From NCBI RefSeq assembly GCF_001949145.1, contig NW_019091356.1:2302932-2366931 (forward strand): DNA of 64,000 nucleotides, written 5' to 3'. A program made the position numbers and the translations under genes. Shown here one piece after another: positions 1 through 64,000 of this stretch (the stretch's first letter is position 1; the number at the start of each line of letters is the position of its first letter). The DNA comes from Acanthaster planci. Lineage: Eukaryota. The notes under the pieces were generated by a model. It did not search any database and was not told the origin of the DNA. It worked only from the letters and a program-made list of their open reading frames with translations.

Positions 1-1029
1 AAAAATTACAAGTAGAAAGATCTGTAAAGGATTTGCTCTTGGTCAACAATTTTCATAAGCACTGTATATTCAGTGATGTCCTGGGGTATGCGAGCGGAAA
101 AAAAAAATCACAAGTGTGCTCGAGCGAGAATACATGTATCTGCTATGTTTACGTGCTCAGTGTTTTCTACTTTGAAATTCTGAAAACTCGTTCCCTGGAG
201 TGGAAATGCAATTACGGAACATCAAAGCTATTACTAGAACCATTACTAAGAAATAGCAGAACAAAACAACGTATCAAAAAGCTGGTTATTTAAACCACTT
301 GAAAGTGTATTTTTGAAATGTCTGAACTACACAATTGAAGCAAAGAATAAATCACTGTTAGCAGAACACTATAACTACAAGCCGCAACTTTAGGGAGCAA
401 AACCAAAAGGTTGTTAGCGATCTAAATAAAATTTGCCACTTTGGTTTACTTGTCTTCCGAGGCCAAACTTAACCCACAAATAAACTTTTTAAGACAATCC
501 TCTAGGGGTTTTTATCTCAGTAATCTTCACTGTTATTCAGGTTAACAAAAAAGAGGGGTAACTTGACAGGGGTCTACTTTGTTCTCCCTGTCAGCGATCG
601 ACAGCAAACAATCTGGTCGACCTACATCTTGTGGGAGGTCAAAAATGTCAACTGCAGGCTGTTTGCCGAGAAAAAGAGAGATCCGCCCATCCTCTGAGAG
701 AGGAATGCAGTTGTCTCATCATCTCTCGGAGGAAGTGGCTTAATGTCAGGAAGAGGAAGCTAACTAATAAGGAACAAATGGGCCCCGCACTTGGCACTTG
801 CAGCCTGCCAAAGCACTTTGGCGACATGAAGCTCTTGTTTTGTCTTCTTCTGTGTGTCTTTTGGGACCGAGGGCACGGGAAGGTCAGAGAGAACTTGAAC
901 ATGCCGATATGCGCTATGGCAGATAGACCCCTTAGCAAATTAATGCGGGCTTTTTATTGATCATAAAAACAAAAACGTTGGCGGGATCTACAGCGAGGAT
1001 CAGTCTAACTGCTTGGTGACCGACTTTAC

Positions 1030-1062
1030 AGTGACTGGTGTGACATGACAGGTGTCCTTGTG
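1030..1062 (-). CDS. Candidate 33-nt SMAD4 linker microexon (TQGHLSCHTSH)
   Basis: Pyrimidine-rich acceptor tctctcagcattttcag|, donor T|gtaaag, frame-preserving phase 1-1 after the 2133 donor. No homology support. Confidence 0.3.
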
Positions 1063-1256
1063 CTGAAAATGCTGAGAGATAGTGACGATGCAAATGGAAC
1101 AGTGGTCATGGTATGAATGTTAATTGCAAGAATGGCATTTATCCAGATCCCAAGCATTTCTATGTGGTCACTCCGAGAAATTGAAACAAAGGAAGAATTG
1201 GAACAATTTAAAGGACAGACTCTGGTACAATCTGAATGGATCTGTCAAGATAAGGG

Positions 1257-1306
1257 AATTTATAACGGGTTTTGCCCTTACCCAAGGGCAAAACCCGTTA
1301 TAAATT
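1257..1306. repeat. Perfect hairpin, 23-bp arms with a 4-nt loop
   Basis: AATTTATAACGGGTTTTGCCCTT-accc-AAGGGCAAAACCCGTTATAAATT. Confidence 0.9.
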
Positions 1307-2132
1307 AACATCTCCCCAACGCAAAATACATCTTGAAAAAAGAAAGATCAGTGAAGTTACCAACTGAGTGGTTATTCTTGACTGAATCGATGTGAGGAAA
1401 ATTGATGACTAACTGTCCACAAGTAACAAGTTTAACCAATTGGTCTGTTGGTCAAATGACTAAAGATCGAGAGCTCATGAGTCTACAAGGAAAGCTGAGA
1501 GTTGAAAGGCCTTTTCGTCACAGGGATTTTTTTTAAAAAAAGCAACCATCTTGAAAAAACTTTGAGCATAGTTGCTTTGAATAGAAGCCAAAACAATGTT
1601 AAAATAAAATTCGTATTTAAAGAATTCAAACAAAACCTGCAGGATTCACTGTACTGGCATCCTGTCAAAACTTATATGTACATGCAGATACAACAAAGCA
1701 TGTTGATTCACAAATGCCAACAGCCATAAAGATTCGAATTCCAAAAGCTTATAGATGGTTCCTGGTACCTGACAAATATCTCTGCAGGTGAAAGCGGGGA
1801 ACCAGTTTTGTTCTGAACAAATCCAACAATCAGGCCATGTTCAATCACTTAGCCGCGGCTTGAAATTACATGAGTACATGACAGTGGCTGCAGTCAATAC
1901 CCATAGAGTCATGTGTAACAGGGCTTTGGTCTGTGCAACAGCTGTTGGGATCCTTCCAACATGATGAAGGACCTCCCCGATATACAGTGACAGGCACCGC
2001 TGGAACTTGGAAAAAGATTTGTCCAATCTATTTACAGCTGATGTTGCAAGCTGCGTGTATGAGAACTGTGTTTTTTTTCCAAACTCTTCTCTTCTTTGGG
2101 TTTGTTGTTTGTTTTTAACCCTTTGACCTTAC

Positions 2133-2318
2133 TGTGAGGTGCAATCATCCGGCTGAATTCACTCATCTGTGAAGTGGACGGCATGGGTCCGGTGAGGTGC
2201 ATGCGTTGGCCCATGCCCAAAGAGCCGTTGCTGGTGCCAGGCGGGTGGGATATGTTATGCTCCACCTGGACGCACTCGCCACCGAACTCATCTTTGACCA
2301 GTCGGCCTGGTGGGCCTG
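2133..2318 (-). CDS. SMAD4: SMAD4 linker exon
   Basis: 186 nt, (A)GPPGRLVKDEFGGECVQVEHNISHPPGTSNGSLGMGQRMHLTGPMPSTSQMSEFSRMIAPH. LVKDE matches the SMAD4 linker VKDE motif. Acceptor ttttttctccag|, donor A|gtaagg; phase 1-1. Confidence 0.88.
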
Positions 2319-2775
2319 CTGGAGAAAAAAACCCAAAGGCATAAACGAACAATGATTTGATGCGTAGTGTTGTTACAGTGTGGTTTCGGTTCGTGGCCAG
2401 GTTACTTTGAGGGCTTGGCCAATGTCCACATACATGTACTCTTGTCAAAGGACCTATTTAAAGTAAGCAAATGAGAGCTAGCAAACACTTCAAAACAATC
2501 ATGACCGCACCTTAAACAATAAACTGTGCTCCTTTTACATTGTGGGTATCTTCATTCGAATAGTTCAGAATAATTTTTTCACTTGTCGTACAACTAAGAA
2601 GCTTGAACCATCTATCCTGACAAAAATAACATCAAAAATCTGTGAAGTCAGACAAGAGCAAAATGTATTATCCACGAAATGAGTAAAGGAAGGGTTTCAG
2701 CGTATGCTGTTTACTTTTTTCAAGATTCACAGGCAAATAAGTCCATCTTTATACCTGTATTTGACCACTTTTTAA

Positions 2776-3191
2776 CCCCTTCTTGGTGGGAATTTCTTTC
2801 CGAAAGCCGACTCCAAGAATTCCAGCCTTGCTTGGCCACAAAGGCCACCTGCCACACCGCAAATTCTCGGTTTGTGGCCTAGCGTGCTCTGCACGCTTTG
2901 AATTACACGGTGAAAAGGCCGATTGTTCGGTGGAATGCAGCTCTACTCATGCTTCCACATTCCCGTAGCCTCTTTTCAAAGTGAGGACTATTGTGAAGCT
3001 GGTGATTATGATGCAGATTCGGCCTTTTCATTTCTGGGCTACACACAAAGACCAATTACCATATACATAAGAGCCAGGGTCTGCCTTCTTTCACCGTGTT
3101 CGCTCGAGCGTGGGCCGAGAATAATAGCTAAAAAGTGGGCTGAGGATCTCAATTTTTATGGCGTGTTTTAACGCGTCCCGGCGTGAAGGGG
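2776..3191. mobile_element. piggyBac-like non-autonomous element
   Basis: TTAA|CCCCTTC ... GAAGGGG|TTAA ends around a ~415-bp segment with more CpG than its flanks. Confidence 0.55.
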
Positions 3192-5349
3192 TTAAGAATT
3201 TAGGTCAAAAAATACCGGTAGCACTTTGCGTGAGTCTTAGCCTGTGAGTTAACTGAGGAATATGCATACAAAGGTACATGGTGTATTTGAAATAGACATC
3301 CAACCAAGGGCACTTGCAATGAAAAACAGAGCTGCCGCATTTTAATTTGTCAAAATGGTTCCGATCATGTCATTGCCAAGATTTACATGTTCCGTACAAT
3401 TTGGTGTTTCTCACTCTCTGAATAAAACAATATCCATTAGAGTTTCTCCTTCCGTTTTGTCAGAATTCAATTCAGATCACACACAGAATATCACTTCAAT
3501 TGTGACCATAAATGACGAAGAAGAAAAAAAGTTGACAAGAAACATGGCTACAGCTGCACATCGCTATGAAATTAAAGAACTCGATACGAGCCACAAGTAC
3601 CGGTACTGAACATCTGCGTACAGGATGTATGCATACACATACTATATTACCCCAAATGAGTATTCCATGAGAAAAAAAAAGGTATCAAATCACTACTTGC
3701 GATCCCGTAATGCATGTAGTGCGCTGAAGACAGCCGACACAGGCCAACCGCATAACCCACATTTAGACATGTACATGTTCCTACACGCTGGCTATAATAC
3801 GTTTATTTGATATGCATGAGTCATGAACAGTCAGAGTGGGAAAGAGAAAAAAAAAAGACTCGAGGGGAAGGGAAAAAAAGAAAGAAAAGAATGCCAGTGT
3901 GCAGTCGTGCATCTGGGCACCCTGAGCGGATCAATATTCCTTAAGGGCTCCATTCGTGGTCAAATACTTTGATATCAAGAATAGTCCTCTCGCTCATTCG
4001 GGTACTGTACTGTAGTCAGACGGTGCACGTGCTTTGATGATGGAGGGCCAACTCAACAGTCAATTTGATATCAACGTTTTCTGCCACAAATCCTTGTGTG
4101 CGCTACTGAAATGGCACGCAGAGAAACCTGTGTGCAGTAGGCGTCAAGCGCCTGGTCTTCGAAGAAATTTGACGGACACAGCACTGAAGGGCCCAGGTAT
4201 TTTCAATGGACTGGGTTTGCCTACATGTGTGGTTAACAATGTGAGTGGTGTTCAGTAGGTTTTAAGAGGTTCTACGCAAAAGCACTAAATTCTGAAAATG
4301 GTCACAAGAAGAAATATCCCATACCACACCACAAAACTGTACAGGACTAGGTGTGACCGAACTAGTATACATTTCTTTCTACCTCTCAGAGCCAGAACTT
4401 GACTTTGTGTCCATAAGACCTGTACATGTAAACTGTATAAATATGGCTGGAATCTTACGCATCCTGCCAGTTGCTAAGTTCTTATACACAGTGCTCTTTA
4501 ACGATGAAGGCCAACTTTCAAGATAGGAAACAGCTACAGCAATCACTTGGCAGGTCCACCTTGGCTCAAATTTCATACCAGCATGGTGTGAGCCGTGAAC
4601 CCAGAGACCTCTGTATGGATCCGTTTCCTAAACACCAAAAACCCAGGGATCTGGGCCAACTTGTTATCGGGAGAGACAGAAAAAAAAATTTGAAAAAAAA
4701 GAAAAGAACATAAATCATTACGGGAAAAAACTTGGCCAAGCTGCACTGATCCATCCAGCCCGCATCGTGACCGAGGTGTTGACTTATACAGCGGCAACAT
4801 TGGGGAGGGTGCCGCAAGACATGGGCTCCATGGAGTGAGGAGTGGAATCGGGGACCGATCATTTAATTCCCTGAACAAATGGATGTGAGTAGCTTCACGT
4901 ACGCGACCCAGAAATGGTAATTATGTAGGCCATAGCCTTGAGAGCTGTGAAAACAGGAGTGGCCAACTCCAGTTGAGGATTTTTCTTTTTTTACGGCAAG
5001 GTCACACTTTGTGACAAAGACCATTCTGACAGGTACATACATGTACGTATCAAATCAATGCCCTAGTTTCAAAAAAAGGGACAATAGAAACATTTACACG
5101 TTTCAATGAAAGGCATTTTAATGGTTACTTTTTACAATTAGAACTCAAAATCAATAAACTTAAGTACAGAAAGTTTGCATTTTCTTCGTAAAATTATAAC
5201 TGCACGAGGACTAGGTAAACTGGTCTATTTCTGCATAATTTATTAACACAGTGTACAAATAAACTCTCTCATTTCACACAAAAAAGTAACCCGAATCGAT
5301 CGATGAAAAAAAATCATTGACAGAACAAACACCAAAGTTTGTCACTTAC

Positions 5350-5379
5350 CCGTCTGCTGCAGAGTCAAGCCAGACAAAT
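5350..5379 (-). CDS. SMAD4: SMAD4 30-nt microexon encoding the nuclear export signal core (DLSGLTLQQT)
   Basis: tttcag|ATTTGTCTGGCTTGACTCTGCAGCAGACGG|gtaagt; phase 1-1; continues ...SPGI-DLSGLTLQ as in SMAD4 orthologues. Confidence 0.93.
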
Positions 5380-7203
5380 CTGAAATTCAAGAGAGAAAAA
5401 AAAAGGAAAAATGGTAACATTTAATAACACCGTACTATTAGAAAGATACAGATACTTAGCATTATTCATTTCTTGTGTTTTATGAAATGACTGTTTTACA
5501 TTTTGGGGGAGGGGCCCGGTTGGGGGTGGGTAATTGCAGGCAGAAATGAATGAAGAGGGGAGGTGTTATGTTATGAAAAGCTACTTTCAAAGAATTTCTT
5601 ACGTTTCAGTGAGTTAACACATTACTGGCAATCGTGGCACAGTGGAGGTTCTTCTGAGGCATTGCCGACAGATAATTTCTCATGGCAGGTGCATAAGGTG
5701 AACCCCAAGAAACTTGCTCGGTGGACAGACAAGTTCAAAACATACCGGGTATGAAGTCAGAGTTCAGTTGTTTTGATTGAGCAAGTGAAATTTTTCAGAA
5801 CCTCCCTTGGGGTTTTAAAAAAAAAAAAGTACCTGGACCTTCAAGAAGTTCTATAGGAAGAGCATTTATCTTCTCGTTGAATCTTTTCTACCTTGGAGCT
5901 TTTTGTTTTTCCCTTTTCCATCTTAGGAGTATACATTGAACATGGCTACGTAAACATTCAAGTTCCCAACATGTTCCAACTTTTCACACTGCAGTTTCCC
6001 AAACAACACAGCAAAAGCAGACTGCGTGCACCACACTGCTCAGATTAAGGCTCCAGTCAGCCGGCGACTCTGTGGGAGACTAAACCAGCCCTGCTGAATG
6101 CACTTCCTGGAAAGGGAATCTATCGCTTGAGTGATTTCATTGTCTGCGATCCCCCACAGGAGCTGCCTTGCCAGTCTCAAGGCTGCGTTGGTTTCTTATG
6201 CATACACATAAAGGGTTTCCTCCAATATTAAGCTAAGCCTCTTATTCATATTTCTGTTGAGCCGGCTTTCTTTTTTCCTGATGCATATGTGCAAATTAAA
6301 ATGGCCAAAAGCAATATGTGCATCTCCATGTATCGGTGCATGTACATACATGTACATGTACAGTAAGTCTTAGTCCCACTGTACATGTACATGTAAGTCT
6401 TTATTTCCACAATCAGGTATTACACATGTCACCATCTGCCTGGGGACACTCCAACACTATTTTCCCATTCACAAACTTTGCCATTGCTGGGTTTCAACGT
6501 AAAGCATATAACACGCTTTACACATTAACACTTCATTCAAGTACATTTCAAACGACTATCAATTCAGCAATGGATTTGGCCAAATGTCACCTGATCCAAG
6601 AATATGAGTCTCATAGACCTTTTCCAGTCATCAACTGTCCTCATGCACAAGAGCTCGGAAAACACTCTGCTTTCCATGGTAAAATATGACACAATATGAC
6701 ATCATGATGAAAGAAAATAATGTGAGGGTGAAAACCCTCTACAGAGGGTTTGCATGGCTGCCACCCAGCAGGCTGGTGCTTTTGTTTCACAGGGTATGCA
6801 CAAAGGAGGCTTCCATGTGGTACTAAAGACCTGCACTGCAAGATGGCTACCACGCAAAACCTCTATTACAGTAGAAGGAATGCGTACCCAGTTAGAAAGG
6901 TTCAACAGCTTGTGGTTAGAGTTTAGCATACTATGATGATTTTACAGACTTCAAGAATATTTTATTGGAACACACAGAGCATGCATAATTAGAATCGCCA
7001 TAATTTCAACTGCAGAATTGTTCAGGAATACGGCAGAACCTCAACAACTTGCTTTTTCTTAAAAATGAGAATTGACCAGCGGTAAAATGAGAATTGACCA
7101 GCGGTGAAATGAAAGAGACCTTTTTACTCTACACGTCCACGTAAGTCCTCAGTTTTTCACTTGGAGACTAGAGAAGAACACCTCAGACAGAATCGCTTCT
7201 CAC

Positions 7204-7378
7204 CTATGCCCGGCGACACAATCCTTTCGTAATGGTAAGGATTGACGCACACGCTGTCACACTTCAGGTCAAAGGCGTACTGGCAGAACTTGAGGTGCTT
7301 GAGCTCGTTCTTGTGGAGGTCCGGCCAGCGCCAAATCCGTGCATAGATGACGTGGGGAAAACCCTTCCTGCCAGCAAC
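7204..7378 (-). CDS. SMAD4: SMAD4 coding exon 2 (C-terminal half of MH1, Zn-binding Cys/His)
   Basis: 175 nt, [58 protein letters not shown]; acceptor ggacag|, donor G|gtgaga; phase 0 to 1. Confidence 0.97.
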
Positions 7379-10369
7379 CTGTCCAGCACCAACCAAAACG
7401 GGGGGGGGAGGGCAAAAAACAGCAAGGGTTAGAATTCTGTCCCTGCATACTTGCAAGTGTGTCGGAATTCCTTGAAAAACTGACCAAGGCTGAGGTTGAC
7501 CATGGGCGTGGTACTCATTCTCGTCCTTTGAGCTGATTTGAAGAACTTTTTCTAGTGCTTGTGCATGTACTCATGCTCGTGGAAACAGTGCTCGTACTCG
7601 CATGAAAACTGGGGACAAAAACATCATGCAAAATACGATGTCCCAAACCTGTCAAAACTTTGCAATTCAAAGTACATGTAAAGCGCTCAATAACCATCTA
7701 GGTAAATTCACACCACTTATGTCAGCGTCTCTGATCTTCTTCCTGGAAAAATTGCCTCCTCGCCCAAACATCCTGACCTCTTCCTACCATCCGCCCTGAT
7801 TAGAATCCCAGATGACTTGTTTGGGCATTTCAGAGTGCCCTGTCTCATTAGTTCTTCTTTGAGATCACTTCCTCTCTCCCGCCCACAAACATCCGGCCTC
7901 TCACGTGGGCACTGCCCAGTGACATCCCATCTCCCTCCTCCCTCCAATAACAATCAGACATGCACCTGTTCAGCTGACTAGACAAGCTAAGTTGGGAAGT
8001 ACTTGTACATGTGCATTCCTGTAATCAAGGCACATGTCAACAGTGTTGACGGAGAGCTGAACTGAACTGAATTTGCCACTGACTGACCAGGTAAATTTGC
8101 CATTCCCGCCCCCCCTAAAAGAAATTTCAGGACATTTATTTATCATTTTGTACTGAAACATAATGCGCCTTTATAAGGAATGTTTTATAGAGTAGTTCTA
8201 AATGTTTACTCCAAGTACAGTATACCGGTAGACTGGTCAATGGTACTTTTAAGCAGTAATTATAGCCAGGGGTTTAGGTAACATGCGTATTGGCGTATGC
8301 ACGCTTCCCAACTTGGAAATTTAGTCAAAATACACAGCATAAAACCTCATGCAGAACGTAAAATATGCAGTGATTTCCACCACAGAAAGAGTAACATAAG
8401 TTTCCATATTTTTCATATTTCGTCAATTAGGCCCTGTCCGACAGAGTAACATTCATAGTGGACGCTACTGAAACTGATTTGTTCATGTTCGTCTGCGTAC
8501 AGCTTTTCCTGCTGCTCTGTGCATAACCATGATAAAGGTATTCAGAAAATCCTGAAATTAGCAGGAAATACCCAAAGCGAAACGTGTTATAGACTAAAAT
8601 GGGCTACTGCATACGCATTGTAAGTATGGATCCTTTTTGAGTACAAAAACATGTCACCAGACTCCCCAAAGACACGATGCAGTAAAATCGATTTCTAGCC
8701 CATGGGGACCACACTATTTTCTTTGATTTTTGCATGAATTGATAGGGTTTGAGTTGCCTGAACTCCTCATTGAAAGTTCTGCAAAAAAAGTTTTCGGCAA
8801 GTTTTGATCCGCTAAACACAGACATTTTTTCTAGTGGCATTTTAGAGGCTTTCCGGTACATCTGCAAGAAACCAGGAATCAGTTTTGGAAAATTTGAGTC
8901 TGAAACACCTTAGACAGACAGAGGTTTAGATCGTGAGTGTGAGTGTATTTGACCGCCGATCGATGAAGTGCACCCTGATTTTCTGAATGGCCACTGCTGG
9001 GTGTGTGCGCACAGCGGCCAGTCAACATGGCATCCGAGCCCAGTAGCTGAGTAGCCTCACATGTGCCAACGTACACAGGTGGATACGGGCTTACAGTGTA
9101 TGTGATTTTTTGTCTTTGGTGTCAGGAGTGCATGGTTATCACTAAGCACTGATTTCTTACTGTGTTTTTCAAGAGAAATTACTAAGGCAAAATGACATAC
9201 TTGTCTAATAATTCTCAGTTCCTCTACCTCTTAGGGGGTACAGTCCTCCACCTCTCCTGAAGAAGAAGAGTATAATACGAAACCACACTGAGGGCCAAAG
9301 AGTACTGTACTCTACGCAAGAGAGTGGGTATTGTACTCATGGCTTAGAGAAAATTTTCTAAACCCTTGTATCAGTGTAAGCCAGAAATGCCCGGTAACTT
9401 GTACAAGGGCAGGTATCTTAAACGTAGTTTCTCATCTCTCATCTGTAGCCTACTGCTTTGTTTCCAAAACATGTTTTGTATTTATTGCTAGCTGCATTCC
9501 ATTCTCCAAAAGGACTAACCAAAGTTAATACAGATATGCAAACGTGCACATTATGAACAGTAGAGTACTTGTGCCGCTGTTGTAAGGCCAGCTACCAAAA
9601 AAAATATCTTCACAAAATCAAACACCCCTGAAAGAATTACAAATTCCACTACCTAGCTTCAGACAAATAAATCACGGGCAGAGAAATAAACAACTGTGCA
9701 TGCTGACCGATTCCTTAACTTCGTCCCTCTACCGGGAGGAAAAAAAACCTACATGTTGATTTCAATTTCAATCTGCATTCGATCTCAGTCAATGGGGGGG
9801 TGCAAGAGAGCGATCAACGAAATCCATCAAACGCATGTGATGAATTCTCTGACCAATCCGGCAGACAGACACCCCCCCCAAATAAAAGGCACTTTCTCAA
9901 GCAGGCAAGGGAAATCAAAGCTCTGCTGTACCAAAGAGCCTGCTCCAGTAACAGTTCAGTGTTTTTTTTTTTCATATCTCTCCGAGCTCTCTCTCTCTCT
10001 CTGCGAGCTCCCTGCCACTGTGACCAGCACCAGACACGTGGGCACCATGGCTCCAGTGAGCTGCAGTTTCTTGGCGGGGACAGGCCTGGCATGTTATTTA
10101 CCACCACACATCCATTACTGACAATTTCTTAGGCTGGGGACTGAGCAGAACTGGTTAAACTACCGGACGCCCTGTTTACACTTGGCTATGGAGAAATGCA
10201 GCGTGCAAGGACACAGTCTGCGGTGAACTTGAATTTTAAACACATGAAAACACGTGATGTTATGATGCATGTAAAATCTGTTTTATGAATACGAGCCTGT
10301 ATACATAGGTCGTTTGTTTCTTTACCCTGACTTTCTTCATCTGGTCTCAACAAAGTTCCAATGGAAAGC

Positions 10370-10519
10370 AGGTTTGCGGTAGCACCATGGACATATCTCT
10401 TTTGTGAGTATTTGCAGTTCTGATAGGAACCAGTGGTACTCGACGTTTTGAGCAGTATGTTCTTTTCAGAACCGCAAATACTCACAAAAGAGATACGTCC
10501 GTGGTGCTACCGCAAACCT
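10370..10519. mobile_element. Foldback/MITE-like long inverted repeat
   Basis: AGGTTTGCGGTAGCACCATGGACATATCTCTTTTGTGAGTATTTGCAGTTCTGA pairs with TCAGAACCGCAAATACTCACAAAAGAGATACGTCCGTGGTGCTACCGCAAACCT (~55-bp arms, few mismatches). Confidence 0.75.
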
Positions 10520-13500
10520 ATTTTTCTATTATACCTCTTCACCATGCAAACCTTCAAGACTTATCTAAAGTTCCAATGTCTCTCATTGCGCAACATGCAT
10601 GTACATGTATGCACGGGAAATCTGAACTGCGCACATTTCAAAATTATACAAAGTGTAGTAGAGTTTTGAATTTTGTTTTTAACAAAAAAAACCCAAACAA
10701 CTGACTGTTTAGAAGTTGGCTGTCAAGACACTGTAGAAACAGTGTTTGGCAAGCCTTGAACCTCTCAAATTTAAGGTCACCAAACAATGTATGCAAACCA
10801 TGCCACACTCAAAGCCTATAATTCATAATTACACTGCTTATTGTTTAACCATCTCCCATAATAAGTGTCCACTCCATCAGCATGTACATGTACATGTAGG
10901 CCTATCTAAAGCAAGCTGAACATGCATATTTATTAGGTTTTGCTATCTTTTCTTGCTTTGACATTCCAGCAATACTCCTAGCCTTTGTTCCTATGTGCTA
11001 CAATGAGGAAACAGCTGTTCTGAAACACACTGTAAGATTAATCCTCAAAAGCCTTGCACATGCTCCTCTCCATCCAAATTTGGTGCACCAAGCCATGATT
11101 AATTCTGAAGTGTACTCCTCAACCCACAGACAGCAAAGTCACTCTTCAGCTCCATTCAATAAAAATGGAGCTGGGCAGTTGGGGCACAGGTCCTCCCCTC
11201 CTCTTGTTCCCATGGATCCCTTGATCAGGTTTCTTGGAAAGGTGGATTCAGTGCAAAGCTGCAGGCTGTATCAAGATCATTCGTGCGGCATTAGAGCGGA
11301 CTACAAGACTGACATTGGTTGCCCAACAACTGCCTTGAATTCACTTTGTGCGCGACCAGTGTAATCCTCAAACAGCACCTGACTGAGAGGTCACGATTAC
11401 ATTTACAAGTGCACCGTGAAGACCCCTGGCACCATGAACCTGCAGTAGCAACCAATGTGCTACAGATTTGCCAAATTACTCACACACACTCCACAGCCCA
11501 CACCACATGCGTGCCAAGAAGTACACGTGTGCGGCAATGACATGTCAACTCATCAAGGAATATGCCTGACTGATGGTCACTGACTTCAACCGTTTCATGA
11601 TTTGTCTCCTTTCTTGAACGTTAATTGTGAAACAACCTGCTCAGGCCATTCAATACCGGTAGCGTGGCTAATGTACTTGCACTGAGCTGACCTGCACACT
11701 ACTTGTGCCTTAGAGAGACCCGCATCATAATGAATCTCGTCGCAGTGGAAACGGAGCAGAGAATTCTGTGCGCTGACCCAACAGGTGCATGTACACTGTG
11801 AAATGGTGCACGTCAGAAACTTGTTTGCAGTTTGCACAGGAAAAACGAGGAAGTTCCCCCAAACGGAGTTGTGTGGCAAAAGCGGTGGTATTTGGGGGGG
11901 GGCCCAAATCAGAGACCCCTTCCCTCCTCCCCCCCCAGAAAAACACCGCCAAGTCTTGAGGACATCACGGCTTCTGTTTTGTGCAAGAATGTGCCAAACA
12001 GATGCTGTTTTAATCAGCACAAGCGGTGAATCATTTCCTATGTTGGTAAACTGGACGTCAAAACAAAATGACTTTCTTGATGAATCTGGATTGCAAAGAA
12101 AACCTAAGCACTTAATTGCGATACTAAAAGCACATGTACGGTACATGTATACAGGGTGTGACCTAACAAACATTTTAGAAACAATTTTTCTTTTCAACTC
12201 CTAGTCTTGAACAAAATGAATACAGAATGTAATCAATTTCAAACTCCGTCACACAGTTTACACATTTGCATTAACTGCAATATGGTCTAACCAATACACT
12301 ATTTTGCCTGAGTTCTGTCTTCGTGTCCATTAACCGCGTGCACATGACCGCTTTTGTTCTAGTAGCCTTGCAATACATGTACATATCCCGATGCCATATT
12401 GCACGCTTTCAGACAACCAGTTCAGGTCCTTTTTTTTTTAATTCTTTCGACAGCAGCTTCCTTCCTGTCTAGTCTGTGGCTGTACTTTATTTGTATTCAC
12501 AAACAAATACATGTATCCAGTTCCTTTTTTGTGTGATTTTTTTTTAAATTTCTGTTTGATCATTTGGTTTTTTAGGGGGGTCGTATTGGTTTTAGGGGTA
12601 GAAGGTCTTTGATCTGGGGATTTTTTTGGGGGGGACTCTAATTTTTGAGTGGTCAATCCAAATTTTTCTTGCTGTATGTAACTGCTCAGGATAATATCCA
12701 CCGTTTGTAAATGTTCACCATTATTGAAAATGGTAGCTTGTGTTTAAAACCTTGCATGATCTCATTTGTACCAATGCAACGTGTGCATGCTCGTTCCCAC
12801 ATCTGGTTTAAAGCACACTCACCTCTGGCTCACATTTAAGCATGCGGTTTGCTTACAAGTACATCCTTTGTTCATTACATTACATTACATTACATATTTG
12901 CTCTGTACAAACATATAGAGTACAAAAAAGTCTGTAGGAGCAGAACTTGTGCTGAACTTGAACGTGGCCGCTGTGCAGGGTGGAAGCAAATATCGCTCTG
13001 ACACGAACAACTGCACCCAAGAGTATCGAAAAATATGAGGTTGCAGTGAGAAATAGCAAACAAATGCTGTTCCAAAGACTCAGGCGAATTAGTTGTGATG
13101 GCACTGGCCGTGCATCAGAAGTTGGCCGCCATATCTCGCCTTTGTCGAAAATCAAAGTTTGTGGCCAAAGACATTGCCGTTGGCAAGTGGTTCAGGGCCC
13201 CTGAAATTGGCCCCTTGTAGGAACACGTCCCGGTTTCCTTTCTCTCCCTCCCCCCGACCCCCGGCCTCTCGTTATCCCTTTTCTCGGCAATGCGCACGGC
13301 TCCAATCCCACCGTCCCCTGTTTCTGTCAATCAGCAGACTGCTGGATCAAAGCATGGCTGGCTTGTGCCCCCCTCCCCCCCTACAAAAACAGGAAAATTA
13401 TCAAATAATGCTCCCCTGGCCTAAATTAATCACATCCTCTTCTTGCTAAATTGCCCACACGGGCTGGAGTGCATGCTGTGCGTGACTGGAGGTCGTTGTG

Positions 13501-14589
13501 TGCGTAATGGTGTGCAGGCTTTGATCGCATCTACTCGAAGCATTTATTGTTTGAGGCACATCATGTGTTCACAACCAGAAAAGCTGTTTAGGCTACGATT
13601 CTGGTGCCAATTAATCAAGTTTGAAAAAAGGACATAATGTATTCACATTCGATAGAAAATTGTTCAGCCTTACAGCTGTGAAATATTGCGTCAATCAGGG
13701 TTGTTTTCGTTTTGTTTTGTTTTCTGTGCCACTTTTCACAATACACAAAACTTCGGTTCAACATGTCAGTGGCTAACCAGAAATAAAGAGAGAAATTTGT
13801 CAGGCGCTATACTGACAACACAGAAGCAACAAACTGAACTGCACTAGATCATCGACATTTTCGACAGACATTAATAATTGTATAAATTCAACCTCCTGAA
13901 AAGTGATCAACAGTGTCTTTCCAATATGTAACTTAAATAGTTTGACGGACACTTTTGTTCCTTAGTAAAATAAAACTGGACTGCAACAGCATCAATAAAA
14001 GGTTACTGTACATTTTTAGGACAATTTGAAATGGACTTGGAATTTCAGGGCTACACTGAGAGCAACCACCCAAGAGCCTGCTCTTCACATTGCTGATGAA
14101 AAATCCTGCCTCAATTTATTGTGAAAACTCATACCCAATAGGCACTCTGAACCAAACTCAGATTTCGAGATAAAGACCTGGCAAAGTTAGATCCCTCCAG
14201 GAAATTATTTCAATAGCTGGTCAATAAGTTAATAAGCCCCGAGCGCGACCAGGAGAGGGCGCAATTTTCCTAGCAACGGAGGCTCCTCCGGTAGGAACTG
14301 CACTTCGCTGGTTCACAAACAACTACAAAATACTTGAGTTGCGGTTCGCAGAGCTACCAACAAAAAAGAACACTCTCGATCAACATGGCTCTTTCAACGG
14401 ATAAGGCAGATAGAGTTCAAGGCGGATAGAGTTCAGTCAGTTCAGGACTTTGATTGGGGCACCTTACTCCCCTAGACTGCAAATATCAGCAGTGTTAGAA
14501 ACGGGCACTTGTTACCGTCGAGTGAAGCCAAATTTCAAGCCCCAAATTAGTTTCTTTTTCAACTGTGTCAAGTTACACATGTATGTCTA

Positions 14590-14931
<342 letters not shown>

Positions 14932-17900
14932 CTAGGATTCTATGAATCATGTCATTTAACAATTGGACACCATCAACGATAGTGGAGTACTAGAATCTTC
15001 CATGGGCCTTGTGTATCACTAACTGATTTCACTCAAACAAGCTCATAACATGAATAAAAAATCCTCGGATTTCACCTCAAAAAAGTCCTAAAACTGTCTA
15101 ACAAGATACACTGTACTTGTACTACGACACATTTTCAAATACTAGGGTGCTCACGTGTGACAACACACTAGAGACCGAGGCCAGATCAGCGCAACAAGAC
15201 CGCTGACTCCATCTGCAGAAAGCAATACAAGTCACTGTACAGAGTGTACATTCTGCGTGCCAGCATACAGTACACAGTGCAGATCGTCCCTTGAACAACA
15301 GCATTCGGCATTTAAGCCTACAAAACACAGCTCTCACCACTTTGGGCAGCACTGAGAGAACCATGGGGTGGCACTGCAACTAAGATATAGAGGGTTTACA
15401 TGGCTGCCATCTTGTGGGCCAGTGCTTTTGCACCACTGGGTTTGCACAAAGAAGGTTTCCCTGAGGAAAAAAACAATTGCCCTGCAAGGCAGCTACCATG
15501 CAAAGCCTCCATATCAATGCTTGTTTCTACTGCTCTAATTGGTTGACTTCATTCAGTTGGCCCATTGTGGCGCTCACTGAGTTAACCAACAGAATTCTGT
15601 AACCCTGAATTCAAATTAAATAACAAAAACAATGCAAATCTGCTGTCCACTGTCTAAAAACCTTAATTACCATGGCGGAAAGAATTCCACAGGCCTATCA
15701 TTAGACCAATTTCTGCATGTCATATCCACCGCCAAGTCTGTCCAACTTTCAAGCCCGTTCACGCTGTTCCCATTAGGTAAAAGACCCCCCTTCCTTTTTA
15801 AAATTTCTTTAAAAAAATTATACCCCCTGCCTTCATTCCTCTTTAAACATGTTAAAACTAATAGACCTTCTTCCTTTTTTAAATTTCTTTAAAATTTTAC
15901 TCCATCTTCAAAGGATCATACCCAGCAGTGGCAGAAGATTTTCAAAGTGGGGGGTCATAATTGTGAGACCATCAAGCATCAACCATTAACACACCGATCC
16001 ATTAAGCCCCTCTCTATTTATAGGACCTGCCAAAAAGGGGAGGGGGGCACAAGCCCCGTCCCCTTGAATCCACAGCCAGTGATCGCACCAAATGTCTCTT
16101 GACAACTGTTATAAACTTCATAAACACGATAGTCAAGAAAAGGGAAAGGGTTCCACAATGGAAAATATCAATTTTCCCTTAAAAAGTTATTACAGAAAGT
16201 GACATGTCCTAAAATATGAAATTTAGCAAAAAAAATCCCAAAGCATTTACTTTGAAAACACTTTTTCAGACAAGTCTCACAGGTTTGTGCACAGGGGCAT
16301 CAAATCCAACATATGATAGACAGGGCAAGGGCAGCGATAATGGCACACAACATCACGTGCATTGCTGGTGCACGGTACGAGTCACTGGGTGTACAAGTTT
16401 ATCAATGTACGAGTTGGGCAGCATACGAGTCGGCATGTATACAAGTTGACCAGCATTCAAGCAACGGCGAAGATTTTCTCTTCTTGGTCATAAGGGAGCC
16501 AAATTATTTTGCAAACAATTTTGGGATTCCAGTCACTAAAGTAAACAAACTTTCTCGAAACGAACACCTGCCTGTATACCAAAGTAAGGCTAGCCTGTAT
16601 CATGCGTGACCGTATGGGGTGGCACGGACATCTGGGAGTTTTGCGAAATGGCAGGTAGCAACCGATGAAAACAACTGCAATGAACACGCGCGTACATACT
16701 GATCAAAGAAATGATTGTGTAATCCGATCGTCTGACTGGATGGTGCACGCATACATCACCACGCTTGCGATTTTCATTGGTTACTACCTCAGTACCTGCC
16801 CCACACCACACTCGACATGTCACCACCTATTGTCAAGTCTCATTGGTTTTCACAGTAAGTGGCGAAATAATGGACCTGGCGGCTATAACAGTATAAGGTC
16901 ACGCACGTTAATCATGGTATGGAGGTAATAATGTTACTTAAGCCTTTCATGTAGTGGGACTAGGCCCTACACCGTACTACACTGTGCACATGCACACCAA
17001 GCCCGATCAACATCACCATTACCACTCAATACGAGGGTCCATGCTTAGCTTACCCACTGGTTTCTTCTCTCCGCACAGCAACCTCAAACCAGCTTAAATT
17101 CCGATTACAGTCGTCTCACAAGTGACTAAAACTACCAGATATGGGCAATGGAGGTAGCAGAACAGTTTCATTAGAAGCAGATCAGATATACTCCAAACGT
17201 ATCACATTATAAAGTCCTGACCGTCACAACAAAATTGTCGCACATGCATGATGCAGAATCTGTTCTTACGTACTGTGCATTGTTGACTGTTCATTGACAT
17301 TCCACTGGTACTGCATACGTTGTACACATTCCATCCATAATACAGTTTACACGATAACACACTGCAGTTGATAAAACAGCGCACGGGCTAAAAACCCGCG
17401 ACTGGTTGGCAGCCAATCAAAGACGCAGTTTCATGGAGAAGCCATGACTCATGCCAAGACAATCCAACCAGAGACTCTGTTTCATACCCGGATTGTTCAC
17501 AAAGCTGCCCGAATGAGACCGATTTCCATTCGCAATCGGGCTCTACTGAAGTGGGTGTGCCAATCAGGAATTTAATGTTTACAGAAACGTTTTGTCAGAT
17601 TTATTGTAATAAAAAGATACAACTTAATATGTAACCCATTTTCAGAATGATTGCAAATGATCTCATTTTGCAAAAGTGTTTTGAGTGGTCAAGGGATACC
17701 TTTATCTTCTTTGAAATGTCTATCATAAATATAGGTGTAAAACCTTGATAATTTTGAATCCCTCGTTTAACAAACTGGTTCCAACTACCTCCGAGCTCTC
17801 CTGCTCAGGTTGAACGTGATTTTTAGTTTTTGGGTTTTTTTGTTGTTGTGATTGGTCAACGCGTTGCAATCTCTTGGCGGCGCACTATTGTGAAACGCCC

Positions 17901-17977
17901 GTATTCGTGCTAGTCTGTTTTTCTTTCGCCGGTGAGGGTGCACTTCGATTCGAAACCATGGAATCGCCCTGACTTAC

Positions 17978-18270
17978 CCGTGTCGGCAAATAAACGAGTG
18001 ATACTTTTTCATACTAGCGACATTTCTACCAGCAGGGGCACTCGGTTGGATCACCAATATCCACTGCTGCGATCCTGCACTTTTGTCAAGGGCCTCTTTT
18101 ACAAGTTTCTTGCCTGGATATTTTTAACCCAGATGGTCCAATTTGCACGCATAAATTAAAAATTCACCGACACAATAGAAATTTTTCTTGTTATGCATTC
18201 ATTTAGTAATATCCTCGCAAATGAATGAAATAACCCAAAGACATTTTTAAATAGTGAGAGAAAGATGTTT
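17978..18270 (-). other. Putative SMAD4 non-coding first exon, proximal copy of a duplicated segment
   Basis: Ends in a strong donor GACACGG|gtaagt (17978/17977); aligns by eye with 18909-19195. The 5' end is approximate. Confidence 0.5.
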
Positions 18271-18908
18271 TTTTGTGAAATTCCTTTGATCGTCTTTGTA
18301 CGCCAAATTGCATAGAGTGTGTTTGTTATTGGTTTTCACAAAACAAGACTCCATGGGTTATGCTCTTTGGGCCCTTTAGGGGGTCTTCCAAATAAATCAG
18401 GGAACTGTGTAAAATAAAATTTTATTCCAAACTTTTAATCTTATCACAAAACATAAGATCAATGAATAGGGATTTCTGCAAATCCCCAAAAATGTCGCTT
18501 TTGTGTAGAGTGGGCTTAAACTATAACACTGAAAGGGGAAGCCACGTTAATGGAGGGGGTTCAGTGTTACTTGTATAACAATTTTCGAAACTGGTTTCGC
18601 GGTAATACAGAGCGCGAGGAAGTGCCGATTAATGTCCTGATAATCTATGTAAAGAAATGTGATCGTGTTTATAAGCATTGCCTCAGACTCCGTCTCCTGT
18701 ATGCAGGGTGTCCGCATTGCCACCCCACACGCCTGTTATGACAGCCCCGCCCAAAACGGCAAACACGGCATTCCCAGTTGGGTACCTTCCGCCTTTACTT
18801 GCGTACTGCCGGTTCGCGAATTGCACAAAACATTACAATTTCTCAGTCCCGCAATAACTTGATTTCGACATCATTGTTATATATACTGTAGGATCCATCC
18901 CGGCCTAC

Positions 18909-19195
18909 CGTGTCGGCTAATGGCTAAGTGGATACTTCGTCATAGCGATATTTCTACCAGCAGAGGTACTCGGTTTGAACACCCAAGATCCACTGGCGCA
19001 ATCCGGCACTTTTTCAAACGTCTCTTTTTCAAGTCTTTTGTCTGGATATTTTCAACCCAGACCGACCGATTTGGACGCATAAATTAAAAATTCACAAAAT
19101 TGACATTTTCTTGCGTACTTTTATTGGGTAAAACTCGACCCAAAATGGGATGAAGTTACGCAAAAACATTTTTTTATGGAATGAGAGGATGGTTT
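18909..19195 (-). other. Putative SMAD4 non-coding first exon, distal copy of a duplicated segment
   Basis: Diverged copy of 17978-18270 ending in donor GACACG|gtaggc; shares blocks such as atttctaccagcag and cgcataaattaaaaattcac. Confidence 0.42.
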
Positions 19196-19791
19196 TGTGG
19201 CTTCCTTACCCACTGCACGCTGATTAAGCCCCCCTTTAAGTCTCGCTTCTCGGAGAGGTTTCCACAAATTGCGATTGGTAGTCTTAGCACTAATTTTCCT
19301 AAAAGAGTGTTTTATTTTTGCTTTTCACACAATAACGCGAACGTAAATTCATTGTGTATTCGTGAATTTGAAACTGTTTGAAGTGGATCCCTGCCTCCAA
19401 CCTATCACAAACCCTTTCATGAAGCTTTTTTTTTTCACGGACTTCCCAGGAGTTAACTTTTGGAGAGGATACTTTCTTTTTTGTTTAGTCCTTAATACTT
19501 TAACTTATAGGGTCCCGAATGGCACGACAAAAGTTGTATGACGAAAGATACATCAGTTTACAGTATTTGTCATGCCACCGACGCTACATACGTTGCAAAT
19601 AATGGACAATTTACTCACAAATACCTTCCAATATTAGTCTGTAGCCTAGCCTGGGGACAGGGTAGATTTTTTCCCGAATTGCTAATTCCTACGAAGAATT
19701 TTACCTTACTTTTAGTTTGCAATTTATCTTAAATTTGAGATTTTTTTTAATGTTTAAGATTTGAAAACATTTACCTGCCACCATGGCCAAG

Positions 19792-20010
19792 CAGTGGCGT
19801 AGCAACGGGGGCTGGGGTGGCATGTGCCCCCACAAATTCCCGGTGCCTCCCCCCTGCCCACTAAAATAATGGATGAATGGATATTGAACAAGGCTAACAA
19901 AAGCTTGCGCCCCACCCCAAAAAAGCACCACTGAAAGCTGGTGCCCCCCCCCATAAGATGCTGAGACACCTTTGTCCCCCCCCCCCAGTAAAATCCTACC
20001 TACGCCACTG
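19792..20010. mobile_element. hAT-like MITE
   Basis: CAGTGGCGTAG ... CTACGCCACTG terminal inverted repeats; flanks tggccaag and tggccgcg resemble a degenerate 8-bp TSD; G/C-run-rich interior. Confidence 0.6.
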
Positions 20011-20099
20011 TGGCCGCGGTCCAAGTCTGCAACGTACCCTAACTACGTACATACTGGGGCAAATTGGAGTTTGCCTACCTCATCCTACTAGCCACACCC

Positions 20100-20193
20100 T
20101 TCGTGATCAACCACGTGATCCTTGAGGGCGCGCTCACGATATGCTGCCCTTCACCATTTTTTGACAAAATTGTAGTATCTCACGAAATTTCAG
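20100..20193 (+). promoter_or_regulatory. Putative promoter and non-coding first exon of paralogue A, divergent from SMAD4
   Basis: CpG-containing patch with an E-box CACGTG (~20112) and GAGGGCGC, followed by a consensus donor CAG|gtaagt at 20193/20194; candidate acceptors at 21444 or 21454. Confidence 0.45.
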
Positions 20194-20454
20194 GTAAGTT
20201 ATTCCGGTTTTCCAGAGAAATCGCGGATGAGCGCTTGGCCCATGTCATTATTCGTTCGAACTTACTTAATGTTAATGTGAGGTATTCAGAGATTTGTTCA
20301 CGTTTGGCGTGCTTGGGAATACTCAGCTAAATTTGTGTCCAATTTCCAGATGGCACTGTTTTTGAATTTCGGACCAAATTTCATGGCATTTCAATTATTT
20401 GTAAAAGTTCACCAGCATGCTTTCTGAAGGTACTTGTGCCGGAATTTAACTGAA

Positions 20455-20670
20455 CACTCTTAAAAAAGAAAGGTTAAAAGTTGTACCCCTAGGTGCGAAT
20501 TTATCCCCAGGATATGGTGTGTGTTCCCCTGTAGGTGCGCGTACGGCCAAGTAGGGGTTCACACACCCAAACTGGGGTGCAAGTTTGCACCATTTACTGT
20601 GGGTGCTGCTATTGAGTATTGTATCAATAGGGGTGCAAATGTGAACCTTTATTTCTTAGACTTTAGAGTG
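20455..20670. mobile_element. MITE-like element with CACTCT..AGAGTG ends
   Basis: CACTCTTAAAAAAGAAAGGTT ... AACCTTTATTTCTTAGACTTTAGAGTG imperfect inverted ends, AA flanks, internal GGGTGCAA/TTGCACC subrepeats. Confidence 0.45.
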
Positions 20671-21670
20671 AATGAATATGAAATTTTCAGTCAAAAAGAA
20701 GTACGTAAGCCTACATTACAGTTGTTAGTAAATTTTCAAATCTCTGTAATGGAGTCTTTTTAACCTGAAAGGAATAAATAAGAATAAGTAGATATGTATT
20801 CAACCGTGGCTCTGTTATGTCCCATCTTTAGCCACTGCCCCAACTGTGTCCAGTACATATGTGTAGTTGGGCCTATCCACCTAACTTTGGTTTGGGGGAA
20901 TTGTTTTAATATATTTTTAGGAAATTGTACTGAAGACTAGAGAATTAAGTGAAAAATTATAATGTTCATGTACATTGAAAAAAAAATGAAATCAGGGAAG
21001 AGCCAAATGACATTAAAACTGATACTGGGATTAGCAAACAGTTTCTGGCCTTGCATTACTTGTTTGGCATATCCTGCTTTCCGTGAGGACTCGGCTTAGA
21101 TCAATGTAAACAGGGAGCCGGTGGAAACTTCCTGATTGTACTTACAGCAGTGATACTGTTCTCTCAACTCATGCCTAACAGCGCACATAGAACAAGCATA
21201 ACTAGTGTCATGCTAGGTGAATTTTGAGTGCGGTCAGTGGATCCGTGTGGTTATTTGACGTCGCTGAGCTTCTGTTCTCTGTGTTTTTGGTTTTGATTTC
21301 GGCTGTGGAAGATTGTTTGGCAAGGGGTGAAGTGTGAGATCACGTCCACGGAGTTGTCATGCTTGTCATCCTACAAACAAGTTGAGTGGGAAATTTTGTT
21401 CCTTAGCTCCTAAACTTGCTTTCTTCTCTGTGTGCCTGTTGTAGTGATTCACAGGGATGGTGAACCAGGGGGAGCGATACCTCACGTTTGGAGTGAAACG
21501 GTGTCGCATTTCATTTACTCCCTGTCGCGACTGTGGTAGCAAGTGAAAGACACTGGCGTGAAAGGACAGATCATGGGGTCGGCCTTGATTTAAATCGTAT
21601 CACATCGCTTGGGCCTGCGCCTCTGTCATCAAACAAAAGCTGGTTGTTGACTAACAACAGAAGGAGCACT

Positions 21671-24600
21671 ATGGCACTGCACAATTACTGCAGACTTGGA
21701 GGACTGCCGGATGCCTGCAGTCGTGTTGCCTGTGATATGGAAGACTTTCCTGAGTTGCCTAAACTTGCAGATATCTTCAAGAATTGTACGTACATTCTGC
21801 ATATATATCATTTTCCTCCCTTCCATTCCTCCGTAGGTTTTAAAAGAGGTAAAGGCTTCTATCTCTCTGACCTGAAAAAAGATTTTAGAATGGGTGGGAG
21901 GGATGGGTGTGGCTCTCACTTTGAATCCGCCTCTGAGATTTTCAGACAATTTTCAATAAAAGTTGAAGAGTTTCAGATAAAACGACTATAAACCAATATT
22001 TGGTAAAGTTACTTGCCTAAAAATTGGTGAATATTAATTAAAACAATAAGCAGAAGTTTAGTTGGTCCATTCTATCACCAACAACTATCTCTGCTGATTC
22101 AAATAATCCTGGGGGGAAAAAAATCAAACATTGGCATAATGAATGCTTTCCGATAGCTTACATACACTTCTATATGTAATGTACTTTCAATAAAAGAGAT
22201 TGCGTAACTGGCAATAGGTGTTCTCATGCAGTGTAAATAAAAGTCCATGGTCGTTTGGTCTCCTGACTTCCCATTTGGCTTCCTGTTGATCGACAATCAA
22301 AACATGGCATCTTACATGGAAAAATACTGTGATGCTGGAGTACAGTGTTTTTTACTTGTCGCCATGTGGGACACGAAAGTGGATAAACAGGGCCTGTGGA
22401 AAATTATATGCACATGTCATCCTGGGTTTCAAATTTTACTTTCAAAAGAAAAGGAAATGATCATGCCTTGCACTGGTGTGAAAGTAGTGATGTGTGAAAA
22501 CAACCAACTGTGATACGTACACGTAACAAGGCCTAATACAGTTTGTTTGATTACTTTCTATTTGCCAACTTCCGTGAGTTTTTCATTCCACATTTTACTA
22601 AGGATGGGACGTGTACACGTTTAAACGAAAAAAAGTTTGAAATCCGTTTACAGTTTTTCGCCACCATTTAGACGGAACCGCCCCGTTTAGAGGTTGGACG
22701 TTTTTATTGATGCAATCTGGCGTTCATTTTTCATATTAAACGATGCTTGCAAAATGTAGTTTGATTTTCAGGACACTTTACTGCTCTGTCATTATCAAAG
22801 GAATACCATGAATTCATCACGGGAATTTTGTGTCAACTCTTTGCATTGTATACAATTTGTTGCGTTAAAAGTTTTTAGTGACACCGTGGTAAGGGTGGAA
22901 CGTTTACTCGTTTAAACAGTACGGGATAGTTTTCTAAACATTTTTCAAATCAAACGTAAATTCCCACCCTCGCATTTTACCCCAAAAGGGGGGTTGTTAA
23001 CGTGTCAGTGTGCTCTCGTGATAACACAAAGCTTTACTTGATCTTGCACAAAGACGAAAGTTTAAAGGAAGGCTCTGATAGAGGTACACTTCCAATGAAG
23101 AAACAGCACTAGAGTTCAGGATTTAACATACCACTTCCAGATATATGTAAAAATCCTTTCCAAAGTGTCAGTCTGTCACAGAATTAGTCCCCTGTTGAAT
23201 GTTTCCACGTTTTCCCTTTTTTGTTGAATGATACTATGAAAATACTAGTGGAATGTTTTTTCATTTTAACAGGTGACGTTCCTGGCCTAGAAGAAACCTG
23301 CTATGTGCTGTTTGTGTTGCTTATTATTCCCGTATCAGCTGGAGTTTTCTTCGCCGTGTAAGTGCTGCACAGTTCTTGAATATCAGTGATTGTCTCAGAG
23401 TTGTCGCGGGGTAATGCTGATTCACATGCTTTGGCCCAAAATCATTCCCCCAAACATTTGTGTACATGTATTGCGTGATCAGTTCACACCATGCGACGTA
23501 AGTAGTCAGTGCCCCTTCCTCGGCACACCACGCTTTTTTCCTTTCGTTTTCCCCACAAATCAGCATTTTCTGCCATGAGACTAGCTCTGTGAAATTTAGT
23601 CTGGGACAAATTTTATATGGTTTTTTTTTTTGGAACTTGAGAAATTATTCCTCATCTAGATGTTTGATATTTGACTAAAGCTGAGAGGCATTTTTTCCTG
23701 AAAGTTCAGGCTAAAGAACCACCCCTTAGAAAGATACAAACGCAATCTTATTGTTTACATTTTGTAGGGTTTTCCGTATTAGCATCCTAGCATGAGTGCA
23801 TGTGGATGCTTGCCCATGCATGACGCATGTACATGCCCGATCTTCTAGAGATCATGCATGGTCATGAATGAATAAGGCACACAATGGTTAGAGAGAATAA
23901 GCCTTTTGCGAGTTCAATTTGAGTAAAATCTGGCACACTGAGTTCTTTAAATTCTTGTGAACATAACGATTTTTTTCTTCACACTAAAAACACTGGTGCT
24001 ATACCTGGCGATTCGGGGCAAGCGTTTGCTTAGTTACATAAGACATGCCTTGCACCAATACACTGTTCTTAATGGATAAGAAGGGCACAAAGGAACCAGT
24101 TTATTCCAGAGATGGTGGTCGCTATGCAACAGCTTGCCCCGAATCACGAGGTATAGCAATAGTGTCTTAAGTCTGGGGAATTCAAATTGTTACGTTTCTG
24201 TGTAATTCAGTGTACCTGATTTTATTCAAATTTAACTCACAAATGGCTTATTGATCACTGGGGGAGGGAATTACATGAAACACACCCCCGCTCTGCTGTC
24301 GACTGACAGTTTACTTTTGTTGAACCATCATCATCTTCTGCCATTCATTGGAAGGGCAGAGCCAGACTTGCTGAGATAAGGCACGGAGAGTGGAGACCAC
24401 CCCACCCCCCCTCCCCAAAAAGTTTTGAACTCCAAAATGTGGAGTTGATGCAAGTTGAGTGGACTCCTTGATCTCGGTCTCACTCCTAAAGTTGGGATAT
24501 TCCCTTCTCAATCACACATACCCCCCTCAAGGACTTCATTGTGGGTACTAGCTACTCCCCACACCCATTTTCTGTATCCTGGCTCCGCCTCCTCAGTGTC

Positions 24601-25316
24601 TGATATGTCCGCACACTCTGTCATTTGCCTGGTGCTGTTTCGTTCTTTGACGCCGAAGTGGTGTGGAAAAGTCACTAACATTGCTAACATTTTAACTTCT
24701 GCAAAACATTTACCTAGCAGCCCTTTGCAAAACCCTTCACGGCGGCACCTGCCTAAATTGGTTTCAAAAGAACTGAAACCCCCAAATGGGTGTTCAAGGC
24801 TTCTCTTTCACTCTGCTGTTGTGTTTCAAATCTGCGCTTTGATGCAGTGCACAAAATTTACTATTTGATTCCAGTTTCAAGCAGATTTGAGGGCATCAGT
24901 AGCAGGTGGTCTTCCGTGGCTCTCGGAGTGCGTTTAAGCCTTTCACAAAAGATGCAGAATGATTCCACTTGCAGTAATGCAATGTTAGTGATGCAACATT
25001 GCCGCATTACAAGGTTTCATTACAAAGCTGGTGCTTGGGATACTCAGTAGGTCGTGCTGTCACTGGCTTGTTTTTTTTTCTTCCTCCCGCCCCTGTCCCC
25101 TTGGTTTTTTTTGTTGTTGTCACGTTTCTGTATCTTAGGTGGACTGTGCAGCGGGGTCGGGCCAAGTCATATCCAAATGCCAACCCGGCCAGCCATTCTC
25201 AGCCCTCCACGTCGTCGCTGGCCCCACTGCCAAATAATGGTGTGCCCCCCGCGTCCTCAGCAGGAGGCCTCGAATTGCAAGCCCGCGGTGAGGGCTCCAA
25301 ACCCGTCGCAGTTTGA
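21671..25316 (+). CDS. Paralogue A: uncharacterised small single-pass (type III-like) membrane protein, short isoform, 125 aa
   Basis: Exons 21671-21785 (MALHNYCRLGGLPDACSRVACDMEDFPELPKLADIFKN, phase 1), 23273-23357 (CDVPGLEETCYVLFVLLIIPVSAGVFFAV, TM, phase 2) and 25139-25316 (WTVQRGRAKSYPN...KPVAV*). GT-AG sites with consistent phases; in-frame upstream stop at 21494; ATG context agcactATGG. Confidence 0.75.
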
Positions 25317-27428
25317 CTGCGTCCCGGACTGCCTCCCGGATCAAAGTTTCTCGAGCCACCAAACACAACCGGCAGTTTGGTGTGCATTACCACGCTCTGG
25401 TTGAGGGTCTCAGACCAGCCTGCTTCGGCTGTCTCTTTTTTCACGCTCTACCTGCACTGGCCTGATTTTGGGCACACCGTCACACTTTTGCACTATCGGG
25501 GATCACGCTGTCTGTGCCTGCAAACTAATGACCACTGTGGGTGCCTCACACACATTTGAAATGAAATAGGGAAAGAGGTTGAACTGGCAACTTCTGACCA
25601 CGCTTCCAGTTTTCACAGTGGCAATGTAAAGGAGACTCTGACTCTTAAGCAGGGGCAGCCGCTACTTCTGTTCCAGTGTGTAATCCCTGTGCAAACATAA
25701 TGCCTAGGCTCTGGTAGTATCTCTGTGTACTTGCGGTTCCCACAAGGTTCCTTCAATGGTATTCAAGCACATTCTACAAAACAGTTCGAGCACAAGTAGA
25801 CAATTTTAGTTCCTAGAAGTTTTCTACGCTTGTCAGCAAACAGTGCCAGCAGGTACTGACATCACCTGACCATTCAGAATAATATGTACCAGTATGTCTG
25901 CGAAGATGTGAGATTAAAAGTACTTAAATTACAAAATACGTGTGAATCGGGCAGTGCTATATATATATATATGTAATTACAGGCCACTGTGGAACGTACA
26001 AAATGTAGAACCAATTTATTTTTCTTTAGTATCTGACACCAAGTGTGCAGCTGAATCTTGTCAGCAGTATGTGAAAAGAGCATCAGTTGGTTTTAAAAAG
26101 AGGGCGAGGTAATTGAGCGTCTGTACCAGTGTTATAGCTATGCCTGTCGGCGCCGGTCAGGGATCTCCACCATTGCAGTCTACCGTCCAGCACTAAGATT
26201 GATGAAACAGCCCCCTGACCGGCACAAAATTTCTTTAAAATCCCTGCAATAACATCAGTCACTATGAAAATTTCATGTTTTACCTGAAAGAATTAAAATG
26301 TGAACTCTTAAGCAATTTGGAAAAAGTGATCTAGAGTCCCCTAAGGTGGGCCCCTGGACCCCGGGCTGTGATTTGCGAGACTGCAATCGTTTCGCTACCC
26401 TCTGTTCGCCATTACTTAAATTGTCCTGCACCAATATATGGCTGGCTATAAGACTGGTCTGAACAAAACATTTTTTTTTTAAGGAAGAAAAAGAACCAAT
26501 TTTAATAAAAACCATTATTTTTCTATGAATATTCTCTTTAAACCTAACCTCTTCAACCAATTCTCTTTTTTTGGGGGGGGGGCTTCCCAAATCTGGCAAG
26601 ATACAGTGAATAATTTAGCTTAGTCACACTTTAAACCTCCAAAACAACAAAAGAAAACCCACCATAAAATGATGAGGAAATGAAGCCCCAGGTGAAAATT
26701 AACAGCCGAGTCAGACAGTACGTATCAGCAGGCACATTGAGGTGGTTTTATTTCTAATTAAAGATCCTAAGTACCATTATCTTCACAAAAAGGCAACGTA
26801 GCCTGTCCCTTTGTAAACTAGAGGTGTATCCTTTTTCTATCAGCATATGTATTCATATGTTCATGTACAATTCAGACACTGGAACCTCTGTATTATGATT
26901 TACAGGTATAAATGTAACCTTAACTTCAATCCTGAGCCCCTCCCCCCACCCATCAGTCTACCCCCATTCTAACCCTATTTCTTGCCCTAAAATCCTCCGT
27001 TTTCTTAACTTCACATACATGTAGTCTAATTGCATCTGTGTATTGAGTATTCACAGTGCTGGAACAGAATCTCGCCACACTTGTTAATTCCAAATTGAAG
27101 GCTTCACTGCACGTGGTTGGCATTTGCATGTTCTTTCGCCCACACTGACATTTGAGAGTACAACAGCCAACACAAGCACATAAACATCATAATTATTCAC
27201 GGTGGAAACCGAGGCATATGATACGTCTATGGCCTCGCCCCACACTGCTGTGTATACATTCAGTGAAATGTTCCTGTGTACATAAAAACAGAAGATGCCG
27301 AGTTACTGCACGTTAGATTCACGTGCAGTTATTTTCTGAGTATCAAGTTCCGTGTTCTAAATTATTATAAATTGATATATAACATTTGTATGTTGCTCAT
27401 ACCGTTTTCATTCTACCTAGTATTAATG

Positions 27429-27487
27429 TTAACCCTAACACTCCTCAATCCTTCACCTGTTGGAGGACTGAGGAGTGTTAGGGTTAA
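27429..27487. mobile_element. 59-bp TTAA-flanked hairpin mini-MITE (piggyBac-like ends), copy 1
   Basis: TTAA-CCCTAACACTCCTCAATCCTTCA...TGGAGGACTGAGGAGTGTTAGGG-TTAA; near-identical copies at 49835 and 62817. Confidence 0.75.
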
Positions 27488-28326
27488 TTATGTTCATTGG
27501 CGGCGTGCTTCTTCAGAGCAAAATGCAGTTTCCTGTTTCTTCATTCTCTTCAACAATCAAGCGCATCCATACCGTATGTCTTGCTTGTTTTGCATTTTGT
27601 TGCTTTGTGACTTGAGCATTCCATTTCCATGCTTAAACTCCCCCGTGAAAACCCTGTCGGCTTTACATTGAAAGTACGAGATCGCACCATGGATTTATGT
27701 CGATATCCCTGCATAATTCACTCATAGTATTTAATACTAATGTGTAACTTGTGTATGCTACAAAAATAGTCTAATAATACAGTATATAGAATAGAATCCA
27801 AGAGAGTTACCACAGAAAGACCTGTACTTGCTTTGCATTATGGGAAAATTATCAACATACACACTGTAACATGTATTTCATTTGCACAAATCCTGTTTTG
27901 TGTTTTTACTAATGTCTGGATGTCCATGATCTAAGTTTGCTTTTATTAGAATAATGACAGGCTCATTTCCAGAGGCTTACAAATGCACCTGTTGCTGCGT
28001 TACTGATCCATGATCCATGTCAAAACGTAATTCTGTCTGCAGTGAGCTTCTTACGGGTCGTAATAGCTGTAAAACTCCCATGAAAATCTGAACAGTGGAG
28101 TTCCACTATTTTAGGGTTATGAAGTTACCTACTTCAGCCTGCTTTTGGGATGGCAGGTCCCATATTTTTTATAGCCATTGTTCATGCTTAGAGAGCATTT
28201 GGTTAATACGTGATCATAAAAAAGCATGGCTTGGATATCACAGTTGAATAAAAATGTGGAAGTAAGCTGGAAGAAATAGAGTTAGCTGCAACAAACTTTT
28301 TCTGCCGTTGTCATTCATTTTGCCAG

Positions 28327-28609
28327 GCGTTTTTATATTCGTCCGTCACTTAAAGGATATGAAGAAATTAAACCAGGCAATGAAGCAACTTCACAAGAAC
28401 TAGCCCCGCTGAACACCTCACGCACTGAACCCGTAACGGAAGCTTCTGCCATGATCGAAACGGAAACCAAGGGAAGTTTGTCCAAAGCGGCCAGTGAGGG
28501 CCGCGAGGGTGGTGCCACCGCCATGGACAGTGGAGAGACTATGGTAGGAGCAGGGAGCAAGACTGGGGACGTGAGCCCCGCAGTTGAAGCTAAACTCCAC
28601 CCTGCATAA
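28327..28609 (+). CDS. Alternative or additional terminal cytoplasmic exon of paralogue A (RFYIRPSLKGYEEIKPGNE...KLHPA*)
   Basis: Open 283-nt frame after acceptor ttttgccag| (phase 2, matches the TM-exon donor). A second acceptor at 28355 (phase 1) matches the internal donor CGCG|gtgagg at 25287. Acidic, small-residue tail with YEEI resembles the other paralogue tails. Confidence 0.6.
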
Positions 28610-29463
28610 TGGACAAATTTCAAGTCTGCTCCTCTCATTCAGACGTTGCTAAGTTGCCATGACTTTCAGACATTGCCACGAGGAATGCTCACAGGATTTG
28701 CAAATGTTGGCATTGTCTGCATGAGACGGCAACACAGCTAGACAGTGGAGGTGACAGTCCTGGGTTGGTGAGAGTTGATGTACATATAAGTGGAAAGTCC
28801 TCCGGAGCAAGGCCGCATCTGAAGTTGGTCAGTTGTCTAAGACTTTGGCTTTCATTGGAGTGCTGTGTAGTTCCAAGATTGCATTTTGTCTTGCATTGAA
28901 CAGTTTATTAAAATGCCCATTTTTATACCTACTTTTTTGACAGTTTGCTGAGAATTTTGAGACAAACATCAGCAGCCACTTGAAATCATAGTACATAGTT
29001 CAAACAGCTAAATTGACTTAAATCAATATCGTTTGCGAGGGAGCTGATTCTAACCCTGTCTGTCCAACCAATGGCAACGATTTTTCCTAAACAGATGGTT
29101 TCCATTTCCTGTTTGTTATCCCTTTGTGTATGTGTCAGAAATGTCACATTGATTATTTACACATTGCCGTTGTTCGGCACCACACGAGGATGAAAACTGA
29201 TTGCATGCAATTGTTCGCAACATGAGTTACATTCTGAGTCTTGTTTTGGCTTTTTTTTCCCTTTTTTTTTTAACGTAAAGTAGATATTTGGCACTTTCGA
29301 GTAGTGTCCTGTTGCACAAGCATGAAATGAAGTGGAAGATGGATCTTGTTTGTCTCTGGACATTATCTGAAGTGGGCTTGATTGAAGATGGGTTCAGTAG
29401 CAGAAGGGAGTATTAATTCTTGCCACCCTAACCCCCCCTCCCCGGGCACTTAAATACTAAAAA

Positions 29464-29478
29464 NNNNNNNNNNNNNNN
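29464..29478. other. Assembly gap (15 N)
   Basis: Run of n characters. Confidence 1.
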
Positions 29479-32400
29479 TTTCAAAATTTCATTTCCATTC
29501 TTTCTTCTAACGTGTTAAAAGCCCCCCCCCCCCCCGAAAGTAACCTTAACCTCCAGAAAAGCCATAAGAGGCAATACATTAATGAAGCAAAAATATTATT
29601 ATTGCACAAAAACAAAGGATTCAGAGAAATGATAAGAGATTGGTCAGTCCCAAATCTGTAAGCTTGTTTTCGTGCATCCTTCAAATGTGCATGATGTCAT
29701 CTTCTCTGTATAAGATGGGATGAAAGGATTGCAGTGAAAAACAAATTACAGAAAGATATACTTGCAGTTTTATAAAGATCTGTTGGCAATTGAATTCAAC
29801 TCTTTTCTTTCAGCTCTCCAAAATTTATTAAATCCTTAATCCTATGTTTGTCAGTTGAAGTTGTGTAAAATGGTTTGTAATAGTCATGTGATGCACTTCA
29901 AAAGTGGTGGTGAAATCGATGTTTAAATTAAAACAGGTGTAGTTTTTGACCCTGTGGGTCATGGAGGGGACATCTAAACACCTCTCCTCAGAAAAATTTA
30001 CTTGCTCATCTACTGAGACAGTTTATTGTCATTTTTTTGGAATGTTGACAAAGTTTCATTGTTTTTTAGTAGTGTTAGTCGGTGCTAAGCACGAGTCCAG
30101 GGCACATACATGTATATGAAGTATAGCAGCCTTGTGTGCTTTGCAACTATACACCTAGCTAACGATCATAGTATGAATGTCTTGAAAGGAGACAAGAAAG
30201 AAGATTTTTATGACTAGAATTCATGTAGGGAAGCTTTCTTGCAGCATTGTGGTAAAAGGAAAAAAAACTTCAAATTTTGGTTTTATGCACATTAAAATGT
30301 CCATATTTATGACTGCATGATGTCATCTATAGCTCTGTGTACATATATAGGTCACACTTTTCTGCATTTTTGGACTACGTTTCTCTTTTTACTCATTTAT
30401 CGCATTAAGGATCTTGTTTGAACAATAGTAATGGCCAATATTTCTTCAAAACCTTGTCGAGGGGTAATTGCAAAGGACAAATTTATTTTTGTACTTTTTT
30501 CTCGTGCTCTTGTGACAAGTAATGCTGTGTGTAACAACAGAGAATAGGGCCCTGTCAATGTATTGATGAAAGGATTTCCCAAGAATGGAAACAAATTCCC
30601 ACCTTCTTGACACTTTTCATGAAAAGAAGTATTTAGATCTTGTTTTGTTTTGTAACATAGTAATATGTCTGAAAGAAGTTCAGCTGAACTGAACTCTAAG
30701 GAGGGGCGGAGAAGCCCCCCCCCCAATGCCATTTGTTTTGTCATTATGTTTTTAATTGAGAGTGCCGGTTCTTTGAAAAAAAGTAGCACTGTACTTCCTT
30801 TCTTTAGGATTATTTGTACAATTTGGGGAATAATTTGTAGAGAAAAAAATCCCAGTTGCACTGCATACGCCATCGGCAATATTGGTAAAAAGGTAAGGAA
30901 TGCGTAGATGTAGAAATAGTTTTCATATATTAGACTGGTCGGTACTTGTCTTTATCATCATGGGCATCTGTTTAACTTGCAAGTTGAATCTGTTCTTTAA
31001 ATAATTATTGTGTTATAAAAAAATGTGCAATATTCTTTCTTTGTGCATGTGCCGACGCTGAGCCGGGATCCAAGATACCTTTCCATTAAAAAAGAATGCG
31101 TGCACGTGAAGCTAAGAATGTTTGATGTCATGGGTGACCTTTTCTCATTCTTTTTGCCTCAGAGTTTTAAAAAGCTTAGCAGAATGTTTCTGTTGGAACG
31201 GGCTCCTCACTATCAATGTTTCCTGTGTGTTGTCTTGTTCCACTTTTCTCGTGTCCTTTTTATTCACCTGCCAAAAAAATTAATAACAATAATAATGCAG
31301 GGGTGCGAGAATTCAGCTTTTTTAGCTGATTTCCGCTTTTTGGTTTATATGTTGACCTTGAATGTCAGCTTTTTTGTACACCTGGTCTGGGCAAAAGTAT
31401 TAGAACTTTTTACATTTCAGCTTTTTGGTAACTGTTTTTGGCTTTGATTTTAACAGGCCACTCACATCCCCGATAATGATAATCAATTACCACTTCGGCA
31501 AACTGCTCTTTGCCCAATTACTGTTGTGCAGTTTTGACTCCAACTTCCCTTTTTGGTATTGTTTTTATGTAGACCCTCCCGTTGTGATTAGGATTGGACA
31601 ACGAAAGTCATTTCTGATTCCCCCCCGGCAAATTTGCAATTTGTCGACTGTTTTGTGGCCTGTGAGGGCGCTGTTGAAGTAGTGGCCAACTAGATGCACC
31701 CGTACTGTCCCTGGAGTTTTCTAAATATCGGCTACGCCAGCGGTCGGCGCGGGCTACAGGTGCACGAATTTAGGCCCCTGAGTTAACGTCAGCCCAGTGG
31801 AGTTCAGCTTATTGCTATAGGAAGATCAATACGATTTCCAGCTTCAGGATACTTGCTACTGCGCCAGCAGTAAATATGTGAAACTCGTGGAACACCGAGA
31901 CGAACCGGATTGAGCAAAGCCACGATTTTAAAAAGGGCTGATGGCCTTTCATTTGTTTCTGGGCCGTAACTGCCGCCCTTCTTGCCAAGTGTCGGCAAAC
32001 GGGCGGCCGTGGCAACAACCCGATGCTGCCCGTAGTGATTTTCATTGGATCATACATGAGGCTTTACCAAAGTAGTTCTTACTTCAGATCCTGACCCCTT
32101 TCAAAATAGCAGGCATAAGATACCCATTGAAATGAATGAACTAGGGCGACTGTATCCCTCAACTGTACAGAAAAAAAGAGCCTCAAAGTCTAATTCATTT
32201 TTTTAATTCATAGTTTTGTACGAAGTTCGCTTATTTAAATATGGTACACCTGACCAAGAAACATAAGGTGCTAAATCTTGTTGCCGTACTTACAAATAAA
32301 AGAAAATGTCGACTTTGTCTTCACTGTTGAGTAAAATTATGCCGATTCATTACTGTTGACTTGACTCGGCATAAAAAAAATTGGCCCCATAAAAGGTTAG

Positions 32401-35012
32401 GTAGTCCCATATCAAGCTTGCCGTCTGTGTCATCGAAGTAGTTCATGGAACGAGAAACAAACAGGTGGAGAACTATATAAACTAGAATCTACCCACAGAC
32501 TGGAATAGCTCAAACTTGGCTGTTTTGCGGGTGTCCTTTTCGTGTGTATCTTGAACTTACGTCGAAACCATGATTCCGGAAGTAGCTCAAATAACTTCTC
32601 CCTATTTCTCACTGCATACTTCCAACCTGTGTTTCAGTCATGGCATTCATTCAATCTCATACACCCCCAAGCACCTATCACGCCATTTCGTATACCGAAT
32701 CAAATGTCTCCCGGGCCGAATGGTGTAAATTTGTGCCTGGCAGGAGTGGATGATGGGCATGACTCGAATTGCCAGTGAAATATTGACCAGCCACACAAAT
32801 TCGAAACTGAGCGGATGGGGTGTGGGTTGCTAGTCACCATACGAAACTGTAAAGGGTCAGTGTTCATGACACCGTAATGATGGACATCTTGTGCAGTCTT
32901 TTGCCCCTTACATCAACACCCGACGTGTACTTTATCGTGTTGGGTGCAGGGCCGCTATCCGTGCTAGATAATATCTTTAGTCCAAAGGCCTACATGAACT
33001 TTGAAACTGTCGGCGCGTCGGGCCTGGTACGGGGATTTCCCCCAATAAATATATGTATACAACTGATTATTGATTGCGCAACGGACAGTTATGGACGAGT
33101 TCTGTGTACGCATTAAAAAAAAAAAAGTAGTGAAGTCAGCAACGATAATGGTTTCGAGGCCAGCAGATGTGATCGGCAAATCAAACTGTCTTTAAAATAA
33201 CCCTTACAGCTTACTTCCCTCGTGTTTATATTGGTTCATCACATCTGCCTGTCCGTCGTCAGAGTGGATGGCTGAACTCCACATAGGCCTAATAATTCGA
33301 TTTTATTATTTCATGCCCATTTTTGGGGGGGTCATTACCGAAGTGTGACGAAGCCGGCACGTCACTATTAAAACCTAACATAATAGGCCCCTCTATGAAG
33401 AGATTATGGGGACAGTCTTTGTTGGAATCGAGGGCCATTCGGTGGCAGCTAGCATCCTGCAGTGCAGACACCATGAGGCCGTCCTCGCCTTAAGGGCGCA
33501 CTGCCCAATTCAAGGGGAATTCTTCAGCAGGATGAGGCGCTCAAAAAGTACCCGTACATTTTATTTGACAAAGAGGAGAATTTGTGGCCCAAGAATTTGT
33601 GGGATTGTGGAAGAATGGCCTAGAATGAACTTTCTAGATTCAAGGGCTCCCATTCTACGGCAAAGCATAAACAAATGCTACTGAAAAATTGTCCCAAGAG
33701 CCTAACAAGGTGGAGGGATGTCATTTGAAAAATGGCCGCAGACAGACTTGGGAACGTTCACTTTTTGGGAGGTGAGTTTTTTTTGGTGGATAATTTAAAA
33801 TTTCATCGGTTAACCTACTAAAAATTGAAAATCAATTGAGAGCTGAATGACCCCAGAACACTTTGTTTTTTTGTTTGAGAGGCCTGTGAGGGACTTCGGT
33901 TGCCCGCACCGGGGCTGCAAACGTGGTCGATTTTACATTGTCTTCAATTGGGCTTCAGTTTCAGTGCACCCCTAGGGGGTTATTAATGGGTTGTCGACAG
34001 TCAAAGGTTAAGCAGACCCACCCATGCAGGCCACAGGTCACGAGCACATGCCTCATGGTTGTGCATAATGCGCGCTACAGTCCCCAAATGTTGTTGTCCC
34101 CAGCGGTAGGCCTGCATACCTGCAATTGTTTTAAAGGAGGAAACACTTTCCACATAAAACATGAATCCTTTTTAAAAATGTTCTCCGAAGTTCAATACAG
34201 TCGCAGTCTTACCTAAATGGGGTCAGGGAGAAATACATGTGGATAGAAGGGTCGGCATCCTTGTACATTTACCAAATGTTGATTTGTGACGAATTCAAAT
34301 AAACTCGGTGAGGCAACATCACCTTAATTAAACTATTGGCTACTAATGGTTCTGTCAATAATCCAGAGCTACCAATATTTTAAATAGCAGTACATGCACT
34401 TTGGATTAATTTTTGGCCGATCAACAGGGTCACCCACATTGCATGCTCAATTTAGTGATATTGAAGTGCAGATTAGAGATAACCGGGGAACAACACGGCG
34501 TGTTGGATGTATTCTATTTAAGGGTGGGAGCTCTGAACTTGAAGACCCTTACGTGACTGATTCACATAGCTCCGTGATCACATGTTCGCGAGTAGCTCAC
34601 AAGAACATGAGTCTACGGTGGCGAGGAGCAGGAAAATACACCCGCAGGGATAGGTGAAGCTACAGCCATTTACCCGATGAGCCCTTTGAAGAAGATAACC
34701 AAGTGTGGGTGTAGTTTATGGTCCAGTTTAGTTTGCGTAGGATTAACAGAGATTTCACCATACAGCAAGGAAACCAAGTTTAAATCCAGTGAAAAATTGT
34801 GTTTTGTCTCTGGATTCGTTGACGAGCTGCCGTCATCGACCTAGCTCTAGCCGGTTTGGGAGCCAACCATCGATTAAAAGCGACTTTGAAGTAGTGTAGG
34901 CTCACCTCGTTCATGCCGGCTGCATCACGTTTGTGAAGAAACAACCTGAAAGATCTAGTCGTAATATCTATTAGCACACACGCATCCGCTTCCAAAAAAG
35001 ACAGAGGCAGAC

Positions 35013-36602
35013 ATGGCAGACAACACAATCTGCGTTTCTGCCCCTGCTGTGATCGAGGGTAGATGTTCGTGCCGCAGTTGCAACGTGAGCAACCCTGAGC
35101 CAAGATGGAAATTGCCGCCGCTGCTGCCCGATATTTCTGAGTACAGATGCATGCAATCGTATGGTATGTAAGACTCACTAATTTTTTTCTCCAACATCCT
35201 TTGCATTCAGGGATGGTTTAATTAAACGCGTGGAGATTAAATAGTTGGTGGGTGGATGACAGTAGTAAATAGATGAAAGTTCAGCAGATATGAGATGTCT
35301 TGCTAGTAGGATGGATGCGTGAATGAGTGATGGATTTGGGCCAAGCGAGGGTCAAAATTCGTAGAGATGTATTCGGAATACACAAGTCCTCTTTATCGGT
35401 TGGCCAGCGAGTTTGTTTTTCTTTTCGCTTTTTTAAATGTCAGGTAGAGTTATAGTTGTATTGCTAGTGAATTTGACAATTATCCAGTTATTGCATCTTT
35501 GTATATTCCTTAATTCATGACACGCTTCTTTCTTATTCTTCCATAATCAGTATATAAAAACATTACTCCGTGCTGCGCACCCATTCCCATTACCACGACC
35601 ACCGGAGTACCAAAGAGGACGACACCTGTCAGTGTCACTAGCCCGTTGACCAACCAGACTGATCATGGGACCATCACCTCATCAAGGTCCACACCCCCCG
35701 ATGTTTTGACCGCACTCCCGTCCTTCACTACACCCTTCGATGCAGGCCCTCCTTTGCTGTACCTACTGTCTCTTCTACTGATTCTTCCTGTTGCAGTCGC
35801 CATATACCTAATGCAAGTATTCTTAGGCAGTGGATAAACAATTGTGTTTGACTGATCGATCGTTGGAGTAATCAGTGATTGATCAATAAATCGGTCCCCT
35901 GGTCAATTTAATCAATCAGTCAATTCACCAAAAAATCAAGCAAGCAATCAATGTCACAGGAGATCAGTTTCATGTAGAAAATAAGTCCAGACAATCAATA
36001 AATATATCAAAATAACCTGATGATGTTCTAAAGAAAGTCTTCAACAAGTTTGTTTGGTTTAGAATATTCACTTTGTTAATGTTGAGTGTCATCCTTGGTG
36101 TTTGTTGGTTTATTGGTGCACATTTATGTTTCGTTTTCCTTTTCATGCACATAAGTTCCATCGTATGGCTCCATGTCTTTATTATGAAACAACAGTCACT
36201 TCCATACACGTCTCACATAGGCCCACTGGTATTATTTCATTTTATGCTAGTTGGCGATATTGCCAACCTAAGGAAAAACAAGATGACGATGATGCTGACA
36301 GCTCGTCGAACTCACAAGAATTGACGAAACCAGCCTGTGATGTTTCCTACGCAAACGAGAAGGCAGAACACACGATACCAGAGCCATCGATCCCAGCCAC
36401 TCCAGACCACTCGGTGCGCGCCACCCAAACTAACCAGTCTGGGAACGAGGATGAGGGCGGAAACGTCGGGCTCGGGGAAGAAAGTGAATCCATCCCTTGG
36501 GAGGAGGTTGTACAAATGGTGGATGTGCCTGCCGGGGAGACCACAGAATCGGATGAAGACGAAACAGGAGAAGAGGCCCAAGATGAGTCATCATGGCTGT
36601 AG
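35013..36602 (+). CDS. Paralogue B: uncharacterised single-pass membrane protein, 254 aa
   Basis: Exons 35013-35163 (MADNTICVSAPAVIEGRCSCRSCNVSNPEPRWKLPPLLPDISEYRCMQSY), 35551-35812 (YKNITPCCAP, Thr/Pro stalk, TM LLYLLSLLLILPVAVAIYLI; GC donor) and 36251-36602 (WRYCQPKEK...ESSWL*). Phases 1 and 2; upstream in-frame stop at 34962; exon 1 is clearly homologous to paralogue C. Confidence 0.8.
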
Positions 36603-38716
36603 TCAGCGTCGGATGGCTAGTTTGGAATTATCGAATAACCACGCTCTAGATTCTTTTTATCTGCTTCCCCGGCTCCAAAATGGCTTCACAACGTAACTCC
36701 GCATCTCTTCACACAAGTTAAATTGTCCCCCAAAGGTTGGGTTGGTCAGGGCGCGCATAAGATGCCTATCGTTGCCTCCTTTTCTTCAGCTGTGGATCCA
36801 TTTATTTTTACAAATGTAATCTAAGATTATCACTGTATGAATTTTTACATGGCCTTTTACATGACTCTCGTCAGAATTCTTATGATTTAATTATGAATGA
36901 TGAATAAGGTAATGTGCTGTGTTCATGCGATTTCATTTTCTTATACGCATGTTTGTGTGCACTGTGTACTCCTCTGCTACGTTTAAAAACCATTCGGCAT
37001 CCCTGTCTGTTAACTGTTTTGAAAGATGCACGTAATAAACAGTTGCGCTTTCCGGACAACAGAGGGTGCTGTTACTTTGATCTCACAAGGAAAGACACTG
37101 TTCATTTTATAGGATTTTCTTTTCAAATCTTCACACCAAATTGTGCTTAAAGAAAACATTTCTAATAAAGGGTTTGGGTTATTGCTGTGCACTCGGACAA
37201 CAATGAAGCATCAAAGACAAGGAAATGCAGGCCATTAAACAAAATACTAAATTTTCTAGCATTTTTCTTTTGTGTACAGATTAATGGTACAGATTAATGT
37301 AACATTGTGGTTTTCTTCACAGAATGACATCACGGTTTGGCTCGCAAATATGGTAATATTAGAATAGAACAAAAAAGGACAAAACACCCTTTAAAATAGC
37401 AAAACAAAAATATTGAAACAAGGTTTACTGACATTCGAAGGTGCATTCTTGGGGGTTGTATTTAATTTAAAAAAACCTGCACAGACCCTTTAAATATTAC
37501 TGACATCTTTTAGCCCCTGTATTGTTTATAGTACTTTTATTAATCAGTAATTACTGTCGGGGTTTTGACACTCGACAAGCTTTGCTCTTTGTATAGCTGC
37601 ATGTCAGTCTTTGCTTCTTAAAAATCTTTGGAATCTCCGTGTTTATTAGCGAACTAAACAAAATGTGTTGATTGGTTGGTTTCTGCTGACTGTATTGGAA
37701 GCATTGTTCGGTTGAGATTAAAATCTATAAGTGAACCAAGAATGGCGATACCTTCCATCCAGTGCATGATGTGAATTGTTTGCACGAAACATGTAAATAT
37801 TTCTAAAATTATTTTCATGGAGGCTGCGAAGGGTGAAATTGCAGTAGTCGCATTGCACCCGTCAATGACAAAAAATTCACTTTCGTAATTGTTTTCATTC
37901 CGGAGATCTGTATAAAGTTAAGCCGTGTGTGAAATGTTACAACCTATTGAAAATGCGATATATAGGCCTAAGAAATTTTTAAAATAAAACAGGATAGACC
38001 TTCCAAAGTATACAAATGTACGTAGAGGTGGATCTTTTCCAAAGTTGTATTTTCGTCTGTGCACATGTTCACAAGACAAGGGAAGTCGACCGTTCTCGTC
38101 CTACTTCTGACACCCACCGCGTCATTCAATGGGCCCACCTCGGCCGAGGCAGGTTTAACAACAACAGATGCTTGTCGCTGACGTTGTAATGCCTCAGTCA
38201 TTTTTTCTTGAACACTGAAATCGGTTCCGTTCCCGCAATGAGCCGTATTCTACGATGTGGATGAACATGTCGAGCAAGGAAATCACCTTTCTGCTGGGAA
38301 CATGAAAGTAATCAAGGTTTCACCACTTCTGTCTGTCTGCGTCTTCCACTCAATTGATTGAGTTGTAACTTCTACAAAAATGTAACCCTGAACCTGTTGG
38401 TATGTCTGCCGGCAAACAGCATGAATACTACATGCAGGCCTATAATTGTCGCTAACAATGCCCAACAAATAGTCTATTTTGGTCGTCCTGGGTTTGAATC
38501 TGTGAAGTTCTTCCGCCATTATGAGCCACCAAGGCGGAAGTAGAAACATTGTGCACATCCCATGCGATTATTGCTGTTACTGCCGGACTGCGCTTGCAGG
38601 AGGAAACAAAGAGCGGTACACGCATACGTGAGGTCTATAGGCTCCGTGTTTCCGAGTCGATCTGGGGAGGCCTACCTTCTTCTAAGAGCATCCGACGGGG
38701 GGAAGTAGTAACAACC

Positions 38717-41700
38717 ATGGCGAATGATACATGGTGCATTCAGGTACCAGTGATCCTTGGGAATATCTCGGTCTGCCGCGGTTGCAACGTCACTCACACT
38801 GAGGAATATGTGAAGCCGCCCGAGCTGCCGGATCTTTCGAAATACAAGAGCAAGTGTACGCAATGGCCCCGCGGTATGTTACACTTGCCCAAATTCTCTG
38901 CTTATTTAATTTTTTTCGAGAATTTTGATTTAGGGCCTACTCTCCTTTTAAAATTTTGTCTACACTGGCAGCAGCCCTGTTGCCAGCTTCAGAAATTAAG
39001 GGGGCACAGCATCAGATAGGGAGCTACATAACAAGAACAAAACATTTGTATGCTTATGCTGTTTAACTGATGGGGGACAGCTTCTCACCGGGTGGTAGGC
39101 CCCATCAGGGCCCCCTTGGCGACGGGCCCGACTGACAGGTATCAGTTGATTCCAGTATTTGGAATGGTGTAAAAGTTGGATGTCAAAAGTATATTGAAAA
39201 AGTATTCACGGGGGACACCAATGGTTTGTCCAGGAATGGATGAAGGGTGGATGAAGGGATGGGCCAAAAACTCCGGACAATTATTCATTGGGAAGCTAAT
39301 TGCTAACATTTTTACATAAGCCTTCATAGTTTCGGAAATTGGTCAATTATAACGGGTCCGACTTCATGATAAACATTAGTTTTGGTTCATGCACCGATAA
39401 TGAAAGCATTTCTTTTTTGTTATCCCTTCAGCCCATCCGTGTTGCGAACCTTGCCCTACAACCACTGAACCACCAACTTCCACAGGTACCAGCCTATGCA
39501 TTGTCTACGTTTAACCCACTGAAACTCAAACCGATAATTTGCCTACCACCTCACTGTGTAATCAAGTCTGTCTTTTTTTTCAATCAGGCTTTTTCTCTGT
39601 ATCTAGTTTTGCTTGTGATTCCCAGCCACTTCCTGATCTTACTCCCATTATAGATGATCATTCTGTATATTCGCAGATTACTGAGGACTGAACCGTGGGC
39701 GATTTAGGGTGAAAATGGTTAATAGGTTCTGAAAAAGATTAAGTCATCGAAACAATACATCCATTTGAAAGAAGAAATTACACTCTCACCTGTGTTATCG
39801 TATTGCTATAGTTTAAATTGGAGGGAATGAATGGATAACAAAGTGTAAGCAAATAAAAAAAGTAAGCAATTACACCAATGAATAAATGAATTAACATCCA
39901 CATCCATATTGTCGAGCGATACCATAACTCTACCTTTGACTACAACTGTTGCGATGGCAGCAGTTGTTAAAACAATTTCTACTGTAAAAATGTTTCTTAC
40001 AGCCGTCGCTTAACAGCAACGGATACAATCATTACCGCCGCAACAGGTACAACCATTATAGGTACGACCATTGCCACTGCAATAGGTACAACCATAACCA
40101 CCGCAACAGGTACAACCATTGTAGGTACGACCATAACCACCGCAACAGGTATAACCATTATAGGTACAACCATTGCCACTGCAATAGGTACAACCACAAC
40201 CAACGCAACAGGTACAACTTTAAGCACCGCAACAGGTACAACCTTAACCACCGCAACAGGTACAACCTTTATAGGTACAACCATTGCCACTGCAATAGGT
40301 ACGACCATCAATGGCACAACGGGATTCACCCCAGGCGGCACTATTACATCTACGGTTACTCCTCAAGTTCTTCCTAATGTTACTTGGATGTATTCGCTTT
40401 TCACATTGCTTGGATTCATGGTCTTCCTAGCCATCATTAATTGGCGTAGAGCGTAAGTGCTTCGTCCTGGTATTGGAATTATGGTCAGACATTTTTAGTG
40501 TTGGATAGAGCTGGAATTAGGTTTTTGTTGAGAAAAAAATGGCTCTCAAAACGTAACAGTGTTGTTTAAAAACTACATTCCAGTCCGAGTTTACAGAAAA
40601 TAGAAGGCGTAGAACGTAGAGCGTAGCAGTGTTGTTTAAAAACTGCATTCCAGTCCGAGTTTACAGAAAATAGAAGGCATGGAAATATATCCATATCTTG
40701 ACAATAGACTGCGCCACACGCATGACAGCTTTTGTACACAGAGGCCCACACGGGTAAAACTGGGGAATCACCAATGACGCATATTCATCAGAGGGATGGA
40801 GCATTCAGCGAAGCGTGCATGTTCATGCGGCGCCATTATACCGACGTCATTTTCCTCGTCCCTTGTTCCTGGGCAGTGTCTTCCAATGACCTGTTAAAAA
40901 GAAATGTGGTCATGAAAAGGCTCAGCACTTACAACAAGTTGAACCTTCCGGGAAAAGTTTAACCCCGTACCCATGCGTTGGCAGTCAATGGTACAAGGCT
41001 TATCTATCGTTTCATTCAAGGAAATGATTTGCAGTTTCTCCGTCTGTTGCTCATTCTAAAACGTTGCTTGCCAAAGAAAAAAAACGAAAAGTAGCTTTCA
41101 TATACAGACAACACTGTGCGTAAAAACCTATTCGCTTGAGAACTACAGCTCCCTCAAACGGTCAAATCTTTTAAACATTTTAAGATTCATCATTTGTGTG
41201 TATTTTCTTTGTTTGCTCGTTTAAGTTCTTCTTTTTTTTTAATAGTCGTCGAGTTTCAAAAGCCACCCAAAAGAAAGACGACCAGATTTTACTTGTCTAC
41301 CCTCCGAATCCGTCATCCAAGAAGTAAGAAACAACATTTTAGGAATTCCGTTTTACAACAAATGTATTGTTTTTAAAAAAAGTCAATCTCTACAGCCCTA
41401 ATGATGTTTTAGTGTTGTGTTTGTAAACCACAAAGTAATGAAAAGTAGCTTATCCAAGTATTGACTGGGTGACATGTTTTTTTGGGGGGGGGGCTCACAG
41501 CTGGTCTTCTTACCTTAACAATATGCTCCCTTCCTGGAAGGGAACTGTGCGACGTACACTGTTCCAATCATCTTTCAGAGAAGTGTATGAAAACAATCAG
41601 CGACTCTTTTTTCAATGACCCCCTTTTGATCAGTGCTTGTGTGTTGACAAGGATGATTTACCTTCAACATGTATTTGTGCATACGCAGCTACAACCACGT

Positions 41701-42189
41701 CGTGTTTTATTATGAAAGTGTTGTGACTCACAAGACAAAAAGAAGTATACATCTCAGTTCTTGTCACCTCTAACGCGTGACACCAAAACTCTCGTTTGTT
41801 GATGACGGTAACATGAGTGAATGAATGGTTTTCGCAGGCTTATTACTTTCAGGATGTTGGTCATACAAGAAAGCCTTTTGATCTTTATTCATTGTGTTGC
41901 CTGCAGGTATTACAGATTGCGTTTCGGCACGTCAAAACCCTCCCCTGTTCCAGACAGTCCACCAGCCCAGAAAAACCCGGCTTTCGAAAACGATTACGAG
42001 AAGGAGCCCACCCACCCTATGATGGAGTCGACAGCCCCGGCCAACAATCAGGGTTACGTGAGCAATGTCGAGGATGAAACTGGCGGGTCGGACAAGGACT
42101 TTGGAGACGCCAGTCTGGCAAGGGTTAAGCTCCAACCTGATCCGAATGAAAAGAAGTCTTCGGAGAAGATGAAAGGTGAGGATAATTAG
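38717..42189 (+). CDS. Paralogue C: uncharacterised single-pass membrane protein with mucin-like Thr stalk, 309 aa
   Basis: Exons 38717-38873 (MANDTWCIQVPVILGNISVCRGCNVTHTEEYVKPPELPDLSKYKSKCTQWPR), 39432-39485 (AHPCCEPCPTTTEPPTST), 40017-40452 (GTT repeats, TM WMYSLFTLLGFMVFLAIINW) and 41907-42189 (YYRLRFG...KGEDN*). Phases 1, 1, 2. Confidence 0.8.
40017..40330 (+). repeat. Coding minisatellite of interleaved 24-nt (GTTITTAT-type) and 15-nt (GTTII-type) units in the paralogue C stalk
   Basis: Recurrent ggtacaaccattgccactgcaata, ggtacaaccataaccaccgcaaca and ggtacaaccattata units, all in frame. Confidence 0.9.
40557..40678. repeat. Local tandem duplication, period ~70 bp, intronic
   Basis: cagtgttgtttaaaaact(a/g)cattccagtccgagtttacagaaaatagaaggc occurs twice. 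Confidence 0.9.
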
Positions 42190-44977
42190 CCGGCTCGGAA
42201 TCTGTTGTTTGCGTCCGTGGTCTAAACGGAGAGGGCGAAGACACAGAACGATAGTAAACACTGGTAACAAAAATGAACCTAACATGAACTTGATTGAAAA
42301 TTGGCTTCATTAGTACAAAAATCTGCTCTTAAAGAAAAAGGTAAAGAAACTTTTTGTTGCATGTTGAAGCTGCGTTTAGATTATTGTGTAACTGGATCGT
42401 AATTTCTGTTTTCTTAATTTTTTTTTACTGCACAGTAGTCACACAGAATTTACTTTCTCTAACGGTTCTCGATCAGTTCCTAAGTAGGGACAAACAAATA
42501 TATAAAATGTTATAAGTGTACAACCAACTTTGCACAGAGACTCTGTTCGGAAGTAAACAGGCATGCGCATGAGCATTCGGGTTGAACATTTCTTGCTATG
42601 GCGCCTAACAAACGATCCTAGAGGTACTGTTATCGTGTATGACATTGTCTGCTGAGGAGACTCCTTTGAGTAGAGCCATGCAATCGGGTCCAAGTCCGCG
42701 GCAACCGGCTGGAGTGAATAGTCATTCAAACAAATAGCGTAACCGGGAGGGGAGGATTTCTGATAAACGAAGATACAATAGTCCATGGGCGGATATTTCT
42801 TGTTTACATGTGGGGGGTGATTTCTGAAAGCTCAACGCGGCCTGAATCCCAGGCAAGTAAGGAATCCGTGTACTAGATAAAGACGCGCGTAGTCGTGACT
42901 GGAACAAGTGGGGTATGCTTATCTTTGTGTGTGTGTGTGGGGGGGGGGGGATATATCCCGCATCCCCCGGGATCTCTGCCCACGTAGAAGGCCTCTGTAC
43001 ACCGATACCCCACATCTACTGTTCTGGTTACTAGCTCTGATCATGGAGGAATAAAACACATTCCTCCATGCTCTGATATAGCTGAACATCCTGGTCCCCG
43101 GGGGGGGGGGGTGAAAGAGGATGATGATATTGCACTATTAAGTAAGCATCAGGTGACATGAAGTACACGCGGTGACAAATCCTGGGCGTGCCACTGTATT
43201 CAATATGTAAAGCGGAAAGACGGGACATTGTAACCCAGATTGTATTGCAAATGTAAACGCTATTTTCGTTATGTGTTTTTGCTTTTACAACTTATTACAT
43301 AGATTTATCTTCATGCGTTATCTAAAATGTAAGCCAGTGATTCGGTTGGAATTGTTTTCGTTATAGAGCATTACTTTAAAATGTTGCAATTCGCTATGGT
43401 AGCATAAATAACAGTAAGCAAATACAATAAAATCAGGATAAAAACAAAAGAAGACAACAGCTTGTAGTTGAGGTCAAACATGCAGACTGTATATTTAAGC
43501 TTTGTATGAAAGAAAAGTAGGCCTGCCTGTACCAAAGATAAACAGGTACACACCAACCATATTGGGGAAATTCCTTTTAATGCGCTAGAATAGTGTAGGA
43601 ATGGCTAGATTGCTTTATTAATTAAGATAAAGTTTACAAACTAATCATTTTTAAATGTGTTAAACAACTTCTCAAGTTTCACAGTACATGTTTTTACAAG
43701 AAACATAACTAATTGGAACGAGTAAGCAACTTAGTGTCGAAATGAAAGTTTACAGGCGTTCGAAATTTGAATTTTGTGTCATTCGTAAAATTTTGCATAA
43801 CTGGTTTATAGGGCTGAATTACTGCTTTGGTTGGTGGTTAAAATATATGTGTAAACATTTGGGATAATACGTATAGCGTGGCGCCCTTCCAAAGTACATT
43901 CTTCCTTAAGTACTTGATTGTTATATTGAAAAATACTTGTTGCTATTCCGCATGAGAGTGGATTCCTTTGAAAAGCTGTTGCAAATTATGAGGGAAAACA
44001 TGTTGTGTCGAATTAATGATGACAATGGCTTATTCAGGCAAACTGCAAAAATTAAACCCATAAAAATACGATACACTTTACAAAATAAATCAAACATATT
44101 ACACTATAAAGGACATTAAATTTCAGAATAAATCCACTGACAGGACGAAGAAAAAGAGAATGAGAGACTCTCTATGACAGAGCAAAACCCCAAAAGTGAA
44201 TTCGAGCACTGTCGCCCAAAGGGCGTGCCTCCCCATATCTTCCACAACGAGCAACACGAATAAAGATATGACACGGTATATAACAATGTAACATACAATA
44301 CACGAGGGGTCAGGATACAGAGATACAATACACTGAGACGGGATACATAAATATCGCAAAAATGTGGAAAATTATATAAATATATTATATGATATTGTAA
44401 GTGTGCGCTGAGTGAGTACACAGTCCTATATGAATTAAACGGAATATCACCTACAGTGGAAATATCGTTGTGTTTGTGTGAATTTTATGGTGCACTGCAG
44501 TTTTATGCTTCAACCAATGGTTGCCCCCTCTACCCGTAGACCGTGTCAGTTGGTTGTTTTCAAAGTTATATCAGCAACTATTAACATGAGATGAGGGTCA
44601 TCATATAAGCTGCAAGCACTCAATGTGAAATGTTAATCCGCGCGCATAGATTATATGACGGAAACATGGTAAACGATTCCACAGATGAGGTCTAATGTCA
44701 TCTGAGCGGATGTGCAATTCCCTGAGCGTGGACAACTCGTGAAACTTGAACAGTTTCTGAGACTGACCACATTGCATGCTGCATGGCTCGTCCAGCCTGA
44801 TTCGCGAAGAAATTTACGACTCACTTGAGTACCGTTCTCATGACTCCCAAGAATATTGTCTTGGAGGAAAAATTATTGCTTAACTGGCAGGACTTACGCT
44901 GTCGTTTCGCTGTCGTTTTGCCCGCAACGCCAAGCTCGGTAAATATGATTCTGTGAAAGGAAACTGTGAGGATCATC

Positions 44978-46389
44978 ATGGCGTTCCATGCATACACAAA
45001 CCCCGCAGACAGGAGGCCATGCATCCGCAGCATGTCTGCTGGGTCTGGTCAGAGCAGCGGCAAAGTCCCGTGTTCATGTAGCGACAAGGAAGTTGATGCG
45101 TTACCCAAACTGCCCTCCATTCCTAGCTGGCTCTGCACTGGTGGTATGTACTTTCTTTTTCACGGAGAATGTTTTGTTAATTTTCACACTGAATGCAAAT
45201 GGGTATTCATGACATACATCGACCTTATGCACTTTTTCCGTCTTGTTTTCTGAGACCCTATTAAAGGCGTCGGTACTCATACTGTAACTTAATGCACTCG
45301 ATTTTGAGGTTAGTGATTTAAAATTGTATTTTAAAGATTACAAAGGAAGAATATACAAAATTAACTGATTTTTAAAACTATTTTTAGGAAACAATTTTCC
45401 CTGTAATTAAAAATTGATAGATACAGTTTTTAAATTCTAAAACGTCTCGATTCATAAAATCTTACACATATTCTTTAGGAATTAAAAACAGAAAGTTAGA
45501 ATTTTAAAAGGGAGACAGAATTATTTTAAAATGTCTCATCTGCCCAGTCCACGCCTCTATGCTTTGTAAAAGCAGGATTCTTATAGACAAAAGGGCATTA
45601 AATTTCTCATTAATTTTGTCTCAAACTTGAGTACATGGCCTACTTTTAAAAGATACCGCAACCATGATACTACATGGCGGTGATGATTTGTTTAACTTAA
45701 AAAAAAAGGCAATTTTTTTATTATAAATAGGTAAATGTACTGGCAACCTGACAACCATTTCCCCACTCGTCACCTCGACCGTCACCACCCTGGTGACTTT
45801 GACCCCTCCTCCAGCTCTCGATTCCTGTAGTTGGGTGTGGTGCCTGTTCCTGTTGCTTCTCCCGTTGTCTGCTGTCGTCACGTACAGCGTGTAAGTCTTG
45901 AGTTTGAGAATTTTGAAGATCAGCGATGTAAAAATAAATACTGCAGCCCCGCAACGCATCGTCCCACGCAAGGGTGGCTGTTGAATTCAAGTTGAGAAGT
46001 ACTGCGTTTTTATGTTTCCTTAAGTGGCTTAGAGTGCTGTCCGGTGTATTATTTGGTGTTTCCACCCTCTTGCCAGGTACAAATACAGTTTTCCGTCTCC
46101 TGTAACTTCCAAGACGTCAAACAATGTCGATGAAGACTCTGCAGATCCACTCTCCGACACTGTCTTGAGGTATGAAGAGCTACCGGTAGTCATCCCGTTG
46201 ACAAATTCGCGTTACGCAAGCAATGCAGAGGACGTAACTGGGACGCACGGGGCCGGAGACGCGGCGAGCGGACAGTTAAACCCCGAGGAGGCAGACGAAT
46301 TCAGCCCCGAGGCAGAGACTGAAGAGGCTGCAAAAATTCTCGGGGGAAAAGTTGATACCAAAGATGTGGACTGTTCTTCTGCCTCCTGA
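44978..46389 (+). CDS. Paralogue D: uncharacterised single-pass membrane protein, 212 aa
   Basis: Exons 44978-45143 (MAFHAYTNPADRRPCIRSMSAGSGQSSGKVPCSCSDKEVDALPKLPSIPSWLCTG), 45731-45890 (GKCTGNLTT..., TM WVWCLFLLLLPLSAVVTYSV) and 46077-46389 (YKYSFPSP...RYEELP...RYASNAEDVTG...CSSAS*). Phases 1 and 2; upstream in-frame stop at 44954; AATAAA at ~47002. Confidence 0.8.
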
Positions 46390-47099
46390 AGGGAATTAGC
46401 AATTGGCTGATTTTGACTGTTCCAAACACCGAGCTGTTTGTTAAATATCAGTAGTATATTAACAGTTTTTTACCGTAGAGACGGGGGTACACAAATAGAA
46501 CAATTGCTTCTTGGTTGCTAAAAGATGGATTTTGATGAGTTTGTTTTTTTCTTTGGGAATTGTATTCTTGACGTGAGAATATGCAGCATGATAACTCGTA
46601 TAGATGTGATAGATTAACTTCAAGATTAAAATGGGATTTTTAAACAGCATTCTCCGATGTTTTACAAGTAATCGTGTAAAAGCTAATTTCTGTTGGGAAG
46701 TCCCTTAACTGTTTATTTGTTAGTCTTGTCCGTCGAAAATAATCTACTTAGTTGTAGGCCTACTTCAAACTATAATAAGGCACGCTGTATCTTTTTACGT
46801 AATAAACTCCTATCATGCATAGTGCGTAGGTCTGAGTACTTGAAACCTTGATTATTTTCCTGTTCCTAGCAGCAATGTTATGCAGCACTCCGACAACAGT
46901 TCTATCTAGTCTCTCTAAAGAAATTTAAAAAAAATGTGCTTCCGGTAGCAGTGGAATACGCTCAGTTTTTAAATTGTTTTGTTATGATATTAGTATATTG
47001 AAATAAAAGCTTACAACGACGTAAATCGAGATCAGAGTAAATGATCCAATTTCAGTGAATGAATTTGGCCTCCACAGGTTTTAAAAAAAAAGTTTCTTT

Positions 47100-47405
47100 G
47101 CTGTGATTGGTGCAAAGTAACCAAACACTCGATTGTGCGGTACTGCCTGGTCAATCTGATTGGTTGGCCGCAAACTTGAGACGGGTTGATTGACCACGTA
47201 CCCAGCTCACCTGCGATGCCTCCGTACGTACATGCGTGCGCATCGCATCTTGTCTTTCAAACCATGCCAGAGTGACTGTGTGCTAGCTAGAGGCTAGGCA
47301 CGTTGGTCGTCACAGCACGCGTTCACCATCAAGTGCCCACCTACTCATGTTTAAAAGCTCAATAATTCGGCAATATCTTGGAGGCACATTCTGGCAAATT
47401 ATTTG
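47100..47405 (+). promoter_or_regulatory. Putative promoter and non-coding first exon of paralogue E
   Basis: ATTGG (CCAAT-box) motifs at ~47107 and ~47159, an NRF1-like TGCGTGCGCA at ~47233, and donor TTG|gtaagt at 47405/47406. Confidence 0.45.
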
Positions 47406-48858
47406 GTAAGTAAAACTTAAGCTAGGCCCTGATTTTATTTTCCAGAAAGGTCCTTGGAACGTGACGTTACTGCTGGTTAGGCAGGAAAATTGAAGTGAAA
47501 CATATTCTGTAACAGTAACTCATCAGCTTGTGAAGTTGTAATGTACATGTAGGCCCATAAACAAGTGACCTTGAAAATGATGTCGGCCCACTGTGGCATG
47601 TTTGTGCAAGCTAGCGAGAACTCATATATGAAGAATACTGATTTGCCCTTAAAATGCTATAACAGCTGTCCGAAAGTGAATGAATTTTAGCTATAAAGTT
47701 ACGATGCATTTACGTCATGTACGTAGAAAACACAGGCCTAGTTTTTTTTTTCTAATGACCTAAGCTTGGGCACGTAGACTTGTTTGGTTTAACGCAGAGG
47801 GCGTACACTAGCTGGATAAAATGGAGGTAAGGCTTGATGAGCCTAATCAGGTATCTTCCTTTATGGGGTTGATATTCAGTGGCTTTGACTGATCTTATAA
47901 TTACTCCCAGAGCCTTGAGTTACACTAGCTCAAGGGTGTGCCTCACAACTTTGGGAGTTGGCTGATCTGTAGGCTAAACTCAGAAGACAAACTTGGCAGT
48001 TTTTCGACATCTTTTTCACTCACTGCGAAGTCACCACTGCACAAATAACTCAGTTTACGAAACGTGAACAAAAGCGAACAGCCCGCAAGCCACATTTTTG
48101 CGTGTCGTGTCAACTTATAGCTGATCAAATTTTTCATTTTATCTACCATGTCTATGTATCTCATGGACATAATGGGAGGGAAAGGATAGGAAAGAAAAAA
48201 TGGAAGGAAAATAATGACAGAAAATTGAAGATACGTACTGCACTTTGAAGAACATGATTGGGTGTTATCATTAGCATAAGTGGTTGGCAGTGCTCCAAAT
48301 CGTTTGTGTAATTATTTACCATATCAACCTCTGCCCCACTGCTGGGAAAAACCAGACATTTTTCTGTGCCTACACACTGTACGCTTTCATCTGCACCAAT
48401 AGGGAACTGGCTTTGAATGATAAAAGTCTGTTATCGGGGAGTGTCTCAGTGTCATAAAAGGCCTGTGCTTTGACTGATCACTAACCACAGATCTATTGTG
48501 GTTACAAGGAAATAAAATAGTTCAGTAAAAATACAAGCATACATTGAATTTGTGCTGTTCTGGATGAACTGTATGGAAAACTACATTCTCAGTTTCCGGG
48601 TATTTTTGTTGGTTTATTTGACTGGTTGGTTGTAACAACGACCGCACCAACAGTTCCTCATTAATTGTTGGAATTACACGTACTGTATTTTTTCCCAATT
48701 GTAGTGCTAGCCCCGTTATAATTGTGGATTTTATGTGATTATTTGAATGATGTGAAGAAGTGAACGCTGGTGATTTGGGCCCTAAACTGCTGTCCTGATC
48801 GCTTTGGGAGAAGAGGTATGTTTAACCAACAAGCGAGCTTCAAAATTCAAAGTCCACG

Positions 48859-51294
48859 ATGTCCGCATACAATGTTCCCTGCCTGGCAGTGCCTGCAGAG
48901 AAGGTTTGCCGAGACATCGAATGTAGCAGCCCACCACCACCGCTGCCAGCACCACCACCAAAGTGTAATGTATACTGACATTTTTTTCTGTACAATTTGT
49001 TGGTGCTTAGCTTTTTGAGTGGTTAACTTCGTGTTTTCTCGTGGTGAAAACAAGATATATTTTAGCACCATTTCATAAATCATATATTTAACAGAGAAAC
49101 ATTTTTAATTACTCCCATTTCTAGGCATGGTGGAGTGCCCATCCTGGTTGTGGTATCTTTTCCTGCTATTAGTTCCCGTTGTTATAGCCAGCGTGTGTGC
49201 AATACTGTAAGTCTTGTGTTGGCTAATCTTAGCCACAATGCTGCCAAGATTGAACTTGGAAAGCATTAGTTTATGTATTGGTTTCTGGTCAAATTTCCAA
49301 GGTTTGGGCTTGTCTGCTTGTTGTTGAGGGGGGCAGATTTGCATTGCAGCCAGTAACCATGTACTTGATTAATATGTGTGGTTACTTTAAGCTAATTAAC
49401 TTCCTTCAGTCAGTTTGGGGCTGCATCTTCTACCGTCAATTCACTTCCAACTTCTTTTCGAACAATTCTTACAAGCTTTTCTAGGGAGCATTTCATTATT
49501 TATCTGAAAGAATATTATCTAAGTAAATAAAAAGATTTTGTTGGTAGCAAGTCCAACTTTACACATGTCAACAAGACACAGGACACTTATGATTGCGTTC
49601 TCTTTTATAATTCATATATCTGGTATCTTTGTTCTTTTTGTATCATTGACAACTATCAGTTTAATAGTCTATGTACCTATTTATGTATTAAGTCTATTTA
49701 ATGTGAAACACTATGTTAATCAACTGCATCACTGAACAGCAGTCTGGGTGCTCCGTTACCGGAGGATTCTGTCTCCTCTGGATGTCACCCCCATTTTGCA
49801 CCTACTTTTTTTTTTACATGTAACAAGTTATAACTTAACCCTAACCCTCCTCAATCCTTCACGTGTTGGAGGATTGAGGAGGGTTAGGGTTAAAGAACTT
49901 ACCAATATACTTTATCAATGTAATTTTGTGATTGTTACAAAATGGAAATAAAACGCCAAACCAAACTGTATGACCGATTTTATGCGCAAGTCGTAATTTA
50001 GTAGTCAAGTTGCATAAATATTAATTTCTGTGTTAAGGAATACTTTGTGTTCGGCTGGTGGTGCCAACCAGGTCATTGTGAAAATTATATCGACATTCCG
50101 TCTGTCTGTCAATTCTCTCCTTCCCCCCTCATTACTAACACATTGAGATGCTGTCTTTCTATTCTTAGGTATCGCAGGAGAAGACGGCCGGGAAAGAGTG
50201 ACGATGTTGGTTCGGGTTCATGCGCTCGCTATCCTCCCGTTGCTCAATCTAAAAGGTGAGCGGCTTTACGTGTGATCACGCTGGTGTCTGTCACTCGTAC
50301 ACAAATGACAAAGATCCACCATGCCTCATTTGCTGGAAAATGGAGGCGAAGTCTTATCTTCACGGGTCCAACATGATGACAGCTTTGTTGATGTCAATTT
50401 TCTGAGTATTTGCTGGCCCCCCAAAAAATATTGTATTAACCTCGATCTTAGATTATCTCTGGAAATATAATTTGTCGATCAAAGGTAAATATTCTTCCAT
50501 ATTAAGGGAAATAATGGGGATTGTACAATTCGATTGAAACGTGTTAACGAAGGATTTTGCTACGACCTATGAATTCATTATTTTACTGGCCCAATGAACT
50601 AATCTTCAGGCATAGATTTCAGAGTACGTATCCCACAGTGCGTTTCATTTGTATTATTTTTTGTAGTAAGAAATATAGTTTCAACTTCCTGGCGTCACGC
50701 CCCAAATCAAAGGGAAAACCAGATGAAGAGAGAGTGGCTGGGGAAGACCCACATCGTGAGACCAATGCCAGAGCCTCTCAAGAGCAGTCGGGTCCTTCAG
50801 GGGCCACGGCTACCACTAGCAGTCCACAGCGCTCGTCGCACACCACAGAGAATGAAAGGAAGAGGTCTGGAAGCAAGACTGGAAAGGTAAGTCCGGAGGG
50901 AGAGGTCACGAGCAGGCCAGCCAGTGCCACCAACAATGCCCGAGTAAGGTCTCAGCCGCAAGGACCCAGCGAGAATGGTGCAAAGGCGAGCAACATGAAA
51001 CAGGGTGCGGCAGAAACCCCAAAGTTGAAGAAAGTGCCCAATGAGAAGAGGGAATTAAACAACGCCAGCAGAAAGGCACCAGCTGCCAGTAACGTCAAAC
51101 CAAGCGAGGCCAAACCCCCCGACTTAAAGAAAGTGCCCGACGAGAAGAGGGAATTGAACAACAGCAGCAGAAAGGCACCAGCTGCCAGTAATGTCAAACC
51201 AAGCGAGGCCAACCCCCCCGACTTAAAGAAAGTGCCCGACGAGAAGAGGGAATGGAACAACAGCAGCAGAAAGGCACCAGCTGCAAAGAAGTAG
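48859..51294 (+). CDS. Paralogue E: uncharacterised single-pass membrane protein with polyproline ectodomain and 33-aa tail repeats, ~300 aa
   Basis: Exons 48859-48964 (MSAYNVPCLAVPAEKVCRDIECSSPPPPLPAPPPK), 49125-49206 (CMVECPSWLWYLFLLLVPVVIASVCAIL), 50169-50255 (YRRRRRPGKSDDVGSGSCARYPPVAQSK) and 50667 (or 50679)-51294. Phases 1, 2, 2; upstream in-frame stop at 48823; AATAAA at 52778. Confidence 0.8.
49835..49893. mobile_element. 59-bp TTAA-flanked hairpin mini-MITE, copy 2
   Basis: TTAA-CCCTAACCCTCCTCAATCCTTCA...TGGAGGATTGAGGAGGGTTAGGG-TTAA. Confidence 0.75.
51025..51285 (+). repeat. 99-bp (33-aa) coding tandem repeat, ~2.6 copies, in the paralogue E tail
   Basis: Units start at 51025, 51124 and 51223: LKKVP(N/D)EKRE(L/W)NN(A/S)SRKAPAASNVKPSEA(K/N)PPD. 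Confidence 0.95.
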
Positions 51295-54211
51295 ACTCTC
51301 ATCCTTTCCCCAGAAAGGAAAATTGCACCCCCCACCCCAAGTGCATGCATTAACTGAGATTATGGAGCGCAAACCAAAAACAATGAAGGAAAGAAAATGG
51401 GGGGGGCGGGGCAGCATCAGCGTATCAAGAACCCCCCAAATTTTGGGCCATCAAAGGAATGATACGACACGTTGAAAGAATTGTGGGCGATATAATCAAC
51501 TGTGGGGAAGATACATTTTGGGAAAGCAAAATGCACAGTAGAATTTTGGGAAATAAAGCCAACTTGTGCCTGGATCACTTTCATGGTGAACTTGGGAGAA
51601 AAAAAAGGAAAACAGAGGGCAGCTGAAAACAAAGTTTTTAGGTACAGGCAGGTAGATTTTTTTTCTGGAGAAGTTATGTAACTGATTTATGTGGACAGGG
51701 CGGGATGATTACTTATGTTTGGATGATTGCATGTCCTTTTGTCTCATAAGTTTACATAATTGTATGCTAGATGCACTTTGATCATTTCTGTACATAAGTG
51801 CCCTACGTTTTGACAGAGAAGGGGCTTGGTAGACACCAGACCACCACGCTGCCATGCTCCCTTGCAAAATCCTCCTGGGTCTTCACACCTACAGCTTGTG
51901 CGTACTTTGTTCCGTGAGTGCATGAAGGATGTGTGAAGGCACATGGGTGGTCTGTCTCAATACAGTACAGCGCCCCCTATTGTCCATGCGCCAGGAGTCC
52001 ACAGAGGTTGAAAAACCTGAAATGCCTTGTAAATTGCAGATTTTGGCTCTTTTTACAGCTAGCTCCAAGCAGACGCATTGTGAATTTCATGTACTCACAC
52101 TAAATGACATTTAATTGTTTCATGCAGACAATCTTATTACATGCAGCGTTATTCTAATCAGTCATTTCATGTTTGGCACAGAATGATGCGGTGTGGTGTC
52201 GTGATTGCCTATGAACTTTATGCGCATCCATATTGCACCAGATGAGTGTGGTTATTCCGTGCATTCCTTTGTTTCTCATGGTAGAAGTAGACTTCTAATT
52301 GTTCTGGCTTTTTCTGAAAGGACACAGAAACTTAAAACAATATCATGTTATGTTATTTCTGTCTCATTCAGTTAGTATAGTGATACCAGCTTGGTGTGTA
52401 AAACATCCAACTCATTTTTGGAATATATTTCTGTGGTATTAGATACTCGGTATAATTCTATATATGTATACACATGTACCTTATGTAAATAATTATTTCA
52501 AACATGTAAACCGGTGTATGAGATATTCTGTACATTTGCAGTGGAGTGATTGTTAACCAGGGGCCTTTTCATTTTCAAATTGATGTGAAATTCTTCTGAA
52601 CAATTTGACTGTTGTTAGCCATAAAAGGGGAATCGATAAATGAAATGCAGGGTATTTATTTTTGTGCTCAAAACTAGATATTCTAACTGATTTTATGATT
52701 ATTCCACATTGAACACACATTTAAATTTACAGACACAACTGACCTTGACTGTGGCATATTGCTCAGACGTTGAAAAGAATAAAATCTTAGAATTACTTTC
52801 CTTCCTCACAAAACCACAATCAGTTTTATCTATTATCAATAAAAAAAGGAAGTATTTTTTAGCAAGCTGATCTACAGCATGAAATAGAAGGGGTAAAATC
52901 TGTTATCTTTGCAATACATTGTATATAACATTGACCCCAGTAGCCTTTGCTATTTTTATGCTGGTTGGGATTTCCATGCATAAAGGTGTGGCTATGATTA
53001 CTAATGCTCAAAATATGCACGCCTGGCGTGTGGCCACAAATGTCTTTATTTGGACGTGGCATTCAGGGAGAATGCATTTCTGACGTTGACTGTGACACAG
53101 ATGACATGTGAGTGGCAGTGGCTTCCCACCTGCCCCTGGCAAACAGTAGTCTGGAACCACCCCCTGAATTGGTGTGATTTATACATGTATACACATTTTC
53201 AGTACACAAAATCAGCAGTAGGCCTTTGTGTACTTCCGTCTCAACAAAGGTCATGCCAGGCGCACAGATATGGAGGCTGATAAGAGCCCTTCAAATCAGG
53301 CAATTTATTTGGTATTTTTCTGACAACAAAAAGAAAAGAGGCTTAGTATGCTGATATGGAGGGGCCGAAGCAAGGTTCCTGGTCAAACTGGAAGGACGGG
53401 GTACCATCCAGTATATCTCCACAGATTAAGAGGCTAAGTGTATCGGGTCAGGAAGGTGCTTGCCTGTTGCCTGTCCGTCAACGTTGTATTCGTCTGGGTT
53501 CTGAAAAGTAATCTCCTGGTGGCCTACATAAATTTCTTGGGAGTAGTGAGAGGGTGCCCTTTGCTTCCACAACGTAGTTTGCTGAAAATATCGATCAAAC
53601 TTAAAGTTTAAAAGAGGAAGACTTTGCACCCAAAATTCGTGGATGGTCTCCCTTGTGTATATTGAATGAGCTGCATGTAAGCTGGCTTAACACATGTCCA
53701 TGATTTTATATCTTTGGCACTCCCCTGGAGGAGAAACGAAGAGGTCAAAAACAAATTTTGGGACCCGCTGCTTAAGCAGCCACTTCACAATTAATTCCGG
53801 AAGCTGTTTACACAAATCACAGCTCAGCTCCCTATTTGAAAGGGCTCAAAGTTTAAATATGAAACAAGTTGCAGTCAGAAATGATAACCTGCGACTTCTG
53901 GAGACCATCAGAAAAAAAACACCGAGCAACGAGGGGTACCGGACCGCGTCAGACCAGCCTCTTGTAGACAACAGTCCATTTGTTGACCATTACCTCCTTT
54001 GATCATACAAAATATGCATTTACAAGTACCAGGGTCTCCAGGCAGAAACACCTGTCCAGCTATTGGTAGACCAACAGCTGCTGTGCTTGTATTTTTTGGC
54101 CACTGTTTCCTTTTAATCCATCAACAGGCACAAATTCTACAAACGCACCGACACCGGTAAACTCAAAACAATCTTGGAAACTCGTACATACTTTTCTCCC
54201 CCATTGTACAT

Positions 54212-54217
54212 TTTATT
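54212..54217 (-). terminator. Probable cyclin T polyadenylation signal (implies a ~3.8-kb 3' UTR)
   Basis: AATAAA on the minus strand followed by GT/T-rich sequence; 54.2-58.0 kb is AT-rich, non-coding and TGTA-rich on the minus strand. Confidence 0.45.
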
Positions 54218-57205
54218 GACAGTTTCTTATTTGAACAGAAAAAAACAATTCAGTAAAACATAATAAATGTTTACATGCAATTAAGTTGCCCTTTTTTTTC
54301 CATTCATGATTGGGGAACTAAAATTGACCCTTTTTTTCACATAAAACATCCGTTCAGCACTTACTAGCACAAGTTAATAAGGCAAACACAGAAGACACTT
54401 ATTTTTTTGTGTTGTTTTTCCACTTAATATTTTTTAACAACATAAACAAGATTTTGGTGTCATCTGTCAGCAAGACCCGATTTCAGGGTCATAGGTAAAT
54501 ATGTTGTTTACAAGTAATTTGCTGGAACCAGATATGACAAATACGCTCCACTCACAAAATCCTAGCCGTTTTATGGCTGTTTCATGTAAGGCAAAATATT
54601 TCTGCTTTTAACATTTTCAAACGCTAAAAATGGAACAGGTGAACAAGTCCACTTCACACCCAGTTCAACATTTGGCAGGTACCAGAAATCAACACAAATG
54701 ACAAATTACTCGGTCTGCAGCTAGATTTTGGTACCTGACATAAACAAGGATAGTACCTGTGCAAAGCCTATTGGAGGTTTTTAATAGACTTAGAATTCAA
54801 TTCTAAATCAGTCAATTTTGACACACATTTTCCTCCCCCTTTTGTTCCACTTATCCCTTTGCTTACGCAAAAAGTTTCTCAGTAAGTGTCAATTTAGAGG
54901 AAGTCTGAAGCAACATGCCATGCTCGGCTTAAACAAATTTGTGCGCTTAGCAGCCCTGTCATTTCTGTAAGCAACCTGTGCCAATTTACAAGTATTCAGA
55001 CCTTGTTAATCACTGTATGGCCCAGAGGCCATTGGTACTAAAACAGCAGACCTAATCCCTCTGTACAGTAATGACCACAAAATACTCTTGAATGACTGGA
55101 GCCAAAGAAAAACAAAACAAACGAACCAAGTTAATTATTAAAAATTAGTTTTCATTTACATATGTACTACACTCCCATTGGAGCCATTTGTGTATTGTCT
55201 TTTCACAACAATGCTCCAGTGGTTCAAGTGTTTTTAAGTTTGTCCTGAAAGTACATAGTTATAACATAAGGCTACATATTCATTTACACACATGTAATCA
55301 GTCCACTTGAAAACTTACATAGTTACATTGTTGTAAGCCTGGCAAAGGACATGCACATATGCATTATTTGTAACAATTCTCGATAATGAAACGGCCCGAG
55401 AACTTCTTATACCTGAAGAGAGAACATTTCTGCTGTCTCTCCCCCCAAAACGTCCATGTTTTTTTACCTGATGCTCAACTCAAAGGATTATGCACAATCA
55501 CAAGCCAGACTGGTAACACGTTTAATGTGCTTCCGTTTCACTAACAGGTGGAGTTGTTAACTGGCATTTAGCACTGGACCGTACCACTTCAAAAAAATTT
55601 GCCAACAAAAATCAGAGGAAGAACGTGTGAACAGAAAATATGTGAACACTTCAGGCCTATTACATAATGAGAGCACCTGTAAAAAAAAAAACAAAAAAAA
55701 ACTCTTGTTTTAAAATTCTTACACTTTCAGTCTTGTACCAACATGAACCTTTATTCTGTGGAACTCATAAAGTGCTACTTCGTGACTTTCCAACAATGAC
55801 GTTCAAAATCCCTCTGAACTGTTTCAATAAGGTTGGAAACAGATCAACAAATTCCTGCCACTTCACAAGACGAAAAAATATATCACAACAAAAAAATGTT
55901 AAAAATTCTTCAAATAAGCTAAAAAGCTGTAACACAAATAAAGGAGAAAATGTGAAGTGTTTGTGTAGCACATAAATTCATTATGCCCAAAATATCTATG
56001 TCAGTGGACCCAATCTGGAGAAACTTGAGTACAACTTTTTTTAAAAGCTGAGTTCGTCAGAGGCATTATTTGGAATAAATTATTTCTCTAAACATCCATT
56101 TAATTACCGTTATCTCCACATACATGTACTTCCAATTGTAAGCCCATACTATCACACACTCAGCTAGGACACAGTACACATTTTAATCCATTGTTTTTAT
56201 ACTTATTTACAGTCAACAGAATTATGGGAAAATGTACAAAAATGTTACCGCTGCTACCAGGTGTTACACTCGATCTACTTTTACCAACAAAAGATCTTCT
56301 CAACTACAAATCTGTCAATAGTATGTTTTCTTCCTTTGTTATTAAGATTCAAGAACATATATTGACCATTTGTTACACATGTACGCATTTAAGTTTTAGT
56401 AACTTTTAAACTAATAGAAACATTACAGTCTTATTTTCCTTCACTGTCATTTCTCAACTTCAAGCAAATACCAAAAGGCAAATATATAAAAGCTGGTGAG
56501 CTTACAATAATAGCTACTTTTCTGCTATATTCAAGCAAGCATCCTTGCCGGTTACAACCCACATATACTTGCTTCCATGAGGCAGATCTATATACGTGTA
56601 TTTCTTTAAAGCTCAAATAGTGATTGATTGGGGAAAGGCTTCATGGCTCAACAGGAGTCCACACAAGAACGACAGTTGATCTCTCCAAGCGAATACAAGC
56701 GGGCTTTGACACAACTGAAACTTCGCCCGCTGAACCAGATGAACTCTTCAGTTCAAAACGACCAACTGCTACGGTTTCATAGATCTTCTCTTCACATCAG
56801 CACTGGTCAGTCAGCTTAGCAAATCAATTATAAATTCTCTTGTAAATAATTCTCCTGAGGAGCCAATGAAACAATGGTCTGCTTTATAACTATAAATCAA
56901 ACTTTGGGTCACAATGTATCTGTAACCTATTGACTTGTTCTGACATTATTCAAGAAAAGCTAACTGGCTGTGGTGTGACAGATTTCCCAAGGTTAACAGG
57001 CCTTTTGCATTCCATTATTGGTTGCTGAATAATTTCAAGTTCCATGTTGTCTTCTTTTGGGGAGGGGGAGATCTCACTAGACTTGGCAAGATGTATATGG
57101 ACTCAAATTGGAAAGCTGGATTTGGAATGTCAGAAGGATGTGAATTATTTTCTCAATTCTCACTAACAACCGAGCACGTCTCATTCGGGTTGATGAGCTG
57201 GGCAT

Positions 57206-57372
57206 CAGTGTTGTATTAGAGTCCATCACAAGTCCCTTCACAAGGCCAGTCATAACTAACAGGGTAAACAATGACAGAAGAATGCTCGTCACAGCTCATT
57301 TGAATAGCTTGTGAATTGGCTTAAGACTGAACAACTTGTGATGGACTTGTGAAGGACTCGAACACAGCACTG
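57206..57372. mobile_element. ~165-bp MITE, copy 1 (in putative cyclin T 3' UTR)
   Basis: Ends CAGTGTTGTATTAGAGTCCATCACAAGT and ACTTGTGAAGGACTCGAACACAGCACTG; the interior is the reverse complement of 63330-63468. Confidence 0.7.
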
Positions 57373-58028
57373 CAGGGATAAGACATATTGCAACCATTCT
57401 CAGCACACTAGTTTAGGTCAAACATCTCCAGACATGACATATGGCTTGTACTGAATCCAAGTTTCATGAGAGCTGAAAGTTGCACGAGTCTTGCCAACTG
57501 AGAAAGTGGACATGATTACAAACAGACAAATTTGCCATGCAGTTACTTCCTGCTCACTGCTGTGTAAGTTTTCCCCGAAACCTGAAAACTGAATTTAAAG
57601 AAGACATCAATTTGTGAATAATTAAAAAACATACTACACTGCCTACTTTTTTTCACATATTTAACTTCTTTCCTCCTTTACATTCAAACTCCTTGAGTAA
57701 TCCTCTTTTTTTTTAGTTATATAGTTCGGTATATAAACCCAATACATGTTAATGTCTAGAAAAGTATTCGTTTGTGAAACCAAGAATGCAAAAGCAAAAA
57801 TACAAAACGCTTTCTCATCAACCATTTACATTGAAAGAAGGCAACTCTTAACAATTGATTGACAGCGGATCTTTCAACAAAGACTCCAAATAAACATTTA
57901 ACCATCACATTACAGGGAAATACTACAACATTCAAGATGACTTCCTTGTGTCTGCTCTTGTACAAGCAAGTCACAACTGTGCAAGAGAAAGAAATGTCCA
58001 AAAATACTGTAACAAGCTGACGTCACTC

Positions 58029-58668
58029 TCAAACAGGCGGGGGCGGTGGAGGAGGGGGCAGGTCCTCCCTTGGGGGAGGTGGAGGAGGGGGTGGATGGTC
58101 ATTGGATGATTGGTTGAAGGAGTACGGGTACCCAAAGCCCTCGGATGATGGTAACGCAGTCACTGTTGTCAGGGGTGCGTGGTGAGAGAAGTCGTGTGTA
58201 CTGTAGAACTGGCCTGTGGAAGCGGCGTTGTGACCGTCATAACCGGTGTATCCGGAAGCAAGATCCATTGGCGGCATGGGCAGACTCAGCAAGGACTGGT
58301 CGCTGGGCAGGAGGGATTTGGGATGCGGGCGGCTCTCCCTGCCGTGTGCTCTTTTCTTCGCTGGCGAGGATGCGGCGGGGGATGGGTCCCTCCCTCCCGA
58401 AGACACCGAGTCGGATCGACTGTGCGACCTCTTTCTCTTGTGAGATTTGTGGCTGCCATCGTCACCCCGTAGGTGACTCCTCGATTTGTGGTGGTGCTTG
58501 TGGTGTTTGTGGTGGTGGTGGCGGCGATGACCGCTGGACTTGTCAGACCCTTGTTCTGCTTCTGGACAGTAGTCCGAATTGGTGTAGGCTGCCTGCCCTT
58601 TGGACAGACTCAGCTTCATCACCAACCCCGGCGAGCTGGTCTGCCTGCTGGTCTCGGGCGACGACTCT
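58029..58668 (-). CDS. CCNT: Cyclin T C-terminus (His-rich domain and polyproline end), in a shifted frame
   Basis: Adding one A to the A5 run at 58668-58672 joins ...GTAKK to ESSPETSRQTSSPGLVMKLSLSK...HRRHHHHKHHKHHHKSRSH...PPPPPPPPV*. A His tract and Pro-rich end are expected for cyclin T. Confidence 0.78.
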
Positions 58669-61654
58669 TTTTGGCCGTCCCGCTGTTCATTGAGTTGGAC
58701 AAACCTTTAATCTTCAGCCTGATGCCGCTCGAGGTAGTCAGGATGGACGAATGAGGCTGCGTGTCCTCGGCCTCCTCAGTAGCACTGGCCTGGGGCTGGA
58801 CTGAGCTTTGCAAGCCCTCTGCCTCTGCACGGGACCTCTTCCTGTGGTCTGAGGAATGGCGATGTTTGTGAGGTGAGTCTCTCGACCTGTGAGCCTCACT
58901 TCGCTTCTTTCTGTGGTGGCTTTCCTTTTCCCTGTAACTCTTAGGGAGACAGCTCTCATCTCTTTCCCGTTTCCGTTCCCTGGGTTCAGAGGTGTGGGCT
59001 GGGGGCACAGTGGGCTTCAGGTCCAAAATTGGAGGAGGCTCATGACACTGGTATTTGGATTGCTCTGCCATGTGTGCATTAATCAGTTTATCAATGTCAG
59101 CATCGACAGACTCACTGTCAGCCATTTCATCAGATACTCCAGGTTTTAGTACTTCGAGAGGCTTTGCAGGTTCCCACACAACATTTAGCAAGGAAGCTTT
59201 GCCAGGATCGACTTTGGCTTTGGGTGCTTCGACAATCTTTGGTGGCTTGGGCACTTGTTCAGCTGCAACACCAGGTGACCCCCGAGACCTTGGAGTTGTT
59301 GATTTCTGAGATTTTGGTGTTTGCGGCTTGGACTGCTGGTCTGTCTTTTGGGGAGTCACTGTTTCTGCCTTTTGGGGTTTGGCTTTCTCGGGACTCTCTG
59401 AGGTAATTGTCCCTGGCTTTGATTTGGCCACTGTAACTTTCTCAGATGAGTGTGCAATGGGCTTGGCTGGCACAGGCGCTTCTGGTTTTGAAGCCGGAGG
59501 CATCGGGGGCTTTCTGTGGGTTGCTGGCTTTGGTGGCGCAACTACATCCGGGGTTTCCAGCTTGACACAGACCTGGCCTTGCACAGTTGGAATGGAAATC
59601 TTCTGGGACTTGGCCAACAGCTTTGTTGAGGTCATGCCACTGTCCTTATCCAACAGTGATCTATCCTGATTAACCTGAGGGATTTGTGACTTTGGTGTTG
59701 AAAGTCTTTGTGTTTGTCCCTGTCCTTGTTTAATGCTCTGCTTTTTTAGTGTTTCTGGTCTAAGAGGCTGGGACAGTGGTATCACCTTTTGTGCCCTTGT
59801 AACATCCGATTTTTCTGCCCCTGTTTGCAATGCTGGAGTCCCCGGCTCAGTCTTTACTGCCCTTAGCTGTTGAGGCTTCTGAGCGTGATGTACTTCTGCC
59901 TCCTTACTTCTCGACATGTCAGAAGTTAGCTGTTTCACATTCTCCACTTTCTGTGTAACAGTGTGAGTCTCAGTTCGTGGTAACCTTGACTCTTCGGTTT
60001 TATGGGACTTGGATAGCAGATCAGATTTAAGCGATTTAGGAGCCTCAGTCTTAGAGACCCCAGCACTCTTTGTACCAGACACTTCCTTTTTACTCAACAT
60101 TACAGTGTCAGATCTATGCAAAAACATGCCCTCGGTCTTTACCACCTCTGACGGCTCATGTTTAACAGACACCGATGCCACTCTTCTGTCAACCTTGGCC
60201 AATTCTGGTTGTTGTATCAACACTCGTTCGGGTCTCTGGGGTTTTGGAAGCTCCTGGTCAATTGGCTGTGGCAGTTCTGCTCTCTGAGTCTCCACGGCTG
60301 ATCGCTGCTCTTTCTTGACATCAACAGGGACCAGGGGTGGAATAGCTGGCTGTGTCCTCTCCTTCTCAGCTGGGGTGCCTTTGGGAGTCTCTGATCTCTG
60401 TGGTTTAAGCGATTGAGACTTCGGAATTCGAAGTGTCTCGGCCGATGGTGTCCTGTGCTTCTCAGATTTCACATTTCCTTGGTTTTCGGGCCGCTGAGAT
60501 CTGTACATTTCAGATTTCGACAGTCTTAGCATCTCTGCATGGGCCTTGCCTGGTAGATCTGAGGTTGGGAGTTTTTCCAAACTGTGTGCATTTGGAGTTT
60601 CTGTGTGATGGGGCCTTTGGGATACAGGAAGATGTGGTTTGGGTGGTGGGGCAGAACTGGGTAACCTGGTATTGTTTTCTGGCAGTCTGGGGTTAGCACC
60701 ATGATCTCTACTCTCGAAGCCATTTCTCTTGTGTTCCTTTCCCTGCACACTTGAACCCGAATGCTGCTTCCTGTCTGATGAGCCACTTGGAAGCGAGTGG
60801 CGGCTGTGTTTGTGATACTGGTCTGTGCTCTTGGAGTACCTGGAGTCTGAGACGTTAGCACCTTGGCTGGGTTGACTGCCCGGATCATGAGGCCTGTGCT
60901 GCGAATGCGGTCTTTGGTCTCTGTTTGGTCTGAGGTCTGTTGGTCTTCCAGAACTCTTGGCCTGAGAGTGGCCACCCGACTGTTCTTGGCGATCGCCAGG
61001 GGGCTTCTCTGCTCTCCTGAGATCTGGGGGCATATGTCTGTCTTCTGGCCTGTGTTTCTGACCTCCTTGACTATGGTAACCTTCCCCCCGATATCGTTGG
61101 TCAGCGTGAGGAAGGTCCGTGCCTCCCTTGGAGAAGTGGCTAGTTTGATGCGACATAGTACTTGGCCTAGAGGCAGTTTGACTGGGTCTAGGTTGAGCCA
61201 TCTCCCTACTCTGCTGCACGTTCTTCACCCGCTCGCGTTCCTTCTGCTCCCAGTACTCTTTCAAAGACTTCTTAACGGGATGCCCTAGTTGATCACCTGG
61301 CTTCCCAGGCTCGGCATCAGGCTGCGTGCTGGGCTGACCATGCCTGGGCTTGTAACCTGTGCTGCTCATGTACTCGGTATCGAGGGAGAACATGGAGGTC
61401 TCCATCATGGGCAGGCCCATGTTGACATCCTGCAAGGCCAGCCCCTCCCCCTCGCCGTGGGAGGCCTCCTGGGAGGAGAAGCTATCGCCCTGGCTCGAGG
61501 CGGGCAGATCCTGGGTGCTGATGGAGCTCTCCGAATTGCCGCTGCCTGGCAGCCCACTGTCAATGGAGGAGACCGAGGCTGCAGAGGATGGTATGTGCTT
61601 GGCAGTGCTGGCTGAGTCAATCTCGGAGGTGCCTTCCTTAGGGCGTCTCTTGGA
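58619..61654 (-). CDS. CCNT: Cyclin T large terminal exon, main frame (disordered region up to GIRLKIK)
   Basis: Acceptor cccattcag|TCC AAG AGA, phase 0, in frame with the 1024-aa ORF. Contains SLKEY...ERER and IRLKIK motifs like those in cyclin T C-termini. As assembled it ends at TGA 58621-58619. Confidence 0.85.
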   Translation of the reverse strand, partial: SKRRPKEGTSEIDSASTAKHIPSSAASVSSIDSGLPGSGNSESSISTQDLPASSQGDSFSSQEASHGEGEGLALQDVNMGLPMMETSMFSLDTEYMSSTGYKPRHGQPSTQPDAEPGKPGDQLGHPVKKSLKEYWEQKERERVKNVQQSREMAQPRPSQTASRPSTMSHQTSHFSKGGTDLPHADQRYRGEGYHSQGGQKHRPEDRHMPPDLRRAEKPPGDRQEQSGGHSQAKSSGRPTDLRPNRDQRPHSQHRPHDPGSQPSQGANVSDSRYSKSTDQYHKHSRHSLPSGSSDRKQHSGSSVQGKEHKRNGFESRDHGANPRLPENNTRLPSSAPPPKPHLPVSQRPHHTETPNAHSLEKLPTSDLPGKAHAEMLRLSKSEMYRSQRPENQGNVKSEKHRTPSAETLRIPKSQSLKPQRSETPKGTPAEKERTQPAIPPLVPVDVKKEQRSAVETQRAELPQPIDQELPKPQRPERVLIQQPELAKVDRRVASVSVKHEPSEVVKTEGMFLHRSDTVMLSKKEVSGTKSAGVSKTEAPKSLKSDLLSKSHKTEESRLPRTETHTVTQKVENVKQLTSDMSRSKEAEVHHAQKPQQLRAVKTEPGTPALQTGAEKSDVTRAQKVIPLSQPLRPETLKKQSIKQGQGQTQRLSTPKSQIPQVNQDRSLLDKDSGMTSTKLLAKSQKISIPTVQGQVCVKLETPDVVAPPKPATHRKPPMPPASKPEAPVPAKPIAHSSEKVTVAKSKPGTITSESPEKAKPQKAETVTPQKTDQQSKPQTPKSQKSTTPRSRGSPGVAAEQVPKPPKIVEAPKAKVDPGKASLLNVVWEPAKPLEVLKPGVSDEMADSESVDADIDKLINAHMAEQSKYQCHEPPPILDLKPTVPPAHTSEPRERKRERDESCLPKSYREKESHHRKKRSEAHRSRDSPHKHRHSSDHRKRSRAEAEGLQSSVQPQASATEEAEDTQPHSSILTTSSGIRLKIKGLSNSMNSGTAKKSRRPRPAGRPARRGW

Positions 61655-62569
61655 CTGAATGGGAAAAGTGCCAGAAAGGAAACTTATGTACATATCATGA
61701 TGAATTTCGTAAGGGCAGAAATGTTACACAGTGTACTGAACATTAGTAACAGGCACATAGGTGGTGCGTACGCATTGAATACCTCCAACAAATAGCATGT
61801 TGTAACGTGTGAATTAACGTGTGATGGCATCTGCATAGTTTTGTCCATGCCACACTTGTCTCGCTTACAAAATAGTGTCCTATATTCTGGCAATCATGCA
61901 TGTAAAAACAACTACAGAACTAGACCGAGAGCCTACAGTACATAGAGGGCGCTAGTAGCATGTACATACACAGTAGTTAAAAATTACAGCAAAGTAAAAA
62001 GGGAGTGTATCCTGCATGTTGTCATGCTATTATGAAATTCAGCGACAGACTTTGATAATATTAGCACAAACTTCTTCAGGAATCATGGTTTATATAGCAA
62101 GCTGATACTGCAGCTTTTGTTGTTGTTTTTTAGGGGGAGGCCACACTTGCTCACAATGTGGACCTGCTCACTTTTTGGACCCATGCTGGTTGCTATTTGG
62201 GGGCAGATTACATCAAGCCATTTTCTCATCAAAATGGTGTTTGTTCGATCCAAAGCACATGTGCGTGGACCGAATGTCCAAAGGGATATGTGAAAGTACT
62301 AAACGCAATTTGATGTTGAGGTTTTTCCTCTGGTTTTTTTGGTGCTTATGACAGGTAAACTGCAAGACTTTGTTCTTGCATTTTAACTCGGCACAGCACA
62401 CTGTATGTCTCTGGCCAAAAGCTGACAATTAAAAAGAAAAAGGGTTAGCTTTGTCCAAACACGCGTTCAGGCCTAATTTCATGCAATGAACCATCACGAC
62501 TGTAGCCCACATCCAATGAGTAATTTTTAACTAAGGGAAATGCAACTGACACAATGAGCAGACACTTAC

Positions 62570-62649
62570 TGCCACTTGTTCCTTTGAGATTCTTCGCCTC
62601 AGTCGACTTGGGCAAGCCTCAAAGATTCTCAGAAATTCCTGCGTGAGCT
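62570..62649 (-). CDS. CCNT: Cyclin T exon (end of cyclin box)
   Basis: ELTQEFLRIFEACPSRLRRRISKEQVA, matching cyclin T ELTxEFLxI.E..P.RL; acceptor ttaag|, donor GCA|gtaagt; phase 1 to 0. Confidence 0.9.
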
Positions 62650-62788
62650 CTTAAATTACACAAGCAAAGGAGGGGGGTAGGGAAGACAAAATGCCATTTT
62701 TTTTAGAAAGTCCAGAACTTTTCCAATGAAACAAGACTACTGGTAAATGCAAGGGCAAAATAACTTTTACTCATTGGTAATGGAAATA

Positions 62789-63010
62789 CAGTCAAACCTC
62801 AATACGAAGAGCACTGTTAACCCTAACCCTCCTCAGTCCTTCAACAGGTGAAGGATTGAGGAGGGTTAGGGTTAATAAAAGGTTCCTGTCATAACGAGGA
62901 CAAAGTTTAGGTCCCGAGTCTTTGTTTTTCTGTTTTCCACTCCTGATGATACAAGGTTCCTGTTAAAACAAGGTTATTTGTAAAGCTCCCTTATTAACGA
63001 GGTTCAACTG
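62789..63010. mobile_element. Tc1/mariner (pogo/Tigger-like) MITE
   Basis: TA|CAGTCAAACCTC ... GAGGTTCAACTG|TA terminal inverted repeats with TA flanks, in a cyclin T intron. Confidence 0.65.
62817..62875. mobile_element. 59-bp TTAA-flanked hairpin mini-MITE, copy 3 (opposite orientation, nested)
   Basis: Same element reversed, lying inside the TA-flanked element at 62789-63010. Confidence 0.75.
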
Positions 63011-63098
63011 TACTTCACAGTAAAGAGGTGGATTGAGACGGCCGGGGATTGTCCCATTTGGGCCGATCTGGATTGAGCAGGATCTCATCAAGACTCAC

Positions 63099-63171
63099 CA
63101 TCCAGCAGCTCTTTGGTGACGGTCGGGTCCACATACTCCCACCAGTCTTTGCCATCACTGGACCTCATGAT
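63099..63171 (-). CDS. CCNT: Cyclin T exon (second cyclin fold)
   Basis: IMRSSDGKDWWEYVDPTVTKELLD, matching the cyclin T DGKxWWEYVDxTVTxELLD signature; ttgcag| and G|gtgagt; phase 0 to 1. Upstream exons lie beyond the window. Confidence 0.92.
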
Positions 63172-63329
63172 CTGCAAAGTAAGAGACACAACGTGAATCA
63201 GGCTCTGGAATGACAGTTGGCATCAGATTGTTTCTGATCCCAGCACATCCTGAAGGAGGTAAATTTCACAGACACTGTTCCATGGGAAAATCTGCTTTGT
63301 CGGATGAGACAATCAACCAGTGTTCCAGG

Positions 63330-63468
63330 CAGTGTTGTATTCGAGTCCATCACAAGTCATTCGGTCTTAAGCCAATTTACAAGCTATTCAAATGAGCTGT
63401 GACAAAAGCATTCTTTTGTAATTGTTCACCCTGTTACTTATGACTGGCCTTGTGAAGGGAGTCGTGAT
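63330..63468. mobile_element. Same MITE family, copy 2 (inverted, right end lost)
   Basis: cagtgttgtattcgagtccatcacaagt...cttaagccaatttacaagctattcaaatgagctgtgac...ttatgactggccttgtgaaggga matches 57206-57372 in reverse. Confidence 0.7.
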
Positions 63469-63551
63469 CGTTCAGTGAAGAAAAACAGGTAGATTTCCCT
63501 TGAACCAGTGTTGAAGGGAAATCTACCTGATTTTCTTTGCTGAACGATCAC
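63464..63551. repeat. 88-bp imperfect palindrome
   Basis: GTGATCGTTCAG..AAGAAAA.CAGGTAGATTTCCCTT pairs with AAGGGAAATCTACCTG.TTTTCTT..CTGAACGATCAC. Confidence 0.8.
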
Positions 63552-64000
63552 TTGCACGAGGAATATTTTTGCTCCTATTAAACATAGTAAATTGGCTGCT
63601 ATTTATCAGGCTCTTGTGGAGTTCCATGATTCACTGACAGCATAAGCACCCTTTGTATTTACTTTCACTGAAAAGCAAGTGTCTGTGCACTTTTGAAGAA
63701 TCAATAATGTCCACCATGAGAATAATATAACTGGAGTATTTCTCAATTATGTATCAATAAACGCCTGGGAGATTAAAAATCTAGTGAAGATTTTACAAAA
63801 AGTTGGTTCTTAGGACCCTCTTTCCTTCTCCATTTCTTGTTTAGGTTTAGATTTAGATTGATCTTGCAAAATGCCGGGTCTCAATTTGGTCGAGATTTCT
63901 GCTGAATGAGTCGGGGGATTTTCTGGCCCTCTTTGACAACCAGCACCTGCCAACACCTACCTCCCACTGAGACCACTTGGCAGCCAGATAGATACAGACG

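What the first reader, a model, noticed from the sequence alone, without database searches (positions are those of the whole stretch)
21671..51294. Hidden five-gene tandem array of an unassigned family of signal-peptide-less single-pass membrane proteins between SMAD4 and cyclin T
Seen in sequence: five same-strand genes, fragmented in the ORF track, share one exon plan. Each has an ATG exon encoding C...C-x(1-4)-C...P-x-L-P (PELPKL, PLLPDI, PELPDL, PKLPSI, PPLPAP) followed by a Cys, a phase-1 intron, a TM exon, a phase-2 intron at the end of the helix, and a disordered tail. The TM cores are YVLFVLLIIPV, YLLSLLLILPV, YSLFTLLGFMV, WCLFLLLLPL and WYLFLLLVPV. Four ATGs have nearby upstream in-frame stops, C has no upstream in-frame ATG, and none has a hydrophobic leader. 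N-glycosylation sequons (NVS, NIT, NDT, NIS, NVT, NLT) and Thr stalks lie before the TM, basic residues after it. Inference: N-out type III proteins, old duplicates with little DNA identity left, keeping a conserved disulfide/PxLP head and TM while varying stalk length (almost none to >120 aa) and tail. This suits a diversified receptor, adaptor or anchoring-subunit system. I recognise no family for it.
Basis: partly seen in the sequence, partly recalled or inferred. Interest (0 to 1): 0.9.

Follow-up and report, generated by a model that had tools for sequence, protein, structure and literature searches.

The report
Starfish leaderless membrane protein gene array

Summary
The array is real. 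It lies in Acanthaster planci between SMAD4 and cyclin T. RNA reads span all 13 coding introns of the five genes. Each gene has a phase-1 intron after a Cys/PxLP head exon and a phase-2 intron at the end of one transmembrane helix. None has a leader.

It is less hidden than claimed: four genes are RefSeq models identical to mine. Gene B, with a GC-AG intron, was absent from the library searched. Pfam and PDB give no family. An exhaustive profile search found one credible outside relative, the Patiria miniata orthologue of gene A. It keeps all five cysteines and an alternative tail ending KPVAV.

New details: gene C sets stalk length by choosing among 13 in-frame acceptors in a Thr repeat. Gene E has a polyproline head like cholinesterase anchors. 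The paralogues differ in expression.

Best reading (inferred, about 0.45): non-catalytic surface tethers or co-receptors. Verdict: a new, so far sea-star-only family of a known kind (type III single-pass proteins), function untested.

The parts
21671..28609 (+). Gene A (LOC110975865, 160 aa): exons 21671-21785, 23273-23357, 28327-28609; 48-aa ectodomain with 5 Cys, no stalk
   Evidence: Junction reads; equals P0005; Patiria orthologue P0007, 44% identity
25139..25316 (+). Alternative last exon of gene A (phase-2 acceptor), tail ending KPVAV
   Evidence: 54% identical over 52 aa to the tail of Patiria isoform X2 P0008, E 6e-14; frame fits; read depth 0.4-4.2 in the bin, junction not among the joints shown (84 joints not shown)
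28610..31500 (+). Long 3' UTR of gene A (end approximate)
   Evidence: Continuous read depth to the bin ending 31579
35013..36602 (+). Gene B (254 aa): exons 35013-35163, 35551-35812, 36251-36602; second intron is GC-AG; tail ends SSWL
   Evidence: 87 and 60 junction reads; translation; not returned or 69 although its head (and, its TM) were in the query
38717..42189 (+). Gene C (LOC110976606, 278 and 241 aa): exons 38717-38873, 39432-39485, 40188 (or 40299)-40452, 41246-41323, 41907-42189
   Evidence: Junction reads; equals P0003 and P0002
39997..40344 (+). Thr-rich tandem repeat straddling intron 2 and exon 3 of gene C; 13 in-frame AG|GT acceptor-like sites (40047-40299), two seen in use
   Evidence: junctions to 40188 (81 reads) and 40299 (3 reads); both are RefSeq isoforms
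44978..46389 (+). Gene D (LOC110976618, 212 aa): exons 44978-45143, 45731-45890, 46077-46389
   Evidence: 65 and 59 junction reads; equals P0004
48859..51294 (+). [quoted passage not shown]
   Evidence: Junction reads; equals P0006
7157..14931 (-). SMAD4 MH1-coding exons (left flank; the gene runs on below this range)
   Evidence: Pfam MH1; best PDB match human Smad4 MH1, E 6.6e-43
58029..64000 (-). Cyclin T gene, 3' part (right flank)
   Evidence: ORFs; neighbour gbr.80.38 annotated cyclin-T2 next to gbr.80.39 (gene E) in PMC11093393 supplement; cyclin box not tested here

Best explanation
The five genes are expressed tandem paralogues encoding leaderless single-pass membrane proteins that likely sit N-terminus-out at the cell surface and likely act as non-catalytic tethers or co-receptors, with a predicted disulfide-held Cys/PxLP head binding an extracellular partner protein. 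Shown: transcription, splicing, absence of a leader, one hydrophobic helix, and conservation of A's cysteines, helix and two alternative tails in Patiria. Inferred: the helix serves as a reverse signal anchor (the EMC/Sec61 route described for type III proteins in PMC8249459). A glycosylated Thr/Pro stalk would set the height of the head (none in A and E, about 30-75 aa in B, C and D, adjustable by splicing in C). The disordered tail would decide sorting and scaffolding, through Tyr-x-x-hydrophobic motifs or a PDZ-type C-terminus (KPVAV in A's alternative tail, SSWL in B; motif classes recalled). Duplication then gave tissue-specific versions.
For: Cys almost confined to the N-terminal part (30/435 vs 4/668) and 9 of 16 ectodomain Asn in sequons vs 7 of 37 tail Asn. 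Basic residues after the helix in A, C, D, E. A vs Patiria: head 51%, TM 47%, main tail 40%, alternative tail 58% identical; all five ectodomain Cys and the PxLP-helix segment kept. Stalk length varies between paralogues and between isoforms of C, which fits a head that reaches outward rather than one fixed against a neighbouring membrane protein. No catalytic domain in any tail. Expression differs: B is highest in run X14, C and D in X21. In the PMC11093393 supplements A is up in oral tissues, the D-like model in aboral tissues, and E in papulae and summer radial nerve.
Against: No partner, location or topology has been measured. Head models are low-confidence, so a folded disulfide domain is unshown. 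The heads differ in Cys spacing, so they may not share one job. A's YEEI motif is lost in Patiria. B has net charge -2 in the 15 residues after the helix. A and E lack ectodomain sequons. Only one outside orthologue was found, so conservation rests on two species.
Confidence: 0.45

Rival explanations
1. Auxiliary subunits of a multi-pass channel, transporter or receptor (KCNE/FXYD/RAMP-like role, recalled): the helix and juxtamembrane head pack against the partner and tune its trafficking or gating.
For: The TM has sequence-specific features: L-[FS]-x-L-L in all five and a mid-helix Pro in A, B, D, E and Patiria A; TM pairs score z up to 6.8; A and E have almost no stalk.
Against: Stalks of 30-75 aa in B, C, D and splice-variable stalk in C break a fixed head-to-helix geometry; C lacks the mid-helix Pro; no Pfam match to such families.
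Confidence: 0.2
2. PRiMA-like anchors: the proline stretch, at least in E, threads through the tetramerisation helices of a T-type cholinesterase, upstream Cys bond to it, and the helix holds the enzyme at the membrane.
For: E has three Cys, then 8 Pro in 10 residues, then Cys and TM. The ColQ attachment domain is LLTPPPPPLFPPPFF, with adjacent Cys bonding to AChE in ColQ and PRiMA (bioRxiv 10.1101/431288, passages). PRIMA1 appeared in both Atlas lists at 0.76. E is up in summer radial nerve.
Against: Atlas scores under 0.8 are chance level. No PF16101 hit at E up to 10. PRiMA has a signal peptide (PMC4554443). The other heads have only 2-4 Pro per 10 residues. GPI-anchored H forms are widespread in invertebrate AChEs (PMC3045457). 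Whether sea stars have a T-type enzyme was not tested.
Confidence: 0.12
3. Transmembrane adaptor proteins (LAT/PAG/LIME/SIT-like): ligand-less scaffolds whose tail tyrosines are phosphorylated and recruit SH2 proteins.
For: Leaderless type III build; Yxx[ILV] motifs in A, C, D, E; N-termini of 48 and 43 aa in A and E fit the 5-50 aa criterion of PMC2194115.
Against: No CxxC after the helix; only one such motif per tail; A's YEEI is not kept in Patiria while the ectodomain Cys are; B, C and D have 90-135 aa ectodomains; Pfam SIT hit E 0.28 covers only the TM.
Confidence: 0.08
4. Highly diverged type III TNF receptors (BCMA/BAFF-R-like single cysteine-rich module) that bind TNF-type ligands and recruit TRAFs.
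For: Type III topology as in BCMA (PMC8249459). B and C have C-x12-C-x2-C spacing, the spacing I recall for the TNFR A1 module.
Against: A, D and E lack that spacing; no Pfam TNFR-type hit and no PDB sequence hit; loose TRAF-like motifs are not shared between A and Patiria A; no TNFR among the 7 hits.
Confidence: 0.07
5. Opposite (type II, N-in) topology: the Cys bind metal or are acylated, and PxLP is a cytosolic SH3-type ligand.
For: A 90-135 aa N-terminus must be translocated without a leader in B, C and D; E has five tail sequons and none in its head.
Against: Positive charges follow the helix (+7 in C, +4 in E); C has six sequons before the helix and none after; Thr-rich stalks precede the helix; the conserved KPVAV end fits a cytosolic C-terminus.
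Confidence: 0.05

Closest known systems
Type III single-pass membrane proteins as a class (glycophorin C, SMAGP, BCMA, synaptotagmin 1; PMC8249459)
   Same: No leader, one helix, predicted N-out, N-glycan sites before the helix in B, C, D
   Different: No sequence relation found; ectodomains up to 135 aa with their own Cys/PxLP head; tandem array with splice-variable stalk
PRiMA / PRIMA1 (Pfam PF16101)
   Same: Order Cys cluster, proline stretch, TM, short basic tail start; closest in gene E
   Different: PRiMA has a signal peptide and a long polyproline run; no Pfam hit; four of five paralogues lack polyproline
Type III TNF receptors (BCMA; BAFF-R, TACI recalled)
   Same: Leaderless, small Cys-rich head, disordered tail; C-x12-C-x2-C in B and C (reference spacing recalled)
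   Different: No profile match; spacing absent in A, D, E; no conserved TRAF motif
Transmembrane adaptor proteins (LIME, PAG, LAT, SIT; PMC2194115)
   Same: Leaderless, non-catalytic, Yxx[ILV] in four tails
   Different: No CxxC; larger, conserved Cys ectodomain; tyrosine motif of A not conserved
Patiria miniata LOC119729891 (XP_038058616.1, XP_038058617.1), uncharacterized
   Same: Orthologue of gene A: same length, five ectodomain Cys, both alternative tails
   Different: No Patiria counterpart of B-E was returned; synteny could not be checked

Membership tests
Type III single-pass membrane protein (class) | No N-terminal signal peptide | tested here: met
   No hydrophobic leader, upstream in-frame stops without ATG; RefSeq starts agree; SignalP itself not run
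Type III single-pass membrane protein (class) | One TM helix | tested here: met
   Best 19-residue hydropathy 1.98-2.68; helix 44-77 is the only confident part of the model of A
Type III single-pass membrane protein (class) | N-terminus outside, shown experimentally | not testable with these tools
   Predicted from charges, Cys and sequons only
PRiMA | Cleaved signal peptide | tested here: not met
   Present in PRIMA1 (PMC4554443); absent in 5 of 5
PRiMA | Polyproline attachment domain preceded by Cys | tested here: inconclusive
   Met in E only (8 of 10 Pro); 2-4 of 10 in A-D and Patiria A
PRiMA | Match to Pfam PF16101 | tested here: not met
   No hit at E up to 10 for 5 Acanthaster and 2 Patiria proteins (filters drop most matches above 0.1); Atlas 0.76 is chance level
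PRiMA | Binds the tetramerisation domain of a T-type cholinesterase | not testable with these tools
Type III TNF receptors | Cysteine-rich module spacing C-x12-C-x2-C (recalled) | tested here: inconclusive
   Present in B and C, absent in A, D, E
Type III TNF receptors | Profile match to TNFR-type Pfam families or PDB chains | tested here: not met
Type III TNF receptors | TNFR module fold | tested here: inconclusive
   Head models pLDDT about 45-50; Foldseek no match at E 0.001
Transmembrane adaptor proteins | N-terminal peptide of 5-50 aa | tested here: inconclusive
   Met in A (48) and E (43), not in B, C, D
Transmembrane adaptor proteins | CxxC within 4 residues after the helix (raft subgroup) | tested here: not met
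   0 of 5
Transmembrane adaptor proteins | Conserved Yxx[ILV] motifs in the tail | tested here: inconclusive
   One each in A, C, D, E, none in B; A's motif lost in Patiria

The most novel reading that the evidence does not exclude
Sea stars have their own family of leaderless membrane anchors that capture extracellular enzymes through a cysteine-flanked proline helix. Gene E is an invertebrate counterpart of PRiMA for tetrameric cholinesterase, and its paralogues were retuned to other cargo, with reach adjusted by a repeat made of splice acceptors.
Probability: 0.1. Interest if true: 0.7.

Novelty: new member of a known kind. Interest (0 to 1): 0.38.

Why it matters
It defines a family that the databases list as unrelated uncharacterized proteins, one of them under a misleading compositional name (BASP1-like), and adds a gene missing from the protein library searched. 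The family offers tissue-specific, apparently sea-star-restricted surface proteins in a major coral predator. Two features are of wider interest: a stalk whose length is chosen among in-frame acceptors built into a tandem repeat, and a conserved switch between two cytoplasmic tails. If E binds cholinesterase, it would supply a PRiMA-like anchor outside vertebrates (that none is known there is recalled; the relevant paper could not be read).

Tried and rejected
No whole genome was held, so synteny in other echinoderms and copies elsewhere in this genome were not tested.
Word-index protein searches: A1 heads, 5 hits among 1031 candidates, all Acanthaster; A residues 1-85, only itself among 6; A plus Patiria, 3 among 1815, none new. 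One search missed the 44%-identical Patiria orthologue, so these blanks are weak.
The seventh hit (P0009, a fish Ig-domain protein, E 7.9e-4) was dropped: it has a signal peptide, and the match covers the TM and flanks only.
Pfam, NCBIfam and PDB sequences: nothing above curated cut-offs.
ESM Atlas: best scores 0.77-0.78, chance level.
AlphaFold: A mean pLDDT 50, C head 51; Foldseek no match (111).
Homodimer prediction for A 1-75: no verdict, score 0.01.
The search for related loci could not use the alignment. A phage tblastn with a SMAD4 exon was empty and irrelevant.
The head+TM leave-one-out test was not used as proof, because shuffling also destroys the helix.
The hydrophobic stretch at about 25050-25138 is not a sixth TM exon: it is the pyrimidine tract of A's alternative acceptor.
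An LRR N-cap resemblance of the A and D heads (recalled pattern) had no Pfam support.
Literature: no paper names the six LOC/XP ids searched in full text. Supplements of PMC10448888 and PMC9759900 had no hit. In PMC11093393 file 11 was not searched and file 8 was cut, so data on B and C may lie there. Three look-ups for two papers on PRiMA assembly and invertebrate AChE were not held. Earlier scan findings held nothing for this genome or these sequences; one unrelated fungal array came up by words.
Full report
Source and flanks. The window is from the crown-of-thorns starfish Acanthaster planci, by the names of identical proteins. SMAD4 lies to the left on the minus strand (Pfam MH1; best PDB match human Smad4 MH1). 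The gene to the right is annotated cyclin-T2 as the neighbour of gene E in a published table; I did not test its cyclin box. No whole genome was available.

The genes are real. I laid 4 of the 9 raw-read RNA runs listed (3 studies, 18-24% of each run read). All 13 coding introns carry junction reads: A 40 and 51, B 87 and 60; C 101, 81, 86 and 111, D 65 and 59, E 134, 111 and 181. The spliced frames give proteins of 160, 254, 278, 212 and 300 aa. A, C, D and E equal RefSeq proteins letter for letter. B's second intron is GC-AG. B was not returned by the word search or by the exhaustive profile search, although its head and TM were in that query, so it appears to be missing from these collections. 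No joint links neighbouring genes in the complete list for C-E, apart from one 7-read backward joint; the list for A-B was truncated.

Anatomy. In 5 of 5 genes a phase-1 intron follows the head exon and a phase-2 intron closes the helix. Heads carry 3-4 Cys around a P-x-L-P motif. In A-D the motif continues as P-x-L-P-x-[LI] towards a further Cys. There is no hydrophobic leader, and no ATG before the next upstream in-frame stop. Cys make up 30 of 435 ectodomain residues and 4 of 668 tail residues. Sequons use 9 of 16 ectodomain Asn and 7 of 37 tail Asn, five of the latter in E (that count left out C's sixth sequon at the boundary, listed). Net charge in the 15 residues after the helix is +2, -2, +7, +2 and +4. 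This predicts N-out topology, weakest for B by charge and for A and E by sequons.

Are they one family? B and C heads are clearly homologous (z 15.6; 72% DNA identity over 76 nt). In leave-one-out head tests, shuffles reached the real score 0 times for B, C and D, 9 of 962 for A, and 635 of 1000 for E. A profile of A plus its Patiria orthologue scored D at 3 of 972, E at 25 of 987, C at 26 of 980 and B at 246 of 988. Tails link A with E (z 4.0) and C with D (z 4.0), and TMs link D with E (z 6.8). With the shared intron phases and tandem position, common origin is likely, least firmly for E's head. No sixth copy lies in the window.

Range. An HMMER search of 1.84 billion representatives returned 7 proteins at E up to 0.001. 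Four are the Acanthaster proteins, two are isoforms of one Patiria miniata gene, and one is a fish Ig protein that I dropped as a TM-only match. The Patiria gene is the orthologue of A (44% identity) and keeps all five ectodomain Cys. Nothing came from other echinoderms. This may reflect fast change or missing annotation, since short divergent heads score near the limit.

New features. (1) Patiria isoform X2 ends in a tail that matches window 25139-25316 (54% over 52 aa, E 6e-14). So gene A has two alternative last exons in both species, and the one ending KPVAV is the better conserved (58% vs 40%). Its junction was not among the joints shown; depth there is 0.4-4.2. (2) C's Thr repeat holds 13 in-frame AG|GT sites. 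Two are used (81 and 3 reads), and both are RefSeq isoforms, giving ectodomains of 135 and 98 aa. Repeat-length alleles could mimic part of this. (3) E has 8 Pro in 10 residues after three Cys. (4) Expression differs by paralogue. In PMC11093393 (supplement rows and main-text passages seen), gbr.80.42 (A) is up in oral tissues, gbr.80.40 (D-like, 341 aa model) in aboral tissues, and gbr.80.39 (E) in papulae and summer radial nerve. A row named like E in PMC11957666 (oki.2.153, supplement row) shows expression in all tissues listed and about threefold more in reproductive spines; its mapping to E rests on the name only.

Mechanism. Transcription, splicing, leaderless single-helix build and conservation in one other sea star are shown. 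The rest is inferred. The helix would insert as a reverse signal anchor, as described for type III proteins (PMC8249459, passages). The conserved Cys/PxLP head would be oxidised and bind a protein partner outside the cell. The stalk would set its height, and the tail would set location through tyrosine or PDZ-type motifs (classes recalled). Variable stalks favour an outward-reaching head over a fixed auxiliary-subunit interface. Loss of A's YEEI in Patiria argues against a phosphotyrosine adaptor as the core role. I put this tether/co-receptor reading at 0.45, auxiliary subunit at 0.2, PRiMA-like anchor at 0.12, adaptor at 0.08, TNF receptor at 0.07 and inverted topology at 0.05.

Comparison with known families. 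Pfam, NCBIfam and PDB sequence searches give no family. Atlas neighbours score 0.75-0.78, which is chance level. Models of the heads are unreliable. PRiMA is the closest architectural analogue for E: polyproline and adjacent Cys bind cholinesterase tetramers (bioRxiv 10.1101/431288, passages). But PRiMA has a signal peptide (PMC4554443, passages), and invertebrate AChEs are often GPI-anchored (PMC3045457, passages). Adaptor criteria from PMC2194115 (passages) are only partly met. I file the array in none of these families.

Print status. A full-text search for six LOC/XP ids found 0 papers. Searches on starfish transcriptomes, type III adaptors in echinoderms and cholinesterase anchors (listings only unless named above) showed no description of the family. 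Subscription papers and unsearched supplements could hold one.

Verdict. A real, expressed, undescribed family of leaderless single-pass proteins, so far known only from two sea stars. Lineage-restricted arrays of small surface proteins are common in animal genomes (general knowledge), and four members are already annotated, so interest is moderate: 0.38.

Noticed in passing
window 27429-27487, 49835-49893, 62817-62875: Three copies of a 59-nt palindromic element with telomere-like TTAACCCTAA/TTAGGGTTAA ends. Thousands of RNA reads match it with unrelated flanks, so it is a high-copy dispersed hairpin repeat, perhaps a very short MITE.
   Followed up: partly
window 23900-24253: Intronic inverted-repeat element (arms 23975-24033 and 24122-24180) with depth near 170 from reads of other loci; likely a high-copy MITE.
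   Followed up: no
window 35813-36250: GC-AG intron in gene B, used by 60 reads; read-through of the weak donor would end the protein nine codons later, leaving almost no tail.
   Followed up: partly
window 50986-51282: Three 99-nt (33-aa) repeats in E's tail, the likely source of its 'BASP1-like' RefSeq name.
   Followed up: partly
window 58619-61723: One open frame of 1034 codons in the cyclin T gene, a very long low-complexity C-terminal exon; no Pfam match.
   Followed up: no
window 33392-33995: Reads with many differences pile up here between genes A and B; probably a repeat, not examined.
   Followed up: no
window 57206-57347 and 63330-63551: A pair of inverted repeat copies about 6 kb apart around the long cyclin T exon.
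   Followed up: no
window 29464-29478: A 15-base N gap inside gene A's long 3' UTR.
   Followed up: no
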